Position numbers and translations under genes: made by a program
Part shown: in pieces, positions 1-64,000 of the stretch
Layout of the letters: every line of letters starts with the position of its first letter
Position numbering within the stretch: position 1 is the stretch's first letter
Notes under the pieces: generated by a model
The model's input: the letters and a program-made list of their open reading frames with translations, nothing else
Told to the model about the DNA's origin: nothing
Database searches by the model: none
NCBI GenBank assembly: GCA_963843375.1
Contig: CAWJKT010000004.1
Location: forward strand, 416,001-480,000
Length of the DNA stretch: 64,000 bases
Origin: an uncultured Pseudomonadota bacterium
GTDB taxonomy: Bacteria > Oederibacteriota > Muellerivitia > Muellerivitales > Muellerivitaceae
Direction: 5' to 3'

Positions 1-183
1 AGCGGGATGGGGATGGGCTCTCTGGAATTTCCGGGGAGATTTTGGCCCCCTAGATAGCGGCCGAAAAGATGTGGATTACGAGAACCTCCAGGGGCATCAA
101 TTGGATAAGAAAATGTTGGAATTGTTGCGAGGATATTAAAAAGGGGACCCCAATTATTGTCCTGTTCCCTGTAAAACGAAGTA

Positions 184-615
184 TTACTGCCAAGTCCCCA
201 GGATGATGCCCATCACCAGGAAAGACACCAAGTAATAACCCACGTTGATGAAATAAAACTTCCAGGGTTTACTGTCAAAAAAGATACTGTTCAACTGGCT
301 GGTAGCGATGAACCCTAACCAGGTCCAAAATCCTGCGTTCAGGCCTGCGAAAACACCCGAAACATGGAAAAAATTTTGCCCTGATAAGACGTTAAAGACT
401 AGACAATAAGCGGTCAGGAGATTGGCCAAAAAAGCGAAAATGTAGTTCTTTCCAGCTTTTTTCTTCATTTCTTTGCGTTGATTCTTGCTCAATTTGTCGA
501 AGCCCATCAGTTTAGACCAGGTCTTCCTGAAGAGACCCATGTACCAAAGGGCGCCGACAGCAAAATAAGCGATCCCGGCCATCAACACGGCTAGGTAATT
601 AATATGAATATCCAT
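184..615 (-). CDS. DUF1761-family membrane protein
   Basis: 143 aa, four hydrophobic segments; N-terminal INYLAVL..A.F..GALWY and C-terminal F.INVGY pattern typical of DUF1761; GAGG upstream. Confidence 0.8.
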   Translation of the reverse strand: MDIHINYLAVLMAGIAYFAVGALWYMGLFRKTWSKLMGFDKLSKNQRKEMKKKAGKNYIFAFLANLLTAYCLVFNVLSGQNFFHVSGVFAGLNAGFWTWLGFIATSQLNSIFFDSKPWKFYFINVGYYLVSFLVMGIILGTWQ

Positions 616-744
616 TCGTGCCTCCTCTTGGTTTTAAAACAGGGTTATTTTACTGGCAACAGTTTAATCCCAAAGTTAAATCTGGTGCTGAAATGTGCAT
701 ATGGGGCAACCACCTCTAAAAATGTGAAGGTTGCAAAACGGATC

Positions 745-2097
745 CTAATAAAGACTGCCTTCGCGCCGTTGGGCAAAAAGACGGTAATCCTTGGACTGGA
801 TGGCCTTCGCCATGAGCTCGCGAGTTTGCGTATAAGTGGAATTATGAGCCTTCATGTTGTTCAGGGTATAACCCACCTGGAAATAACATCCGCAAAGGAT
901 GAAAGCCAGCCCCAAGAGGCGCCCCCAAGGTTTTTGCCAAATCCAATCCCAGCAGTAAAAGGTGTAAAGCATAAGGGGGGGGAAAAAGAGCAGTATTCTA
1001 AAGGATGCCGCCATATCGGGAGTAAAAAGAAAACAAGCATAGAGCAATAAAAAGGTTCCGAAAATAAGATTTCTGATCCTATTCCAGTCTGCACGAGGAT
1101 GTTTTTTGAAAAATAAAAATACTACCATCGCCAGGAACTGAATAAACCACATCGCCCATAAGAAAAAACCAGGGAGTAATAGCCAATAAGAATGAAGGAG
1201 ATAGCCAACCCGAAGCCTGGTATTTTCCCCTACGAAACGGGCCATTTCGAAACTGGCAAGGGAAAAAAAACGGGCCAGGGTACCGAATAGGTCTTTGAAG
1301 TTATTCCAATTCAAGCCCGACATAAACCCATGTACGTCTTTTCCGGTATTAAAACCGAATTGAGCGTAAGTGGGGACGAGGAGAACCAGCATTGGAAGGG
1401 ACCCCAGTAAAATGAACAAAAAGGATGAGAGGGCTTTGCCATGGCGTGCCTGGAAATAAAAGGAGATCAACAGAAGGGGGCACATGGCCATCCAGGACAT
1501 ATGCAATTGCATGACCCAAAAAAGGCCGAAACCCATGAAGGCGTTGGCCCAAGAAGGATGAAGAAGACCAATGGAAAGACCCGAAACGGTTTCAAAAAAA
1601 CCAAGGAAAAACAAAACACACCCAAGGAACGCGAAGGAAGGGTTGATGACCTGGGTGGAATAATGGGTCAGCCATGGGGCGATATAAAGCCAAGTGTAAA
1701 TGAACCAAGGCGGGAAACCCGGCAAGCGCTTACAACAGTACCAACCCAACAGACTTAAAGCGATAAAAGACAAGATGTTCAAGAAGACATAAGGCGATTC
1801 GGGGACGGGCCATAAGGTGAGAGGGAGGGAAATGAGCAGACCCTCCAAGGCGCCGGGAATCTGGGTTTTAAAGGAAGTCTCTGGTCCCCGCACATCCGGA
1901 CCATAGTAGGGCCATGTTTGGGTGGTATAGGCTTTTAGTCCGATAGCATAGGTCTGTATATAATCCTCGTCGGCGGTGACCGAGGGGCAGTAAAGGCCAA
2001 ACATGACCCTGAAAATAAACGCGGATAAAAGGAAGATAATGATTTTGAAACGGTTAGAGCCGGTTGGGGTCTTGTTTTTCAGCGATGAGTTCAACAT
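745..2097 (-). CDS. Polytopic membrane protein, possibly GT-C-fold glycosyltransferase
   Basis: 450 aa ORF, many TM segments, acidic DED after first TM. Confidence 0.55.
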   Translation of the reverse strand: MLNSSLKNKTPTGSNRFKIIIFLLSAFIFRVMFGLYCPSVTADEDYIQTYAIGLKAYTTQTWPYYGPDVRGPETSFKTQIPGALEGLLISLPLTLWPVPESPYVFLNILSFIALSLLGWYCCKRLPGFPPWFIYTWLYIAPWLTHYSTQVINPSFAFLGCVLFFLGFFETVSGLSIGLLHPSWANAFMGFGLFWVMQLHMSWMAMCPLLLISFYFQARHGKALSSFLFILLGSLPMLVLLVPTYAQFGFNTGKDVHGFMSGLNWNNFKDLFGTLARFFSLASFEMARFVGENTRLRVGYLLHSYWLLLPGFFLWAMWFIQFLAMVVFLFFKKHPRADWNRIRNLIFGTFLLLYACFLFTPDMAASFRILLFFPPLMLYTFYCWDWIWQKPWGRLLGLAFILCGCYFQVGYTLNNMKAHNSTYTQTRELMAKAIQSKDYRLFAQRREGSLY

Positions 2098-2134
2098 AAG
2101 TCCCGAATTGAATTTAAATTGTAGTTTGGATGGG

Positions 2135-2440
2135 TCAGCGTTTTTTTCTCTTAGGAATTAACAATTTCATCAGGAGTGTTTGAAACGCGTAAAGAAAGTA
2201 ATAAAGGGCTATGAGGAAAAAGACCCCGAAAGGTGATCCCAAAGGATCGATGTAATGAACGAAAAAAATCGGGAAAAATTCAGAAATCCAAATGATTATT
2301 CCAATAGTGACGATGAAAGTCGAAGCAAATTGGATGATTTTCCCAAATGTTACTTCGGGATTATCCGATTTCGGGAAAAGGATCGAAACCAATTGTCTTT
2401 CCATCGGAAAGTAATTAATTTTTTTTTGTTTTTTCACCAA
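2135..2440 (-). CDS. Small hypothetical membrane protein
   Basis: 101 aa, two hydrophobic segments, co-oriented between mdh and the upstream membrane gene. Confidence 0.45.
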   Translation of the reverse strand: MVKKQKKINYFPMERQLVSILFPKSDNPEVTFGKIIQFASTFIVTIGIIIWISEFFPIFFVHYIDPLGSPFGVFFLIALYYFLYAFQTLLMKLLIPKRKKR

Positions 2441-2465
2441 AAGCCCATCCGGAAATAAAAATCAG

Positions 2466-3398
2466 TTATTTGAGAGCCTTCATTGTCTCCCGGATAAGAT
2501 CAGCGGATTTTTCCACCATTTTCCGTTCGTGGGGTTCCAAGGGAATCTCAAGGATCGTTTCCAATCCTTTGCGACTGAGTTTGCAAAAGACACCGAAATA
2601 CATGTCTTTCAATCCATATTCGCCTTCCAAGTAAGCGGAACAGGGAACTATCAGTTTTTTATCCTTCAAGATGGCTTCCACCATGGAACCGGCGGCTGCT
2701 CCCGGGGCGTACCATGCCGAAACCCCCAGCAAATTCACCAATTCGCCGCCGCCTTTGCGGGTGCGATCCACGATGGCTTCCACTTGTTCAGGTTTTAGGA
2801 CGCTGGAGATGGGAACCCCGGCGATGGTGGAATAACGAATAAGAGGAACCATCTCATCCCCGTGTCCCCCGATGACGGAGGCATGGACATTTTCAACGGC
2901 GACATCGGCGGCCATGGCTAAAAAAGTCCGCATCCTGCCCGAATCCAATACACCCGCCTGGCCAATGACCTGGTGTTTGGGCAATCCGGAAGCCTTATAA
3001 GCCACATAACACATGGTGTCCAAAGGGTTCGTCACTACAATCAGAATCGTATTGGGGGAGCCGGCTACCAATTTCTTGGTGACGTCCGCAACAATGCCTT
3101 GGTTGATGGCGACCAAATCCTCCCGGCTCATGCCCGGCTTGCGAGGAACTCCTGCGGTGATGACACAAATGTCCGAGTTGGCGGTTTCAGCGTAATCGGT
3201 TGTGCCGGTCAAGTGGGTGTTGTAGCCCGAAATGGGACCCACCTGTTGCATATCAAGGGCTTTGCCCTTGGGCATTTCCTTGGTCGCCGGGATATCCAGG
3301 AGAACGATGTTTCCCAGATCCCTTTCGGCCATCCAGGCCGCACAGGAAGCACCAACGTTACCGGCTCCCACAACAGTAATTTTGGGACGATTGGACAT
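2466..3398 (-). CDS. mdh: Malate dehydrogenase (LDH-like MDH)
   Basis: GAGNVG Rossmann motif, TAGVPRKPGMSREDL, NPLD, LDSGR, GGHGD; start at MSNRPK after GGAGA RBS. Confidence 0.95.
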   Translation of the reverse strand: MSNRPKITVVGAGNVGASCAAWMAERDLGNIVLLDIPATKEMPKGKALDMQQVGPISGYNTHLTGTTDYAETANSDICVITAGVPRKPGMSREDLVAINQGIVADVTKKLVAGSPNTILIVVTNPLDTMCYVAYKASGLPKHQVIGQAGVLDSGRMRTFLAMAADVAVENVHASVIGGHGDEMVPLIRYSTIAGVPISSVLKPEQVEAIVDRTRKGGGELVNLLGVSAWYAPGAAAGSMVEAILKDKKLIVPCSAYLEGEYGLKDMYFGVFCKLSRKGLETILEIPLEPHERKMVEKSADLIRETMKALK

Positions 3399-3589
3399 AA
3401 AGTCTCCTTCAATAAAGGAAATGGGATCCGCCAAAAACGAAGCTGTAGTCTAGCGAAAGGGTTTCTGCCTGTCTATGATGCGTGGCGGCTTGCCAAAGTC
3501 ATTTGGATTACCTGGGTTTACTTGACATATGTGGATGGCCCCATTAGGTTGGGTTCCCTGCGGATTTGGCTATTTAATGAGGTGATTCA

Positions 3590-4132
3590 ATGGGCGAAAC
3601 GGAAAAGCGAAAAGGTTTTACGGTGTGGTTCACCGGCCTTTCGGGATCGGGTAAATCCACTATTGCCGAAAGGGTGGCTTTAAAACTGGAGCGCCGGGGC
3701 TTGCCCGTTGAAATCTTGGATGGAGACGTGGTGCGAACACACCTGTCCAAAGGATTGGGCTTTTCTCACGAGGACAGGGATGAAAACATCAAGCGCGTCG
3801 GTTTCGTGTGCCAGCTTTTGACTCGAAATGGTGTGGCTGCGATCGCTTCCGTGATTTCGCCTTACCGGGAAGCCCGGGATCATAACCGTCAAAAAATCAA
3901 AAATTTCGTGGAAGTCTATACCCGCTGCCCCATTGAAATTTGCGCCGAAAGAGATTTGAAAGGGCTTTACCAAAAAGCGAAGGCCGGGGAGATCAAGGGT
4001 TTTACAGGCGTGGACGATCCTTATGAGCCGCCCTTGAACCCTGAAGTGGTTTGCAAGACCGACACCGAATCCGTCGAGGAAAGCGTCGACAAGGTCATCC
4101 GGAAACTCGAAGAGATGGGATACCTCGTTTAA
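3590..4132 (+). CDS. cysC: Adenylyl-sulfate kinase
   Basis: [13 protein letters not shown]-loop, [36 protein letters not shown]. Confidence 0.95.
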
Positions 4133-6394
4133 ATGCCGGTGGATTCGAAAATTTCATCTTTTTTTTCCCGTCGTCCATTCTTGGCCGGGCCGGGAATATT
4201 GGCGCTGACCACGGCGGTCCTTTTCAACCGCTTTCTCTCCCCCTTCACCCAACGCATCCTTTCCCTTTCCGGGGAAGATATGACGAGCCAATTTGTCTGG
4301 TGGCGCCAATTTGGCTTTGAGGAGTTGAAAAAAGGCCATTTGGCCCTTTGGGATCCCTATCTTTTTTGCGGGGCCCCCTATTTCGCAGGATTCCAATCCG
4401 CCCTCCTTTATCCTCCTAACTGGCTTTTCATGTTTTTGCCACTACCCTTTGCCCTCAATTTCACTATCGCTCTTCATACCTTTTTAGGAGGCTGGTTCAC
4501 TTACTTATGGATCAGGGGAAGAGGGTCCCGGGCGACTTCCGCGCTTTTAGCCGGCTTTATGTTTATGTTCGGGGCTGCTTTCTTCCTTCATGTTGTGCCG
4601 GGCCACCTGCCCAACCTTTGCACCATGGTTTGGATTCCCCTGATACTTTTGGCCGTGGATCAATTCCGCAAAAAGGATGAAATCCGGTGGATGGTCCTGG
4701 GAATGTTGGCTTGGAGTTTTCAGATATTGGCCGGGCATATCCAGTATGTTTATTACACCTTCCTGTTTGTTGGCCTTTACACCTTGGCGGATCTGCCCCT
4801 AGTCCTGAAAAAAATGAGGTTCCTTTCGGGTTTGGCCGGGATGGGCTTGGGCGCGGGGCTTCTTTGCGCAGTTCAGCTGTTGGCCGGTTGGGACGCGGCC
4901 GCAGAAAGCATCCGGTCTCAACATCTCAACATTGACATTTTGGATGTAGGAGACATGACGCCTGAGCGCCTTTGGGGCTTATTGATGCCCGGCTTTTTCG
5001 GAAACTATCGTGATTACTGGGGCGGCGGCATGTATTGGGAAGGAGCGATGGCGGTCAGCATGACCGGATTTGTCCTGGCGCTGTTTGGACTAGCGACTTC
5101 TCGGAACCGACAAAAATACTTATTCGCGGGTATAGGGCTTTTTTTCACTTTGGTCGCCATTGGAAAGCGCGGCCCTTTTTTTATTCCACTTTGCAAATAT
5201 TTACCTCTCTTTGATGACTTTCGAGGGATAGGGAAACTGAATATCCTCATTACCTTAAGCTTGATCGCATTGGCGTCGATGGGAATGGACGAGGTATTGG
5301 AAGGGTACCCATCGCTGGTAAAACTTGCCAAGAGTTCCGTCGTAAGCGCGGGTCTGACCGGACTTTTAGCCATTATTGGATGGGTTTCACTCGAGTGGGG
5401 CGGGGGAAGGATTTTCAGAAAATTCCCGACCGAAGGCCCCCATATCATCCAAAGCCTCCTTTTTTGCTCCCTCATTTTTCTGGTTCTTTCCCTTCTTTCC
5501 TGGCTCGGTTTAAGACGAACATGGTTTCGTTATGGATTCCTGGTGATCGCCTTCCTGGAACTTTTTGGGTTTGCCTGGATCAACATGCCTTCTTTTGATT
5601 ACAGGACTCTTATGAACAGGGTGAAGGTGATCCCCCAGACCTACCAAAAAGACCCGGGGGATTACCGGATCTCAGCTAATTTCTGTTACGCCATGGGCTT
5701 CAAAGGTTTCGAGGTTTGGGGAGATGACCCGGTCATTCCATATCGTTATGCTGTTTTCGCTTCCGCGTCCCAGAACTATGGTTCTTATATAGAAGTTCTT
5801 TGGAAGGCCTTTTTAAAAGAACCTCCGCCTTCTCTGGGACTGTTGAGGTTGCGTTATATTTTCAACGAAAGTCCCGGAGGGTTGGATGTTCGCCGTACCG
5901 GATTAAAGGAAACACCCCGTTTTTTCGTGACAGGTCAATGGAGAGTTCTGAAGCCGGAAGATATACTGGCGGATACCCTCCAGCCTGGTTTCGACGCCAC
6001 CCGAGAAGCATTGTTGGAATCCGATCCCGGCATCGTCTCTAAGCCGGGGAATCTGGAAAGCCGCATAAAATGGGAAGATCTTTCGACGGACGAGATTCGA
6101 ATCGACGCCCAGGTGTCCCAGCCCTCCGTGTTAGTTGTGGCTGATAACTACAGCCATGGATGGAAAGCTGTCCCCCTGGATACCTCCGCGCAACGGGGTT
6201 ATTCCGTGATGCCAGCCTACGGTTTTTTAAGGGCGATCCCCTTGGAAGCGGGGGAGCACCACATCCTTTTGGAATATCGGCCGACGGCTTTTGTCATCGG
6301 CAAGTGGATTTCGATCTTTGCCTGGCTGTCCTTGGCGGTTTTCTTGTTTTGGAAAAGAAATATTTTTTTCGGGAAAAACTTTGAAATCGGGTGA
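4133..6394 (+). CDS. YfhO-family membrane protein (GT-C-like), paralog 1
   Basis: 753 aa; LWDPYLFCGAP, LLYPPNWL, LAGHIQY, C-terminal DNYSHGWKA...RAIPLEAGEHHI..EYRP. Confidence 0.8.
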   Translation: MPVDSKISSFFSRRPFLAGPGILALTTAVLFNRFLSPFTQRILSLSGEDMTSQFVWWRQFGFEELKKGHLALWDPYLFCGAPYFAGFQSALLYPPNWLFMFLPLPFALNFTIALHTFLGGWFTYLWIRGRGSRATSALLAGFMFMFGAAFFLHVVPGHLPNLCTMVWIPLILLAVDQFRKKDEIRWMVLGMLAWSFQILAGHIQYVYYTFLFVGLYTLADLPLVLKKMRFLSGLAGMGLGAGLLCAVQLLAGWDAAAESIRSQHLNIDILDVGDMTPERLWGLLMPGFFGNYRDYWGGGMYWEGAMAVSMTGFVLALFGLATSRNRQKYLFAGIGLFFTLVAIGKRGPFFIPLCKYLPLFDDFRGIGKLNILITLSLIALASMGMDEVLEGYPSLVKLAKSSVVSAGLTGLLAIIGWVSLEWGGGRIFRKFPTEGPHIIQSLLFCSLIFLVLSLLSWLGLRRTWFRYGFLVIAFLELFGFAWINMPSFDYRTLMNRVKVIPQTYQKDPGDYRISANFCYAMGFKGFEVWGDDPVIPYRYAVFASASQNYGSYIEVLWKAFLKEPPPSLGLLRLRYIFNESPGGLDVRRTGLKETPRFFVTGQWRVLKPEDILADTLQPGFDATREALLESDPGIVSKPGNLESRIKWEDLSTDEIRIDAQVSQPSVLVVADNYSHGWKAVPLDTSAQRGYSVMPAYGFLRAIPLEAGEHHILLEYRPTAFVIGKWISIFAWLSLAVFLFWKRNIFFGKNFEIG

Positions 6395-8636
6395 AAATTC
6401 AGAGCGGGATACAAAAAACAAGAACCGATATTTCCAATCGATTTGGAAAATACCCGGCCTTTTACTGGCCGCCACCCTGGCGGTCTTCTGGGATTTCCTC
6501 TCTCCCTATACCTCAAAGGTTTTATCCATCCCCGGGGGGGATTTGAGCGACATCCTGGTCAGTTGGTATCAGTTCGGCTTCGGAGAGCTTCGAAAAGGCC
6601 ACTTGACGCTCTGGAATCCCTATCTTTGCGGCGGCCTTCCCTTTTTGGGCGGATTCCAATCCGCCCTTCTTTATCCCCCCAATTGGTTGTTCATGGTTTT
6701 ACCTCTTCCCTTCGCCTTGAACTTAAATTTCGCGCTTCATGTTTTCCTGTCCGGGTGGTTTACCTTCCTTTGGATTAGCCGAAGGGGGTCGCATCCCGCC
6801 TCCGCCTTAATGGCCGCCTTGGGTTTCATGTTCGGGGGATCCACCTTTCTCCACCTGGTTCCGGGGCACCTGCCCAACGTTGACTCGATGACCTGGACTC
6901 CGCTCGTCTTCTTAGCGGTGGATGGCTGCCTGGAACGGGTGGAAAAGAAGTGGATTCTCCTGGGAATGTTCGCCCTCTCCATGCAAATCCTCTCCGGGCA
7001 CATTCAGTACGGCTATTACACCGTCTTTGCCGCGAGTCTCTACGTCCTTTTGAACATTCCCCGGACGGGCCAGAAAAAAATTTTTTTGGCGGCCTGGGTT
7101 GTTATGGGCGCGGGGGCGGGATTGCTCACGGCGGTACAGCTTTTGACCGGGTGGGAAGCGGCTGGGGAGAGCGTAAGGACTCAGCATTTATCCTTGGATT
7201 TTCTCAATATCGCCTCCATCACCCCCGAGAGGCTTTGGTGCCTTTTGATGCCCCGTTTTTTCGGAGGATGGAGGAATTATTGGGGTGGAAGTTTTTATTG
7301 GGAGGGTGTTCTATTCATCAGCGTGACAGCCTTCCTGCTTGCTCTTTTCGCTTTGGGGTCATCCCCGCATCCTCAAAAGAAAATCTTTGCGGCAATCGCC
7401 TTGTTCCTGGGTTCCCTGGCGATTGGCACCCATCTGCCGCTTTTCGCTTTTTTTTGCAAGTGGGTTCCCTTTTTCGGAAATTTCCGGGGAGTCGGAAAGT
7501 TGAACGTCCAGATAACCTTGTGCCTGTTGGCCCTTGCGGCCATGGGAATGGACGGAATTTTTGACCATCCCCGAAACTTGAAGGGGTTCGGACAGCTTGC
7601 GGGATGGGGAAGCGGAATATTCTTTTTCACCGCTGGCCTCTTTTTAGCCGTGCCCCGCCTTGGGGGAGCGAGGATTTTTCGCCAATACCTGGTTTATGCC
7701 GGGTCCATGACCCTTAGCCTTTTGTTTTGCGGCATCCTTTTGGCTGGTCTGGCGTTTTTGGCGTGGGCCAGCCTGAGGCGGCCGGCTTGGAGGTGGATGT
7801 TCGTCGTGGTGGCTTTCCTCGAACTCTTTCTCTTTGCCAAAGACAACTTGCCGTTCTTTGATTTCAAGGAACTAAGCGCGAAAGTCTCTGGAATTCAGGA
7901 AATTTATTCCCGGGATCCGGGGGATTACCGGGTTTCAGCGGCCATCCCCGATACCACCTTGGGAGCCCGTGGATGGGACATATGGGGGGAAGATCCCGTA
8001 AACCCTTTTCGCTACGCCCGATTTGTATGCGCGACTCAAGGTTTGGATGTCGATAAGGATACCCAATTGATTCCCTTCTTCCGCCAATGGCCGCCCTCGA
8101 TGGGATTGCTGCGGTTAAGATACGTTATCAAACAAGAAGCGGGCCAATGGCGGGTGGAAAAAACAGGATTTCGGGAGCCGCCACGGGCTTTTTTAACCGA
8201 ACGTTTCGAGGTATTGAATCCCGACGAAATCCTCAAACGGACCCTCGATCCACGGTTTGACCCAACTAAGGAGGCGTTGTTGGAATCCGGACCCGGAATC
8301 CCGTCGGGGAATGATTCGGCCGCTGGCCATGTTTTGTTGAAGGATCTTTCCAGCGATAAAATCGAGGTTGAAGCGGAAATTTCCAAACCCGCCCTTTTGG
8401 TGGTTACCGATAACTACAGCCGGGGATGGAAGATCGAGCCCCAATCGGCCGATACGCAGGGCCGATACCAGGTAATGCCAGTCAATGGTTTTCAAAGGGC
8501 GATCCCACTTTTGACAGGAAGCCACCACTTTTATATGGAATACATTCCAAGCCTTTTTAATTTTGGCAAATGGATTTCCATCGGTTCCTGGATTTGTTTT
8601 TTTGCCCTTTTAGTCCTGAAAAGACGAGGCCTATAA
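6381..8636 (+). CDS. YfhO-family membrane protein (GT-C-like), paralog 2; start uncertain
   Basis: Same motifs as paralog 1 (LWNPYLCGGLP, LLYPPNWL, LSGHIQY, DNYSRGWK); in-frame TTG at 6381 chosen. Confidence 0.8.
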   Translation: MKSGENSERDTKNKNRYFQSIWKIPGLLLAATLAVFWDFLSPYTSKVLSIPGGDLSDILVSWYQFGFGELRKGHLTLWNPYLCGGLPFLGGFQSALLYPPNWLFMVLPLPFALNLNFALHVFLSGWFTFLWISRRGSHPASALMAALGFMFGGSTFLHLVPGHLPNVDSMTWTPLVFLAVDGCLERVEKKWILLGMFALSMQILSGHIQYGYYTVFAASLYVLLNIPRTGQKKIFLAAWVVMGAGAGLLTAVQLLTGWEAAGESVRTQHLSLDFLNIASITPERLWCLLMPRFFGGWRNYWGGSFYWEGVLFISVTAFLLALFALGSSPHPQKKIFAAIALFLGSLAIGTHLPLFAFFCKWVPFFGNFRGVGKLNVQITLCLLALAAMGMDGIFDHPRNLKGFGQLAGWGSGIFFFTAGLFLAVPRLGGARIFRQYLVYAGSMTLSLLFCGILLAGLAFLAWASLRRPAWRWMFVVVAFLELFLFAKDNLPFFDFKELSAKVSGIQEIYSRDPGDYRVSAAIPDTTLGARGWDIWGEDPVNPFRYARFVCATQGLDVDKDTQLIPFFRQWPPSMGLLRLRYVIKQEAGQWRVEKTGFREPPRAFLTERFEVLNPDEILKRTLDPRFDPTKEALLESGPGIPSGNDSAAGHVLLKDLSSDKIEVEAEISKPALLVVTDNYSRGWKIEPQSADTQGRYQVMPVNGFQRAIPLLTGSHHFYMEYIPSLFNFGKWISIGSWICFFALLVLKRRGL

Positions 8637-8644
8637 TAAAAGCC

Positions 8645-9325
8645 ATGGAAGAGATCACCGCCGAACAATTTTTGGAAAACGCCAAGACCTGGAAACCCGA
8701 GGAAGATTTTAAGGCCCGGGTCGACAAGCAATTGCGTATTGCCCATGCCCCGGAAGACCTGATAGGGGATCTGAGCCTAGCCTTCCGCCGTTGTTCCGAC
8801 AGTACTTACGATTACATCCAGCACATCCACGAGTTGGCCACTACAAAGGAAATCGACCGAAAGAATTTCCTTCCCCAAGTCGCCCATTTGGTCGGACTCG
8901 TCCAAGATGTCCAGGAGGCGGGGCGGCATTACCGAGAAGTCTTTAAGAAATACGACGCCATCACCCGTGGCGCCCTGATCCAAGACCAATTCGACACGGT
9001 TTATTATGACGCCATTCAAAATATCGAATTGAGAGTGTTGCTAAAGAAGATCATTGAAGAAGTGGAAATGGTCCTGCAATCATTCTCCCTGGTGAGCGGC
9101 GACCTCTCGGGCGTCCAGTGCATCGACCTTTACGAGAGCAGTGTCCGTTTTCAGCTTTTCCTTCAGTATTTCCTGAGCAAGAAAAACTTCTCCCCGGAAG
9201 AACTTTGGTCCATTCTTTTCGACGTTTACAATCAGTTGGGGGAGATGGAAAGCCTCTCAATTGAACCGACGGCGGAAGAACTTCGGGATCTGCACGCGAA
9301 AATCCAAAAATTTAAGACAAATTAG
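8645..9325 (+). CDS. Hypothetical helical protein
   Basis: Acidic helical ORF directly after YfhO-2; ATG at 8645. Confidence 0.65.
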   Translation: MEEITAEQFLENAKTWKPEEDFKARVDKQLRIAHAPEDLIGDLSLAFRRCSDSTYDYIQHIHELATTKEIDRKNFLPQVAHLVGLVQDVQEAGRHYREVFKKYDAITRGALIQDQFDTVYYDAIQNIELRVLLKKIIEEVEMVLQSFSLVSGDLSGVQCIDLYESSVRFQLFLQYFLSKKNFSPEELWSILFDVYNQLGEMESLSIEPTAEELRDLHAKIQKFKTN

Positions 9326-9392
9326 AATCGGATAAGTAGGCCGTTAAATAAAGATGGAATTCATGACTTTGAGGGCTGGGTGACAGGTTTCT

Positions 9393-10325
9393 TTAAACCG
9401 GTATGGTAAGACCCTCGTAAGCGCAGATGGTATTGGCGAAAAGGTTCTTGGCGTCCTCTTCCTTGCGCAGGATAAAGGCGTCGTCATGGTTGGGATCGTG
9501 ATGGTAGAGCACCAACTGCTTCACGCCCGCTTCCTTGGCCACGAAACAGGCCATTTCGGGAGTGGAATGTCCGTAGCCCTGAGTGGAGACGGCCCCGGTG
9601 TATTGTTCCATCGTATATTGGGCGTCATGGATCAGAAGGTCCGCGCCCTTGGAAAACTGAATCAACCTGCGGTCGCCCGCGGCGTAACTCTCGATATCCG
9701 TGGCGTAAACCACCGATTTTCCAGCATATTGTAATTTGTAAACCAAGGTTCCATTCTTGGGATGATTGTAAGCGCGATATTGGCTCACAATAACCTTGTC
9801 CTTAAAACTCGCCTTGAAATCCGTCTGCAAATTCACCAATTCGGCTTCGGCTCCTTCCGCCAGGAGAATCTGGTCGAAAGGCTTGAGGGTGGCAATTTTC
9901 TTGATGGAATGAGTTTCCTTCAGGTCGACAGGAAAGAACATCTGGTCCATCATCATATCCAACACGTATTCCAAGCCGGTTTTGGAGTCCACCGGCCCAT
10001 AACCCGAGGGTCCGAAAAGAGAGATGGAGGAATCCCCGATATAAAGGGGGGGGAAAAAAGGAAGTCCCATGATGTGGTCATGATGGGTATGGGTAATCAA
10101 GATGGTCGTGACGAGGCGCTTCATCTTGTCGCGGTTGGCGAAGAAGTTTCGGACCAACTGCTGTCCTGCCTGAACGATTCCGGTGCCAGCGTCCAGGAAC
10201 AGGGTATGGTCCAAGACATTCACTTGAACGCAGGAGGAGTTGCCGCCGATCTTGAGTGTTGTCGGACCGGGGACAGGGATGCTTCCGCGAACTCCCCGGA
10301 ACGTTATAGTGAAATCGTGGGCCAT
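9393..10325 (-). CDS. MBL-fold metallo-hydrolase (phosphodiesterase/RNase Z-like)
   Basis: GVRGSIP, DAGTGI, THTHHDHIMG (HxHxDH), YATD, HDAQY, GHS, HHDP. Confidence 0.9.
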   Translation of the reverse strand: MAHDFTITFRGVRGSIPVPGPTTLKIGGNSSCVQVNVLDHTLFLDAGTGIVQAGQQLVRNFFANRDKMKRLVTTILITHTHHDHIMGLPFFPPLYIGDSSISLFGPSGYGPVDSKTGLEYVLDMMMDQMFFPVDLKETHSIKKIATLKPFDQILLAEGAEAELVNLQTDFKASFKDKVIVSQYRAYNHPKNGTLVYKLQYAGKSVVYATDIESYAAGDRRLIQFSKGADLLIHDAQYTMEQYTGAVSTQGYGHSTPEMACFVAKEAGVKQLVLYHHDPNHDDAFILRKEEDAKNLFANTICAYEGLTIPV

Positions 10326-10462
10326 TCAACTCCTTTGAGGTTGAAACCTGCTTTTGAAATTTGCCATATTATTTCCAAAAAAAACCAGTTTGGCAATCAT
10401 TTCAGGACGCAAACGAGGCTATTCGTTAACCAAACCCTGCTGGAAACCCCGAAGAAGGTCGA

Positions 10463-10633
10463 TCAGGGCTCCCAAAGGGCCCGCGGTCCGCAGTTTTCGC
10501 AGGGTGGAGCGTTGTCACCTGCCTTGAAGTAACGGTTTATGATGCGGTTCTCGTTGGCACAAGTCACGCAAAGATGCGGCCCCGTGTAGAGGAACTTCTC
10601 ACCCGGTTTGCGGGCCGAGATATCGATGTTCAT
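10463..10633 (-). CDS. Small zinc-ribbon protein (56 aa)
   Basis: MNIDISARKPGEK...CVTC...PPCENC...W; two CxxC pairs. Confidence 0.6.
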   Translation of the reverse strand: MNIDISARKPGEKFLYTGPHLCVTCANENRIINRYFKAGDNAPPCENCGPRALWEP

Positions 10634-10707
10634 TTTATTTTTATTCTCCGGGTTATAAGGCGTACCGGAAGGTAATGTTTCCAAAAGATTCTCGCTTTGT
10701 ATGGAAT

Positions 10708-10738
10708 GAAAAAGCCCCGTCTCAAAGAGACAGGGCTT
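10708..10738 (-). terminator. Intrinsic terminator downstream of aconitase
   Basis: AAGCCCCGTCTC-AAA-GAGACAGGGCTT hairpin followed by a T run on the minus strand. Confidence 0.65.
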
Positions 10739-10761
10739 GGGGTAAAGCGGATTTTTTCTTC

Positions 10762-12768
10762 TTACTTTACTTTTTCTTTTTTGGAAGATTTGGCTTTTTC
10801 CGTTGGAGCGGGGATGGCCGCGGCTTCCGCACTTTTCTGCTTGGTCCAATTCAAAAGACCGCCGGCCAGGATGATCTCCTGTTGGCGGCCGGTCAAGCCG
10901 TGGACCACTTGAATGGACTTGCCGCTGGTCAGGTTCTTCACCGGGAAGGGATGGTCGACCTTGATGACTTGTTTCAAATCCGGAATCTCAAGCTGATCCC
11001 CCTGTGAAATCCCGTCATAGTCGGCGGCCTGCACGAAGGTGAGGGGCAGGATGCCGAAGTTGACCAGGTTGGCTCGGTGGATGCGGGCGAAACTTTTCAC
11101 GATGACCGCCTTCAAACCCAGGTACATGGGCGCCAGGGCCGCGTGCTCTCGGGAAGAGCCCTGCCCGTAATTATCGCCTCCCACCACGAAGCTTTTTCCA
11201 GCCTCCTTGGCCCTCTTGGGATAGGTGGGATCGATGATGTTGAACACAAATTCTGAGATCGCCGGGATATTCGAGCGCAAGGGCAATACCTTGGAGCCCG
11301 CCGGCATGATGTGGTCAGTCGTGATGTTGTCGGCGACTTTCAAAACGACGGGGCCCTGCAGGGTGTCGGCCAAGGGTTCGTTTACGGGCAGCGGTTTGAT
11401 ATTCGGGCCGCGCACGACCTCGACCTTCTTTGGATCCTTGGCGGGGGGGATAATGCCGTCGTCATCCCAAACGAACTTGTCGGGGATCTCAACCTTGGGT
11501 GCCTTGCCCAGGGTGGAGGGGTCGGTGATTTTTCCGGCCAGGGCGCAGGCTACGCACGTTTCAGGGGAGGCCAGGTAAACCTTAGCGTCACGCGTACCTG
11601 ATCGGCCCTCGAAATTGCGGTTGAAACTGCGGATAGAAACGCCTCCGGATGGAGGGGCTTGGCCCATGCCAATACAAGGCCCGCAGGCGGATTCGATTAT
11701 GCGGGCACCGGAGGAAATAATATCTGCCAGGGCCCCGTTTTTTGCGATCATCTCGAAAACCTGCTTGGAACCGGGTGTGACGGTCATGGATACATTGGGG
11801 TGGATATGCTTGCCCTTAAGCATCTTGGCGACCATCATTAGGTCACTATAAGAACTGTTGGTGCAGGAACCCACGCAAACCTGCTGAACGTCAATGTTCT
11901 TGAGCTTTGAAACCTCAATCACGTTGTCCGGGCTGTGGGGCTGGGCAAGGAGAGGTTCCAGCTTATTCAAGTCGATAATGAGTTCCTCATCGTAAGTCGC
12001 TCCGGGGTCGGCGGCTAAAGGCGTCCAGTCCTTGGCCCGCCCCTGGGCCTTCATATATTCACGGGTATTCTCATCGGAGGGGAAGATGGAGGTCGTGGCT
12101 CCCAGTTCGGCTCCCATATTGGTAATGGTGGCCCGAGCTGTTGCCGAGAGGCTCTTGACCCCCTGGCCGGTATATTCCAGGATTTTGCCCACTCCACCTT
12201 TGACCGTCAGTTTTCTTAGTACTTCCAGAATGATGTCCTTGGCGGTGACCCAGGGCTGGAGCTTGCCCTTGAGTTCCACCCTTAAGACCTTGGGCATCGT
12301 CATATAGAAGGGTCCGCCGCCCATGGCCACAGCCACATCCAAGCCGCCGGCACCGATAGCCAATTCCCCCACCCCCCCGCAAGTCGGAGTATGGGAATCG
12401 GAACCCAAGAGTGTCTGGCCGGGGATGGCAAAGCGTTCCAGGTGCACTTGGTGGCAAATGCCGTTGCCGGGGCGGGAAAAGTAAATGCCGTGTTTGGCGG
12501 CCACGGATTGCAGGTAACGATGGTCATCGGCGTTCTCAAAGCCGGTTTGTAGCATATTGTGGTCGACGTAGGAAACAGAAAGCTTGGTGTGGACTTGGGG
12601 AACCCCAATGGCCTCAAATTGAAGGTAAGCCATAGTGCCGGTGGCATCCTGGGTGAGAGTTTGGTCGATCTTGATGCCCACTTCCTCCCCTCCCACGGGA
12701 TTACCCGAAACCAGGTGGGCGTTAATGATCTTTTGAACTAGGTTAAACCGCTTTTCATTTGCCGCCAT
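10762..12768 (-). CDS. acn: Aconitate hydratase
   Basis: TQDATGT, DH, GICHQVH, DSHT, GSCTNS, CGPCIG, NRNFEGR, TTDHI, GSSREHA; GGAGG RBS before MAANEK. Confidence 0.93.
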   Translation of the reverse strand: MAANEKRFNLVQKIINAHLVSGNPVGGEEVGIKIDQTLTQDATGTMAYLQFEAIGVPQVHTKLSVSYVDHNMLQTGFENADDHRYLQSVAAKHGIYFSRPGNGICHQVHLERFAIPGQTLLGSDSHTPTCGGVGELAIGAGGLDVAVAMGGGPFYMTMPKVLRVELKGKLQPWVTAKDIILEVLRKLTVKGGVGKILEYTGQGVKSLSATARATITNMGAELGATTSIFPSDENTREYMKAQGRAKDWTPLAADPGATYDEELIIDLNKLEPLLAQPHSPDNVIEVSKLKNIDVQQVCVGSCTNSSYSDLMMVAKMLKGKHIHPNVSMTVTPGSKQVFEMIAKNGALADIISSGARIIESACGPCIGMGQAPPSGGVSIRSFNRNFEGRSGTRDAKVYLASPETCVACALAGKITDPSTLGKAPKVEIPDKFVWDDDGIIPPAKDPKKVEVVRGPNIKPLPVNEPLADTLQGPVVLKVADNITTDHIMPAGSKVLPLRSNIPAISEFVFNIIDPTYPKRAKEAGKSFVVGGDNYGQGSSREHAALAPMYLGLKAVIVKSFARIHRANLVNFGILPLTFVQAADYDGISQGDQLEIPDLKQVIKVDHPFPVKNLTSGKSIQVVHGLTGRQQEIILAGGLLNWTKQKSAEAAAIPAPTEKAKSSKKEKVK

Positions 12769-13019
12769 GAATGCCTCCAATAGGTATATATATGAAATAA
12801 GGATGAACAGCCTGTTTTTAGAAGGGCCCATTATGGGTCGGGGCCACCGCCCAATTCAACCCTATTAAGATTTACTGAAGTTAACAGTGAAACCAAACAG
12901 ATTTCCCTATTCGTTTTGCCTTGAAACCTATCCTAAACGCTTAAAACCAACCGTGAAAACAGGACGGTCCTTTAAATTTAAGGAAGGGACGTTTATTTTA
13001 TGTTAAAGAGAGGGAAGAT

Positions 13020-13229
13020 ATGACGACAACCACTTTAAAAATCCAAGGAATGACCTGTGACCATTGCGTCCATGTGGTCCAACAGGTCTTATCTTTACTT
13101 CCTGGGGTGAAAGGGGCACAAGTGAGTTTGAGCCAAAAACAAGCCTTGGTTGAGTCCGAAGTCCCTCTGGACTTATCAGCGGCGATCCAAGCCCTTGAGG
13201 AAGAGGGTTATCAAGCGCATGTCTCTTGA
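13020..13229 (+). CDS. copZ: Copper chaperone (HMA domain)
   Basis: GMTCDHC, 69 aa, directly upstream of P1B ATPase. Confidence 0.9.
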   Translation: MTTTTLKIQGMTCDHCVHVVQQVLSLLPGVKGAQVSLSQKQALVESEVPLDLSAAIQALEEEGYQAHVS

Positions 13230-15431
13230 GACTCTCGTCGAACCAAAAGTTTCCTCTAAAAGTCCATCTGGTTCTGTCATCCTTTCAGTGGAAGGAATGA
13301 CCTGCGCTTCTTGTGCCGCCCGCATCGAGCGAAAGTTGAGGGCCGTTCCCGGGGTCCAAGAGGCGGTTGTCAACTTTGCCTCCCAAAAAGCCTATGTCCA
13401 AACGGAATCAGAAATTCCCGTTGAAATCCTTGAATCTGTCGTCGAAAAAGCCGGATATTTGGCCAAACCCTATCTTCCCGAACAAAGGACTTACCGGATG
13501 TACCAGGCCGAGCAAAATCGGCTGGGGTGGCGCCTTATTCTAGGCGGCTTGCTCATCCTTCCTTTCCTTGCAGAACATTTATTCATGTTTTGGAAGCCAT
13601 TTCAAATCCCATTGTGGCTCCAAAGCCTCCTCGCGGCGCCGGTTTTTCTCTTCGTCGGCTGGCCCTTCCACCAAGCCGCATTAAGAGGGTTGCGGTATGG
13701 AGAAGTGACCATGGACACGCTCATTTCCCTGAGTTCCTCAGTCGCCTTTTTCGCCTCCCTTCCAGCTTTGGTGGGAATTTCAGTGGATGTTTATTTTGAC
13801 GCCGGCAGCCTTATCCTCTTTTTTGTGACCCTAGGAAGGTATCTGGAGATTTTCTCCAAGCGGCGGGCCAACCGGGCGCTGGAACTGTTGACGGACCTAC
13901 AACCCCGTGTGGCCCATGTGATTAAGGAAACCCACCAGATCGACGTGCCGGTCGAAATGGTGATCTTAGGGAACACCCTTTGCGTCAGGCCGGGTGAAGC
14001 GATTCCGGTGGACGGGAACGTTCTTGAAGGGAAGGGACGGGTGGATGAGTCCCTCTTGACAGGGGAATCGATCCCCGTTGAAAAGCGGCCGGGCAGTCCG
14101 CTTTTCGCCGGGACCATCAATGGAACCACCACTCTGAACATGAAAGCCTGGGCGACGGGGGCGGATACGGCTTTGGCCCATATCATTCGCCTGGTGGAAG
14201 AAGCCCAGGGTTCCAAGGCTCCCATTCAGAAAACGGCGGATAGGGCCGCGGCGGTTTTCGTGCCCGTGGTTTTAATCCTGGCCCTTTTCACTGCGATGGG
14301 TTGGATTCTAGTGGCCGGCCATCCGGTTACTCAAGGGCTTGCAGAGGGCGGTTTCAGTGATGGTCATCGCCTGTCCCTGCGCCCTCGGGTTGGCGACCCC
14401 CATCGCCCTGATGGTGGGCATCGGGGTGGCCGCCAAACGAAGCATCCTCATCCGTCGGGCGGAAGTGCTGGAAAAATCCACCCAATTGGACGTGATGGTT
14501 TTCGACAAGACGGGTACCCTCACCGAGGGAAAACCTCGACTGGTGGACTTGTTGGCCCTGGACGGTGAGCAGGAAGAAAAACTCCTTCGTTACGCGGCGG
14601 CCCTGGAAAAAGGGACGAACCACCCCTTGGCATCGGCCGTGTTGAGGGAAGCGATGGTTTTGGACCTGATCCTGCCCAACGTCGAGCGCGCGGTGGAGAC
14701 GGCAGGAGCGGGCGTGCAAGGTTTTGTCGAGGGGCGTGAGGTGGCCATCGGAACCAAGGCCTTCATCGAATCCCTGGAGGGAGTGGTACCCTCCACCCAA
14801 GTTCGGGCCAATGTCGAAGCCTACCGCCAGGGGGGCCAAACCGTTTCCCTTATGGCATTGGATAGGAAGATCGTCCGGCATATTCGTGATGGAAGACCCG
14901 CCCCGAGCCGATTCCAAGGAGGTGATCGGCCGCCTCAAAGGACTGGGGTTCCAGGTCCATCTCCTGACCGGCGACGGGGAAGTGGTGGCTGAAAGGGTGG
15001 GTCGAGAGCGTCGGGGTGGATGTGGTCCGGGCTAACATGAACCCCCAAGGTAAACTGGATTACATCCGTGAACTCCAAAAGAAGGGCCTTCGAAGGTGGC
15101 AATGGTGGGGGACGGTTACAACGACGCAGCGGCTTTAACCGCGGCAGACCTGGGGATCGCAATGGGGTCGGGTACGGATGTAGCCAAGGAATCGGGAGAT
15201 ATGGTGCTCATCCAGGGCGGGCTTTACAAGGTTATCGAAGCGCTCCAGGTTTCCCGCGCGACTTTTGCCATCATCCGGCAGAATCTCTTCTGGGCCTTTG
15301 CCTATAATTTGGTGGCCCTGCCCTTGGCCATCTTCGCTTCTGTGCCTCCTACCCTTGCTGCTTTGGCTATGTCTTTGTCTTCGATTTCGGTCGTGCTGAA
15401 CGCGCTGAGACTTTATGGGAAAAGATTTTAA
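13219..15431 (+). CDS. copA: Cu(I)-translocating P1B-type ATPase; ~4 frameshifts (~14340, ~14875, ~15010, ~15090), probably sequencing indels
   Basis: GMTCASC, TGES, CPC, DKTGT, HP, TGD, GDGYND, YN motifs spread over consecutive frames. Confidence 0.88.
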
Positions 15432-15684
15432 ACAATAACCGAGTTGTCAAAGACGGGGATTTGCCAAACAAAAGAAAAAGACACGCCAAAGCTTGCCCAC
15501 CGGGGAATGTCCATTGTTCATGTAAGCTTATTTCCCTTCTATCGTGAAAAAATGGCTTGATCGTAAATAAACAGGATGAAGCTTTTCAAATGAATTAAGG
15601 CATCCGGAGGACTGGATTGGACAAAGCTTTTACACTGTTTTTTATTTTGAAGGTCGAGCGGGACGGTTAAAGGCCCTAAAATAA

Positions 15685-15709
15685 ACAAGGGGCCAGCTTG
15701 GCCCCTTGT
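15685..15709. terminator. Hairpin between convergent copA and 15722-16885 genes
   Basis: Perfect ACAAGGGGCCA-GCT-TGGCCCCTTGT inverted repeat. Confidence 0.7.
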
Positions 15710-15721
15710 GTTCGAATGAGG

Positions 15722-16885
15722 TTAGTCCGACTCGGCTGTTTCGGAATTGTAAGCATTGCCTTCGGCATCGAACAAGTCGTAAGAACCATCGTTTAATTTC
15801 AACATGATTTCCAGAGGCCTGCCGTTGTCCAGGTTCGAATATTGAACACTTTGGACACCCGAAGCCAGATAAACAGGCTCAAAGGCCTGCGGATTGGCCG
15901 TATCATACAAGAAAGCGTCCCCGTCACCTGGTACGACTTTCACCATCCTCTTGCTGTCGGGGCTGTTATAAACCAAGTCGGTTGATTGCTCGGCGCCCGT
16001 CACAACCACCTGGTCATCCGCAGAATTGGCGGGGATATAGTTGTCATCGTCATAAACATAAAGCTCCCCCACGTGATAGGGATCCTGCCACCACCAATAA
16101 TTGTCGTTATAGAAACACCAGCGGTTAAAGCCAGGGTCATACCACCACCAACGGCCATCGTAATTTCGGGTCCAAAAAAACTGGTCACCCGCGTACCAGC
16201 CATACCATTGATAACCCGAATTATCGATAAAGTGGGAGTAGCTAAAACCACCGTCGGTATGCCAATAAACATGGTTTCTTTGGGTTTCATTGGCGTTTTC
16301 CCGGTCGATGCGCTGCATATAGGCCGGACGATTCACGACCGACATCTGGTTGCGCACCACGCTTCCATTAAATTGCCGGGGAGAAACCATCGATCCCTTG
16401 AAAGGCTCGCCTTTTGGGCCTGTGGAAGGATTACCAATCATCGAATGGGCGCGATCCGTGGAAACTATCTCGGAACGGTCGGCAATGTATTTGGGTTCGG
16501 TCTTCACGCCGATTTTCGACAACTTCTTACGGACATAACCCTGTTTATAGGCATGGTGATGAACGGCGGTAGCCGACCGTACTCCCGGCACGTGAGCGGT
16601 ACTCGATGGCCGAACGGCATGTGTTTTTGGAGCCGTCTGGATCCTCTGAGTTTGGCTATAGGAGGGATGGTATGCCGGGTGATAAGTATTGTCACCACTG
16701 TAGTGATTCATTTGAATCCGCACCGGCTGACGGGCTTGTGTCGAGGAATGCGTAAATGATCTGCCGCGACTATCGCCATCTCCACCGCGACTTTCTCCAC
16801 CCCTTCCAGCATGTTCTTCCGCAAAACAAACGGCAACGCCTAGAAAAAGAACGAACAACCAAGATAAACAGGTGATTTGTTTCAT
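15722..16885 (-). CDS. Secreted hypothetical protein with low-complexity N-half and Trp/Tyr-rich segment
   Basis: Signal peptide; YQWYGWY...RWWWYDPGFNRWCFYNDNYWWWQDPY; own sigma54 promoter. Confidence 0.75.
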   Translation of the reverse strand: MKQITCLSWLFVLFLGVAVCFAEEHAGRGGESRGGDGDSRGRSFTHSSTQARQPVRIQMNHYSGDNTYHPAYHPSYSQTQRIQTAPKTHAVRPSSTAHVPGVRSATAVHHHAYKQGYVRKKLSKIGVKTEPKYIADRSEIVSTDRAHSMIGNPSTGPKGEPFKGSMVSPRQFNGSVVRNQMSVVNRPAYMQRIDRENANETQRNHVYWHTDGGFSYSHFIDNSGYQWYGWYAGDQFFWTRNYDGRWWWYDPGFNRWCFYNDNYWWWQDPYHVGELYVYDDDNYIPANSADDQVVVTGAEQSTDLVYNSPDSKRMVKVVPGDGDAFLYDTANPQAFEPVYLASGVQSVQYSNLDNGRPLEIMLKLNDGSYDLFDAEGNAYNSETAESD

Positions 16886-16945
16886 GTTACCCCTTTTTTA
16901 TTATCCACTTTTGATGCGTTCGTCGATCATCAAGCAGATAGGTAA

Positions 16946-16961
16946 AGCAAGAATTGAGCCC
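16946..16961 (-). promoter_or_regulatory. sigma54 -24/-12 promoter (gene 15722-16885)
   Basis: Minus strand GGGCTCAATTCTTGCT = GG-N10-GC. Confidence 0.7.
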
Positions 16962-17000
16962 GTAAAATATTCGGTAATTCCGAAAGCCGCCGCTTTAGGC

Positions 17001-17033
17001 GATCAGAACGATAGCCTTATTCTCATTTTGGGT
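17001..17033. promoter_or_regulatory. Bipartite enhancer motif, copy 1 (most degenerate)
   Basis: GATCAGAACGATA-N7-TCTCATTTTGGGT between divergent sigma54 promoters. Confidence 0.6.
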
Positions 17034-17092
17034 TTCAACCGCTTTAAAAACCAAACAACGAACCTATTCCACTTTTAAAACCACTAGGCCCA

Positions 17093-17108
17093 TGGCTTGC
17101 TTCTTGCT
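17093..17108 (+). promoter_or_regulatory. sigma54 -24/-12 promoter (YceI gene)
   Basis: TGGCTTGCTTCTTGCT. Confidence 0.75.
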
Positions 17109-17173
17109 TTTAATCCTAGATTCCCCACTTGAGCTTGGCCTCAAGTCGCTAAATTTCACAAAGGAGAACGTAT

Positions 17174-17956
17174 ATGAGATATATGACGCTGACATTGATC
17201 TCGATCATGGGGTTGGTAACGGTTTCGACTGTTGTGGTTTTGGCCGGGGATTCCTCCCCGGTGTCAAATGAAAATCATTCCACCGAAAAAAAGTCCGCGC
17301 AAGGGAATGTCCAATGGTATGAAAAAGCCGCTGAAACGATCGGTCCAGTGGACGGCATGGCCTCCAAGGGTGAAGACAATCTCACTCTACAAGCGGGAAG
17401 TATCGCTTACATGGAGGGAAACTCCACTTTGCATAAGTACCAGATGAACGCTACTGCTTTGAAAGGTTCGGCACTTTTGAAAGCCTCCTCAAAAGATCTG
17501 GTCAAGGCTCTCAAGAATGGGAAAGTGGGTGCCATGACTTTCATGGTTCCGCTCATCAGCTTCAAGTCGAAGGACTCGGGTCTGGATAAAAACGCTTATA
17601 AAGCCCTTAAAGCCAAGGACGATCCAGAGATCAAGTTTCTATTAACAAGTGAAACCTTGAAACCCGGCAAGGACGCCGACACTTATGTGATGACTGCCAA
17701 AGGCAGCCTAGCGGTAGCAGGCGAGACAATTCCTATTATTCTTACCGCTGATACGACGTTCAAGGGAGACCAGGTCCGCCTTAAAGGAACACAACAGTTG
17801 AAATTTACGGATTTCAAAATCAAGCCTCCGTCTGCCTCGATTTTGTTTGTTACGATCACCTGCACCGATGAGTTCGAGGTTCATTATGACGTGACCTTCG
17901 GGCCAAGTAAGAGTGGAAACAAGGTGGTGGAGATTACAGGTAGTCGAGGCGGCTGA
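17174..17956 (+). CDS. YceI-family periplasmic lipid/polyisoprenoid-binding protein
   Basis: Signal peptide; EGNSTLH, LD.NAYKALKA...PEIKF, GSLAVAG, FTDFKIKPP; AAGGAG RBS. Confidence 0.85.
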   Translation: MRYMTLTLISIMGLVTVSTVVVLAGDSSPVSNENHSTEKKSAQGNVQWYEKAAETIGPVDGMASKGEDNLTLQAGSIAYMEGNSTLHKYQMNATALKGSALLKASSKDLVKALKNGKVGAMTFMVPLISFKSKDSGLDKNAYKALKAKDDPEIKFLLTSETLKPGKDADTYVMTAKGSLAVAGETIPIILTADTTFKGDQVRLKGTQQLKFTDFKIKPPSASILFVTITCTDEFEVHYDVTFGPSKSGNKVVEITGSRGG

Positions 17957-18081
17957 AAAAATTATCAAGGGATCTTATTTCTTTGAACCTCTTTTCTGAA
18001 ATGACCATGACCGGAGGTTGTCCCCTTGGCGAGCGGCCATTTCTTCGTAAATTAATTTAACAAGCAAGTAAAGGCATCAAA

Positions 18082-18783
18082 GTGTTCCACTGGCTGCAGT
18101 CCCTGCTCACCCATAACGGTTATTGGGTCGTTTTTCTGGTAGTGTTTTTGAACAACCTTTGCTTTCCTGTTCCAGGAGATTCGATGTTGTTGGGGGGCGG
18201 CTTTCTTGGGGAAAAGGGAATTCTTTCCTTGTGGGCCGTGATTGCCGCCGGTACGCTGGGGTGCTTTTTGGGTGGTAACGGCGGTTATTGGCTTGGGTGG
18301 CGTTTTGGACGTCGTTTTTTGGAAAAAAATCGCTGGCTCCAGGTTACTCCCGAAAGGGAGGAACAAATGGATCGTTTTTTCGCCAAATTCGGGGCAAAAG
18401 TTGTTTTTTTTGCACGGTTCGTGGCCTTGCTTCACCCTGTAACCGGCATCCTGGCAGGCATTGGGAAAACGCCTTTCCGCCCTTTTCTTTTTTACAACTT
18501 AATAGGAGCCTTTAGCTATTCCGCCCTCTACGCTATCGTGGGATATTTTTTTGGGCAAAGATGGGAACTTTTCAAAAGCTGGATCGGTCCTGTCGCGCTT
18601 TACACGCTTCTGATTGCCGCGGCTCTCTTTTCCCTTAGTTTGTTTTTGCAGCACTCGATTCGTGCTTTTTTTGCCGGGCTTTCCTCAAAAAAAAATCCCA
18701 CCAAAACCATAGTGAAAAAAGCCCCAAAAACTTCCCGTGAGGGTTCTTTAAACCACCCTTCATGGGTGGAAAAGAAACCATAA
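18082..18783 (+). CDS. DedA-family membrane protein
   Basis: FPVPGDSMLLGGGFL, GYWLG.RFG, FFARFV, FLFYNLIGA. Confidence 0.9.
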   Translation: MFHWLQSLLTHNGYWVVFLVVFLNNLCFPVPGDSMLLGGGFLGEKGILSLWAVIAAGTLGCFLGGNGGYWLGWRFGRRFLEKNRWLQVTPEREEQMDRFFAKFGAKVVFFARFVALLHPVTGILAGIGKTPFRPFLFYNLIGAFSYSALYAIVGYFFGQRWELFKSWIGPVALYTLLIAAALFSLSLFLQHSIRAFFAGLSSKKNPTKTIVKKAPKTSREGSLNHPSWVEKKP

Positions 18784-19122
18784 ATGGAAAAGCCTATCAA
18801 ATCGAGAGTTCCTCAGCTAAGAAAATTAACAAAGAATTGTAAAGGACTTGCCGTTTTATTGTTGGGGAGGAGTACAATCATATTGATCAAACGGCCATCA
18901 ATCCGATGGTCCACGGCCCCGGCGAATGTCCCAAGGGAATCCGAACCAATCTTTAAACCTCAATTTGGTTCAACCAACTCGGCCTTTTCAAATCACTATC
19001 ATTTAAATAAATATTTGGTGGATGTAGAAACGTCCCGCAAAAATCCCGGTCAATCTGACGGAAGTCATAATCCAAAATTTCTCGAATGAAAAAATGAGCA
19101 AGATCCTTGAAGGGAGCTGTTT

Positions 19123-20751
19123 ATGCGCGTTGAAGACCTGGACTTAAAAGAATTATTGGAGTTGGACCCGGGCGGGGGAATGGTTCATTTCGCGGGGCAG
19201 AGAGCCTTGATCTTTGATGCCGTGGCCCAGGGACTCCTCCGTAAGGAACTCATCGATGCTTATGGTGAAAGAACGGCCAGGGGTATTCTCAGTCGTTTCG
19301 GATATATCCACGGTAGGCGTCTGGCGGTAGCCTTGAAATCCAAATTCAAATGGGACACCGCAGAAGAATGGCAGAAAGCGGGAGCCAGGATTTTGGCACT
19401 TCAGGGTCTTTTTATGTTAGATCCTAACAGTCCCAATGCTTTCGGCCCCGAAGGTGGGACTTGGCGCGTTTCCTATGAAGCCGAACAACATATTCTTTTG
19501 AAGGGCCGTTCGGATAAGTCAGTCTGTTGGAACCTTTGCGGGATGATCAGCGGTTACTTGAGCTTCTGCTTGGACAAGGAAATGTACGCTCTGGAGGATA
19601 AGTGCATCGGAAAGGGCGATACGGCCTGCCATGTGGTGATCAAGTCCGAGGAAGAATGGGGAGACGAGGTTGACGGTGAATTGGCAGTTTTCAAGCGGGT
19701 GGGGATTGACGAAGCCTTGCGAGACGTTACTACCATCCTTAAACGAACGGAAAGCGAATTGCAGGAGAGAACCCGCAAGCTAACGGTCATCGCCAAAATC
19801 GAGGAGGATCCGGCCGAACTTTTGGCTCGAAGTCCTGAAATGCGTAACTTAATGGAACTGGCTAAGACCATTGCTGCCATTGACTCCACGGTATTGATTA
19901 CTGGGGAGAGCGGAACGGGGAAAGAAAGAGTGGCGCGCTTTGTCCACGATCATTCGCCACACGCGGCGGGCCCATTTATTGCCGTGAACTGCGGAGCTAT
20001 CACCGAGACCCTATTGGAAAGCGAACTTTTTGGCCATGCTCGGGGTTCTTTTACGGGCGCCACGTCGGATCGTCCGGGACTTTTTGAAGCTGCCAATGGC
20101 GGGACTCTTTTCCTTGATGAGGTTGGCGAGATCACACTTCCCATGCAGGTGAAGCTCCTTCGGGCGCTTCAGGAAAGAGAAGTGCGGCGGGTTGGCGAGA
20201 ACAAAAGCCGCCCCATCAATGTTCGCATCGTTAGCGCGACCAATAAGAACCTTAAGGTCGAGGTGGCGGAGAAAAGATTCCGGGAAGACCTTTATTATCG
20301 CCTGAACGTGGTGGAACTGGCCGTTCCTCCCCTGCGCAAGCGCCGGGAAGATATCCTACCCCTCGCACGCCTGCTTCTTGCGGAATCCGCGATCCAAATG
20401 AAAAGAGACGTCGACGGCTTGACTGCCGCGACGGCGGACCAACTGATCAGTTACGCCTGGCCTGGGAACGTGCGCGAACTGGCGAATGCCATGGAGCGAG
20501 CGGTCGCAGTGGCCAAGACGAACCGCGTTGATCTGGAGGATCTTCCTCCCGAAGTGTTAATGAAAATGCCACTGGTTTCCGACAAAGGCATTCCACGGTT
20601 TTTAAAGGATGTGGAGAAGGATTGTATCCTTGGGGCGTTGGAAAAGACGGAGGGGAACCGAAGAAAAGCCGCCGATATGATGGGTGTGGGTGTGGCGACA
20701 CTCTATCGTAAACTCAAGGCCTATAAATTGTTGGATCGGGTGAAAGATTAG
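19123..20751 (+). CDS. sigma54-dependent enhancer-binding protein with XylR-N and V4R sensor domains
   Basis: N-terminal GQRALIF and V4R Cys/Glu pattern (CW..CG..SGY, EDKCIGKGD.AC); GESGTGKE, ESELFGH, GSFTGA, LFLDE, WPGNVREL, C-terminal HTH ATLYRKLK. Confidence 0.93.
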   Translation: MRVEDLDLKELLELDPGGGMVHFAGQRALIFDAVAQGLLRKELIDAYGERTARGILSRFGYIHGRRLAVALKSKFKWDTAEEWQKAGARILALQGLFMLDPNSPNAFGPEGGTWRVSYEAEQHILLKGRSDKSVCWNLCGMISGYLSFCLDKEMYALEDKCIGKGDTACHVVIKSEEEWGDEVDGELAVFKRVGIDEALRDVTTILKRTESELQERTRKLTVIAKIEEDPAELLARSPEMRNLMELAKTIAAIDSTVLITGESGTGKERVARFVHDHSPHAAGPFIAVNCGAITETLLESELFGHARGSFTGATSDRPGLFEAANGGTLFLDEVGEITLPMQVKLLRALQEREVRRVGENKSRPINVRIVSATNKNLKVEVAEKRFREDLYYRLNVVELAVPPLRKRREDILPLARLLLAESAIQMKRDVDGLTAATADQLISYAWPGNVRELANAMERAVAVAKTNRVDLEDLPPEVLMKMPLVSDKGIPRFLKDVEKDCILGALEKTEGNRRKAADMMGVGVATLYRKLKAYKLLDRVKD

Positions 20752-20783
20752 GAACTTCGCTCAGCTAAAAAGAAAATCAATAA

Positions 20784-21482
20784 TTACGCCAAGTCAAAGA
20801 GAAGAATTTCGGTTGGCTCTATTGAGGTAAAAGAAACGCAAATTTCGCCAGAAAAACCGGCTCCATCTCCGGCTTTAAGATTTAGTTCATTTAGTGTAAT
20901 CCGGCCTTTGACCACATGAAGCCAGGCTCTCCTTCCAGGCTTCAATTCATGAATCATGTGGTTTCCCTTATGAATCAGCGTGGAATACATTTGGACGTCC
21001 TGTTGTATTTTGAGGGAATCCTCTTTTCCGTCAGATGAGGCGATAAGCCTTAGGATCCCTTTGCGCTCGGCTAGGGTGAAAAATTTTTTGCTTCCTTTTG
21101 CTTCCATCACCCCGGTACCGAGGGTAAAGCCGCTTTGGAAAACATGCGCGTCCTCGGAAGAGGAAAGATCATATGCGGAAAGTTTTGTGCCAGAGGTGGC
21201 TTTGACTCGGTGAAATTCTTGGGCCCTCAGCAATTCGGGATTTTCAAAAAGTCCTTTATATACTATAAGGCCTTCGTGGACATAACTGACGACGACCATA
21301 TCCTCGTGTGTGTGTAGGATGAATCCATGGCCTGGTGAAAGGATTTCCTCGTTGAATATCTTGAGTGATCCAAAACCTTCTTTGAGAGGATCGAACTTAT
21401 TTTCCCAGTCGAAAGTCAACCAAGTGCTTTGATTCTCGTTGGAGATATGGCGCCGTTCTTCCGATTTTCTGACCGTGATCAT
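20784..21482 (-). CDS. Pirin-family (bicupin) protein, degenerate metal site
   Basis: MITVRKSEERRH, GFGSLKIFNEE, GF.LHTH.DM, LIASSDG, LKPGRRAWLHVVKG, LLFDLA. Confidence 0.85.
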   Translation of the reverse strand: MITVRKSEERRHISNENQSTWLTFDWENKFDPLKEGFGSLKIFNEEILSPGHGFILHTHEDMVVVSYVHEGLIVYKGLFENPELLRAQEFHRVKATSGTKLSAYDLSSSEDAHVFQSGFTLGTGVMEAKGSKKFFTLAERKGILRLIASSDGKEDSLKIQQDVQMYSTLIHKGNHMIHELKPGRRAWLHVVKGRITLNELNLKAGDGAGFSGEICVSFTSIEPTEILLFDLA

Positions 21483-21549
21483 TATTTCCCCCAGGGTGCC
21501 GTTCAACTGGTCCACTTCATGAAATGTGGCTTTCGAAGCAGACCGTTTC

Positions 21550-21578
21550 AACCCAACCCAACCCAACCCAACCCAACC
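21550..21578 (+). repeat. (AACCC)5 simple sequence repeat
   Basis: Five consecutive CCC runs separated by AA. Confidence 0.9.
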
Positions 21579-21638
21579 ACTCAGGGGCTTAAATTCCATC
21601 GAAGAGAGATGTCCGCAAAATGATTAAGAAGTAAATGA

Positions 21639-21654
21639 TGCAAATAACACGCCA
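21639..21654 (-). promoter_or_regulatory. sigma54 promoter (pirin)
   Basis: Minus strand TGGCGTGTTATTTGCA. Confidence 0.75.
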
Positions 21655-21706
21655 ACAGCTTCTGGTTTCTTTTATCTGCTTTTTTGATGATTGAGATTGC
21701 CGAAGG

Positions 21707-21740
21707 TGTCAAAACGAGAAAAAAGAATATCGTTTTGATC
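21707..21740. promoter_or_regulatory. Bipartite enhancer motif, copy 2
   Basis: TGTCAAAACGAGA-N8-TATCGTTTTGATC. Confidence 0.75.
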
Positions 21741-21889
21741 TATCCGAGGTTCACCCATTGTGAGGCGGTCAGGATTTCAATGAGCCATGAGGGTGTCAAT
21801 TAACCTCTTTACTGTTAGGAGGATGATTTCCTCATGTTGGGGATAGCTGGAAACTCTTACAGAAATGTTTTCTGCGATTCTTTGAGCTT

Positions 21890-22585
21890 TCAAAGCTTAT
21901 CCATCCAATCTTTCAGGAACTCAGCATTTTTAACCATAATTTTTCTGTTTCCAGACGTAATAAGTCCCGCATTTTTTAAGCGAGAGAAGGTGCGGATACA
22001 AGTTTCCACGGAAGTTCCCGCCATGGAGGCGATGAGCTTTCGGGTTAACGGGATGGTGTCACCGAATTCTACCCCCATTTCCACTAGGACTTGGAGGAGG
22101 CGTTTCTCCGCGCTTTCCTGTGAAAGAATTTGCCTGTTCCTGGATTGGCGCAGTAATTTTGCGATTTCTGAAACGACGATCCTGCCCATCTCGGGGTACT
22201 TTCCCATGAGCGACTGGAAACTCCTGATGGGGAAGGACAATACGGTTGCGTCGCTTTCGGCCATGCAATCAAAGCCATAACTTCCGCCATTAAAGGCGGA
22301 TATCCCGAATAGACCCTTGGCTCCCACCATACAGAGGGTGGTATGCCGTCCCTCCTCCGAATGGTGGATTTCTTTAACATGGCCTTGTTTGACCAACCAG
22401 ACGAAATCCGCCTGGTCGTCCTCCCGGAAGATTGATTCCCGTCTCGCGTATTTTCTTACGAGCATATGTCTTTCGATTTCTTGGAGGTCCTCGAAAGAAG
22501 TGCTTTGGAAAATGTCCATGGTAATAAGGCGGTGCTTTTTTTCCGCCCATAAATTGACTGGCTTTATTTTCGTCATTGTTACCAT
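21890..22585 (-). CDS. Crp/Fnr-family transcriptional regulator
   Basis: cNMP-binding-like region (IFREDD...GHVK) and HTH LTRKLIASMAGTSVETCIR. Confidence 0.9.
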   Translation of the reverse strand: MVTMTKIKPVNLWAEKKHRLITMDIFQSTSFEDLQEIERHMLVRKYARRESIFREDDQADFVWLVKQGHVKEIHHSEEGRHTTLCMVGAKGLFGISAFNGGSYGFDCMAESDATVLSFPIRSFQSLMGKYPEMGRIVVSEIAKLLRQSRNRQILSQESAEKRLLQVLVEMGVEFGDTIPLTRKLIASMAGTSVETCIRTFSRLKNAGLITSGNRKIMVKNAEFLKDWMDKL

Positions 22586-22615
22586 GAATCCTCCTGATGT
22601 TTTACAGCATCCTAA

Positions 22616-23683
22616 TTAGGCCTTCAGAATTACCTTCAGGGCATTTTCTTTGGCGGCGTTGCCGAAGGTGTCATAAGCCTTCATAACATCGAAGAGGGAG
22701 AAACGGTGGGTCCCCATCTTTTTGGCGTCCAGTTTTCCGGACAGCAATACCTTGAGCAGCATGGGTGTTGTTACTGTGTCAACTAGGCGGGTTGTGATAG
22801 TGATATTGCGGTCCCAAAGTTTTTCCAGGTGCAATTCTACTGATTTGCCGTGTACACCTATATTTGCAACTCTTCCGCCGGGGGCAATGATGTTTTGGCA
22901 GGTCTCAAAGGATCCAGGGGTACCGACCGCCTCAATTGCGACATCCACCCCGTTGCCGTTCGTTAATGAATGGATACGATCTTCGACCTTTTCGTTCTTA
23001 AAGTTGATGGTGTGGGTTGCCCCGAAAGAGAGGGACATTTTCAGGCGGTTTTCATCCTGGTCGATCATGATGAGGCGGCCGGGCGAATAAAATTGGGCGG
23101 TCAACAGCGCCGCCAATCCGATGGGACCGGAACCGACGATAGCCACGGTGTCCCCCGGTTTTACCTGTCCGTTTAGAACGCCGCACTCGAATCCGGTGGG
23201 GAAAATATCCGAAAGCATCACCAGAGCCTCTTCGTCGACACCGTCTGGTGCGAGATAAAGACTGTTATCGGCGTGCGGGATGCGGACATATTGGGCCTGG
23301 GTTCCGTCGATGGTATAGCCAAGGATCCAGCCGCCGTCGCGGCAGTGGGAATACATCCCCCTTTTACAGTAGTCGCATTTACCACAGGAAGTGACACATG
23401 AAATGATCACCTTGTCGCCCTTTTTGAATTGGGTGACCCCGGTTCCGACTTCCTCAATGATACCAACCCCTTCATGGCCGAGGATTCGCCCGTCGATGAC
23501 GGCCGGAAGATCCCCTTTCATGATATGAAGATCGGTTCCACAGATAGTGGAAGTGGTGACACGGATGACCGCATCCGTTGTTTTCAGGAGGAGCGGTTTT
23601 GGTTTATCCTCCCAGCTTTTTTGGCCGGGACTGTGATAAACCAAAGCCTTCATGTTGGCGGTTACTTTCTCTTCTTTGAACAT
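22616..23683 (-). CDS. Zinc-dependent alcohol dehydrogenase (MDR family); alternative start 23653
   Basis: ICGTDLH, GHEGVG, CGKCDYC...C, LSDIFPTG, GSGPIG. Confidence 0.93.
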   Translation of the reverse strand: MFKEEKVTANMKALVYHSPGQKSWEDKPKPLLLKTTDAVIRVTTSTICGTDLHIMKGDLPAVIDGRILGHEGVGIIEEVGTGVTQFKKGDKVIISCVTSCGKCDYCKRGMYSHCRDGGWILGYTIDGTQAQYVRIPHADNSLYLAPDGVDEEALVMLSDIFPTGFECGVLNGQVKPGDTVAIVGSGPIGLAALLTAQFYSPGRLIMIDQDENRLKMSLSFGATHTINFKNEKVEDRIHSLTNGNGVDVAIEAVGTPGSFETCQNIIAPGGRVANIGVHGKSVELHLEKLWDRNITITTRLVDTVTTPMLLKVLLSGKLDAKKMGTHRFSLFDVMKAYDTFGNAAKENALKVILKA

Positions 23684-23776
23684 CGTTTTCTTTTTTTCCT
23701 TGGTCCTTTGTTTTATTCGTAATCGGAAAAGTGATTTCCCGCAGTGGATATACCCGAAATGATAATCGAATAAAAA

Positions 23777-23792
23777 AGCAAGAAATGAGCCA
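23777..23792 (-). promoter_or_regulatory. sigma54 promoter (ADH-Crp/Fnr operon)
   Basis: Minus strand TGGCTCATTTCTTGCT. Confidence 0.78.
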
Positions 23793-23854
23793 CACAAGAG
23801 CGGGTATTTAATTTGGCTTTTTGATATTCATGATGATTAGCGCGATTTGAGTGT

Positions 23855-23889
23855 GATCAAAACGAGAGCGAAGAACGATCATTTTGATC
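23855..23889. promoter_or_regulatory. Bipartite enhancer motif, copy 3
   Basis: GATCAAAACGAGA-N9-GATCATTTTGATC between divergent sigma54 promoters. Confidence 0.78.
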
Positions 23890-23991
23890 GCTGTTTCTGG
23901 CCAAGCTCAGCTGAAAATCTTGTTCGTGAAAGAAATCCTTTTTTTTACAGGACGCTTGAATATTTGACGCGTTCTTTCATCCACTGCGACG

Positions 23992-24007
23992 GGGTACGAA
24001 ACTTGCT
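23992..24007 (+). promoter_or_regulatory. sigma54 promoter (rhodanese operon)
   Basis: GGGTACGAAACTTGCT. Confidence 0.75.
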
Positions 24008-24049
24008 TTGACTTTAAAGGCGAGTAAAAATTCCAAATGAGGTGAAAGC

Positions 24050-24424
24050 ATGTCCATGAGCAAGGAAGCCGTCAAAGAAAAGATAAATGATAAGAATGTT
24101 GTGATATTGGATGTCCTGCCGGAAAGCGATTACGCGAAACTCCACATTGAGGGTTCGGAAAATCTTCCGCTAGGGCTCAACGCCAGCGATTTTGCAGAGG
24201 CGGTCGAGAAAAAATATGGAAAAGAAAAGTTCTTTATTACCTATTGCGACGGTCTGACCTGCAACGCGGGTCCCGACGCGGCCAAAGCCCTACAGAAAAA
24301 AGGGTTCAAAGCGAACGACTATGCCGGTGGCATCCAGGAATGGTCGCAAGCGGGTTTTCCCATCGGGGGAACGGAAGCGAAGAATACTGCGGCATCCTCG
24401 CCACTTCCGGTCGCGCCAAAGTAA
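24050..24424 (+). CDS. Rhodanese-like protein
   Basis: ILDV, HIEGS.NLP, TYC, YAGGIQEW..AGFP. Confidence 0.88.
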   Translation: MSMSKEAVKEKINDKNVVILDVLPESDYAKLHIEGSENLPLGLNASDFAEAVEKKYGKEKFFITYCDGLTCNAGPDAAKALQKKGFKANDYAGGIQEWSQAGFPIGGTEAKNTAASSPLPVAPK

Positions 24425-24510
24425 GTTTTTTAACCGCCGCGTTCCATTGAGGAACGGGGCTTTAATTATTACGAACATAAAAAGTCGGTTAATTCACAAA
24501 AAGAGGGATT

Positions 24511-25014
24511 ATGTTTTCGAATTTTAGAAAATCGGTATCGGTTGGGTTGATGACGGTGGGAACCCTTTTGTTGCCCTTGTGTTCTCGGGCGGACTCGGAT
24601 TATCACCCTACGAATGACAGGGGAAATTTTGGTCTGGGAGTGGAGGCTGGTGATCCGGGCGGTTGGGGCATTACAGGAAAGATTTGGGTCGATAGCGTGA
24701 ACGCTTTCGCTCCGGCTGTAAAGTTCAATGATGGCGGACCGGCCATTCTGCAATTGGATTACCTATGGCACAACTTCGACATCATCCGAATGGACAACGG
24801 CGAGATGCCCTTTTACATCGGATTGGGCGGAGATCTGCTGCTTTCCGACACCGTTCAAATCGGGGGCCGTATTCCACTGGGAATTTCCTATATTTTCGAC
24901 AAAAGGAATTTTCCGATTGATCTATATTTTCAGATCGTTCCGACCTTTTGGTTTTACGACAGCGGTGTGACTTTGGATTGGTATCCGGAAGCGGGGGCTC
25001 ATTTATACCTCTGA
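24511..25014 (+). CDS. Small outer-membrane beta-barrel protein
   Basis: Signal peptide, alternating Gly/aromatic strands (FGLGVEAG.P.G, PFYIGLG, GRIPLGI), C-terminal HLYL. Confidence 0.75.
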   Translation: MFSNFRKSVSVGLMTVGTLLLPLCSRADSDYHPTNDRGNFGLGVEAGDPGGWGITGKIWVDSVNAFAPAVKFNDGGPAILQLDYLWHNFDIIRMDNGEMPFYIGLGGDLLLSDTVQIGGRIPLGISYIFDKRNFPIDLYFQIVPTFWFYDSGVTLDWYPEAGAHLYL

Positions 25015-25034
25015 GGTAACGAAAGGGAGTGTTC

Positions 25035-25166
25035 GTGATTGCCACTCTCGCAGTTATTTTGCCGGTTTGTTGGGTGCTGGGGTTGATGACTTCAAAAACG
25101 GCGGGTGGATTTGTCCACGTTTTGTTAGTAATCGCGGTCAGTCATTTTTCGGTTCGCTATATCTGA
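25035..25166 (+). CDS. lmo0937-like (DUF5670) 43-aa membrane protein, not in ORF track
   Basis: VIATLAVILPVCWVLGLMTSKTAGGFVHVLLVIAV...; GGF.H.LLVIA signature; GGGAG RBS. Confidence 0.7.
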   Translation: MIATLAVILPVCWVLGLMTSKTAGGFVHVLLVIAVSHFSVRYI

Positions 25167-25247
25167 TCAAAAGGCCGCAAGGTTTCAGGAGAATTTATAA
25201 GTAGTAGTGTCGCAAAAGTCTCAAATAATAAAGATTGAAAGAAAGAT

Positions 25248-25808
25248 ATGGATATGAAAAAGCTTACTTTAGTGATTGGTTACTTGTTTCTTTTTGCTTT
25301 TGGAAATTCGTTCGCGATAGCCGATGGAGTTGCGCCTGGATTTCCATCTCCACAAATCGGGATTGAGGGTGGGTTTAACATTGCGAGCCTGAATGGCCCG
25401 GTGGGCGACGTGTTCGCTTCCCGTCTGGGGTTCGTGGGTGGGGCTTTCCTTAATTTGCCCTTTGGACCGACCCTGGCGTTTCAGCCTGAGCTTCTTTACG
25501 AACAGAAGGGCGGGGATGTAAATGGTAATCCCTACAGGCTGAATTATATGGAAGTTCCGGTTCTCTTGGATGTTACCTTTTTGGGGCCGCTGGGTATTCT
25601 TTTGGGGCCTGCATTTGCCGCCAATGTGGACAATGAGGGCGTGAGTAATCCCAATAGCACGGACGTGGGTCTGATTCTGGGCGCTCAATTGGATTTCTCC
25701 CGCTTTCTCCTCAGTGGTCGCTATGAAGTGGGACTGACTGATGTGAGTTCCAGCCAAAATATCCAAAACGGAACCTTCACCTTTCTGGCGGGATTTTCGT
25801 TTATTTAA
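25248..25808 (+). CDS. Porin-family / OMP beta-barrel protein
   Basis: GIEGGFNIAS, FQPELLYEQKG, LNYMEVPVL, GRYEVGL, C-terminal GFSFI. Confidence 0.85.
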   Translation: MDMKKLTLVIGYLFLFAFGNSFAIADGVAPGFPSPQIGIEGGFNIASLNGPVGDVFASRLGFVGGAFLNLPFGPTLAFQPELLYEQKGGDVNGNPYRLNYMEVPVLLDVTFLGPLGILLGPAFAANVDNEGVSNPNSTDVGLILGAQLDFSRFLLSGRYEVGLTDVSSSQNIQNGTFTFLAGFSFI

Positions 25809-25882
25809 AGAGAAACCTTGATTGGATAAATATTTTTGGATCGTGGAAGCGCACGATCCAATCATTAAAAAGGGGAAGGAAA

Positions 25883-26483
25883 ATGTACACCGCTAAAAAC
25901 TACGACCGGTTGTTGGGGCTCCGAGGGTTCAGCGACAAATTGCTCAAAGCCCATTTCAAGCTCTATGAGGGATACGTCGTCCACATCAATAAAATGATGG
26001 ATTTTTTAAAGGGAGCGGATAAGGAGACACAGGCCTATGACGAAGTCAAAAGAAGGTTCGCCTGGGAGTTCAACGGCATGCGGCTCCACGAGGCCTATTT
26101 CGGGAATATGACAACGAAATTTGATGAACTGGATCCGGACTCGGATTTAGGGCGCCCAGATCACTTCGTCATTCGGTTCGATGGAGGCCTGGAAGAAGGA
26201 TTTCAAGGCGGTCTCCAGCATGCGGGGCATCGGCTGGGCGGTTTTGGCTTGGGACCCGGAAGGGCAAAAACTCTTCAACGTTTGGATCAATGAGCACGAC
26301 GTAGGACACCTTTTTTATTGCATCTCCCTCTTGGTCAACGACGTCTTCGAGCATGCCTACATTGCGGATTACGGCTCAGAGCGGAAAGATTATATAGAGG
26401 CCTTTATGAAAGTGATTGACTGGACAGAAGTGCAAAAAAGATTTTCCGGAGTGGTCAAGTTGACTATTTCCCATGACTATTAA
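25883..26483 (+). CDS. Fe/Mn superoxide dismutase-like protein; one frameshift near 26155
   Basis: HFKLYEGYV, EFNGMRLHEAYF, then next frame FGSMEAW, GWAVL, DVFEHAY. Confidence 0.85.
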
Positions 26484-26763
26484 TCTTGAGGGGAATTGGA
26501 CCATCAAAAACTCAAGATCTTTTTCCAAAAGGAAAAACGTGGTTGATTCTTTGACGACGGGGGAAAGAGAGGTTGCGGCGGCTCTTTTGGCCCCCGGTTT
26601 AGTCGAGGGGAATTACCGCTATGACGCCACGACCGATCGGACTGAAATTCTATGGAAATGCTTGAAGTGCGGTGAACTTAAGCCTCGAATCAAATGGGTC
26701 CTAGGCCCTTGTCCCTCCTGTGGCGCCCCGAAATCCCAGTTTGTACTGGTGGATGAAGATTGA
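26473..26763 (+). CDS. Rubredoxin-like zinc-ribbon protein; start uncertain
   Basis: WKCLKCG...CPSCGAPKSQF..VDED. Confidence 0.65.
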   Translation: MTINLEGNWTIKNSRSFSKRKNVVDSLTTGEREVAAALLAPGLVEGNYRYDATTDRTEILWKCLKCGELKPRIKWVLGPCPSCGAPKSQFVLVDED

Positions 26764-26985
26764 TCCTAAAAACCATAAAAAACTATAACCAAATTTTTCT
26801 GGCCGCGCAGGCCAGTTCCGTTGCGAAGGTACCGCGGGTGGCGCCCGGTTCGGTGCCGCCCAAACTGAAAAAATATTTTTTGAATAAGAAGGGCCCCCGA
26901 AAAACAGCAAAAACCAATCACATCATTTGATTCGATTTCAAAAGTTTATTAAAAGCATCAAAAATTTAAATAAAAGGGGTGTTTT

Positions 26986-27570
26986 ATGTATCCGACCAAA
27001 GGTGTTTTAGCCGAAAAAGAAGCGATGGAGAAACCTATTTATCCTTTCAAACAGGATTCGAACGTAGAAGGCGGCAAAGGAAGGTCCATATACCCAACCA
27101 AAAATAGCCTTCCCGAAAGCGTCAGAATTCAAATTACAACGCTGTTGCAGGAACGCCTCGTCGACTCGATCGACCTGACACTTCAAGCCAAACAAGCCCA
27201 TTGGAACGTGAAGGGGCCCAACTTCATCGCTTTACATGAACTATTTGATAAAGTCGCAGAAGACGCAGAAACCTATGTGGATCTGATCGCGGAAAGAATT
27301 ATACAACTGGGCGGGGTCGCCGTGGGAACGCGGGGTCCGGTGGGAAAAAATTCAACACTGCCCGAATATCCGGTGACCATTTCCAGCGGCAAAGAGCATG
27401 TAGCGGCTATGTCCCATGCTTTGGCTTACTTTGGGGAATCGGTCCGTAAGGCCATCGGTCAAGCCACAGAGATAAACGATGCAGGTACTGCGGACATCCT
27501 CACGCAGATTTCACGAGCGGCGGATAAATTTTTGTGGTTCGTGGAAGCCCATGGCCAAGCTGCCCATTGA
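26986..27570 (+). CDS. dps: DNA protection during starvation protein
   Basis: KQAHWNVKGPNFIALHELFD, DLIAERI, TADILT, DKFLWFVEAH. Confidence 0.93.
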   Translation: MYPTKGVLAEKEAMEKPIYPFKQDSNVEGGKGRSIYPTKNSLPESVRIQITTLLQERLVDSIDLTLQAKQAHWNVKGPNFIALHELFDKVAEDAETYVDLIAERIIQLGGVAVGTRGPVGKNSTLPEYPVTISSGKEHVAAMSHALAYFGESVRKAIGQATEINDAGTADILTQISRAADKFLWFVEAHGQAAH

Positions 27571-27591
27571 TCAGGTGCGCACATTTCCGAA

Positions 27592-27607
27592 CGGCACGTT
27601 CCTTGCC
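27592..27607 (+). promoter_or_regulatory. sigma54 promoter (IS-interrupted lipoprotein gene)
   Basis: CGGCACGTTCCTTGCC, close to TGGCAC-N5-TTGC consensus. Confidence 0.75.
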
Positions 27608-27821
27608 TTAACCTTGTCTTGTTGATGCAGTCGAAAGGGCTGGCCTGAACCAAGAGCCAGCGCTTTACTTTGAGTTGGAGGTATTGAATGAAGTTAAGAA
27701 ATCTAGGTTTTTTATCGCTTTTGTTGGTGTTGTTTTCAACGTTTGGGTAGTGACTCATTTTGAATTCTTCATTGGCTTTTAAGAGCTTTTGCTTCAATCC
27801 TGCTCGCTGTATAATTCTCAC

Positions 27822-28067
27822 ATGCCAAGAGGACCACAAGGACAACAACGACCTGCTGACGTGATTGGAGCCGCCGTCATGGTGGCGAAAATAGCCACGG
27901 GTCAAATCATAGACTCAAAGCCGCTTGAAGGGTTGGAGTATGCCCAACGTGGTGGCCGTTTAGGTGGACGTAACCGAGCCAAACAGTTATCAGCCAAAAA
28001 ACGAACCGCAATTGCCAAGAAAGCCGCAAAAGCACGCTGGAATAAGAAGCCAAAACGTCACACGTAG
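27822..28067 (+). CDS. Small basic IS-associated protein (putative nucleic-acid binding)
   Basis: MPRGPQGQQRPADVIGAAVMVAKIATG...GGRLGGRNRAKQLSAKKRTAIAKKAAKARW; TATAAT 6 nt before ATG. Confidence 0.8.
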   Translation: MPRGPQGQQRPADVIGAAVMVAKIATGQIIDSKPLEGLEYAQRGGRLGGRNRAKQLSAKKRTAIAKKAAKARWNKKPKRHT

Positions 28068-28253
28068 CCATTAGGCCCATGATTGCACAGATAAGCGCTT
28101 TTCCTTAACTTTCATAACCGATAAATTAACTCCTAAACTCGTAAAAATAATCAGAAATAAGGCCTTTTACGTCCATTTTTGGCCCTTAATTTTATTGTCT
28201 TTATTTGGGTTTTGTTGATAATTGCGGATTAGGAGGTTTAAAGAGATGAAAAG

Positions 28254-28359
28254 AGCTAGATAGCCGTATCTAGCTGAGATGCGGCGACAAAAAGAAGGGG
28301 GAAGGTGAAACCGACTTCGCGAGAAGGACACCAACCCCCACTCAGCTACAAACTGAGTG
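28254..28359. ncRNA. Putative structured RNA inside the IS (strand unresolved)
   Basis: Three adjacent hairpins plus an alternative 8-bp helix TAGCTGAG/CTCAGCTA. Confidence 0.45.
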
Positions 28360-28471
28360 AACATTATTCCTTCCTGTTTTATTCCGCAACAATAAAATTT
28401 TTTAATTTTCTTTTCATTCATAAATCCCTTTTTTCATTAAGGTTTTAATCATAATTACAAAATGAACTATT

Positions 28472-28503
28472 TGCTTGACACTCAAGCATAAAATATTTAT
28501 ACT
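28472..28503 (+). promoter_or_regulatory. sigma70 promoter of transposase with palindromic operator over -35
   Basis: TTGACA (28475-80)-N17-TATACT (28498-503); TGCTTGA-cac-TCAAGCA palindrome 28472-28488. Confidence 0.8.
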
Positions 28504-28509
28504 ATGCCA

Positions 28510-29346
28510 ATGAACAAATTGCCTTTAGAAAAACGAATCCAAATTATCCAAATGCTCTGCGAGGGTTCTTCGTTGCGGTCCATTTCTAGGGTTGCGGATG
28601 TTTCATTCAACACCGTTTTAAAAATGGTAGTTACGGCAGGGCAAGCCTGTTCAGCCTATCACGATGCCCAGGTTAAGGGCATAACCAGCAAGCGGGTGCA
28701 ATGCGATGAAATTTGGTCGTTTTGCTATGCCAAACAGAAACAAGCCATACACCTTAAAAATCCAAATGCCGGTGATGTTTGGACCTGGACGGCCATAGAC
28801 GCCGACACGAAGTTAATTATTAGCTACATGGTAGGGAATAGGGACTCTGATTCGGCCATCTTACTCATGGACGATCTGCGGGGAAGGTTAGAAAACAGGG
28901 TTCAATTAACCACGGACGGCCATCATGCTTATTTAGACGCTGTAGAAGGGGCTTTTGGGGGAAATATAGATTATGCCCAATTGATTAAGATTTATGGCCC
29001 TTCTTCCGAAGCTGTCAAGGGTCGTTATAGCCCTGCCGAATGCACAGGAGCCCGTAAAACCCCAATTACTGGGAAGCCAGATAATGACCACATCAGCACG
29101 TCATACGTCGAGAGGCAAAACCTTAATATTCGCATGGGAATGAGGCGTTTTACCCGCTTAACTAACGCCTTCTCAAAGAAAATTGAAAATCATTGCTACG
29201 CTTTGGCCTTATATTTCATGTTTTATAACTTCGTGCGGATTCATACGACCCTAAAAGTAAGCCCTGCTATGGCTTCCGGTGTAACCAATAAACTTTGGGA
29301 AATGAAGGATTTAGCCACCATGATTGATGAATATTCGGTAAGTTAA
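28510..29346 (+). CDS. IS1-family DDE transposase (alternative start 28504)
   Basis: N-terminal HTH EGSSLRSISR; VQCDEIWSF, WTWTAIDADTKL, TTDG, TSYVERQN...RRFTRLTNAFSKK. Confidence 0.93.
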   Translation: MNKLPLEKRIQIIQMLCEGSSLRSISRVADVSFNTVLKMVVTAGQACSAYHDAQVKGITSKRVQCDEIWSFCYAKQKQAIHLKNPNAGDVWTWTAIDADTKLIISYMVGNRDSDSAILLMDDLRGRLENRVQLTTDGHHAYLDAVEGAFGGNIDYAQLIKIYGPSSEAVKGRYSPAECTGARKTPITGKPDNDHISTSYVERQNLNIRMGMRRFTRLTNAFSKKIENHCYALALYFMFYNFVRIHTTLKVSPAMASGVTNKLWEMKDLATMIDEYSVS

Positions 29347-29347
29347 A

Positions 29348-29527
29348 ATGCACTTCATCCATGATGTTTTGGTTTATTTGATAATAATTATGATTGTGGT
29401 TGGAGGTTATGGGACAAGTTCAGCGAGCCCAAAAAGAGCTAAAATATATACATTGCTGTTTGGATTGGGGTTTTTAGGTTTATTTGTGGAAACAATCTGG
29501 AATGCCTTTAAGGTGCTTTTTAAATAA
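29348..29527 (+). CDS. 59-aa two-TM passenger protein inside IS, not in ORF track
   Basis: MHFIHDVLVYLIIIMIVVGGYG...IYTLLFGLGFLGLFVETIWNAFKVLFK*; fills the gap between tnp stop and right IR. Confidence 0.55.
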   Translation: MHFIHDVLVYLIIIMIVVGGYGTSSASPKRAKIYTLLFGLGFLGLFVETIWNAFKVLFK

Positions 29528-29759
29528 CCCCAAATTCAAAATGAGTCACTACCAACGTTTGGAATGGGTTGCTATCCCTATCATCGTGGACCTGGAGTCG
29601 ACGTGACGGTTCACGACAACCGGTGGCATTATGACCATGATTATGACGATGGTTGGCGCGCGAACCATCCGTGGCATGCGGACCGGAATGACTGGGATCA
29701 TTGATCCCTGACGAAAAGGGAACGCTTTTGTTCCTGAAAAACGCAATGGTTTTGATCCG

Positions 29760-29792
29760 AACGCTCAACCCAGAGGGTTGGGCGTTTTTTTT
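29760..29792 (+). terminator. Intrinsic terminator after the lipoprotein gene
   Basis: AACGCTCAACC-CAGAG-GGTTGGGCGTT followed by T run. Confidence 0.75.
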
Positions 29793-29837
29793 GTCTTGCA
29801 GGAAGATGTTTCTGGAGAACGGGTCCAATTTGAAAGA

Positions 29838-29871
29838 AATCAAAACGGGAATTAAGAAGCTCATTTTGATC
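29838..29871. promoter_or_regulatory. Bipartite enhancer motif, copy 4
   Basis: AATCAAAACGGGA-N8-GCTCATTTTGATC. Confidence 0.72.
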
Positions 29872-29912
29872 GCTCTAATGACTGTGGTCCTTGGGATTAG
29901 GAAGGGGTTTAC

Positions 29913-29928
29913 GGGCCCATTTCTTGCT
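29913..29928 (+). promoter_or_regulatory. sigma54 promoter (sodC operon)
   Basis: GGGCCCATTTCTTGCT. Confidence 0.72.
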
Positions 29929-30002
29929 CTATCTATTCAAGTTGCCGACCAGCATTCCGTTGGTTTTAGCCGGTACCTGTTGTTCAAATGAACGGATCAT
30001 TG

Positions 30003-30533
30003 ATGAAAAAAATAATTTTGGTTTTGCTTTTTGTTTTTTCCGCAGGAATGATTCAGGCCGATGTGATCGCAAATACCGTGACGCCTTCTTTGCGCGCGAT
30101 GTGCACTTTGTCACCAGCCTCAGATAGCCGGGTAAAGGGATGGGTTCAGTTCACTCAAAAGAACGGTTATGTGGTGGTCGAAGGGGAAATCAGCGGATTG
30201 ACCCCGGGAAAACACGAATTTCACGTACATGAAAAAGGGGATTGCTCGGTTCTGGATGCATCTTCCGCAGGGGGAGATTTCAATCCCACGCACATGGAAC
30301 ACGGAGATCCTGCCAGCCCTATGCGGCACCTGGGAGATTTGGGTAATATCCGCGCGGATAAGAGCGGAAACGCGAAGTTCAAGTTCCACGAAAAAATTAT
30401 CCAGCTGACGGGCGATGAGTCGATTCTGAACAAATCCTTGATCTTACATGCCGACCCGGACGACATGAAAACCCAACCATCAGGGAATGCGGGAAAACGG
30501 GTCGCTTGTGGTGTCATTGAGCAGATGCATTAA
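30003..30533 (+). CDS. sodC: Periplasmic Cu/Zn superoxide dismutase-family protein
   Basis: Signal peptide; GLTPGKHEFHVHE.GDC, RHLGDLGN, LILHADPDD, GNAGKRVACGVI. Confidence 0.9.
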   Translation: MKKIILVLLFVFSAGMIQADVIANTVTPSLRAMCTLSPASDSRVKGWVQFTQKNGYVVVEGEISGLTPGKHEFHVHEKGDCSVLDASSAGGDFNPTHMEHGDPASPMRHLGDLGNIRADKSGNAKFKFHEKIIQLTGDESILNKSLILHADPDDMKTQPSGNAGKRVACGVIEQMH

Positions 30534-30609
30534 GTTTATGGGACTTGTTTTTTTCGAAAGCTTGGCGTTTTTTTCGGGACTGGAAGTTCACAAATAAAAG
30601 GAGTCGATA

Positions 30610-31215
30610 ATGAAAAATAAAATGTTAAGTGGGTTGATGGTTTCAATTTTGTTCGCCGGGATCGCCGGGTTGTCCCTGGCGGAGGATGACAACCGTATTA
30701 TCGGTAAGCTTGGCCAAAATTCGCCAAAAGATCACTTGAGGACAGCTTCTCTTTACTTGGTTTTTAAGGGAAACAAGGACAACAGTCTGCCCGCCCTTCC
30801 CTCGGGGGACAAAACCCGGTTTTATTCCAAGGTTTGGGATGGTTTATATCTGCAAGTCATCACCGAGCCTGGGGAAAAGGGCAACGAGGGTTATATGTTT
30901 TCTTTTTCCGGAGATGAGGGAAATTTGAATGCCGTGGATACGAATGAATCTCGAGATGTTCCCTCCTTGCGGGAAGTTTCCGCCGCTGATTTTCGAAGTG
31001 ATGATAATTTCTCGATTCGTCCACTGAAACCGGGACCCGGAACACCGGAAGATCGTGGCGCGCAGCGGCTGATTCATTATGACGGTTTTGATGTGGAAAT
31101 CCGGGTGCTCGAATTTAATATTGGCGACGCCGGATTGAAGGAAAAACCTTATTTTAAATCCATTTCCTGCCTAGTAACGGTGAAGGAAACTACGCCGATT
31201 GTGTCGATGAAGTAA
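30610..31215 (+). CDS. Secreted hypothetical protein
   Basis: Signal peptide ending SLA-EDD; AGGAG RBS. Confidence 0.75.
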   Translation: MKNKMLSGLMVSILFAGIAGLSLAEDDNRIIGKLGQNSPKDHLRTASLYLVFKGNKDNSLPALPSGDKTRFYSKVWDGLYLQVITEPGEKGNEGYMFSFSGDEGNLNAVDTNESRDVPSLREVSAADFRSDDNFSIRPLKPGPGTPEDRGAQRLIHYDGFDVEIRVLEFNIGDAGLKEKPYFKSISCLVTVKETTPIVSMK

Positions 31216-31254
31216 CAAACCAGCTTGAACACCAACTGGAAAAGGAGAAATAGT

Positions 31255-31419
31255 ATGTCCGAAGAAAGAGATCGTGAGATTCCGGAAGAAAGCTTTGTCA
31301 CCCCCGACCATGTTGAAACTGCGGCTTACTATAAGTGGTTGTCCCGCAGGCGGCCTCTTAACGATTCACTGATGGACTGGGTGGACGCGCACAAAGAATT
31401 AATACAAGCAGCTCGATAA
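31255..31419 (+). CDS. DUF2934-like small protein
   Basis: AAYYKW..R......DW..A..EL pattern; AGGAG RBS. Confidence 0.7.
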   Translation: MSEERDREIPEESFVTPDHVETAAYYKWLSRRRPLNDSLMDWVDAHKELIQAAR

Positions 31420-31505
31420 TCATTTTCGAAATAACAGAAAGACGGTTGTGATGGCTTTGACAAAGGGATCTTCATCCTTGAGTTCAATAAGAAAAAGGCG
31501 GCGGC

Positions 31506-31724
31506 ATGACGAAGCAACAACATGAACACCAGTACCTTTCGATTTCGGAACCGGGTACCAACGACGTCCACATCCCTTATTGGCGGTGCGCGCATTGCGA
31601 CTGGCATTTCTTGGCTCTTGGGGTTCTGATGCTGGCGGTCATGGCGATCTACATGCTAACCCTTGATTTGTGCATGAGGCCTCACAGTGAGACGCCTTTG
31701 TTGCAGGAAAACATTGGAGAATAA
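31506..31724 (+). CDS. Small membrane protein, paralog of 41531-41749
   Basis: PYWRCAHCDWHFL followed by one TM. Confidence 0.7.
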   Translation: MTKQQHEHQYLSISEPGTNDVHIPYWRCAHCDWHFLALGVLMLAVMAIYMLTLDLCMRPHSETPLLQENIGE

Positions 31725-31727
31725 AAA

Positions 31728-31907
31728 ATGAAACGCATAACCAAGTGGAGCTTCCAAAATCGAAGTAAAAATCAAAAGGGCCAAACGACAACTTATGCCG
31801 TCGTCCTCGGTTTTTTGATCGCAGTGGGATTGTTTGTCGCGATCAAATATTTTTATGACCGGGACAACGATATCAACATTCACCTGCCCAGGGTAGAAGT
31901 GCATTAA
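31728..31907 (+). CDS. 59-aa single-TM protein with prepilin-like leader, not in ORF track
   Basis: MKRITKWSFQNRSKNQKGQTTTYAVVLGFLIAVGLFVAIKYF...; GGAG RBS. Confidence 0.55.
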   Translation: MKRITKWSFQNRSKNQKGQTTTYAVVLGFLIAVGLFVAIKYFYDRDNDINIHLPRVEVH

Positions 31908-31942
31908 CGGTATTTGGGATTTAATCTTTATCAAGAAGGAGT

Positions 31943-32122
31943 ATGGATATGTTCACGGGATTACTGGGTTTATTGGTATTTATCGGCGATGTTTGGGCTA
32001 TTCTCTTGATTCTCAAGAGCAAAGATCAACCGGGCACCAAGGCTTTGTGGTGCCTCTTAGTCATGGTGTTGCCCATTGTGGGACTCATCCTCTGGTATTT
32101 CGCGGGTCCAAAGGGTAAGTAG
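31943..32122 (+). CDS. PLDc N-terminal-domain small membrane protein 1, not in ORF track
   Basis: DVWAI..I......TKALWCLLVMVLPIVGLILWYFAGP; AAGGAG RBS. Confidence 0.8.
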   Translation: MDMFTGLLGLLVFIGDVWAILLILKSKDQPGTKALWCLLVMVLPIVGLILWYFAGPKGK

Positions 32123-32134
32123 AAAGAAGAATTT

Positions 32135-32371
32135 ATGCCTCACTGGGAAATGAACCAATGGGTTGGAAATTGTAAAACCAATCAAACGGGAACAATCGCT
32201 TCTGGCATCTTTAAAGGCGGCGGCGGGGACTTCAAGGGCTATCTCGTCGTTGTGGAAGATAACCGTTATGAAATTTGGGACGAATCCACATTGGTGTTGA
32301 TCCCCCGGGAATCGGAAATAATCTCCGCGGTGATTCCGGTCCAGGCCGGGGCTCCGGAGAAAAAAACATGA
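32135..32371 (+). CDS. Small hypothetical protein, paralog of 32746-32955
   Basis: VGN.KTN..GTIAS...GDF.G.L......YEIWDESTLVL.P shared with paralog. Confidence 0.75.
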   Translation: MPHWEMNQWVGNCKTNQTGTIASGIFKGGGGDFKGYLVVVEDNRYEIWDESTLVLIPRESEIISAVIPVQAGAPEKKT

Positions 32372-32589
32372 TTGGTGAATCCCTACTTTTTTTCATCTTC
32401 CTCGCCGACCTATGGGCCATCACCACCATTTTCAACAGCGGAGCGCCCCAGGGCTCCAAAGTCTTTTGGTGCCTGCTGGTCTTTTTGCTTCCGGTTCTTG
32501 GATTCATAATTTCGTATCTGGCCGGCCCCGAAGACAAGTCCCTCCTGAACGGATTTAAAAAATCCATTCCTGAAAAACAGGTAAGATGA
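32368..32589 (+). CDS. PLDc N-terminal-domain small membrane protein 2
   Basis: ADLWAI..I......SKVFWCLLVFLLPVLGFIISYLAGP; ATGA overlap with upstream stop. Confidence 0.8.
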   Translation: MIGESLLFFIFLADLWAITTIFNSGAPQGSKVFWCLLVFLLPVLGFIISYLAGPEDKSLLNGFKKSIPEKQVR

Positions 32590-32745
32590 CAGGAGGTTTG
32601 AACCACGAAGACACGAGGGGCACGAAGAATAGCAAGAGACATCATTTAAGGTAACGCCATTCATCCCGGGCTTGTTTTTGAATTTCTTAGTGCCCTTCCT
32701 GGTTAATCGCTTATGTTTGGGCTCTAAATAAAAAAGGAGGATTTT

Positions 32746-32955
32746 ATGGAACAATTTAAAATAAGGCAAAATGTCGGGAATTTCAAAACCAACAAGGTAG
32801 GGACCATCGCATCCGAGTCCCTTAAGGGGGCTTGCGGTGATTTCACAGGTTTTCTCATACGCCTGAAAAACAAAAGTTATGAAATTTGGGACGAGTCCAC
32901 CCTGGTACTTCTTCCCAGCCGATTCGGGAAAAATACCCGCTCCGCCCGGGCTTAA
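32746..32955 (+). CDS. Small hypothetical protein, paralog of 32135-32371
   Basis: Shared motifs with paralog; AGGAGG RBS. Confidence 0.75.
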   Translation: MEQFKIRQNVGNFKTNKVGTIASESLKGACGDFTGFLIRLKNKSYEIWDESTLVLLPSRFGKNTRSARA

Positions 32956-33024
32956 GAACCCGGTTGAGAGCGGATCAACGTGGATTGACGGCTGGAAGAT
33001 ATCGAGTTGAACAGGAGGCTTTTT

Positions 33025-33315
33025 ATGGGAGAGCAAAGGGAAGCTTACATTGAAAAGTTCAAATTAAAACTGGACGAGTGGAATTCAGAAATCGATAAGC
33101 TGCAAGCGAAGACCAAGGGTACGCACGATCTGGCCCTTGTTTCGTATAACAAACAAATCGAAGCTTTAATAGTCAAGCGGGACCACTTGAAGGGAAAGAT
33201 GGCAAAGCTCCACACTCGGGGCGAAGCCGCCTGGGAAGATTTGAGGGATGGCATCGGGACCGCTTGGAAGAACTTGGGCGATTCAATCGAAGATGCCAAA
33301 ACCCGTTTTAAGTAA
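33025..33315 (+). CDS. Coiled-coil stress-associated protein (sll1863-like), paralog 1
   Basis: REAYIEK.K.KL.EWN.EI...AWEDLRDGI..AW...S...AK.RF; AGGAGG RBS. Confidence 0.8.
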   Translation: MGEQREAYIEKFKLKLDEWNSEIDKLQAKTKGTHDLALVSYNKQIEALIVKRDHLKGKMAKLHTRGEAAWEDLRDGIGTAWKNLGDSIEDAKTRFK

Positions 33316-33599
33316 GCAAGTGACGGTGCCATGACGAACACTACCCGCGGGATCCGGAACCAGGAACCAACAATAACTTCACGCCCTATTGACGGGGGGC
33401 GCATCGGGACTGGTGTTTTGTCCTTGGTTTTCCTGAGGCATGTGGCCAGGAGACTTTGCGTGCCATTCCTGAACCCATCTTTACGGCCCCATAGATAGGC
33501 CTCCCACTTGTGGATACCGGTTCTAAATAAGCGAATAAAACGTACCTTAAGACCCACATAAGTTGCATTTTTCCGGGAAAAAATAAACCAGCCTTTGGG

Positions 33600-33919
33600 T
33601 TAAACCTTCTTCAAATCGACTAGTTTATTTTCCGGGCGTTTCGGCGGATCATTCGCCGGACGAGTGCCAACGGCGGATTGTTTTTGGCCAGGGGCCCATT
33701 CGGTGTTGATCTTGGCATATTCCGGATTCTCATCTGCGCTTTCTACGATGGCACCGATAGGGCAGGCAAACAGCTGCTGCAATCGGAGCACTCACTGGGG
33801 TTAATAATCATGAAGGCTTGAATCTTATATTGTCCGGGATGAATGCAATTCATCGGACAAACTTCGACGCAATTCGCGTAAACCTCACTCAGGCGTTTAT
33901 CGGTAATGACATAGGGCAT
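33600..33919 (-). pseudogene. Ferredoxin (7Fe/FdxA-like), frameshifted, first Cys replaced by Arg
   Basis: MPYVITDKRL..VYANCVEVCPMNCIH...CSDCSSCL then shifts to CPIGAIVE; GAGGAG RBS. Confidence 0.7.
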
Positions 33920-34071
33920 GACTCCTCTTTTTTCTATCCGAACTTCCTTTCCCGGGATGAGCTTGGTAATTTCTGAATTTTTTGAACTTAATCGAGTTTA
34001 TAAGTCGAAGACTTTTTTTCAAAAGACCCCGCTTGACATTAATTGGAATTATTTTTTTATTGAAACGATGG

Positions 34072-34105
34072 GATCAAAATGAGAGTCGGAGCAATCATTT
34101 TGAAA
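34072..34105. promoter_or_regulatory. Bipartite enhancer motif, copy 5
   Basis: GATCAAAATGAGA-N8-AATCATTTTGAAA. Confidence 0.75.
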
Positions 34106-34186
34106 GCGGGGCTGTGACCGCGAACCAGATAGTTTTCCTTATGCCCCACAAAACAAGGCCTCGAGAGGTTGAGATCGAAGCGATTA

Positions 34187-34202
34187 GGGCATGTTCCTTG
34201 CT
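34187..34202 (+). promoter_or_regulatory. sigma54 promoter (34269 operon)
   Basis: GGGCATGTTCCTTGCT. Confidence 0.75.
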
Positions 34203-34268
34203 TTAACCTCTCTTCTATTTCATGAGTCATCGTGGAATTCAAACTCAAAATTCTTAGGGAGGTTGTAC

Positions 34269-35036
34269 ATGAAGAAATTGGTTTTGCTGGCCGTTGTTCT
34301 GTTTGTCGCGAGTAGCATGGATTTAGTCTTCGCCCAAACCACCGGAACGAATTCCAAGTCGGTTAAAAAAGAAGCGCACCGCAGAATCGTCAAACTGAAG
34401 GACCGAATCGGTAATCAACGCGAAAGGATCGACCAGGGCCTCGAAGCCAACACCCTGACAGCGGATCAAGCCCAGGCCAGCCGGGATGTTTTGGATAAGG
34501 TCGTGAAGCAGATGAAAGATGAGCGCGCGGCCAACGGTTCGAAGAAAGTCATGAAGAAAGAACAATATGACGCCTATAACACCTTGCTTGACGCAAATTC
34601 TAACGGCATCAATGAAGAGAAACAGTATTTCTATTACTACGGCCCCTATGTCGATTACGGCGCCGATTACAGTTATTACTACGACCCTTACACGGTTGAA
34701 GGGGCTCCCACTCCGTCCATGACCGCGTTGGAAGAGACGCATCCGCGGATTTTTGAACTGAAGGAACGAATCCAGGGCCAACGCGAACGCATCGACAAGG
34801 AGTTGACCGCCAACACGCTAACAGAGGATCAAGCCAAGGGATGTCGGGATGTTCTGGCGTCCGTCGAGAATCAGATAAAAATGGATTATAAGGCAAATGG
34901 TTCTATGAAAATGACGAAGGAACAATATCTCGCCTATAACGCGACGCTGGATGTGAATTCGTCGATCATTCACGAGGGAAAACAATATTATTACTATTAC
35001 GGTCCTTACTACGATCAATACCAATATTGGGATTGA
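34269..35036 (+). CDS. Secreted protein with two internal helical repeats and Tyr-rich tails
   Basis: Signal peptide; two copies of H.RI..LK.RI..QRERID..L.ANTLT.DQA...KQY.YYYGPY; GGAGG RBS. Confidence 0.8.
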   Translation: MKKLVLLAVVLFVASSMDLVFAQTTGTNSKSVKKEAHRRIVKLKDRIGNQRERIDQGLEANTLTADQAQASRDVLDKVVKQMKDERAANGSKKVMKKEQYDAYNTLLDANSNGINEEKQYFYYYGPYVDYGADYSYYYDPYTVEGAPTPSMTALEETHPRIFELKERIQGQRERIDKELTANTLTEDQAKGCRDVLASVENQIKMDYKANGSMKMTKEQYLAYNATLDVNSSIIHEGKQYYYYYGPYYDQYQYWD

Positions 35037-35190
35037 GGGACATTTGTTTTGACTTTTTAAGTCCTGTTCGAAAACCTTGCTTTTAAAGTGATAAAAGGAT
35101 CGGTGCGTCTCTTAAATTACTACGGCCGGTCCTTTTGTCTTTAGGGCCTTAAAAGACGAGATCTGGAATATTTTCTTAAAGGAGAAATTC

Positions 35191-35583
35191 ATGTTAATCG
35201 CTGAATTGTTGTTCGCTCTTTTCTTTAGCTGGATTGTCGTTGGGATCATTTCATTCGCTTTTGGCACAAAGGGCCCTTGGGATAATTTTCTTTGGTTTTT
35301 TCTAGTCGTGGGCCTTTTCGCGTGGGTTGGCGGCGTATGGCTGAGGCCTTTTGGACCCTTATGGATGGGGATAGGCTGGTTGCCCATTATTTTCGCGGGA
35401 CTCTTTGTCGCGATGTTGCTCACGGCGGCCAGTCCCCGGGACCACCGCAAGCGCCTGGCGGCTAAAGGACAGACAGCCGACGATGAAACGAGATCGGCCG
35501 TCAACGTCTTTTTTTGGGTGTTAATTGTTTGTTTATTGTTTTTTGGGATGGGTCACCACTATTGGTATCCCGTGGCCGGTTGA
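35191..35583 (+). CDS. Hypothetical membrane protein (4 TM)
   Basis: Hydrophobic 130-aa ORF, AAGGAG RBS. Confidence 0.75.
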   Translation: MLIAELLFALFFSWIVVGIISFAFGTKGPWDNFLWFFLVVGLFAWVGGVWLRPFGPLWMGIGWLPIIFAGLFVAMLLTAASPRDHRKRLAAKGQTADDETRSAVNVFFWVLIVCLLFFGMGHHYWYPVAG

Positions 35584-35667
35584 AACTGTTTTAAAAACGG
35601 GATCGGGAAACAAACTTTATTAAAACCAAGTTCATCTCGATTCACTTTTTAATCTTAAGGAGGATTC

Positions 35668-36339
35668 ATGGGTAAGGGTGATTTCGTCAATAATCTGCAG
35701 GAAATCCGCAAAAGAGCCAGGGAACACATACAGGAAGGTGCCGTAACGGAAGGCTATCGCGCCAACCGAGAAGTCGTCATCAAAATTTTGAACGAGGCCC
35801 TCGCCACCGAAATCATTTGTGTCCTGCGCTACAAGAGACATTTTTATATGGCCCAGGGAATCGACGCATCGAACGCCGCCCAAGAGTTTCTCCAGCACGC
35901 GACGGAAGAACAAGGGCATGCCGATGAAATATCCCTTCGCATCACCCAACTAGGGGGTGCCCCCGATTACAGCCCTGTGAGACTCGTCGACCGAAGTCAT
36001 TCCGAATATGTGGAGGGGAACGGTCTGATCGAAATGATCCGGGAGGACTTGGTGGCGGAAAGAATCGCCATCGATTCCTATACGGACATGATCCGCTACG
36101 TGGGTGATGACGATGTTACCACCCGTCGGATGTTGGAAAACATTCTTGGGGTGGAAGAAGAACATGCCAATGACATGGCCACTTTGTTGGAAAAAATGAA
36201 CCCGGGTATTTCCCGTGAAATTGTTTCCCCGGTGACTGAGTTTTATTCCCGGAGCAAAACGCGAAAGGCTGGCGTTACCGTTTTGGATGTTTCCCGGAAG
36301 AATGCTTTACCTCAAAAAAAGATGAAGAAAACCAAATGA
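35668..36339 (+). CDS. Ferritin-like / bacterioferritin-family protein with basic C-terminal tail
   Basis: LNEALATE...Y, EEQGHAD, EDLVAE..AI..Y, EEEHA di-iron ligands. Confidence 0.88.
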   Translation: MGKGDFVNNLQEIRKRAREHIQEGAVTEGYRANREVVIKILNEALATEIICVLRYKRHFYMAQGIDASNAAQEFLQHATEEQGHADEISLRITQLGGAPDYSPVRLVDRSHSEYVEGNGLIEMIREDLVAERIAIDSYTDMIRYVGDDDVTTRRMLENILGVEEEHANDMATLLEKMNPGISREIVSPVTEFYSRSKTRKAGVTVLDVSRKNALPQKKMKKTK

Positions 36340-36440
36340 GTCTCGTTGATCCAGGCCAGACGAATCCAACGTTCTACAAAACCCGGTTCTCTTGCCTGCC
36401 TTGGGTAAGAACAATTTAACATCCAAAGGAGGTTGCCGTC

Positions 36441-36731
36441 ATGGGTGAGGAAAGGGACGCATACGTTGAGAAATTGAAGGCGGAGATTGTGAAATGGAAT
36501 GTCAAAATCGAGGAATTTCAAGCCAAGACGGAACAGGCCAAAGCGGAAGCCCAAGGGCAATATCAAAATCAAATCGAAGAACTAAAGGAAAAACGATTCA
36601 AACTCCAGGAAAAATTGGAACTGTTGCAAGAAGTCAGCGAAACGGTTTGGGAGGAAATGAAAGCCGGCCTAGACACCGCCTTTTACGCCTTGGACGAATC
36701 GGTTGTGACGGCCAAGTCAAAGTTCAATTGA
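36441..36731 (+). CDS. Coiled-coil stress-associated protein (sll1863-like), paralog 2
   Basis: Similar to 33025-33315 over its length; AGGAGG RBS. Confidence 0.8.
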   Translation: MGEERDAYVEKLKAEIVKWNVKIEEFQAKTEQAKAEAQGQYQNQIEELKEKRFKLQEKLELLQEVSETVWEEMKAGLDTAFYALDESVVTAKSKFN

Positions 36732-36768
36732 CCGGCTACTCCTCCAGATTACCACCCAAGAAGTTAGG

Positions 36769-37266
36769 TTGGAAGGAATGATTGTGAAACCTAACATGGT
36801 GGTCCCGGGGTTGGCTTGTTCCTGGCAGGAGGACTTTGATGAGGTGGCCGACGTTACGGTGGAATGCCTTTTACGGACGATTCCTGCCGCCGTACCGGGG
36901 ATCGTATTCTTTTCAGGCGGCCAAAACCCTGAACTAGTTTCTACCCGTTTGAACGCCATGAATGTCAGGTTCAAATCACAGATTCCTTGGGCCCTGTCCT
37001 TTTCCTTCGCCCGGGCTCCCCAACAACCGGCTTTGGAGATTTGGCGGGGCGATGAGGATCACTTGTTGTCGGCCCAGGGAGCCCTTTGTCACCGGGCCAT
37101 GTGCAACCGGGCTGCCCGTCGCGGTGAATATGATGACGCGATCGAAAGTGCATGGTCATTACCGCCGGTAGCCCTCAACCGGCGTGAATCGCTTTATAGC
37201 CAAGACGGGAAAATACCCGCGACGGAATCAAAATTTTTACAAACCTTCCCGGAGGAAAAAGGATGA
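36769..37266 (+). pseudogene. Class I fructose-bisphosphate aldolase, C-terminal fragment only
   Basis: LEGMIVKPNMV Schiff-base Lys motif, VPGIVFFSGGQ, PWALSFSFARA; no room for the N-terminal part. Confidence 0.8.
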
Positions 37267-38687
37267 AGAGCTCACAAATACAATTTCATGAAATCGGCAT
37301 GGTCGGGCTGGGCGTCATGGGGCGCAATCTGGTGCTGAACATGGCCGACCAGGGTTTTTCAGTGGCGGGTTATGACAAGGACCGGACCCAAGCCGAGGCT
37401 CTTCGTAAGGAATCAGGCGAACGCCAAGTCGGCGTCGCGGCGGATATACCCGGGTTCATCGCAATGCTTCGCCGACCCCGAGCCATCATGATGTTGGTAC
37501 CCGCCGGGGCTCCCGTGGATTCGGTGATCAAGGACTTGTTGCCGTACCTGGACAAGGGCGACCTGCTAATCGACGCGGGTAATTCCCATTTTAGAGATAC
37601 GGATATGCGTGCCAAAACTTTGACGGACGAAGGCATCTCATTCCTCGGCGTGGGTGTTTCGGGTGGGGAGGAAGGGGCGCGTCACGGTCCGAGCATCATG
37701 CCCGGTGGGCCAAAGGAGGCTTACGAAAGGGTCAGGCCCATCCTGGAAGCCGCCTCTGCAAAGGTCGACGGCGATCCCTGTGTGACCTGGCTGGGTCCGG
37801 GATCGGCGGGGCATTTCGTAAAGATGGTCCATAACGGTATCGAGTACGGCATCATGCAATTGACTGCCGAAATCTATGACTTGATGAAAAGGGGCGGGGG
37901 CCTAAATGACGACGAAATCCAAGATGCTTTCGCCTCATGGAACAAGGGCGAACTTAACGGCTATCTGGTGGAAATCTCTGGTCAAATTTTTTCAAAAAAA
38001 GACCAGAAGACCGGAAAACGACTGATAGACGAAATTCTTGATGTGGCTAGACAGAATGGCACCGGCTTGTGGACCTCGCAAAGCGCTATGGAATTAAAAG
38101 TTCCAACCCCCACTATCGACTTGGCGGTTGCCATGCGGGATTTCTCCTTGCTTTCAAAGGAAAGGGAACGGGCGGGAGTGATTTATCAGCGGCCTTTGCG
38201 GCATTTCAACTGCGACCGCGAAACTTTGCTTGCGCAACTGGGTGGCGGACTTTTTACCGGGATGATAACCGTTTATGCACAAGGGTTGGCGATTTTGTCC
38301 GTGGCTTCCAGAAAGTACGAGTACCAGCTCGACCTGGAAGCGGTGGCACGCATCTGGCGGGGCGGCTGCATCATCCGTTCCGCCTCGCTTGAAGATATTC
38401 GGGCGGCGTTTAAGACGGAACGGGACCTGCCGAATTTGCTGCTGGATCCCAAGCTGTCGCGCAAGGTAATGGGACGGCAGGAGAATTTGCGCTTGGTGGT
38501 TAACTGGGCGGCTGAATCGGGTGTGCCGGCCCCCGGCTTGATGGTTTCCTTAGGCTATCTTGACACTTATCGCAGCGCTTGGCTTCCAGACAATCTTATT
38601 CAGGCCCAGCGCGATTATTTCGGCGCCCATACTTATGAGCGCATTGATTCGAAAGGGACTTTTCACACCGAATGGGAAAAAAAATGA
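37263..38687 (+). CDS. gnd: 6-phosphogluconate dehydrogenase, NADP-dependent decarboxylating
   Basis: GLGVMG, VSGGEEGA, GHFVKMVHNGIEYG, IWRGGCIIRS, QAQRDYFGAHTY. Confidence 0.95.
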   Translation: MKSSQIQFHEIGMVGLGVMGRNLVLNMADQGFSVAGYDKDRTQAEALRKESGERQVGVAADIPGFIAMLRRPRAIMMLVPAGAPVDSVIKDLLPYLDKGDLLIDAGNSHFRDTDMRAKTLTDEGISFLGVGVSGGEEGARHGPSIMPGGPKEAYERVRPILEAASAKVDGDPCVTWLGPGSAGHFVKMVHNGIEYGIMQLTAEIYDLMKRGGGLNDDEIQDAFASWNKGELNGYLVEISGQIFSKKDQKTGKRLIDEILDVARQNGTGLWTSQSAMELKVPTPTIDLAVAMRDFSLLSKERERAGVIYQRPLRHFNCDRETLLAQLGGGLFTGMITVYAQGLAILSVASRKYEYQLDLEAVARIWRGGCIIRSASLEDIRAAFKTERDLPNLLLDPKLSRKVMGRQENLRLVVNWAAESGVPAPGLMVSLGYLDTYRSAWLPDNLIQAQRDYFGAHTYERIDSKGTFHTEWEKK

Positions 38688-40183
38688 AAACAAAGCACCC
38701 TCTCGAACCGACTCTAGTCGTGATTTTCGGTGGGGCGGGTGACTTGACTTGGCGCAAGTTGATCCCGTCTTTGTTCGATTTGTACCGGGACGGGCGTATG
38801 CCGGAAAAATTCTCGATTATTGCCATGGATCGTGTCCCATTCGGTAATGAACCGCTACGCAAAAGGTTTCTCGTCGGTGTGAACCGCTTCTCGTCGAAAG
38901 GGAAAGTGAAAAACGGGGACTGGAAAAGTTTCGCCGGGAACATTACCTATCAAGCCGGGGATTTCAAGGACCCGGCCTCTTACATAACTTTGGGCAAAAG
39001 CTGTGAAAAGCTGGAGAGAGATTGGAAGGCGAAAGCCAGCCGTATCTTTCACCTGGCTACCCCTCCGGCGATGTTCGGAGTGATTCCCAAAATGCTGGCT
39101 GACGCAGGACTGAACCTCGACCGTGCCCACGCCCGAATTGTTGTGGAAAAACCGATTGGCCATGACCTGGATTCGGCCCGGGAACTGAACCGCCTCCTCA
39201 CCGAAAGCTTCCAGGAGTCGCAAATTTACCGCATCGACCATTACTTGGGAAAGGAGACGGTGCAAAACATTCTAGCTTTCCGATTCGCCAATCCCCTTTT
39301 TGAACCGATTTGGAACCGGCGTTACGTGGACTACGTCACCATAACGGTGGCGGAAGAGGTAGGGGTCGGACATCGGGGCGGTTATTACGACCAAGCGGGG
39401 GCCTTGCGGGATATGGTGCAGAACCACTTGATGCAGTTGTTCTGCCTAGTGGCAATGGAGCCGATGGTTTCCTTCAACGCCGACGAAATCCGCAACAAAA
39501 AGGTGGATGTTCTCCACGCCGTGCGGCCAATCCACCGGGGCGCGATCAAGCAGTCCGCTGTGCGAGGGCAGTACGGCCCGGGCCGCCTTGTCGGTAAGAA
39601 AACGCCTGGTTACCGCCAGGAAAAGGACGTATCCCCCCGATCCAAAACCGAAACCTATGCGGCGTTAAAGTTATTCGTGGACAACTGGCGCTGGCAGGGA
39701 GTGCCCTTCTACCTTCGTACGGGCAAGCGTCTTGTCAAGCAGGTTTCGGAAGTGGCCATCCAATTTCGGTCGGTACCCCATGAGTCGTTCCCGGATGAGT
39801 CCCGGGACGATTGGAACCCATCTCGGCTCGTGCTGTCGATCCAACCCCAGGAGGGTATCGTCATGGGCTTTCAGGCAAAGGTGCCGGGGCCCCGGATGTT
39901 GCTCAGGCCGGTCGAAATGCGGTTCAACTACCAGGATAGTTTTTCGGTGCCCTCTCCGGACGCCTATGAAACCCTGCTCTCGGATGTGATCAACCATGAT
40001 CCCACCTTGTTCATGCGAACCGATCAGGTCGAAGCCGCGTGGCAAATCATGATGCCGGTCTTGAAGGCCTGGGCGGAATCGAATCCTGGTGATTTTCCCA
40101 ACTATACCGCCGGCAGTTGGGGACCCCAGGCGGCAGATGAATTGCTCGCTCGCGAAGGGCATTCTTGGAGGCCAATCAATTGA
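38684..40183 (+). CDS. zwf: Glucose-6-phosphate 1-dehydrogenase
   Basis: GGAGDL, EKP, RIDHYLGKE, DMVQNH, WQGVPFYLRTGK. Confidence 0.95.
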   Translation: MKTKHPLEPTLVVIFGGAGDLTWRKLIPSLFDLYRDGRMPEKFSIIAMDRVPFGNEPLRKRFLVGVNRFSSKGKVKNGDWKSFAGNITYQAGDFKDPASYITLGKSCEKLERDWKAKASRIFHLATPPAMFGVIPKMLADAGLNLDRAHARIVVEKPIGHDLDSARELNRLLTESFQESQIYRIDHYLGKETVQNILAFRFANPLFEPIWNRRYVDYVTITVAEEVGVGHRGGYYDQAGALRDMVQNHLMQLFCLVAMEPMVSFNADEIRNKKVDVLHAVRPIHRGAIKQSAVRGQYGPGRLVGKKTPGYRQEKDVSPRSKTETYAALKLFVDNWRWQGVPFYLRTGKRLVKQVSEVAIQFRSVPHESFPDESRDDWNPSRLVLSIQPQEGIVMGFQAKVPGPRMLLRPVEMRFNYQDSFSVPSPDAYETLLSDVINHDPTLFMRTDQVEAAWQIMMPVLKAWAESNPGDFPNYTAGSWGPQAADELLAREGHSWRPIN

Positions 40184-40865
40184 GAATCCTGGTACTGGAT
40201 GTGGGTGGAACGCATGTGAAAATACTGGCAACGGGTCATCGGCAGCGAGTCGAATTTTCCTCTGGCCCTAAAATGACGCCCGCGAAAATGGTGCCGCAGT
40301 GAAAGAAGCAACGGCTGGTTGGAAGTATGACGCCGTTTCGATCGGTTATCCCGGTCCCGTCGTCCATGGTCGTCCCATCGTGGAGCCAAAACATCTTGGG
40401 GCCAGCTGGATGGGATTTGACTTTAAAAAAGCCTTCGGACATTCGGTCAAAATTGCCAATGACGCAGCCATGCAGGCCCTGGGTAGTTACCAGGGCGGAC
40501 GGATGCTTTTTCTTGGATTGGGCACGGGCCTTGGGTCCGCGATGATCGTGGACCATGTCTTGGAACCGATGGAACTTGCCCATTTGCCTTATCAAAAGGG
40601 ACGGACCTTTGAGGACTATATCGGACTGACGGGATTGGAACGACTGGGGAAAAAGAAATGGCGCCACCAGGTGAACAAAATCATCCAACTCCTTCAGAAA
40701 GCGGTGCAGGCCGATTATGTCGTGCTCGGGGGAGGCAACGCCCGATTACTCAAGAAGCTTCCCCCAGGGGGGCGTCTTGGGGACAACTCTAACGCTTTCC
40801 AAGGCGGATATCGACTTTGGAGCAAGCTTTATAACGGCCCAACCCACAAACGATTCTTAAATTAA
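40180..40865 (+). CDS. ROK-family sugar kinase (polyphosphate glucokinase-like); frameshift near 40298
   Basis: LRILVLDVGGTHVK then NDAAMQALG, GLGTGLGS, ELAH, GGGNA. Confidence 0.85.
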
Positions 40866-40888
40866 CTCATGAAAAAGAAAACATAGCC

Positions 40889-41165
40889 ATGAATCCAATT
40901 GACAACTTCGCCGCATTCGGCGCGCCTGGAATCGAGCCACGGTGGTCCTCCAGCGCAAAGGAAGGACTAGGTACCTCTTATCACACCAACTGACGGGCCT
41001 GGTTCACGCTTAGCCACGGCATCGTCGATGAAATCTACTTTCCAACCGTCGACCAGCCGAACACGCGTGATTTCCAGTTCCTGATTAGCGATGGCAAAAC
41101 CTTCTGACACGAGGAAAAGCACGACCTTGACCACCGGGTTGAATATCCCGAAAAGGACTCGGTTG
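40889..41165 (+). pseudogene. Glucoamylase-type (GH15) N-terminal remnant with two in-frame TGA
   Basis: AFGAPGIEPRWSSSAKEGLGT..*RAWFTLSHGIVDEIYFPTVDQPNTRDFQFLISDGKTF*HEEK; truncated. Confidence 0.7.
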
Positions 41166-41177
41166 ACTTGGAAAAAG

Positions 41178-41210
41178 TATCGAAACGAGAGTCCGAAAAT
41201 CATTTTGATC
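41178..41210. promoter_or_regulatory. Bipartite enhancer motif, copy 6
   Basis: TATCGAAACGAGA-N7-AATCATTTTGATC. Confidence 0.75.
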
Positions 41211-41290
41211 GTAAAGATTCTCTGAAAAACTGATTCGATTATTTTCCACTGGAAAACAGGGTTTTGCTGTTTCATTCCTTTAGTATTCAA

Positions 41291-41306
41291 TGGCATCTTC
41301 CTTGCT
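41291..41306 (+). promoter_or_regulatory. sigma54 promoter
   Basis: TGGCATCTTCCTTGCT. Confidence 0.78.
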
Positions 41307-41435
41307 TTAACTACAATTCTAAATCAAAACCGAAAAAGGCTGACAGGTTCAAATCGCGGCGGGGAATCGAAATTTTTGACGGCGATAGTGGGAGTCGACT
41401 TTAATTCGGGAATCTCTCTCCTCTATGGACGTACC

Positions 41436-41470
41436 GGGTCGGCTTCCCAAAGGCCGACCCGCCTTATTTT
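41436..41470 (+). terminator. Terminator-like hairpin
   Basis: GGGTCGGCTT-CCCA-AAGGCCGACCC region followed by gccttatttt. Confidence 0.55.
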
Positions 41471-41530
41471 GGGAAAAAGGACCTGGAATTTCGGCCCTTA
41501 AACATCCTTCGTTGAGAAAGCGTTGGAACC

Positions 41531-41749
41531 ATGACGAAGCACCACTATGAACATCAGCACACGTCGTACCCGGAACCGGAGATCAGTGAGGTCCGCGGTC
41601 CCTATTGGCGGCGTGCGCACCGCGATTGGCGTTTTTTGGCCGTGGTGTTCCTGATGCTCGTCTGCATTCTAGTTTACGTATTCACCGGCGATTTCGCATG
41701 GACGTCCCACGGACACGCTGTTGCGATCTTGGCCCCCAGTGGAAACTAA
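41531..41749 (+). CDS. Small membrane protein, paralog of 31506-31724
   Basis: MTKHHYEHQH...PYWRRAHRDWRFL plus TM. Confidence 0.72.
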   Translation: MTKHHYEHQHTSYPEPEISEVRGPYWRRAHRDWRFLAVVFLMLVCILVYVFTGDFAWTSHGHAVAILAPSGN

Positions 41750-41839
41750 TGTGGTTTTACAAGAGATTTCCCGTTTAGAAAATATTCAGATCACTTTTGA
41801 ATTAACGGCTCGAAAATCCCCGAACCAGACGGGTGCGCC

Positions 41840-44689
41840 GTGACTTTATCTGATGTTTCCATCAAGAATCCCGTCTTCGCCTGGATGCTCATGTTCGGGC
41901 TTATCTTCTTCGGGTTTCTTTGCTTTTCGCGCATGGGACTTTCCGAAATGCCCGACATCGACTTCCCTGTCGTCAACGTTTCCATCACCCTCCCCAACGC
42001 CTCAGCACTGATGATGGAATCGGACGTGGCTGATGTGGTCGAGGACTCGGTTTTGGGCGTGGAAGGCGTCCAGGACGTCCAAACCACCTGCACCGAGGGA
42101 AACGTCAGTATATCGGTGTTCCTCGACATCAGCCAAAACGTTGACGTGGCTGTTGCAGGACGTGCAGACCGCCGTGTTCCAGGTGGAAAAACAGCTTCCC
42201 GCCAATATCTATCCTCCCATTATCCGTAAATTAGATCCCAACAGCTCCCCTATCTTCTGGCTGGCCGTAATTGCTGACCCGCCCCTGACCTTAAGGGACA
42301 TGATGCTTTACACCCGCGATACCTGAAGGACCAATTCACCAGCCTGCCGGGGGTGGCCAGCGTGTCTTTGGGCGGGTGGATCAACCGCCAAGTCAACATC
42401 TGGGTGGACAACAATAAATTGAACGCCCGCCAGTTAACCGCCGACGAGATCGTCAACACTATTAACACCCAGCACGCGGAAGTCCCCGTTGGCTTCATGG
42501 AAACGCCCTTGACCCAGTATGAGGTCCGTTCCATGGGCGAGGTCGCCACGGTTAAGGACTTCGAGAACCTGCCCATCCTCACCCGGGGAGGAGACCCCAA
42601 TTACATTCTCACTCCCTTGAAGGATGTCGCCACCATCGAGGACGGTTTGGCCACCGTCACCCGAATTTCCCGCTTCAACGGTGTCCCCTCCTGTCGGTTT
42701 GGGACTCGTCATGCAGGACGGCTATAACGCCGTGGACTTGGGCAACGCCGCCAAGGCCAGGATGGCCAGAAGTCATCCCGCAAATGCCCAAGGGCTACCA
42801 CCTTTCCACCAATTTCGACACCACGGTTTCCATCAAGGAAAACGTTCACGAACTGGAATTGACCATCGTCCTGGCGGCGATTTTGACGGCCCTGGTCTGT
42901 TACCTGTTCCTGGGAAGTTGGTCCTCCACCTTCAACGTTTTTCTGGCCATCCCCACTTCCCTCTTCGGGACCTTCATCGTCATGTATTTCTTCGGCTTCA
43001 CCTTGAATACCTTCACCCTCCTGGCACTTTCCCTTTCCATCGGCGTGGTGGTGGACGACGCCATCATGGTGATGGAAAACATCGTGCGTCACCAGGAGGA
43101 AGGGGAGAACATGGTGGAAGCGGCCCTGAAGGGCGCCCGGGAAATCATCTTCGCCGCCGTGGCCACCTCCATCGCCATCGTGGCCATCTTCCTCCCCCTG
43201 GCCTTCATGCAGGGATCATCGGGAAGTTCATGTTCCAGTTTGGCGTTACCCTCTCGGGAGCGGTGCTAATTTCCCTTCTGGAAGCCGTCACCCTGACCCC
43301 CATGCGCTGTTCCCAATTCGTCCATGTGGCCGACGAAACGAAGGGCTTCAGCCATTTTGTGAAGACGCAAATGGGCCGCCTCATCCGCCTTTTACTCCCG
43401 GATCCTGAAATGGTGCCTCTGGTACCGTGCGGACCGGTTGATGTCCCAGGCCAGGTCCGGCAATTTGCCCTGGTTCAAATCCCTCGTTTCCAGACTTTTC
43501 TTTACCAGCCCCAAATCCCTGATAGCGGACGTACAGGAGGAGATCAAAAATCCCCAATATTCCCTGGCTCCGGTGATCTGGTTCGTCGTCGGGATGTGGT
43601 GGTATTACCGCCCTGGCTAAGGCCTGGAAACCCCTGGCCTTCGAGATCGTTGGCGCCGCTCTTCCTGTTGGTCATCCTGGTCTATCTCTGGAAGGACCGT
43701 CATTTCCTCTTTGCCCATCTTCTTTATGACCACCGGTGGTGGGTGGTCTTTGGGGCCATGGTGATTTTCGCGGGGTCCATGTTTTTGGCCAAGATCATCA
43801 AGAAGGAAATGGTGCCCTCCACGGACCAGAGCGTTTTCATGCTCAATTTGCAGCTTCCCGTGGATTATTCCATTTTCCGAACCGACGAAATCGTGAAGCA
43901 ATGCGAAGCCCTTCTCAAGGAAGCGGGGGGAAATCAAAAACCTCTACGTGGCCGTCGGGGGTTTCGGGGCAACGTCTTCCAATACAGCCTTCATGTTCAT
44001 CACAATGAAGGACCCGGGGAGAAAGGCCGGTGGCCTCCTGGGAGGAAAAATTCCAGCCCTCCGGGCCCCTGGGTTTCCTCACCAGCCTTTTTGATAATTT
44101 TCAACGCCGCGGCTGACCCAGGCGGAATTCATGGAGGTCTGCCGTAAGACGCTTAAAAAGGTTTCCCCCGACCTTCAGGTCTTCCTGGTGGACCTTTCCC
44201 AGCGCGGCCTGTCGACCGGGAAGGGCTATGCCGCGGAATTCATCGTCACCGGGCCCGATTGGGACAAACTGGCGGGCTATTCCACAGAGATCATGAAAAG
44301 CGATGAAGGCCAGTTCCATGCTGGCGGACGTGAACAACAATTACCTGTCCGGCGAGCCCGAAATCCAGGTCATTCCCGACCGGGCCAAGGCCGCCGCCCG
44401 GGGGGTGGATATTGCGGATTTGGGGACTGTGCTGGGCACCCTCATCGGCGGCTTCACTTCCCAAACGGCCTATTACCACGAGAACGGGCATGAGAATAAC
44501 ATCTTCATCCGGGTGCCGCAAGGACCAGCGCTTGAAGCCGGACGACATCAAGAAGATCTACACCCGCAACAACCGCGGGGAAATGGTGCCCATCACCGAT
44601 GTGACCACCATCCAACAGGTTCCCTCCCTCCAGCAGATCACCCGGGACAACCGCAGAGGGCCATCTTCTTCCTGGCTAACGCCGCCCCT
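41840..44689 (+). CDS. RND efflux permease (AcrB/AcrD/AcrF family), many frameshifts, truncated at junction
   Basis: LSDVSIKNPVFAWMLM, PDIDFPVV, IGVVVDDAIMVMENI, SLLEAVTLTPM; ends at RAIFFLANAAP. Confidence 0.88.
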
Positions 44690-45421
44690 GCCCACGCGCT
44701 TCTCGTCGCCGGAGACGCGCGCCGCCGCCGAGCAGGCCGCGCGCGACCTCGACGCGCCGCTCGCGATCGTGTCGATCGACGACGCGTTCGAGCGCGAGCT
44801 CGCCGGCGTCGAGAAGATGCTCCAGCCGGGCGAGGCGCTGACGCCGCTGGCGCGCCAGAACGTGCAGGCGCGCGTGCGCGCCGAGCGCATGTGGACGTGG
44901 GCCAACACCGCCGCGGGGGCTCTTCCTGCAGACGAGCAACATGAGCGAGAAGGCCGTCGGCTACACGACCATCGGCGGCGACGGCGAGGGCGCGCTCAGC
45001 GTCATCGCGAACGTGCCGAAGACGGTCGTCAACTACCTGCTCGACTGGCTGCTACGAGACGACGCGGTGCGGAGGGCATCCGCCTCACGCTGCTCAAGCC
45101 CGCCAGCGCCGAGCTCGCCGACGACCAGGAGGACGAGCGCGAGCTCATGCCGTTCCCGGTGCTCGACGCGTGCTTCGCGCTCTTCGCCGGCGAGAAGATG
45201 GCGCCCGACGAGGTGGCGCGTGGCGCTGCAGCGCGGTGTTCCCCGAGCACCCGCCCGAGCGGCTCGACGACTGGGCCGCGCGGTTCGTGCGGCTCTTCAC
45301 GGCGTCGATCTACAAGTGGGTGCAGGCGCCCATCTCGCTCCACGTGGGCAACCTCGACCTCGAGCGCGAGCGCGCGCTGCAGCTCCCCGTCGTGCAGCGC
45401 GGCGAGTGGCACAAGACGTAG
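44689..45421 (+). CDS. nadE: NAD+ synthetase, C-terminal fragment (high-GC segment), frameshifted
   Basis: PTRFSS, QNVQARVR, NMSEKAVGYTTIGGD, NVPKT, PASAEL...Q.DE, YKWVQAP. Confidence 0.85.
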
Positions 45422-45471
45422 CTCGTTCGGCGCGCTCTTCGCCTTCCACTCGACGGGCGTGTGTCTGCGCG

Positions 45472-46007
45472 GGAGCGCCGCAAGCTTCGCCGGGACGGTG
45501 TCGTGCTTCGCCAGGAGCGCCGCAAGCTTCGCCGGGACAGTGTCGTGCTTCGCCAGGAGCGCCGCAAGCTTCGCCGGGACGGTGTCGTGCTTCGCCAGGA
45601 GCGCCGCAAGCTTCGCCGGGACGGTGTCGTGCTTCGCCAGGAGCGCCGCAAGCTTCGCCGGGACAGTGTCGTGCTTCGCCAGGAGCGCCGCAAGCTTCGC
45701 CGGGACGGTGTCGTGCTTCGCCAGGAGCGCCGCAAGCTTCGCCGGGACGGTGTCGTGCTTCGCCAGGAGCGCCGCGAGCTTCGCCGGGACGGTGTCGTCC
45801 CAGATTAGGAGAGCCGCGAGCTTCGCCGGGACGGTGTCGTCCTTGAGTAGGAGCGGAGCATGCTTCGCTGGGACGGTGTCGTCCCAGATTAGGAGAGCCG
45901 CGAGCTTCGCCGGGACGGTGTCGTCCTTGAGTAGGAGCGGAGCATGCTTCGCCGGGACGGCCTCGTCCTTGAACAGGAGCGGGGCATGCTTCGTCGGGAT
46001 GGTCTCG
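45472..46007. repeat. 42-bp tandem repeat, ~13 copies, built from two related 21-bp halves
   Basis: Unit GGAGCGCCGCAAGCTTCGCCGGGACGGTGTCGTGCTTCGCCA; 7 near-identical copies then diverging ones. Confidence 0.95.
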
Positions 46008-46080
46008 TGATGGGCGCGCCCTTGGGTCGTCGGTCAGTTCGATGGTTCCGATCCTGCCCCGCCTGGTGGACAGTCTCGTC

Positions 46081-46979
46081 TCACGCTGCCTTCTTTCCGT
46101 ACTCTCGCTTCTTCTTCTCTTCAATGAATTTGTTTTCGAACTCCATCGGGCTCACGTAGCCGAGGGTCGAGTGGCGACGGTGTCGATTGTAGAAGACCTC
46201 GATGAAGTGGAAGATCGCCTCTCGCGCCTCCGCCCTGGTCGCGAAGCGACGCGGCGTAGATGCACTCAGTCTTGAGGGTGGCGAAGAAGCTCTCGGCCAC
46301 CGCGTTGTCCCAGCAGTTTCCCTTGCGGCTCATCGAGCAGGTGATGCCGTGCTCGGTCGGGGCGTTGCTGGTAGTCGTTGCTGGCGTACTGCGAACCGCG
46401 GTCGGAGTGGTGCAGCAGACCGGCGTCGGGGACGCGTCGGCCGACGGCGTCACGCAGGGCTTCGAGGACCAGGGCTGGGTCGATGTGCTCGCTCATCGCG
46501 TGGCCCACAACGCGACGCGAGAACAGGTCGAGGATCGCCGCGAGATAGAGCCAGCCCTCGTCGGTCCAGACGTAGGTGATGTCGGTCACCCAGGCGACGT
46601 CGGGCGCGTCGACCTCGAACTTCCGGTCCAGGACGTTGTCGGCGACAGGCAGCTTGTGCCCGGAGTCGGTGGTGGCCTTGAAACGGCGCTTCCTACGGCT
46701 CCTGATGCCCAGCTCGCGCATCAGACGGGCCACTCGCTTGCGGCTCACCTCCAGGCTCTTGTCGTGCAGCTCGGCGTGGATGCGGGGGCTGCCGTAGGTG
46801 TCCCCGCTGGCCTTGTCGATTGCAGCAATCTCCAGGGCGAGCTTCTGGTCGTCGAGCGCCTGCTCCGATGGGGCCCGCTGCTGCCAAGCGTAGAAGCCAC
46901 TGCGCGTGACTCCAAGGACCCTGCAAAGGATGCTCACAGGTGCCCAGGCCTTCTCCGCCGAGATGAACGCGAACTTCAC
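46081..46979 (-). CDS. IS3 OrfB integrase-like DDE transposase, frameshifted
   Basis: [50 protein letters not shown]. Confidence 0.9.
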
Positions 46980-47286
46980 GTGCTCTCCTTCGCGAAGAAG
47001 GCCGTCGCTTTTTTCAAATATCGCGCTCCAGGCGTAGCGTCTTCAGCTCGCGCTTCATGGCCGTGAACTCCTCGCGCTCCGCCGACGTGAGCGCCCCCGC
47101 TGGGCCTTTGCCCTCGTCAATCTCCGCCTGCCGCACCCACCCCCGCACCGACGTTTCGGTCAGGCCCAGGTCACGCGCAATCTGCCCGGCCGTCTTGCCG
47201 CTCTTGCGCAACAGTTCGAGTACCTCGGCCTTGTACTCCGGCGTGAAGTGCCGTCGCTTCTTCTTCTTCTTCTTCGCTGCCATGAT
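46976..47286 (-). CDS. IS3 OrfA (HTH); probable 1-nt deletion near 47016
   Basis: RRHFTPEYKAEV...IARDLGL...WVRQ...LERDI, continuing KKATAFFAKE in the adjacent frame. Confidence 0.85.
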
Positions 47287-47340
47287 GAACACCTCTCGGC
47301 CTGCTATCGCGGGCCATCCTGGGTGTCCACCAAGGCGGGG

Positions 47341-47826
47341 TCAAGACCACTGACAGCTCAAGACGGACCCGCCCCCGTAGGCTTCGTCCTGAGCCCCACA
47401 CACGAAGCCAGGCTGAACGCATTCGACGGAGCTCTGGCAAAGCTGCACCGTGTCCGACGAGCACGGCGCCGGCTGGCAGCTCGATGAGGTGATCTGGGTC
47501 CCCCATGACCCGGTGTAGGGGTCGCCGCAACATGCCTGTCCCGACATGCAGTCAGCGGACGTCCTGCAGTGGAGGCCAAGCACGCACGACAGGTCCGTCG
47601 TCTCCCAGGTTCCGCTGTCCGAGCACTTGAGCCACGTATCCTGGCCAAAGGGACAAATCGAGGTGCCTGGACACGAACAGAGCTCCCCGCCATCCGGCGT
47701 CGGCAGGGGGCAGTCAGGAGCCGGCTCTGCTAGGGCGCCAGACGCCTTGGCGTCAACGTTCGATGTTCCGGGGCCACTGCACGCGGTCAACGACAACGCA
47801 ATCGCCAGTCGCATCATGGGGTGCAT
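47341..47826 (-). CDS. Cys-rich putative lipoprotein; 3' end runs into the IS3 IR
   Basis: MMRLAIALSLTAC lipobox; CRTSADC...CC..., LCQSSVEC..GFVC. Confidence 0.7.
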   Translation of the reverse strand: MHPMMRLAIALSLTACSGPGTSNVDAKASGALAEPAPDCPLPTPDGGELCSCPGTSICPFGQDTWLKCSDSGTWETTDLSCVLGLHCRTSADCMSGQACCGDPYTGSWGTQITSSSCQPAPCSSDTVQLCQSSVECVQPGFVCGAQDEAYGGGSVLSCQWS

Positions 47827-48068
47827 GGCTCGCCACAAGCAAAACAAGAACCGACCCGAGCGTCTCGCAATTGCCGACAGATTCAGGAGGCGCCTGTGCC
47901 AAGACGGGCCGCCACATGATCCCGACGTCGCCTTCGCGACGGTTGACTGCGGCGTCGCGCGGGCCAGGCACATGGCGTGGGCTAGACTGTGGGGCGGCCG
48001 GAACAGCAACGGCCCCCCGTAGGCCCACGGAAGCAAGAGCACGGACGACGCCGGGCCGCCCGCCTCGC

Positions 48069-49225
48069 TCACTGCGAATCCGCCACCGGGAGGGCTGCGC
48101 GGCCGACGGGGCGGCGCGTCTTTCCCTTCTCCAGACGGCGCGAAGGAAGCGACCACCGCAAGCGGGATCCAGAGCGGAAAGAGCAGGGGAATGCAGCGCG
48201 CAACGCCCGCGAAGGCCCGTAGACCGCCGGCCCGCACTCCATCGCGGCCGATCACGACGAGCCCTCCGCTCCGTGACACCCCAGACCGCGGCTGCAACTC
48301 GAACCGGGCGAGCCAGTCGAGCTGCCCGATCGCGCGGACGAGCACACGCTCCGAGGCGCGCGACGCGTCGTAGACGATCGTGCGCGCGCGCACGTCCGGG
48401 GTCGCGAAGAGCGCGTACATCGCCAGCGTCAGCCACGTGAAGCTCTCGACGCGGCTCGTCGCCTCGATCGTCAGGTGAAAGCAGACGCCCCACCAGAGGG
48501 CGAAGGCGCGCGTGCGGCGAGGCCAGAGGCCGACGCTCAGCGAGGAGCTCGGTGCCGATGGCCAGGGTCGCGAGGGCGCGGGCGCTCCCCGGCTCGGCCA
48601 GTCGATCCAGGAGCGCGCGAGGAACGCCGGCGGCGACGGCCTGGTGGCCGTAAAGGGCGAGCCGCTCCAGGACGCGGCCCGCTGCGCCAGTCCGGGTCGA
48701 GGAGCTTCGATCCTCCGGACGCGAGGTAGATGAGCGCGACCTGCACCTGCGCCAGCCGGGCGGCCCAGAGGGGACCCTCGCGCGCGGCGATCGCGGACGG
48801 TCGCAGGGCGTCAAAGAGAGGAGCAGCGCGTAGCAGACGAGCGCCCAGCGGTTGTTGTGGAACTGGAGGCGATCGCACAAGAGGACGTACGTGCCGAGAA
48901 GCGCGCTCCCGAACAGCGCCGTCCGGGTGCGGACCCCGAGGATCGCCATGGCGGCGAGGACCCCCTGCGGCGACCACGATCGCCGTGTAGACGGACCTCG
49001 GCGCGACGAGCGCTTCGGGGACGATCGGCCAGTGGAACGCGTCTCCGAAATAGCCGATGCGGAGCTCGCGCCACGGCGCGGAGGGCGGCGTGGAGCAGCA
49101 GGCCCCGAGCACCGCGCGCGCGGCGCGGAGGGCCGTCGTGTCGCCGGTCTCGTCGCGCCAGCGACGGATCGCCTCGATCGGCCCGGAGACGCCGTCACCT
49201 CACTCGCGTCAGGGACCCCGCTCAT
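48069..49225 (-). CDS. HTTM-domain membrane protein, frameshifted; 3' boundary approximate
   Basis: YFGDAFHWP, CDRLQFHNN, QVALIYLASGGSKLLDPDWRSG across frames. Confidence 0.7.
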
Positions 49226-49661
49226 GGCTCTCGAGGGTGACCGTCGTCGGTTCGCCGCCGTTTCGCCGCACGACGACCTCCGCGCGAAGCCGCCGCGTCT
49301 GCCGGTCCTCGGGCACGTGATCGGCCACGTCGTCGAGCGCGTGGCCGAGGCGCGCGAGCTGCGTATCGACGCCGTACGAGGCGAACACGCGCACGTCGAC
49401 GGACGCGAGGATCGGATCGCGCACGCGATCGCGCCACGCGAAGTGCCGCAGCTGTCCGGCCTCGTCGCGGGCGCTCCATTCGCCCCGCGGGGCGCGCACC
49501 GAGCCGCCGGCGGTCTCGCGCCAGAGATGGATCTCGAGCGTCGAAGCCTCGGGAAACATTCGGAAGCCAAAGATGTGGTCAGGCCGCCCACCCGCCGTGC
49601 CGACGAGCGCCACCTGGGCTGCGATCCAGAGCGCCGCAAAGACCACGCGCAGTTGCCTCAC
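49209..49661 (-). CDS. Hypothetical protein coupled to the HTTM gene
   Basis: N-terminal TM then FGFRMF; overlaps HTTM start; GC3-rich frame. Confidence 0.6.
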   Translation of the reverse strand: MRQLRVVFAALWIAAQVALVGTAGGRPDHIFGFRMFPEASTLEIHLWRETAGGSVRAPRGEWSARDEAGQLRHFAWRDRVRDPILASVDVRVFASYGVDTQLARLGHALDDVADHVPEDRQTRRLRAEVVVRRNGGEPTTVTLESHERGP

Positions 49662-49724
49662 CGTGCGGACGCTAGCCGCAATGGCCGGCGCGCTGGCCAC
49701 CGATTTGCGTCGGATCCTCCCGCC

Positions 49725-51164
49725 ATGCCACGATTCGATGTGGCCGTGCGAACGCCGATCGTAGCCGCCTTGTGCCTGCTGCCCCTCGGCTGCGGCGAAG
49801 GCTCGGCCACGAAGGTCAACGGGCCGCCGCCCGACGTCGCCTTCGCGCCGCATCTCGACCGCAGGCTCGATCGGACCGTCGGGGCCTCGTCGCTCCAGCC
49901 GCTCGGCAACACGGTGCCCACGTCGACCGCCGCGAGCCCGACCGGCGCGGCGATCCCGGCGCCTCTCTCGGCGGCGCCGATCGGACACCTCGACGGCCCC
50001 GACCGCCTCGCTCGCCTCTTCCAGCGCCTTGCCGGCCTCGACGACGGGCGCGTGCACGACGACGTGCGGATCCTGCAGTTCGGCGACTCGCATACGGCGA
50101 GCGACATGGGCACCGCCGCGTTTCGCCGCCAGCTCCAGGCGCGGTTCGGCGACGGCGGCCGAGGCTTCGTCTCGATTGGGCAGGCCCTGGAAGACGTACG
50201 TGCAAGAGGGCCTGCGCGGCGGACATGACCGACCAGTTCGAGCCCGAGCGCAATCGCCTGAAGGACCCGCAGTCGGGCGGCGACGGCGTGCTTCGGTCTC
50301 CTCGGCGTCGGCATCGCCGCGTCGGCGCCGGGCGCGCGCGCCTGGACGCAGGTCGCGCCCCGCTTCTCTCGCGTGGAGTTCGACTACTGGCAGGCGCCTC
50401 GCGGCGGGAGCTTCGACGTCTTCATCGACGGCGCGCGCGCCGGCCGCGTGGCGCACGCGCTCGGCGCAGGCCGGCTCGGGCTTCTTCGCGTTCGACGTCG
50501 CCGACGCGCCCCACCAGGTCGAGGTCCGCACGGTCGGCGACGGCGAGGTCCGCGTCTTCGGCATGACGCTCGACCGCGCGCAGGCCGGCGTCGTGGTCGA
50601 CGCGCTCGGCATCAACGGGGCGCAGATCTTCACCGCGCTGCGCTGGAACGAGGACCACTTCGCCGAGCAAGTCCGCCACCAATCGCCCGATCTCGTGGTG
50701 CTCGCGTACGGCACCAACGAGGCGCTCGACCCGAAGGTCGACGACGCCGGGTACCAGCAAGGGCTCGTCGACCTCCTCGGCCGCGTGTCGCGCGCCGCGC
50801 CTGGCGCCGCCTGCATGCTGCTCGGACCTCCCGACCTTGCGCGCTGGACGAAGGGCACGCGCGGCTACCACACCGCGCCGCGCATCCTCGAGATCGAGGC
50901 CATCCAGCGGCGGGTCGCGGGCGCGGCCGGCTGCGCGTTCTATCGCAGATCGACGCCATGGGCGGCCCCGGCAGCATCGCGGCGTGGGCCGAGGAAGCGG
51001 AGCCCCGGGCGCAGGGCGATCGAACGCACCTCACGCGCATCGGCTACGCTCAGGTCGGGACGTCCCTCGCCACCGACCTCCTCCGCGCCTACGACGAGTG
51101 GCGCGCCGAGATGGGCCTTCCCCCGACCGGCGCCGACAAGACGTGGAACGTCGCCCGCCGATAG
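49725..51164 (+). CDS. SGNH/GDSL hydrolase or O-acetyltransferase (PatB/Ape-like), frameshifted
   Basis: Lipobox LPLGC; ILQFGDSH, DALGING, LAYGTNE, DRTH. Confidence 0.8.
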
Positions 51165-51173
51165 CGCCGCGCA

Positions 51174-52659
51174 TCACGGCGTCGTCGCCGCGGCCGCCTG
51201 GGCGCCCGCGTTCGCGGCCCGCTTCGCGTACGCCTGGACGAGGGCGCCGGAGAGCATGTCGCCCAGCACCTCGGCGCCGCGCGGCGTCGGGTGGGTGAGA
51301 TCGCCGCCCCCGAGCTGCGGCTGCGCGTTGACCCAGCGGGCCATCGAGCCCTCGCCGCCCATCGCCTCGAACGTGTTCCAGAACGCGGCGCCATGCGAGA
51401 GCGCGACGCGCCGCTGGATGGCGACCGAGATTGAGGATCACGGGCTTGCGTGACGAGCCGTCCGTCGCGCTGCTCGGCGCGGTCGAGCGGCGCGACGACG
51501 AGGATCGACGCGCGCGGCGCGGCCTCGCGCAGCTCGTCGATCAGGCCCGCGAGCGCGCGCTCGTACTCGTCGCGCTCGAGCTTCCGGAGGTCGCTCTCGT
51601 TGGTGCCGTACTGGAGGACGACGAGCGCCGGCTTGCGCAGCGCGAGCTGGTCCTTCCAGTGCTGCCGCGTCATGGCGCTGCCAGTAGACGGCCATCGCCG
51701 CGTGCGAGCCGAGCGCGTCGTAGACGACCCCCGGCTCGTCGCGCTCGAGCGCCACGCCGAACAGGCGCACGGGGCCGCCGCCCACCGCGCGCACGCGTGA
51801 GCTTCGCCTCGCCGTCGGGCACGTGCACCGAGTGGACGCGCGACGACCTTCTCGTCCCGCGCGTCGAGAAGCGCTCGGGCGGCGCTCCGCGCACGGCGAG
51901 GTCCACGTCGCCGCCGCCGGGCTGCTCGAGGTAATAGAGGTCGAAGCGCGAGACGTTGCGCCCGTAGTCGCCGTGCGTCGTCGTGCCGAACGAGGCCGAG
52001 CCGCCGCCGTAGCTGGTGAACGACACGCCGCCGAGGCCGTACATCCCGTCGCGGCGCGAGCGGGCCGGCGAGGCGGCTGGCCGTCCATTCGCCGTCGCGC
52101 CGTGCGAGACGTCGTTGTGGAAGTACCACTCCCACGGGTTGGCGATGAGGATGAAGCCGTGCCCCGCGTCGCCGAAGCGCGCCTGCAGCCGGCGCCGCAC
52201 CGTGCCCGAGACGTAGTCGCTGGCGATGGCCGAGTCGCCGTAGTGCAGGATGCGCGTCACCGCGCCCGGCTTCTTTCCGGTCGGTGCGAGCGAGGGCGCG
52301 AAGAACGCGTCGAGCGCGTGGCCCGTCGGGTCCTCGACGGCGACGTCGCGAAGCGTCCCCCGCACGATGCCGGTCCACCTCGGGGAGCGCGCGCGTGCGA
52401 CTCGACGGGGAGCGCGTTGTTGATGGTGGGGGTGTTGTCCGAGGCGGGGAGCGACTGCTCGCCCTCGGGGGCGCGGGGGCCTGCAGCGGCATGGCCGCGC
52501 GGCGCCTCGTCGTCGGCGGCCGCCGGCGTCTCCCACGGCGTCGCGATGACCCGCAGGGGCCGCAGCCTCGGCGTGGCGTACGGCACGGCGAGCGCCGCCG
52601 ACCATCACGAGAAGCGCGCGCGTCGTCTTTCCGAGCAGAGGGTGCTCACTCAGCCGCAC
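51174..52659 (-). CDS. Second SGNH/GDSL protein, convergent, frameshifted; start approximate
   Basis: ILHYGDS, RFGDAGHGF, LQYGTNES, GDLTHPT. Confidence 0.8.
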
Positions 52660-52794
52660 ATCGCCCCCGGGCGCGCAGGATAGCCAAGAGCCACGCGATT
52701 GCCTCGGGAACTTTCTGGTGGGGGACGGAGACATTCCCATCGGGTGACGCGTCCAACACGGGTGCGCTGGGAGGCGGGCAGTCGAGCCTGCTCC

Positions 52795-54739
52795 ATGCGC
52801 GCCCAGGAGCGGGGTAGCGATGGAGCGGTATCACGAAACGCTTTTCCGCGCGCAAGCGCGCGGCGATACGGGTGTGCGCGCTGCTGGCGCCGCTTGCCGC
52901 AGCGAGCGCGTGTCGACCTGGCGATGCGCCGGTGTCCGGGACGAAACGCCCGCGGCGCCGGTCGCGACGGCCGCCTCCAGGGCCAACGCGGACGAAGGGA
53001 CGATGCGAACGACTCGGCTGCCCGGGGGCCATCGCCGCGGCGGTGAAGGCGCGCGACAAGGGCGCTGCGGCGATCCGCTCTCCGCGAACGCGCCCGTCAC
53101 GCTCAACGCTCTCCAGGCCCAGACGCCGGCCGCGACGACGTTCGGAATGATCGGCTCCTCGGGCACGGCGCGCCCGCCGCGAGCGGTGCGACCCCGTCGG
53201 CGCCGTGGGGGCGCGAGGCGGCGGGGCCCGAGCTCGTGACCCCGCGCCGACGCGGCTCGATCCCAACGCCCGGTACGCCACGACGTACCGGCCGGGCGGC
53301 GCCGCGCTGGCCGCGTTCGACGCGGCGGTCTCGCGCGGCCAGATCCCCGCCTCGTGCAGGGACCTCGTCGGCGACTTCGGCGCGCGCTACGCGCCCAACC
53401 TCGCGGCGCCCGCCGAGGGCGCCCTCGCCGTCGGCGTCGAGACGGCGCGCGCCGCGATCGGCCCGGAGGGCGGTCCCCTGAGCCTGCGCGTCGCGCTGGC
53501 CTCGAGCGAGGTGACCCCGCCGCGCGCCCCGCTGTCGTGCACATCGTGCTCGACGTCAGCGGCTCGATGGGCGGGCAGGCGATCGACGACGCGAAGCGGG
53601 CCGCCGAGGCCGCGGTGGAGAAGCTCGAATCGAACGACGACTTCTCGATGGTCACCTTCTCGGACACGGCCACGTCATCGTCCCCGACGGTCCCATCGGC
53701 CCGCGTCGCGACAAGGTACTCGCGCGCATCCACGACGTGCAGGCGGGCGGCGGCACCAACATCTCGGCCGGTCTCGACCTCGGGTACGCCGAGGCGCGCG
53801 CGCCGAGCGTCGGGCGACGAGGCGGTGCGGCTCGTGATGCTCCTCTCCGACGGGCACGCCAACGGGGGCGACACGAGCGTGGAGCACCTCGCGGACCGCG
53901 CCGGGCGAGCCTTCCAGGACGGCGTCGAGACGAGCGCCTTCGGGCTCGGGCCCGACTTCGACGCGGCGCTGATGAGCGAGCATCGCCGATCGCGGCGCGG
54001 GTGGCTACTACTACATCGCCGACTCGTCGCAGATCGCGCCCGCCCTCGCCCGCGAGATCGACGCGCGCCTGCGGCCCGTGGCGACCGCCGTCGAGGTCCG
54101 CGTCCGCCTTCGCCCCGACGTCGCGGCCACGCACGTCTTCGGCTCGCGCGAGCTCTCCGCCACGAGGCCGACGCGGTGCGCGCCCAGGAGGTCGCGGTCG
54201 ACCTGCACGAGAAGCAGCGCGGCATCGCCTCCGACCGTCAGGTCGACGCCGCCGGCGGGATGCGCTTCTTCATCCCGGCGTTCGCTCGCGCCGATCGCCA
54301 CGCCACGCTGATCACGCTGCAGCTGCCGCCGGGCGCGGGCGAGCGGCGCATCGCGAGCGTCGAGGTCCGTTACAAGGATCGCCTCCTCAAGAAGAACGTG
54401 ACCCAGCGAGCTCCCTGTGAACCTGCGCTGGGCGGCGAGCGACGCGGAGAGCGCGCTCACCGCCGACCACGACGTCGAGCGAGCCGAGCAGGGCTTCGCC
54501 GCCGGTGAGGCGATCCTGCAGGCCGCCGAGCGCGTGGACGCCGGCGACCGGGCGGGCGCCCATCACCTCCTCGACGAGCGGGCCGCGGTTCTGCGGATCG
54601 CGTCGTCGACGCTGGCGACCCACGCTTCGCGGAAGACGCGGCGCGACTCGACCGCCTCGGCGAAGCCGTCGGGGGCGGGCAGCTGGCGGAGCTGCCGCTC
54701 GTCGTGATGCTCCGGGGTTCGGGATACGGGTACCTCTGA
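52795..54739 (+). CDS. VWA-domain protein, frameshifted; start uncertain
   Basis: [39 protein letters not shown]. Confidence 0.75.
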
Positions 54740-55705
54740 TGGACTCCCCCGCGCCGTTCGTCCTCAAGCTGCCGGTGGACCGCGTCACGGCGCTCGCGAT
54801 GGAGCCGGGGGCGACGGTTCGACTCTCCGGCCTGGTGACCGCGCCGATGGATTGCACGTCGCTCGACGCCGCGAACCTCTTCGACTTCTCGGCCGGAGGC
54901 CTGCGCGTCGTGGCCGGGGACCCGGCGCACCACGTGTACGTCCTCGCGGCGGAGGGGATCGTACGTGCAGGCCTGCGCCGCCGTGGGCGGGATCCCGTGC
55001 CTCGTGCCCAGGCTCGCCGATCTCGCGCATGCACGGCTGCACACGGAGGCCGAGCTCGCGTCGACGCTGTCCGGCAGCATCGAGCTCGAATCGCATCCCC
55101 CGCCGACCGCGGCGTCCGCGATCCTCGGCGCGCTCGCGTGGGCCGCGCTCTGCATCGGGGCGGCCCTCGCCCTCGCGTGGACCGTGGTCGCGCTCTCGAG
55201 GCGTGCGGCGCGGAGCGCGCTGGGCCGGATCCGCGTCGCCGCTCGCCGGGCCCTGCGCGCGACGCGAGGGGACGTCACGCTCGAGAGCGCGCGGACGCAG
55301 ATCCGCGCCCTCGTCGATCGCGCCCGGCAGCTCGACGAGCTGCGCCGCCGCTGCGCGCGCAGGCTGTCGCGCATCGATCGGGCCGCGCTCGACCGGCGCG
55401 CCGAGGCCTGCGAGCGGGCGACCGTCCCCGTCTCGGCGGCCGCGCTCGCGTCGTTCGCGGCCGAGCGTGACGCCGCGCTGCAGCTCGAGAGCGACCACGG
55501 CGCCGCCCTCGTCGAGCTGGAACGGATCGAGAGCGTCCTGCGGACGGCGACGCTGCGCGCGGGAGCGCTCCCGCGCGCTCGCGGAGGTCTCCGGCTCGCG
55601 GCGCGCCGCGGAGAGCGCGGAGAGACGGTCGGCGACCCCGTCGACGCGCTCGTGGCCGAGCTCGATCTGCGCGACCAGGCGATCGCCGAGGCCGACGCGT
55701 CCTGA
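54739..55705 (+). CDS. Hypothetical membrane-anchored protein, frameshifted
   Basis: TGATG coupling to VWA gene; central TM and helical C-terminus. Confidence 0.55.
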
Positions 55706-55759
55706 AGGCCGCGGCAGCCCGGCTGGAATCGCGCGGGGCGCTCTGCTACTCGTCGCACC

Positions 55760-57199
55760 ATGCCGCCTGCGCGCGTCCGCTTCGCCCCGTCGCCCACCGG
55801 GCTACCTGCACATCGGCGGCGTCCGCACGGCGCTCTTCAACTGGCTCTGGGCGCGCAAGACCGGCGGCGACCTTCATCCTCCGCATCGAGGACACCGACC
55901 AGGAGCGGAGCACGCGCGGAGAGCGTCGCAGGTCATCCTCGACTCGCTGCGCTGGCTCGGCCTCGACTGGGACGAGGGCCCCGAGATGGGCGGCGCTCCG
56001 GGCCGTACACGCAGATGGAGCGGCTCGCGCTCTACCGCGAGTTCGCCGAGAAGCTCATCGCGGCGGGCAAGGCGTACCGCTGCTACTGCACCAAGGAGGA
56101 GCTCGACGCCCAGCGCGAGGCGCTCAAGGCGAGGGACCCGAAGGCCCAGTTCCGCTACCCCGGCACCTGCCGCGACCGGAAGGACGCAGCCGGACGCTGC
56201 CGTTCGTCGTGCGCTTCAGCGTGCCCGACGACGGGCAGCGTCACGCTACGTCGACAAGGTCTTCGGCGAGGTCGTCACCCCGAACGCCGCGCAGCAGGAC
56301 TTCGTCCTGCTGCGGTCCGACGGCGTGCCGCTCTACAACTTCGGCGCCGTGGTCGACGACATCACGATGGGCATCACGCTGGTCGCGCGCGGCCGCGACC
56401 ACATGGTCAACACGCCCCCGCAGATCCTGCTCTACGAGGCGCTCGGCGCAGCCGCCGCCGGAGTTCGCGCACCTGCCGATGATGCTCGCGCCGAACGGCG
56501 AGAAGCTCCGCAAGCGCCACGGCGCCGTGAGCGTCGACCGAGTACCGCGACCAGGGGTACTCGCCGCGCGCCGTGCTCAACTACCTCGTCCGCTTCGGCT
56601 GGTCGCACGGCGACCAGGAGGTGTTCTCGCTCGGCGAGCTCGTCGAGGCGTTCGACTGGGAGCACTGCGGCACGGAGCGACGGCAAGTTCGACGCGAAGA
56701 AGTTCCTCGCGATCGACCACGAGCACCTCAAGACGCCGCGGCTCACGGCCGACGCGGAGTACGCGCAGCGCATGGCGCCGTTCCTGGGCAAGCGCGGGCT
56801 CGACGTCGGGGCCGCGCGCGCCGACGGCCGCGTCCCCCTCATCCGCGAGCGCGCGCACACCTTCGTCGAGGCGGCCGACCCGCTCGACTTCTTCTTCCGC
56901 GACCCGCCGGCCCTCGACGCGAAGGCCGCGGCGAAGTTCCTCGTCCCCGCGAGCGCGCCGCACCTTCGCGGCCTGGCCGACGCGATCGAGAAGGCGAGCC
57001 CTGGGCCGCGCCCGACCTCGAGGCTGCCGTCAACGCGTGGCTCCCGGGCACCGGGCTGCCAATGAAAGACGTCGCCCAGCCCGCGCGCGTCGCTCTCACG
57101 GGGCGCACGGCCAGTCCGGGTCTCTTCGACGTCATCGCCGTCCTCGGTCGCGAGCGCGCCCTCGCGCGTCTCCGCGCCGCCGCCGCGCAGTGCGGCTAG
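55760..57199 (+). CDS. gltX: Glutamate-tRNA ligase, frameshifted
   Basis: [48 protein letters not shown]...SPGLF. Confidence 0.92.
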
Positions 57200-57389
57200 G
57201 GGAACGGGTGTAGGGCGGAGAGCGAGAAATCCGCGACGATCCCGCGACTCGGGCGCCGGGGGTGTGGCGACCCCGGTAGCCTGCAAGAGTGGGTGGATCC
57301 GCTAGAACGCCGCAGCGAGCCGGCCGGCGGCGCTCGAGTCCTCGTGCGCCTGCGTCGAGCGGTTTGCCGCGAACCGGGTCGGACGGGCG

Positions 57390-60300
57390 ATGACCGGAGC
57401 GCCGGCAGCGCAGGCCTCGCCCGAGCTTTCGTCGAGGCTCACCGGCTGGTCGGGCACCTCGCGGTATCGCGTCCGGCGGTGCATCGGCACCGGCGGGGTG
57501 GGGGCGGTCTTCGAGGCGTTCGACGAGGAGAGCGGATCGACCGTCGCAGTCAAGAGGCTCCGGCACTTCAGCCCCGCGACCCTGTACCGCTTCAAGCAGG
57601 AGTTCCGGACGGCCGCCGACGTCCACCATCCGAACCTCGTGCGGCTCTACGAGCTCGTCGCCACCGAGGAGCACGAGGTCTTCTTCACGATGGAGCTCGT
57701 GCACGGCATGGACGTCGTGACGCACGTACGAGCCCGGGGCGCCGCGGACCCCGAGCGACTGCGCGCCGCGCTGGGCCAGCTTGCCCTGGGCGTGCAGGCG
57801 CTCCACGCCGCCGGCAAGCTTCATCGGGACATCAAGCCGTCGAACGTCCTCGTCACCGCCGAGGGCCGCGTGGTCTTGCTCGACTTCGGCGTGGCGATCG
57901 ATCTGTCCCGCGCGGGCGAGGACGCCGAGGACGCGGACTCCATCGTGGGCACGGCCTCGTACATGGCGCCGGAGCAGGCGTCGGGAGCCGCTCCGACGAC
58001 GGCGTCGGACTGGTACGGCGTCGGGCGCGGTCCTGTTCGAGGCGCTCGTCGGCAGCGCGCCGTTCCTCGGCTCCGCGGCCGACGTCTTGCGGAGAAAGGG
58101 CACGGTGGATCCTCCCGCGCCGTCGGCACGCGTCGAAGGCGTGCCCCCGGATCTCGACGCCCTGTGCCGGGCCCTCCTGCAGCGCGACCCCGCCCTCCGG
58201 CCGAGCGGCGCCGAGATCCTCCGTCGCCTCCGCGCGGGGAGGGACGAAGTCGGCGAAACGGCTCCGGCCTCCGCGACGGACCGGGGCGCTTCTCCGCTCG
58301 TGGGCCGCCGCGACGAGAAGCTCGCCCTCCGCGACGCGTTCGAAGCGGCCCGCGCCGGGACCTCCGTCACCCTCCACGTGCGCGGACGCTCGGGGATGGG
58401 CAAGTCGTCGCTGCTCCAGCGGTTCGTCGACGACCTCGAGGGGGCGGGCGAGGCCGTCGTCCTCCGCGGTCGCACCTACGAGCGGGAGTCGGTCCCCTAC
58501 AAGGCCCTCGACGGCTGCGTCGACGCGCTCAGCGGTCACCTCCTGAGGCTCTCCGATCGCGGCGCGCAGGTCGCTCTGCCCGGGGACATCTGGGCGCTCG
58601 CCCGCCTGTTTCCCGTGCTCCGGCGCGTGCCCGAGATCGCCGACGTTCGCGGGTCCGACGCCGGAGATCCCCATCGCATGCGCCGGCGAGGCTTCGCCGC
58701 GCTGCGCGAGCTGCTCGCGTCGCTGGCGAGCCGGCAGGCCCTGGTCGTTCATCTCGACGACGTGCACTGGGGAGACGCCGACAGCGCGGCGCTCCTGCTC
58801 GATCTCGTGCGGCCACCGAGCGCCCCGCCGCTGCTGCTGGTCATGACGTACCGCGAGGACGGAGCGGAGACGAGCCCGCTCCTCGAAGAGATGCGCTCGC
58901 AATGGCCGCACGGGGCCGAGGCGCGCGAGATGGCCGTCGGGCCGCTCGACGCGGGCGACGCCGCGCAGCTCGCGCTGGCCCTCCTCGGATCGTCCGACGA
59001 CGCGGCGCGAGCGACGGCCGCCGCCGTCGCCCGGGAGTCACACGGCAGCCCGTTCTTGATCGAGGAGCTGGTACGAAGCCATCAGGCCAGGCCGCGGCGC
59101 GAGGCGGGCGAAGAGGCCGATCACGCTCGAGGAGTCGGTCGCCGAGCGCGTGGCGCGGCTGCCCGAGGACGGCCGGCGGCTCCTCGAGATCGTCGCGGTC
59201 GGCGGCCGTCCGCTGCCCGTGCTCGTGGTCTGCGAGGCGGCTGGAGCGGCGCTCGGCGGTCACGACGCGCTCTCGCTCCTTCGCAGCCGACGCTTCGTGC
59301 GCGTCGGTCTGCGCGGCGGTCACGACGTGGTGGAGACGATTCACGATCGGATCCGCGGAGGCGATCGTCGGCCGCATCCCCGCCGAGCGGGCGCGCGACC
59401 ACCACCGCCGCCTCGCGGCCGTGCTCGAGGCGACGCCGGATCTCGATCCCGAGGCGGTCGCGATCCAGCTCGTCGGCGCCGGCGAGAAGGCGCGCGCGGC
59501 AAGGTACGCCGAGCGGGCCGCCGAGCAGGCGATCGCCAAGCTCGCCTTCGAGCGCGCCGTCCAGCTCTTCCGGCTCGCGCTCGAGGGCACGGCCGTGGCG
59601 TCGGCCGATGCCCACCGCCTCCGCGGACGGCTCGCCGAGGCGCTCTCGTACGCCGGCCGGGGAGCCGAGTCGGCGCGCGTGTACCTCGAGACGGCAGAGG
59701 GGGAACGGGGAGTCGGTCGCGTCGAGCTCGAGAGGGCCGCGGCCGAGCAGCTCCTCGCGTCCGGCCGGATCGACGAGGGGGGTCGCGTGCTTCACCGCGT
59801 CCTCGCCGCGATCGGGATGAAGGCGCCCGGGTCGACGCTCTCCGCGGTCTTCTGGCTGGTCGTCTACCGCGTGTGGCTCGCCGTCGTCGGGCTGCGCTTC
59901 GAGGAGCGCCGGCCGGGTGAGGTCCGCCCGGGGGATCGCGCGCGCATCGAGGCGATGTACGCGGTCGGCATGGGCTTCGCGGTCGTCGACGTGCATCCTC
60001 GGCGCCTGCATGGAGGCGCGCCTGCTGCATCTTCTCGCTCCGGACCGGGGACTGCGACCAGGTGCAGCGCGCGGCGGCGCTCGAGGCGGCGCAGCTCGCC
60101 AGCCCGAGGAGGGGTCCCGCGGGAAGGCGCGAGCGGGATCTCTTCGAGGTCGCCAGCGGCCTCGTCGGCTCGCGGCGGGAGCGTCGAGTCGAACGCCTTC
60201 ACGGAAGGCGCCGTGGGGCGTCGCGCTCTTCCTGCGCGGCCGCTGGAAGGAGGCGCGCGAGACCCTCGACGCGAGCAGCGCGAAAGCGCCGGGCATCCGC

Positions 60301-61097
60301 AGCCAGTGGCACTCGAACGCGGTCCTCTTCGCCGTCCGCTCGCTGTACTTCTCGGGCGAGATCCGGGAGCTCGTCCGCCGGCAGGCCCGCTTGCTGGCCG
60401 ACGCGCAGGATCGCGGCGACCTGTACACGCTCGTGAACTGCGCGGCGACGACGACGATCGACGATCGCACCTGGCCGCCGACGACCCCGAGGGCGCGCGC
60501 GAGGCGTCCGCGAAGGGATGGCGCAGTGGTCGCAGACGGGGTTCCTCGTCCAGCACTGGCAGGCGATGGCGTTCGAGCCGGACGTCGACCTGTACCTCGG
60601 GCGACGGGGCCGCGGCGTACGACCGGCTCCGGAGGGACCTGCCGGCGCTGAAGAGGAGCCTGCTGCTCCACGTGCAGTTCGTCCGGAGCTTGACCCATAG
60701 CGCGATCGGGCGCGCCGCGGTCGCGTCGATCGCGGCCGCGTCCGGAGCGGCGCCGGGCGAGGATCGCGGAGGCGCGGAGCATGGCGCGTCGCCTCGAGCG
60801 GGAGCGGATGCCGTGGACGGCGGTGCTCGCCGCCCTCGTCGCCGCCGCGGCCGAGAACGCGGCGGGCGATCGCGCCGGCGGCCGGCGCGGCGTTGCGGGC
60901 AGCGCGCGACGCCGCCCAGGCGGCCGAGATGAAGATGCACGCGGTCGCGGCGACCTACCGGCTCGGCCAGCATGTCGGCGGCGAGGAGGGCGGCGCGCTC
61001 GTCCAGTCGGCGCTGGCCGCCCTCGCCGCCGAAGGAATCAGGAGCCCTGCGCGCTGGGTGGCGATTCTACGTCCCCGGCGAGTGGGGCCCGCGCTGA
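57390..61097 (+). CDS. Ser/Thr protein kinase fused to AAA ATPase and helical repeats, frameshifted
   Basis: IGTGGVGAV, HRDIKPSN, DFG, YMAPE; GRSGMGKS Walker A, LDDVHWGD; architecture common in myxobacteria. Confidence 0.88.
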
Positions 61098-61148
61098 CGC
61101 CGCGACGGGCGCACGGACGCCTCGTGACTGCGCCGGTCCGGACGTCGT

Positions 61149-62341
61149 TCAGCGCGTGGATTGCTCGGCGAGCGCGCCGAGCGTCACCTTGACGTCGAAC
61201 GGCTTCGTCGCGCGCTGCACGCGGAGCGTGACCGGGCGGCCGACGCCGGCCGTGCTCGCGAGCCACTGCAGCTGGGTCGAGCGGTCGATTGGGCTGCCCT
61301 CGAAGGCGACGATGATGTCGCCCGGCTGCGAGCCCGCCCTGGTCGGCGGGGCCCGCCGGGGCTCACGTACTCGACGACGGCGCCGTTGATCGCGTCGCCT
61401 TCGGGGAGCTTCGAGCGCGTGCGCGGTCGTCGCGCGAGAGCTGGTGCACGTCGAGGATGCGCACGCCGAGCGCGCTGCGCGTGACGTGCCCGTCGCGGAG
61501 GAGCATCGGCAGGAGCTGCTTGACCATGTTGATGGGGATGGCGAAGCCGATGCCCTGCGCGCCGCCGCCGCGGATGGCCGTGTTGATCCCGACGACCTCG
61601 CCCCGCAGGTTGAGGAGCGGGCCGCCCGGAGTTGCCCGGGTTGATCGACGCGTCGGTCTGCAGGAAGTCGTAGTAGCCGCTCGGGATCGAGCGGGACGTC
61701 CTGCTGCGTGCGGCCCTTGGCGCTGATGATGCCCGCGCTCACGGTGTGCGAGAGCCCGAAGGGGTTGCCGATCGCGACGACCCAGTCGCCGACGTCGATC
61801 GCGTCCGAGTCGCCGAGCGGCAGCGGGCGCAGGTCCTTCGCGTCGATGCGCACGACCGCGATGTCGGTCTGCGGGTCGGTCCCGACGACCTTGCCGGGGA
61901 ACTCGCGCTCGTCGGAGAGCTTGACCTGGATCTCCTCGGCGCCCTCGACGACGTGGTTGTTCGTGAGGATGATGCCGTTCTTGTCGACGACGAAGCCCGT
62001 GCCCAGGCCCTGCGTCTCGCGCGGCGGCGCGCGGTGCGTGAAGGGCGAGACCTCCATCTCCTCGCCGACCGTGGTGATCGTCACGACGCTCGGGTCGGCG
62101 GCGTGCGCGATGGGCGCGAAGCTCACCGGCTCGAGCCGCACGCTGACCGAGCCCGGCCGCGGCGGGCGGCGGCGCGGGGCGCGGCGCCAGCGGCGGCGCG
62201 TCGGGCTCGGCACGGGGGTCGCGCCGCGGCGGGATGGCGCCCTCCGGCGTCGTCGCCGTCGGGCACGTGCGGCGCGGTCGCCGCAGCGCCGCACGCGACG
62301 AGGCACGCGCAGGACGGCGACGACGCTCGCGCTCGCGGCAT
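61149..62341 (-). CDS. HtrA/DegP-like serine protease with PDZ, frameshifted
   Basis: [41 protein letters not shown]. Confidence 0.9.
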
Positions 62342-62638
62342 CACTTCATCTTCGACCGCTCGACGAAGCGCATCCGGAGATCGAAGAGGATCTGCCCGAG
62401 GAGGCGCTCTTCGTCCCCGGTCAGGTTGCCCTTCGTCTTCTCCTCGAGCACGCCGAGGAGGTCGATGGTCTGGCGCGCGAGCGGCAGGTTCTGCTCGATC
62501 GCTGCCCGTCTCCGGGCTCGGCGCCTCGCCGAGGTGCATCAGCGCCGAGTGGCTGAGCGACAGGACGAACGTCGAGAAGTCGACGTGCGGAAGCGCGTCT
62601 TCGCTGTGCCCTTCGGGCTTCTTGTTCGCGTCGGCCAC
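62341..62638 (-). CDS. DUF1844-family protein, frameshifted
   Basis: [16 protein letters not shown], then [19 protein letters not shown]. Confidence 0.8.
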
Positions 62639-62686
62639 GGCTCCTCATTCTCCCTCGACGCGCTCGCAGCGCTCACGCGCTCCTGC

Positions 62687-62883
62687 TCAGTCCTCGCGGC
62701 CGCCGAGGGCGGGCTGCGGGTGGTCGACCGGCTCGGCCTGCTCGGCCACGTCGGGCAGCGCCGCCAGGTGCTTCTCGACTTCCTTGTCGTCGAAGATGCC
62801 CTTGCGGAGGTTGCGCTCGCGGACGCGGATGTCCCACTCCCAGCTGTTGATCGTCTTCGTGTCTGCTGTTGCCCGTGCGCCAT
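62687..62883 (-). CDS. Small hypothetical protein
   Basis: WDIRVRERNLRKG...EKHLAALPDVAE in a GC3-rich frame; AGGA RBS. Confidence 0.6.
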
Positions 62884-62900
62884 GTCGTTTCCTGGTGCTC

Positions 62901-63478
62901 TCAGTTGACGCTTGCGCTTGCCGATGGGGACCGGGCTCGTGCTCGTGATCGTGGTCGCAGTCGGGGCCGTGCACGTGCTCGTGCGCCTCGTCGAGCTGCG
63001 CGGCCGCCTGCTCGATCTCGTCGTCGGTCGCCGCGCGGACGTCGCGCACCGTCACGTGGTAGCGCAGCGTCATCCCGGCGAGCGGGTGGTTCGCGTCGAC
63101 GACGACGAGGTCGTCGTTCACCTCGACGACGCTCATCGCGATCTCGTCGCCGTCGGGCGACTCGGCCACGAACTCGTCGCCGACGGCCACGCCCTTCGGG
63201 TCGGGCAACTCGGAGCGATCGAGCTCGAGGAGCAGGCTCGTCGTCGTACTCGCCGTAGCCCGCCTCGGCCGGCACGACGACGTCGCGCTCGTCGCCCGCG
63301 TGCAGGCCCGACCAGCGCCGCCTCGAGCCCCGGCACGAGCATCCCGTAGCCGTGGACGTAACGAATGGGCTCGCCGTCCTCGCCCTCGCTGGCGTCGAGC
63401 ATGTCGCCCTCTTCGTCGCGCAGCTCGTAGTCGACGCGTGACGTGGGCGTTCGGCTGGATGGTCGGATGCGTGGTCAC
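62901..63478 (-). CDS. slyD: FKBP-type PPIase SlyD, frameshifted
   Basis: YVHGYGMLVPGLEAAL, PAEAGYG, VDANHPLAG..L, VRAATDDE, His-rich tail HEHVHGPDCDHDHEH. Confidence 0.9.
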
Positions 63479-63536
63479 GGCAGGCGGGAGAAGTAGCGCG
63501 TAGGCGGCCCCCCGTCGAGTCGGCTTGGCGGCCGCG

Positions 63537-64000
63537 CTAGCCCGCGCTCGGGCTGCTCACTTGCGCCTCATCGCTCGCCTCCGGGCGCCGCTGCGGTCGC
63601 GGCTCGGGCCGTGGTCGTGGTCCGGGTTGCGCACGGGCGGCTCGGTCGCCGCGAGGGTGCGCCGTACCCGGTCGAGCTCGGGACGGAAGCGGCCGGCGAG
63701 CTTGCCGTCGTGCCAGGAGGGTCGCCACGAGCTCGCGGAGGACGGGGTCCTTGACGGTGGCCCAGCGGTTCATCAGGTCGAACACGGGACGCCGAAGCGC
63801 AGGGCCAGCGCGAGGCGGCGCCTCTTCGAGCGCCTCGAGGAGGGCCTTGTGCCCCGGGTACCTCGCGGCGGCTCGGGGCGCGTCTCGGGCGAGCGCGAAG
63901 GCCTCGTCGAGTCGACCGGACGGCCCGTCGGCCTGTGCAGGCTGCGTGAGCCAGGGCTCGCGCGCGAGGGCGCGCACCACGGCGGCGGCGTGGAAGTAGC
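63537..64000 (-). CDS. Hypothetical protein, partial at window edge
   Basis: GC3-rich minus frame; no recognisable motif. Confidence 0.4.
   Translation of the reverse strand, partial: YFHAAAVVRALAREPWLTQPAQADGPSGRLDEAFALARDAPRAAARYPGHKALLEALEEAPPRAGPALRRPVFDLMNRWATVKDPVLRELVATLLARRQARRPLPSRARPGTAHPRGDRAARAQPGPRPRPEPRPQRRPEASDEAQVSSPSAG

Follow-up and report, generated by a model that had tools for sequence, protein, structure and literature searches.

Stress survival programmes in bacteria are elsewhere assigned to dedicated stress sigma factors; besides the σS regulon, the σB and σEcfG regulons are further general stress regulons with comparable gene content. σ54-dependent regulons reconstructed around bacterial enhancer-binding proteins (bEBPs) comprise 1-4 operons with a maximum of 12 (PMC4641369) or 1-6 operons (PMC6615313), and GSFTGA is a listed working variant (PMC4641369). 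The bEBP XylR, according to the available text of bioRxiv 10.1101/2021.01.17.427014, also represses its own gene.

The 64,000-nucleotide stretch of DNA analysed here (the window) comes from an uncultured bacterium from soil and peat, and is probably, together with three further islands, part of a dispersed σ54 regulon acting as a general stress/survival response. The master switch is most likely a one-component activator of the XylR type, of which the genome has three copies, with about 26 promoters over the four islands. If this is true, a switch protein of a type usually devoted to activating enzymes of pollutant breakdown drives broad stress survival; literature searches found no description of such a regulon.

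The 26-kb island and its activator

The enhancer-binding protein named in a preliminary description was recovered with its XylR_N domain, AAA+ domain bearing GSFTGA and HTH (helix-turn-helix) of the Fis type; its V4R domain scores 28.7 bits, just below the 31-bit cut-off. All nine σ54 promoters of that description are in place, each showing GG-N10-GC plus TTGC as the -12 element, and eight do have the upstream motif (the box), centred -82 to -146 from the predicted starts. Its gene list agrees with Pfam and NCBIfam apart from three corrections: the Fe/Mn superoxide dismutase (SOD) gene is frameshifted, with a Pfam match limited to the C-terminal part; an IS1-family element splits the gene behind the promoter at 27592; and about 215 bp, with a hairpin between, separate the promoter at 41291 from its open reading frame. 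The features are as follows (promoters run from GG to the C of the -12 element).

15722-16885, minus strand: secreted 387-aa protein of unassigned family; first gene behind promoter 1
16947-16960, minus strand: σ54 promoter 1; box centre -82
17001-17033: enhancer box 1, 30.5 bits; common to divergent promoters 1 and 2
17094-17107, plus strand: σ54 promoter 2; box centre -102
17174-17956, plus strand: YceI-like protein, downstream of promoter 2
18082-18783, plus strand: DedA/VTT membrane protein, after the YceI-like gene
19123-20751, plus strand: XylR_N/V4R-AAA+-HTH enhancer-binding protein, 542 aa, GSFTGA
20784-21482, minus strand: pirin, first gene behind promoter 3
21640-21653, minus strand: σ54 promoter 3; box centre -95
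21707-21740: enhancer box 2, 37.4 bits
21890-22585, minus strand: Crp/Fnr-family regulator, behind promoter 4
22616-23653, minus strand: Zn alcohol dehydrogenase, behind promoter 4
23778-23791, minus strand: σ54 promoter 4; box centre -106
23855-23889: enhancer box 3, 39.5 bits; common to divergent promoters 4 and 5
23993-24006, plus strand: σ54 promoter 5; box centre -146
24050-27570, plus strand: co-oriented run behind promoter 5 (rhodanese, unknown protein, DUF5670, outer-membrane beta-barrel, Fe/Mn SOD, DUF7130, Dps)
25038-25163, plus strand: DUF5670 protein of this run
25883-26483, plus strand: frameshifted Fe/Mn SOD of this run
26986-27570, plus strand: Dps, last gene of this run
27593-27606, plus strand: σ54 promoter 6, without box
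27746-29553, plus strand: IS1-family element with terminal inverted repeats of 21 bp and a target duplication of 8 bp
29838-29871: enhancer box 4, 35.1 bits
29914-29927, plus strand: σ54 promoter 7; box centre -84
29988-30533, plus strand: Cu/Zn SOD, downstream of promoter 7, first gene of the run 29988-33315
within 29988-33315, plus strand: small proteins including a PLDc_N protein, after Cu/Zn SOD
33022-33315, plus strand: sll1863-family stress protein, end of this run
34072-34105: enhancer box 5, 35.5 bits
34188-34201, plus strand: σ54 promoter 8; box centre -124
34269-40865, plus strand: co-oriented run (secreted protein, membrane protein, ferritin-like, sll1863, aldolase fragment, gnd, zwf, ROK/polyphosphate-glucokinase-like)
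35668-36339, plus strand: ferritin-like protein of this run
36441-36731, plus strand: sll1863-family protein of this run
41178-41210: enhancer box 6, 35.2 bits
41292-41305, plus strand: σ54 promoter 9; box centre -123
41531-41749, plus strand: 72-aa membrane protein, paralogue of 31506-31724

Each box consists of two inverted 13-bp sites (consensus RATCAAAAYGAKN, of the form TCA-N3-TGA) two helical turns apart, with a span of 33-35, and the six boxes serve eight σ54 promoters, two of them being common to divergent pairs. Promoter 6 has no box, the best half-site in the 270 bp searched upstream reaching only 3.8 bits, and the IS1-family element within the small gene behind it lies outside the regulon. 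The stricter promoter pattern GGC-N5-Y-H-TTGC-YY has seven matches in the island, ten times the genome rate (200 dinucleotide shuffles: mean 0.5, maximum 3), and since it was modelled on these very sites the weight rests on held-out tests. The runs at 24050-27570 and 34269-40865 are each presumably co-transcribed; placing Dps, Fe/Mn SOD, gnd and zwf under these promoters depends on presumed read-through of 2-6 kb. Relatives of the 387-aa protein are first genes of box-linked promoters at three other loci, pirin is the activator's most widely kept neighbour, and the 72-aa membrane protein at 41531-41749 is kept in 7 of the 24 family genomes.

Ahead of the activator gene, this analysis adds candidate autorepression sites and a conserved structured leader:

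18795-18807: single activator-type 13-bp site (site A); site B follows 81 bp downstream
18827-18838, plus strand: conserved A-tract lying between the two sites, present in 14 of 23 leaders
18870-18888, plus strand: σ70-like -10 element (TACAAT) with overlapping site B, in 20 of 23 leaders
18909-18990, plus strand: conserved structured leader motif of 80 nt, a candidate cis-regulatory RNA

Site A lies 77-83 bp from site B in 16 of the 23 leaders, the 13-bp site B (18876-18888) overlaps the -10 element, and the A-tract may resemble an IHF site. Rfam gave no match to the leader motif. Judged by its sequence, TACAAT with site B is a candidate autorepressed promoter, from which the activator gene would be read and at which its product would repress it through sites A and B; the structured leader may tune activator level.

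Boxes and activators beyond the window

A box matrix trained on the window alone, applied to the 4.05-Mb genome at a cut-off of 22 bits, found 22 boxes, every one within four islands, rather than a motif spread evenly through the genome. Nineteen exceed 26 bits, and ten column-shuffled matrices gave 0-2 matches at 22 bits or more and none above 26. A link to σ54 promoters holds outside the window, where 13 of the 16 boxes have a σ54 site of at least 14 bits at 30-200 bp, as against none of five weaker box matches (even 10 bits is reached at only 1.8% of random positions). The host has rpoN, and the assignment of the promoters to the σ54 type is supported. A second stress sigma factor may coexist with the system, given the 19 σ70-family matches in the genome.

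The genome encodes three paralogous activators, the other two 85% and 75% identical to that of the window, with near-identical recognition helices. Judged by sequence, any of the three could act at the window's boxes. Across genomes the activator copy number is 1-4, with a structured leader before many copies.

Of the 13 family genomes that encode the activator, 11 have a strict box, compared with 1 of 11 lacking it and 1 of 16 outside the family (rpoN in 39 of 41), statistics overstated by kinship among the genomes; three genera show a clean within-genus split of box and activator. One genome (G022, 93% complete) carries two promoters at a perfect box and gave no activator when searched, and in the searched part of another (G011), which encodes two activators, there is no box. 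Family-like orthologue loci have 39 boxes in 22 of 26 loci, 37 of them with a σ54 site; Planctomycetota loci have five boxes, three with a site, in 4 of 12 loci, the only ones with a full box. Shuffled controls gave 0-2 and 0 boxes, respectively. Among 13 Planctomycetota/Holophagaceae orthologues, 11 have the 13-bp site in the 300 bp upstream of them, 28 times the rate elsewhere, a figure inflated by upstream regions being AT-richer than coding DNA.

Box span is 33-35 in 95 of 101 boxes, and box-promoter spacing follows a 10.5-bp period (R = 0.43, n = 128) with peaks near 59, 70, 79, 89, 99, 110 and 121 bp, 48 of the loci behind these counts having been retrieved with a pattern fixing the span at 32-35; homologous promoters share spacing, and R is 0.34 when only distinct distances below 130 bp are taken (n = 60). 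The boxes are very likely binding sites of the V4R activator. Each box would very probably take two activator dimers through the Fis-type HTH; a signal at the XylR_N/V4R domain would release the AAA+ domain, which would loop to the σ54 holoenzyme beside the box, on either side or on both, and so open about 26 promoters.

Signal, targets and alternative readings

The activator has zinc ligands C135, E158, C161 and C169 and Leu91 at the position of the phenol-binding histidine; that histidine occurs in none of 112 homologues, and the zinc site is retained. The XylR aromatic-pocket residues Y155 and F170 correspond to Leu/Phe/Met and Ala. The likeliest signal, with about an even chance, is a small hydrophobic molecule other than a phenol in an enlarged pocket. 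Oxidation of the zinc-thiolate site, with the subfamily-specific extra Cys139, is possible though doubtful, and a partner protein or other input has the same doubtful standing.

The genes behind the boxes are stress genes without aromatic catabolism, as first described, and no ring-hydroxylating dioxygenase was found in the 80%-complete genome. The label of an oxidative/starvation programme proved too narrow, the conserved first genes being general-stress and envelope proteins: DUF2934 (11), pirin (10), ice-binding-like lipoproteins (10), rhodanese (7), YmgE-like (6), CsbD (4), Fe-SOD (3) and SPFH (3). By sequence, conserved targets such as DUF2934, pirin, CsbD, YmgE, SOD and rhodanese resemble a general rather than a purely oxidative stress set; DUF2934 is also present in 9 of the 11 family genomes that lack the activator. 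The output (oxidant removal, iron storage, envelope/periplasmic proteins, glycogen mobilisation, NADPH supply, fermentation) would probably amount to broad protection.

The same wiring might serve a narrower purpose, in which toxic aromatics or quinones of humus and peat are sensed, much as toluene is by XylR, and the regulon provides detoxification and oxidant defence. Pirin, DoxX and YceI recur among the targets, and under E. coli YhaJ genes of these types respond to quinones and aromatics. In its fold the sensor matches PoxR, MopR and DmpR, and 56 of the 112 homologues have Tyr at the histidine position, as the available text of PMC7264223 and PMC10598577 gives for the hydrocarbon sensor XylR. 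This reading is nevertheless unlikely: the replaced pocket residues speak against it, and CsbD, YmgE, DUF5670, BON, ice-binding-like lipoproteins, the glycogen, phosphoketolase and cyclic-glucan genes, and the Usp, GroES/GroEL and ribosome-hibernation genes of Planctomycetota are not detoxification functions.

A low-oxygen persistence programme, with a sensor of redox state or of a fermentation product, has a slimmer chance still. The C9 island includes phosphoketolase, acetate kinase, two alcohol dehydrogenases, PPK2 and glycogen breakdown; cytochrome c oxidase genes lie in two islands, a Crp/Fnr-family gene stands behind box-linked promoters in the window and at two other loci, Usp genes flank the Planctomycetota orthologues, and gene classes are similar to those of the Burkholderia lxa locus (available text of PMC3721108). 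The fermentation genes, however, are separated from the nearest box by many kilobases and are thus presumed members, and SODs and catalase fit oxygen exposure as well as oxygen lack; the lxa motif, as that text presents it, is TGA-N6-TCA under Fnr/Anr-like control, against paired TCA-N3-TGA with σ54 promoters here. This programme overlaps the general stress response preferred here, the sole difference being the signal.

Binding of the box by one of the six other bEBPs of the genome, or by the island Crp/Fnr regulator, would accommodate the activator-less G022 and is quite improbable. The bEBPs were compared with five box-less family genomes at least 94% complete, with an outcome for five of the six; for C6:160396 the comparison covered 30 of 36 matches. 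Full-length orthologues were present in five of five for C15 (85-92%) and C1:28220 and in four of five for C1:79961; C5 had one orthologue at 78% and two at 58%, and C6:69657 one at 77% and two at 57-61%. Crp homologues also occur in box-less genomes, and Crp proteins are not known to activate σ54; in two other phyla the 13-bp site directly precedes the V4R gene.

The self-contained regulon first proposed, one activator for one 26-kb island, draws on six boxes and an activator lying together in the window, and is contradicted by the 16 of 22 boxes on contigs C9, C11 and C19, nine of them on an activator-less island, and by the two paralogues with the same recognition helix, which leaves it very improbable; its partial rescue, each paralogue binding its own island's boxes alone, is unlikely because the motif is common to the islands.

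Comparison with known systems

The dispersed general stress regulon favoured here shares with the σS (RpoS) regulon CsbD/YjbJ, YmgE, catalase, SOD, ferritins, glycogen, the pentose phosphate pathway and fermentation (available text of PMC5437024). Unlike σS, σB and σEcfG control, it would use σ54 and an ATP-driven one-component sensor at enhancers in place of an alternative σ70-family factor, the likeness being known from gene content. Like Burkholderia cenocepacia lxa, it has a large co-regulated island, one repeated upstream motif, stress and fermentation genes and outlying loci; unlike here, σ54 or a V4R activator goes unmentioned in the available text on lxa (PMC3721108).

In Planctomycetia, predicted σ54 promoters precede chaperone and Usp genes, which are the neighbour classes of the present activator there; V4R is named once in that paper, in its introduction, and the main text assigns no V4R activator to those genes (PMC12316311).

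With XylR, DmpR (CapR), MopR and PoxR the activator shares the XylR_N-V4R sensor, the zinc site, a Trp128 equivalent, the AAA+ domain and the Fis-type HTH, as well as paired upstream sites ahead of a -24/-12 promoter. It differs from that group in a sensor of about 25% identity lacking the phenol-anchoring His, in 1-4 copies per genome, many with a structured leader, and in stress and envelope promoters over four islands in place of aromatic catabolism. The evidence is of the same type as for the Desulfovibrio and Clostridiales bEBP regulons, an upstream activating sequence plus -24/-12 (PMC4641369); unlike those reconstructed regulons, the present one extends to about 26 promoters.

Promoters and enhancer boxes in the window and the host genome

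Sequence evidence gives good support to a real σ54 regulon in this bacterium, wider than the preliminary description had thought. All nine σ54 promoters that it claimed are present in the window, each as GG-N10-GC with TTGC at -12, and so are its six enhancer boxes, inverted pairs of 13-bp sites spanning 33-35 bp. Eight of the promoters have a box upstream, with predicted centres at -82 to -146; promoter 27592 has none, and the gene behind it is interrupted by an IS1-family element. Each 13-bp site reads TCA-N3-TGA, and 11-13 nt separate the inner TGA and TCA of a pair. The features of the window considered here are the following.

19123-20751, + strand: gene for the activator, a XylR_N/V4R-AAA+-HTH bacterial enhancer-binding protein (bEBP)
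18909-18990: conserved motif in the leader, the region 5' of the activator ORF
17001, 21707, 23855, 29838, 34072 and 41178: starts of enhancer boxes 1 to 6
27746-29553: IS1-family element bounded by terminal repeats of 21 bp, its target duplication being 8 bp long
34048-34077, - strand: weak σ70-like promoter, overlapping box 5 and directed towards a ferredoxin-like gene of 58 codons (33743-33919)
40889-41104: remnant, with stop codons, of a glucodextranase/glucoamylase N-terminal domain, running up to box 6
13150-15431, 25883-26483 and 41840-44690: frameshifted genes for a heavy-metal P-type ATPase, an Fe/Mn superoxide dismutase (SOD) and AcrB

The host genome (G000; 4.05 Mb, 80% complete, 32 contigs, with the window at C4 416001-480000) encodes σ54, the rpoN gene lying at C8:52984, and has five HU/IHF-family genes. 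With a half-site matrix trained on the six window boxes alone, the whole genome gives 27 box matches above 18 bits, of which 22 score at least 22 bits; all 22 lie in four islands, with six on C4, nine on C11 (339-381 kb), four on C19 (17-33 kb) and three on C9 (36 and 72-73 kb). Ten column-shuffled matrices never exceed 26 bits and give 0-2 matches above 22 bits; the real matrix gives 19 above 26 bits, six of which are training sites. With a promoter matrix trained on the nine window promoters alone, which reaches 10 bits at 1.8% of random positions, 13 of the 16 boxes outside the window have a σ54 site scoring 14 bits or more at a distance of 30-200 bp, as against none of the five weaker box matches; of the other three outside boxes, two have a site just past 200 bp. 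The motif is therefore neither evenly spread nor unlinked to σ54 sites; even spread without such a link had been named as the outcome that would speak against a regulon. With sites of at least 10 bits counted, the genome has 26 box-linked promoters, that is, σ54 promoters with a nearby box.

Three V4R activators are encoded in the genome: that of the window, one on C19 (85% identical) and one on C9 (75% identical), all with the recognition helix GVATLYRK; none was found in the C11 island. Since boxes occur in four islands, one of which is devoid of an activator, the regulon is dispersed and acts in trans, which contradicts its earlier portrayal as self-contained. On C9 (31181-34219; L007) the activator gene adjoins a phage-type integrase gene and shares 170 identical upstream bases with another locus (L044); together these point to recent movement of the C9 island by transfer. 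The G+C content of the window island (42-55%) is near the host background of about 50%.

Box geometry is uniform. Of the 101 distinct boxes obtained with spans of 26-45 bp permitted, 95 have a span of 33-35 bp, placing their sites 20-22 bp apart, a count that includes 48 source loci fetched with a pattern fixing the span at 32-35. For 107 boxes and 128 promoters, the distances from box to promoter GG cluster near 59, 70, 79, 89, 99, 110 and 121 bp, with a best period of 10.5 bp (R 0.43; R 0.34 on 60 distinct values below 130 bp). This apparent helical phasing agrees with a looping enhancer, common ancestry of the cassettes accounting for part of it.

Other features of the window deserve mention. 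The gene split by the IS1-family element is small and His/Asp-rich and, by eye, resembles the first genes of box-linked promoters at three other loci (L065, L080 and L107); two half-site look-alikes at 27753 and 29534 are terminal repeats of the element and were rejected. The proposal that promoter 41291 serves a conserved small RNA is unsupported, as relatives match essentially the downstream ORF alone, plus three short weak pieces. Repression by the activator of the σ70-like promoter over box 5 is conceivable; such promoter matches occur at chance level. The three frameshifts are likely to be long-read indel errors. At about 44690 the AcrB gene breaks off and G+C jumps from 55-60% to about 72%, then stays near 70% to the contig end; this is probably a chimeric join, with DNA from another organism to its right and no bearing on the regulon. 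An end of contig C19 matches window positions 43757-44686 at 87%.

The probable box-binding protein and its sensor domain

The activator was found in 13 of 24 genomes of the same family and in none of 16 more distant genomes, and an XylR_N family search returns the same distribution plus one weak match. A strict box pattern is found in 11 of the 13 activator-bearing family genomes, 1 of the 11 activator-less ones and 1 of the 16 outside the family, counts that come from kin and are not independent, and on whose P values no weight is put; the reversed pattern, used as a control, occurs in none of the genomes searched. Of the two activator-bearing genomes that fail the strict pattern, one (G008) does have a box at the level of the matrix; the single match outside the family (G033) was rejected, as it fails the matrix. 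In three genera (g2, g3 and g10) the box is confined to activator-bearing genomes; in a fourth (g12) both genomes have one box each and only one has the activator. Since rpoN occurs in all but two of the 41 genomes, it is the activator and not σ54 that the box follows. As for other regulators as the box-binding protein, genomes without a box contain likely full-length orthologues of five of the six other bEBPs, and Crp homologues are likewise found there.

The neighborhoods of activator orthologues were also scanned. At 26 family-like loci, some of them drawn from the profiled genomes so that the two tests overlap, there are 39 boxes in 22 loci, 37 of them with a σ54 site. Planctomycetota loci have five boxes (in 4 of 12 loci; σ54 site at three), and a matrix scan of the single Holophagaceae locus finds none; shuffled matrices give 0-2 boxes in the family-like loci and none in those of Planctomycetota. 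Of the 13 orthologues from Planctomycetota and Holophagaceae, 11 have the 13-bp site in the 300 bp before the gene, at a density of 21 in 3.9 kb of upstream DNA versus 33 in 169 kb elsewhere.

The domains ascribed to the activator were recovered: XylR_N (87 bits; cut-off 23), an AAA+ domain (PF00158) with GSFTGA, which is a working variant of GAFTGA (PMC4641369), and a Fis-type HTH (PF02954), with V4R falling just below its cut-off (28.7 bits; cut-off 31). The sole PDB matches to residues 1-210 are MopR, PoxR and DmpR (E 3e-17 to 1e-13); an AlphaFold model of low confidence (pLDDT 59), used for a fold check alone, has the same top Foldseek matches. Among 112 near-full-length homologues of the 120 listed, the zinc ligands C135, E158, C161 and C169 (Cys3-Glu) are invariant (112/112) and the pocket Trp W114 is nearly so (109/112). 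Position 91, which corresponds to DmpR H100 and MopR H106, is Tyr in 56, Leu in 47, Phe in five and Met in three; the phenol-anchoring His was seen in none of the 112, the window protein having Leu. His does stand there in a divergent copy from Planctomycetota and in that of Holophagaceae. This His sets phenol selectivity, and its change to Tyr makes MopR a benzene sensor that refuses phenol (PMC10598577, PMC7264223). The pocket residues of XylR include Y155 and F170 (bioRxiv 10.1101/2021.01.17.427014); by offset from the zinc ligands, their equivalents are Leu, Phe or Met for the former and Ala in 111 of 112 for the latter, suggesting a cavity larger and more apolar than that of XylR. Phenol is an unlikely effector of the window protein because the phenol-binding His is missing and this larger, more apolar cavity is suggested. 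Another cysteine, Cys139, lies one turn away from a zinc ligand; 103 of the 112 homologues have it, and the three solved sensors do not. Our guess is that the effector is a non-phenolic hydrophobic ligand or, as second choice, that a zinc-thiol redox switch operates.

Proposed control of the activator gene and its leader

In 23 aligned leaders, a single 13-bp site precedes a second one by 77-83 bp in 16, with an A-tract between the two in 14; the second site overlaps a TACAAT/TAGAAT hexamer in 20, and no -35 was seen at standard spacing from this -10-like hexamer. The arrangement suggests a looped autorepression complex on a σ70-like promoter; XylR represses its own gene (bioRxiv 10.1101/2021.01.17.427014). 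Positive feedback onto the activator could occur by read-through from promoter 17093, because just weak terminator-like matches lie in between. In two activator copies (at L031 and L059) a σ54-like promoter lies directly in front and replaces the σ70-like one, which suggests positive feedback or a paralogue cascade.

Downstream of the two 13-bp sites comes the 80-nt leader motif. Its consensus is a three-way junction, and 30 of its columns are invariant; base pairs form in 96% of cells of its alignment, with changes on both sides in 4 of 15 pairs, a number that 3 of 500 shuffles reach. Support for the structure, which comes from this 80-nt alignment alone, is modest, and the 246-nt leader taken as a whole has no better fold than its shuffles (z -0.65). 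Rfam has no match in the island or the leader, with E allowed as high as 0.5 in a search of 30 kb and as high as 10 in one of 361 bases. A model of the leader has 23 matches in 15 of 41 genomes, many of them training sequences, with 18 directly before an activator, and covers 18 of 28 activator copies; three single matches are in the host genome. Other matches precede genes for pirin (host contig C19 and G006), rhodanese (G013) and an outer-membrane-type protein (G009); the 13 Planctomycetota and Holophagaceae loci have no match. A loose metagenome scan gave at least 119 stretches, 80 with flanks, of which the model confirmed nine; all nine of these strong matches are 5' of an activator or a sensor-less derivative. 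Two such derivatives (L131 and L180) are without almost all of the XylR_N/V4R sensor, retain the leader and AAA+ domain, and are possibly constitutive forms. We hypothesize that the leader is a candidate cis-regulatory RNA, riboswitch-like or protein-binding.

Predicted targets and comparison with known systems

The first genes behind box-linked promoters most often encode DUF2934 proteins (11), pirins (10), ice-binding-like lipoproteins (10), rhodaneses (7) and YmgE-like proteins (6); rarer are CsbD (4), Fe-SOD (3), SPFH (3), YceI (2), Cu/Zn SOD (2) and Crp (2), and many of the rest are secreted or small membrane proteins of unknown family. Ice-binding-like (PF11999) lipoproteins number five in the C11 and C19 islands, the ten first-gene cases being spread over the family. 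DUF2934 averages 3.7 matches per family genome with the activator versus 1.2 without, and is still present in 9 of 11 activator-less family genomes. The other islands, in which 109 proteins were scanned, encode DoxX, BON, YihY/BrkB, an AI-2E transporter and a long catalase; a GH94 cyclic-glucan-type protein, glycogen phosphorylase, debranching enzyme and amylomaltase; phosphoketolase, acetate kinase, PPK2, transketolase and transaldolase; and cytochrome oxidase, Rieske and cytochrome b proteins. Co-orientation is the basis for assigning genes distant from a box to the regulon, first genes alone being tied directly to promoters. On C19 (24675-24767; L006) a box-linked σ54 promoter stands at the head of a run with a ThiF/E1-like gene, which would place that run inside the regulon. 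Among 32 chosen of 116 ORFs scanned, neighbors of Planctomycetota orthologues include pirin, Usp, GroES/GroEL, ribosome-hibernation proteins, DUF1328 and RRM.

As the preliminary description held, aromatic-degradation genes are absent from the 42 window and 109 other-island proteins. Ring-hydroxylating dioxygenase (PF00848) was not found in the 80%-complete genome by a search whose control worked; a phenol-hydroxylase (PF02332) search, without a positive control, is uninformative.

One V4R activator subfamily appears to control about 26 general-stress promoters, as against mostly 1-6 operons for reconstructed σ54 activators: those of Desulfovibrio have 1-4 operons, with a maximum of 12 (PMC4641369), and those of Clostridiales 1-6 (PMC6615313). 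A tentative reading, to which we give somewhat less than even weight, is that of a distinct general-stress design, in which a XylR-type one-component small-molecule or redox sensor acts through σ54 enhancers, not an alternative σ factor, with a mobile activator and gated expression. The activator would pass between phyla (FCPU426, Planctomycetota, Holophagaceae), recruiting whichever stress genes the host has, with autorepression and a riboswitch-like leader of an undescribed kind as gates on its own expression. If one subfamily does control so many general-stress promoters, an uncultured soil/peat lineage would turn on its stress survival through one ATPase that senses a ligand or redox state, and whose effector would be a new stress signal; the leader is in addition a candidate new cis-regulatory RNA. 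A cassette of about 230 bp, made up of a box with two promoters, could be rebuilt in E. coli together with the activator, making wiring and effector testable without culture of the host.

The components, a V4R bEBP, paired enhancers and σ54 promoters, are known already; searches within an open-access library gave no description of this V4R/σ54 stress system. A partial precedent comes from Planctomycetia, for which a study predicts σ54 promoters in front of genes for chaperones and Usp proteins and names no V4R activator in its main text (PMC12316311); the present protein is a candidate activator for such promoters.

XylR-type activators are regarded as sensors of pollutants that control one or two operons. 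The window activator shares with XylR/DmpR-type bEBPs the sensor, AAA+ and HTH domains, zinc site and pocket Trp, and its boxes resemble in layout their paired palindromic sites about 100-200 bp before a σ54 promoter. In contrast to those bEBPs, which control an aromatic catabolic operon, it has no such operon among its regulon proteins, and Leu replaces the His found at the phenol position of the sensors DmpR, MopR and PoxR. XylR represses a σ70 promoter of its own; here conserved sites flank and overlap a -10-like hexamer, with no -35 seen at standard spacing. A regulator of aromatic catabolism is also the subject of PMC4630880. The paired TCA-N3-TGA sites differ from the Fnr/Anr lxa-type box, TGA-N6-TCA.

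Markers of the σS regulon include CsbD, YmgE, Dps, catalase, SOD, glycogen and the pentose phosphate pathway (PMC5437024). Marker genes of such general stress regulons are also found here, with only first genes tied directly to promoters. An alternative σ70-family factor is in charge of σS-type regulons, whereas the promoters here are of σ54 type; the regulon therefore resembles σS-type regulons yet is no member of them. As predicted from sequence, the system works like XylR in mechanism and like σS in output, without one defining feature of each.

Follow-up and report, generated by a model that had tools for sequence, protein, structure and literature searches.

An IS1-family insertion sequence in the stretch of DNA analysed here (64,000 nucleotides; the window) carries, upstream of its transposase gene, a structured module that recurs in two further IS1-like elements of the same phylum, in the genomes G052 and G003, where it was found by covariance-model and pattern searches. 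A sigma70-like promoter, a Shine-Dalgarno (SD) sequence, an ATG-initiated mini-ORF, a hairpin (P2), an A-rich linker and a long hairpin (P3) follow one another in this order in all three copies, and P3 has undergone compensatory changes among them. We tentatively read the module as a conserved regulatory leader or small RNA of the insertion sequence that would be made from the plus (transposase) strand and led by an upstream ORF (uORF), and we hold this reading to be possible rather than probable.

Results

An IS1-type element with a variable cargo slot

The initial annotation had placed the structured region inside an insertion sequence, and the 1808-bp element is now delimited by inverted repeats (IRs), a target-site duplication (Table 1) and an empty site: in the same-genus genome G054 the sequences that flank the element are contiguous and AACGTTTG is present once. 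The gene split by the insertion (27689-27745 and 29554-29704 in the window) encodes a small signal-peptide-bearing protein rich in His, Asp and Trp; in G054 this secreted-protein gene is uninterrupted. The element's own genome, which is 80% complete, contains one copy of it. DNA contigs from two sequencing runs (two studies) cover the module with no differences, and two other runs contained only diverged relatives of the transposase.

Table 1. Features of the insertion sequence and of its structured module, in window coordinates
Feature	Position	Strand	Remarks
IS1-family insertion sequence	27746..29553	+	1808 bp; perfect 21-nt IRs
Target-site duplication AACGTTTG	left copy 27738..27745; right copy 29554-29561	.	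8 bp; read from sequence
Left IR GGTAGTGACTCATTTTGAATT	27746..27766	+	21 nt; 100% complementary to right IR 29533-29553
Small basic protein gene	27822..28067	+	81 aa; near left end, conserved in related insertion sequences
Module promoter-like site	28195..28222	+	TTGTCT-16-GATAAT (9/12); 4.2 such sites expected per region (shuffles)
Shine-Dalgarno sequence	28231..28236	+	AGGAGG; 9 nt before mini-ORF ATG
Mini-ORF MKRAR*	28246..28263	+	ATG-AAA-AGA-GCT-AGA-TAG; stop TAG abuts P2
Helix A	28254..28275 (28254-28262/28267-28275)	+	perfect 9-bp palindrome, GCCG centre; window-specific, overlaps and competes with P2
Hairpin P2	28263..28285	+	GCCGUAUCU/AGAUGCGGC; in minimum-energy fold; core GCCG...CGGCG
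A-rich linker GACAAAAAGAA	28286..28296	+	on minus strand, the U-run following P3
Long hairpin P3	28297..28339	+	purine-rich 5' arm, pyrimidine-rich 3' arm; GCGA loop
Helix C	28339..28359 (28339-28345/28353-28359)	+	CACUCAG/CUGAGUG; in minimum-energy fold
Spacer, module to transposase promoter	28340..28471	+	G-poor, C/U-rich; G 3-10%, C minus G +0.05 to +0.23
Transposase promoter	28472..28503	+	TTGACA-17-TATACT (11/12); palindrome TGCTTGAcacTCAAGCA over -35
Transposase	28510..29346	+	278 aa from ATG 28510; Pfam DDE_Tnp_IS1
Hydrophobic ORF	29348..29527	+	59 aa; between transposase stop and right IR

Members of the IS1 family, as ISfinder describes them, end in GGnnnTG and duplicate 8-9 bp of target, and IS1 itself has insA and insB' joined by a frameshift. 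The terminal IRs and the duplication of the element in the window, whose terminal motif is GGTAGTG, agree with the family values. Its transposase is of the IS1-type DDE class by its match to Pfam PF03400 (DDE_Tnp_IS1; E 5.9e-8, 33.6 bits against a cut-off of 24.1); the best NCBIfam match is likewise IS1 (NF033558), at 70.7 bits, below the cut-off of 100. Two ORFs with a -1 frameshift, as in classical IS1, were not found; there is a single ORF of 278/280 aa, which we take to be the single-ORF type of the family. The element thus shares with the IS1 family the Pfam match, the GGTAGTG ends, the 8-bp duplication and an N-terminal HTH, and differs in its single-ORF transposase, in a conserved gene for a small basic protein, in a variable cargo slot, and in the RNA module carried by three copies. 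Because the -10 of the transposase promoter ends one base before the first ATG of the 280-aa ORF, and because relatives align from residue 3, the second ATG (28510), the transposase mRNA is probably leaderless from that ATG. The palindrome TGCTTGAcacTCAAGCA, which looks like an operator, is kept together with the promoter in many relatives.

Scans with the transposase confirmed as relatives 557 of the 600 genome matches and 573 of the 599 metagenome matches listed, and the best 80 of each collection (53-69% identity) were analysed. Ends resembling those of the window element, both left and right, were found at 64 of these best 80 genome loci, and in the relatives so delimited the interval from the basic-protein gene up to the transposase promoter is filled with variable passenger genes (0.8-2 kb). 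The basic protein is matched in 58 of the 64 (tblastn, E <= 1.2e-4); it is rich in lysine and arginine, has the C-terminal motif ...AIAKKAAKARW, and has no Pfam or NCBIfam family, its only match being PHROG 2384 (unknown function; E 5e-5). The hydrophobic 59-aa ORF was matched by tblastn neither at E <= 1 in the 64 delimited relatives or in 12 phylum loci nor at E <= 0.1 in the 80 genome loci. As a separate matter, the cargo slot of 5 of 65 delimited insertion sequences (the 64 relatives and the window's own, which has none) contains tRNA-like genes recognized by ARAGORN (L035, L043, L047, L057 and L062). The one in L043 is 89 nt long and ends in CCA, and its anticodon, UUA, would decode the stop codon UAA; L062 has a second tRNA-like gene just before the transposase promoter, and tRNA-like 3' ends lie upstream of the transposases of L183 and L186. 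In window positions 27000-30000 ARAGORN found no tRNA or tmRNA gene.

The module was absent from the 160 genome and metagenome loci (best 80 of each) by blastn and covariance models. Scanned by model, the other 253 related loci showed no module at E up to 5 or 10; this set comprises 160 genome and metagenome loci (up to 69% identity), 43 viral-contig loci, the phylum loci L162-L187 and the pattern-hit loci L190-L200, and the 43 viral-contig transposase loci gave no model match. About 200 relatives of the transposase that are closer than the module-bearing ones lie in elements without the module, and blastn of the module against 80, 174 and further loci, its own genome and plasmids (distant mode) returned only itself.

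Fold of the module in the window

Every string named in the initial annotation, including AGGAGG, the mini-ORF, helices A and C, the long stem, TAGCTGAG, CTCAGCTA and TTCTTTTT, was recovered where it had been placed. In agreement with its claim of a structured RNA, the 141 nt from 28225 to 28365 fold better than shuffled controls on both strands: the plus strand reaches -41.1 kcal/mol (z -4.50) and the minus strand -38.7 kcal/mol (z -3.52), values equalled by none of 200 dinucleotide shuffles in either case. A search with the long-stem sequence gave one match, with 0 expected. The module has no match in Rfam 15 at E up to 10, in the window or at the G052 and G003 loci, so that the label 'uncharacterised IS-encoded ncRNA', one of several offered at the outset, suits a conserved structured element that has no Rfam family. 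The Rfam matches that were listed fall outside the module, and the one that abuts the G052 module (L167:1722-1800, from promoter to mini-ORF ATG) reaches 21 bits against a cut-off of 49.9.

The plus-strand fold is dominated by P2, P3 and helix C, with mean pair probabilities of 0.98, 0.89 and 0.96, and helix A reaches only 0.012. The annotation had also described a switch in which TAGCTGAG (28271-28278) would pair with CTCAGCTA (28341-28348), displacing helices A and C and closing the long stem. The folding results contradict it: the alternative helix has a pair probability of 0.0 on the plus strand and, when forced, gives -31.7 kcal/mol, 9.4 kcal/mol worse than P2, P3 and C together (-41.1), and the combination of A, P3 and C lies at -38.4. 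Helix A does appear in the minus-strand fold and is flagged as terminator-like on that strand. P2 of the window is weaker on the minus strand than on the plus strand (-7.8 against -13.0 kcal/mol) because it contains a U-G pair.

Three further ideas about the module were pursued and dropped. A kink-turn-like reading of the internal loop of P3 in the window was rejected since neither G052 nor G003 conserves the apical part of this hairpin; a small protein starting within P3 (47, 19 and 45 codons) is not conserved in sequence and is inconsistent across the copies; and hopping or frameshifting from the mini-ORF lacks a conserved sequence and is likewise inconsistent across the copies.

Two further copies of the module

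The copy in G052, a genome of the host's family, was found with a single-sequence model of positions 28246-28365 (E 0.17 in 478 kb, E 0.0028 in 7.8 kb); it occupies the same slot of a related element whose transposase is 54% identical and whose basic protein is 64% identical at its C-terminus, and the homologous 231 nt fold with a z of -4.56. A model built from these two sequences then retrieved the G003 copy (E 0.66 in 475 kb, E 0.0068 in 11.7 kb), which is followed, about 150 nt downstream, by a transposase of 38% identity. Taken over the whole searched space, both E-values (0.17 and 0.66) are weak. Both copies nevertheless share the strand of the transposase and precede it by 150-231 nt, and across 243 loci (1.03 Mb) the core pattern (CGGCG, gap, GGGAARGYG, gap, CRCYWWCCC) occurs at these three places only, with a single match in the window's own genome. 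Across 99 genomes of the phylum the pattern matched in 4, against 0 for the reversed control; the fourth match, in G039, was rejected for its GC-rich coding context and its non-complementary arms. Among 401 sampled genomes of another phylum there were 5 matches against 4 for the reversed control, none of them module-like, and the matches in viral contigs (9 and 38) were all chance or ordinary plus-strand terminators after a phage gene. Other model matches were not accepted: L165/L180 is GC-rich and downstream of its transposase, L176 overlaps the transposase promoter and start, the alignments to G096 (E 0.46) and G078 (E 0.96) lack the first hairpin in genomes with no transposase match, and L108 and L137 were also set aside.

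The 5' part of the module is conserved in arrangement. By itself the promoter-like site of the window is weak evidence, no better than chance sites, and the G003 promoter, at the same relative place, is a stronger candidate (TTGACT-17-TATATT, 10/12, 0.2 expected); that of G052, likewise at this place (TTGACA-16-TATATA preceded by TGg), was recognized by eye only and was not flagged by the tool. The SD sequence and mini-ORF of the initial annotation are present in all three copies (SD AAGGAG in G052 and GGAGGTG in G003), with the SD 8-9 nt before the ATG (8 nt in G052) and the ATG 15-16 nt before the hexamer at P2 (UAGCCG in the window, CCGCCG in G052 and G003). The mini-ORFs themselves, MKRAR*, MRRGETAGF* and MPQVETAD*, have 5, 9 and 8 codons in the window, G052 and G003, respectively, and in those of G052 and G003 the TAG stop lies within the P2 loop. 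Both homologues likewise have an A-rich linker, and patches with more C than G follow P3 there as well. Since a separate transposase promoter follows the module in the window and in G052, the module need not belong to the transposase mRNA.

Some features of the copies stand apart. The ATG of the mini-ORF is in frame with the transposase start in all three elements, at distances of 264, 327 and 240 nt (28246 and 28510 in the window, 1798 and 2125 in L167 of G052, and the minus strand of L187 in G003); in this frame the interval contains two stops, both TAG, in G003 and six each in the window and G052, and the chance of a shared frame alone is about 1 in 9 to 1 in 27. Behind P3, the G052 copy has a second large hairpin (L167 1909-1995, GGUGGGGUG...CCCCACCACC), and the window is without it. 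The 1.5 kb behind the G052 transposase were searched for a right inverted repeat and yielded none, so that this element may be decayed or longer. The earlier suggestion of a role for the RNA as ligand of the basic protein is not supported; a basic-protein gene was not detected within 1.5 kb upstream of the G003 copy.

Conservation of P2 and P3

The conserved hairpin at the mini-ORF stop is P2 and not helix A. Its core, GCCG...CGGCG, is invariant in the three copies, and because CGGCG is invariant in the alignment P2 shows no covariation. P3 shows compensatory changes of the kind that the annotation had proposed to look for: in an alignment of the P3 hairpins alone, which MAFFT aligned cleanly (whole-module MAFFT alignments mis-register P3), 4 of the 11 basal pairs change on both sides, 5 are invariant and 2 are broken, only in the window (A-A). 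The basal helix pairs in 30 of 32 cells, against 48-62% when slid, and 10 of 500 shuffles reach the observed values. With the two-sequence model alignment, both-side changes are seen at 9 pairs and pairing reaches 90.9%, against 38-51% when slid, figures to be read with the alignment having been fitted to the model. The annotation was correct that helix A, the GNRA loop (GCGA) and helix C exist in the window, and none of the three is conserved in the homologues; ACUCA(G)CUAC of the helix C region is shared with G052 only, and helix C is missing from G003. These statements on conservation rest on three copies, all of one phylum.

The pattern of conservation bears on two alternatives. The region could be nothing but the coding sequence of a minus-strand ORF (28167-28421, 84 aa), which is open and has a Pfam match to Zn_ribbon_20 (E 0.013, below the cut-off). 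The compensatory changes in the stem and the homologue indels, which are not multiples of three, lead us to reject this; the ORF would cross three hairpins and a U-run, and the homologous stretch of G052 contains no ORF of at least 50 aa on either strand, hence no counterpart, so that a purely coding role seems extremely improbable. Another alternative is that the module has no function at the RNA level and is the leftover 5' end (promoter, SD and initial codons) and terminators of a lost passenger gene, or a set of insulating hairpins. In the relatives, most of which are without the module, variable passenger genes do occupy the slot that separates the transposase from the basic-protein gene, and in G052 no ORF of at least 50 aa remains in the slot. 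Against this, the transposases are only 38-54% identical, yet the elements have kept the promoter, the SD sequence and the ATG, the spacing to P2 and the cores of both hairpins, and P3 has changed in a compensatory manner; a neutral remnant should have decayed over such divergence. We therefore regard a remnant as distinctly unlikely.

The antisense strand

The plus strand gives the stabler fold of the whole module in all three copies (-41.1 against -38.7, -41.4 against -38.1 and -56.6 against -50.0 kcal/mol). Nonetheless, P3 also looks like a terminator of the antisense strand, and the A-rich linker can equally well be taken for the U-run of such a terminator. As the annotation had noted, TTCTTTTT follows the long stem on the minus strand of the window, and a U-rich run follows P3 on that strand in all three copies. 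It is thus conceivable, if somewhat unlikely, that the minus strand is the working one, with P3 and the U-run TTCTTTTTGT forming the intrinsic terminator of a short antisense RNA. Such an RNA would be initiated at a point between the transposase and P3 and would target the plus-strand leader or transposase expression, as antisense RNAs do in other insertion sequences; its length in the window would come to about 68 nt, made up of helix C', P3' and a U-tail in that order. P3 itself is about equally stable on either strand, and P3-type hairpins with a U-run serve as ordinary terminators in phage contigs. At relaxed thresholds, candidate antisense promoters can be picked by eye downstream of P3, namely TTGTTG-18-AATAAT (8/12) in the window, TTTCTA-16-TATAAT (9/12) in G003 and TTGACA-17-TATTAG in G052, and G003 has a second terminator-like hairpin on the antisense strand. 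In an IS10-type cis-antisense system, a promoter and a terminator on the antisense strand yield an RNA that covers the site where transposase translation starts; here P3 with its U-run is terminator-like, on reading, in three of three copies, candidate antisense promoters are seen at relaxed thresholds only, and the predicted RNAs do not extend to that site.

Several observations argue against the minus strand. P3 is flagged as a terminator on neither strand, owing to the tool's loop rule of 3-8 nt; none of the antisense promoters is flagged by the tool, and their unrelated distances would yield RNAs of about 68, 150 and 165 nt, which would not overlap the transposase start. An antisense RNA also leaves the conserved plus-strand promoter, SD and ATG unexplained. 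The second hairpin of G003 is an observation in its own right: opposite the transposase (L187 2407-2442), 11 pairs, 8 of them G-C, are followed by a T-run, and upstream of this structure an antisense promoter that contains a perfect TATAAT can be picked by eye, so that an antisense RNA gene of about 84 nt could lie between P3 and the transposase start of L187.

The plus strand was also considered as a classical attenuator, as first proposed. The short 5'-proximal leader ORF of that class is there, with SD and ATG in all three copies. The class further has mutually exclusive hairpins, one of them a terminator with a U-run on the same strand; here mutual exclusion is limited to A and P2 of the window, and no plus-strand hairpin with a U-run was found before the transposase, which speaks against an attenuator of the classical kind. 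A plus-strand terminator flagged in G052 (L167:1933-1947) was rejected as a 5-bp stem inside the larger hairpin behind P3, and in G003 the sole flagged site lies on the antisense strand.

Discussion

We favour, tentatively, a plus-strand regulatory RNA led by a uORF because a ribosome stopping at the mini-ORF TAG would have to open P2 and because G-poor, C-rich RNA lies behind P3. We infer RNA synthesis, translation of the mini-ORF and each regulatory step from the arrangement of these elements. Transcription from the promoter at 28195-28222 would begin a few bases ahead of a strong ribosome-binding site, and a ribosome would translate MKRAR, a peptide that is not conserved, from a start site whose position and distance to P2 are conserved, as is the TAG at or in P2. 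Given the usual ribosome footprint, a ribosome on the TAG would have to melt P2 (28263-28285), behind which the transcript would present an A-rich single strand, the stable P3 (28297-28339) and a G-poor, C/U-rich tail. Rho can load on G-poor, C-rich RNA, and could act on the C-rich RNA behind P3 in all three copies. The module might in this way set how much transcription from this internal promoter, and how much antisense transcription, reaches the transposase region, with the outcome that transposase expression would be low or coupled to translation status; P3 may additionally stop antisense transcripts.

A more far-reaching proposal, which we consider rather improbable, is that the module represents a new class of transposon-borne riboregulator, in which host ribosomes on the 5' uORF would decide whether P2 is open or closed and hence the fate of the RNA, the structured RNA gating transcription into the transposase gene or antisense transcription against it. 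In a bolder variant for a G003-type copy, TAG read-through may produce an N-terminally extended transposase.

Leader peptides control trp-type attenuators and Rho-dependent leaders such as tnaC and mgtL, and tap and repY leader peptides act in plasmid replication control together with antisense RNA. The module resembles these systems in its promoter-proximal SD, its very short ORF with the stop at or in a hairpin, the overlap of A and P2 (in the window), the G-poor, C-rich RNA downstream and a possible antisense partner. It differs in lacking a same-strand U-run terminator, conserved regulatory codons and a conserved alternative pairing; its peptides are unrelated, and the downstream gene is served by a promoter of its own in two of the three copies.

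RNAs encoded by insertion sequences (antisense, bridge and omega RNAs) are central to the working or the restraint of some transposons. IS10/Tn10 is controlled by the antisense pair RNA-IN and RNA-OUT. For IS200, a 5'UTR hairpin with an antisense RNA is described (PMC12594629). Like the RNAs of IS10 and IS200, the module is a short structured RNA of an insertion sequence beside the 5' end of the transposase gene, its hairpin could end an antisense transcript, and low transposase expression is the likely purpose. Unlike them, it has a separate plus-strand promoter, a strong SD and a mini-ORF, it lies 150-231 nt upstream of the transposase start without overlapping it, it has no sequence or Rfam similarity, and it belongs to another family, with an IS1-like DDE transposase.

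The bridge RNA of IS110 and the omega RNA of IS200-IS605 are conserved non-coding RNAs within an insertion sequence, beside the recombinase gene (PMC11208160; 10.1101/2023.03.14.532601), and the module shares this position. That the module is a guide-like RNA for the transposase in the manner of these systems is suggested by the same adjacency of a structured, element-borne RNA to a recombinase gene and by one 15-nt match of 80% between P3 (28321-28335) and the left flank (27723-27737). We consider a guide highly implausible, since duplex energies of the module with the element's ends and flanks, with the rebuilt target and with the start of the transposase gene do not surpass those of shuffles (z -2.5 to +1.5), no pairing is repeated across the three copies, a DDE element with classical IRs and an 8-bp duplication needs no guide, and most relatives are without the module. 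By comparison with bridge and omega RNAs, the module has no complementarity to ends or target, its element is of the DDE type with IRs and a target duplication, and most of its relatives lack it.

The literature that we searched holds nothing on an RNA module in IS1-family elements, which is not proof of absence from print. To our knowledge, IS1-type elements are known for control at the protein level and by frameshifting and not for a promoter-driven, uORF-led structured RNA. Should the module have no part in tuning the transposase, it would still be a small, rare and conserved RNA motif (three copies, one phylum) for RNA family libraries. If the riboregulator proposal is true, transposition in this IS1-like lineage would be tied to the translation status of the cell. 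If transposase expression is indeed tuned by the module, a new layer of control would be added to a widespread family of DDE elements, and the module would serve as a compact example, found in nature, of RNA regulation coupled to translation.
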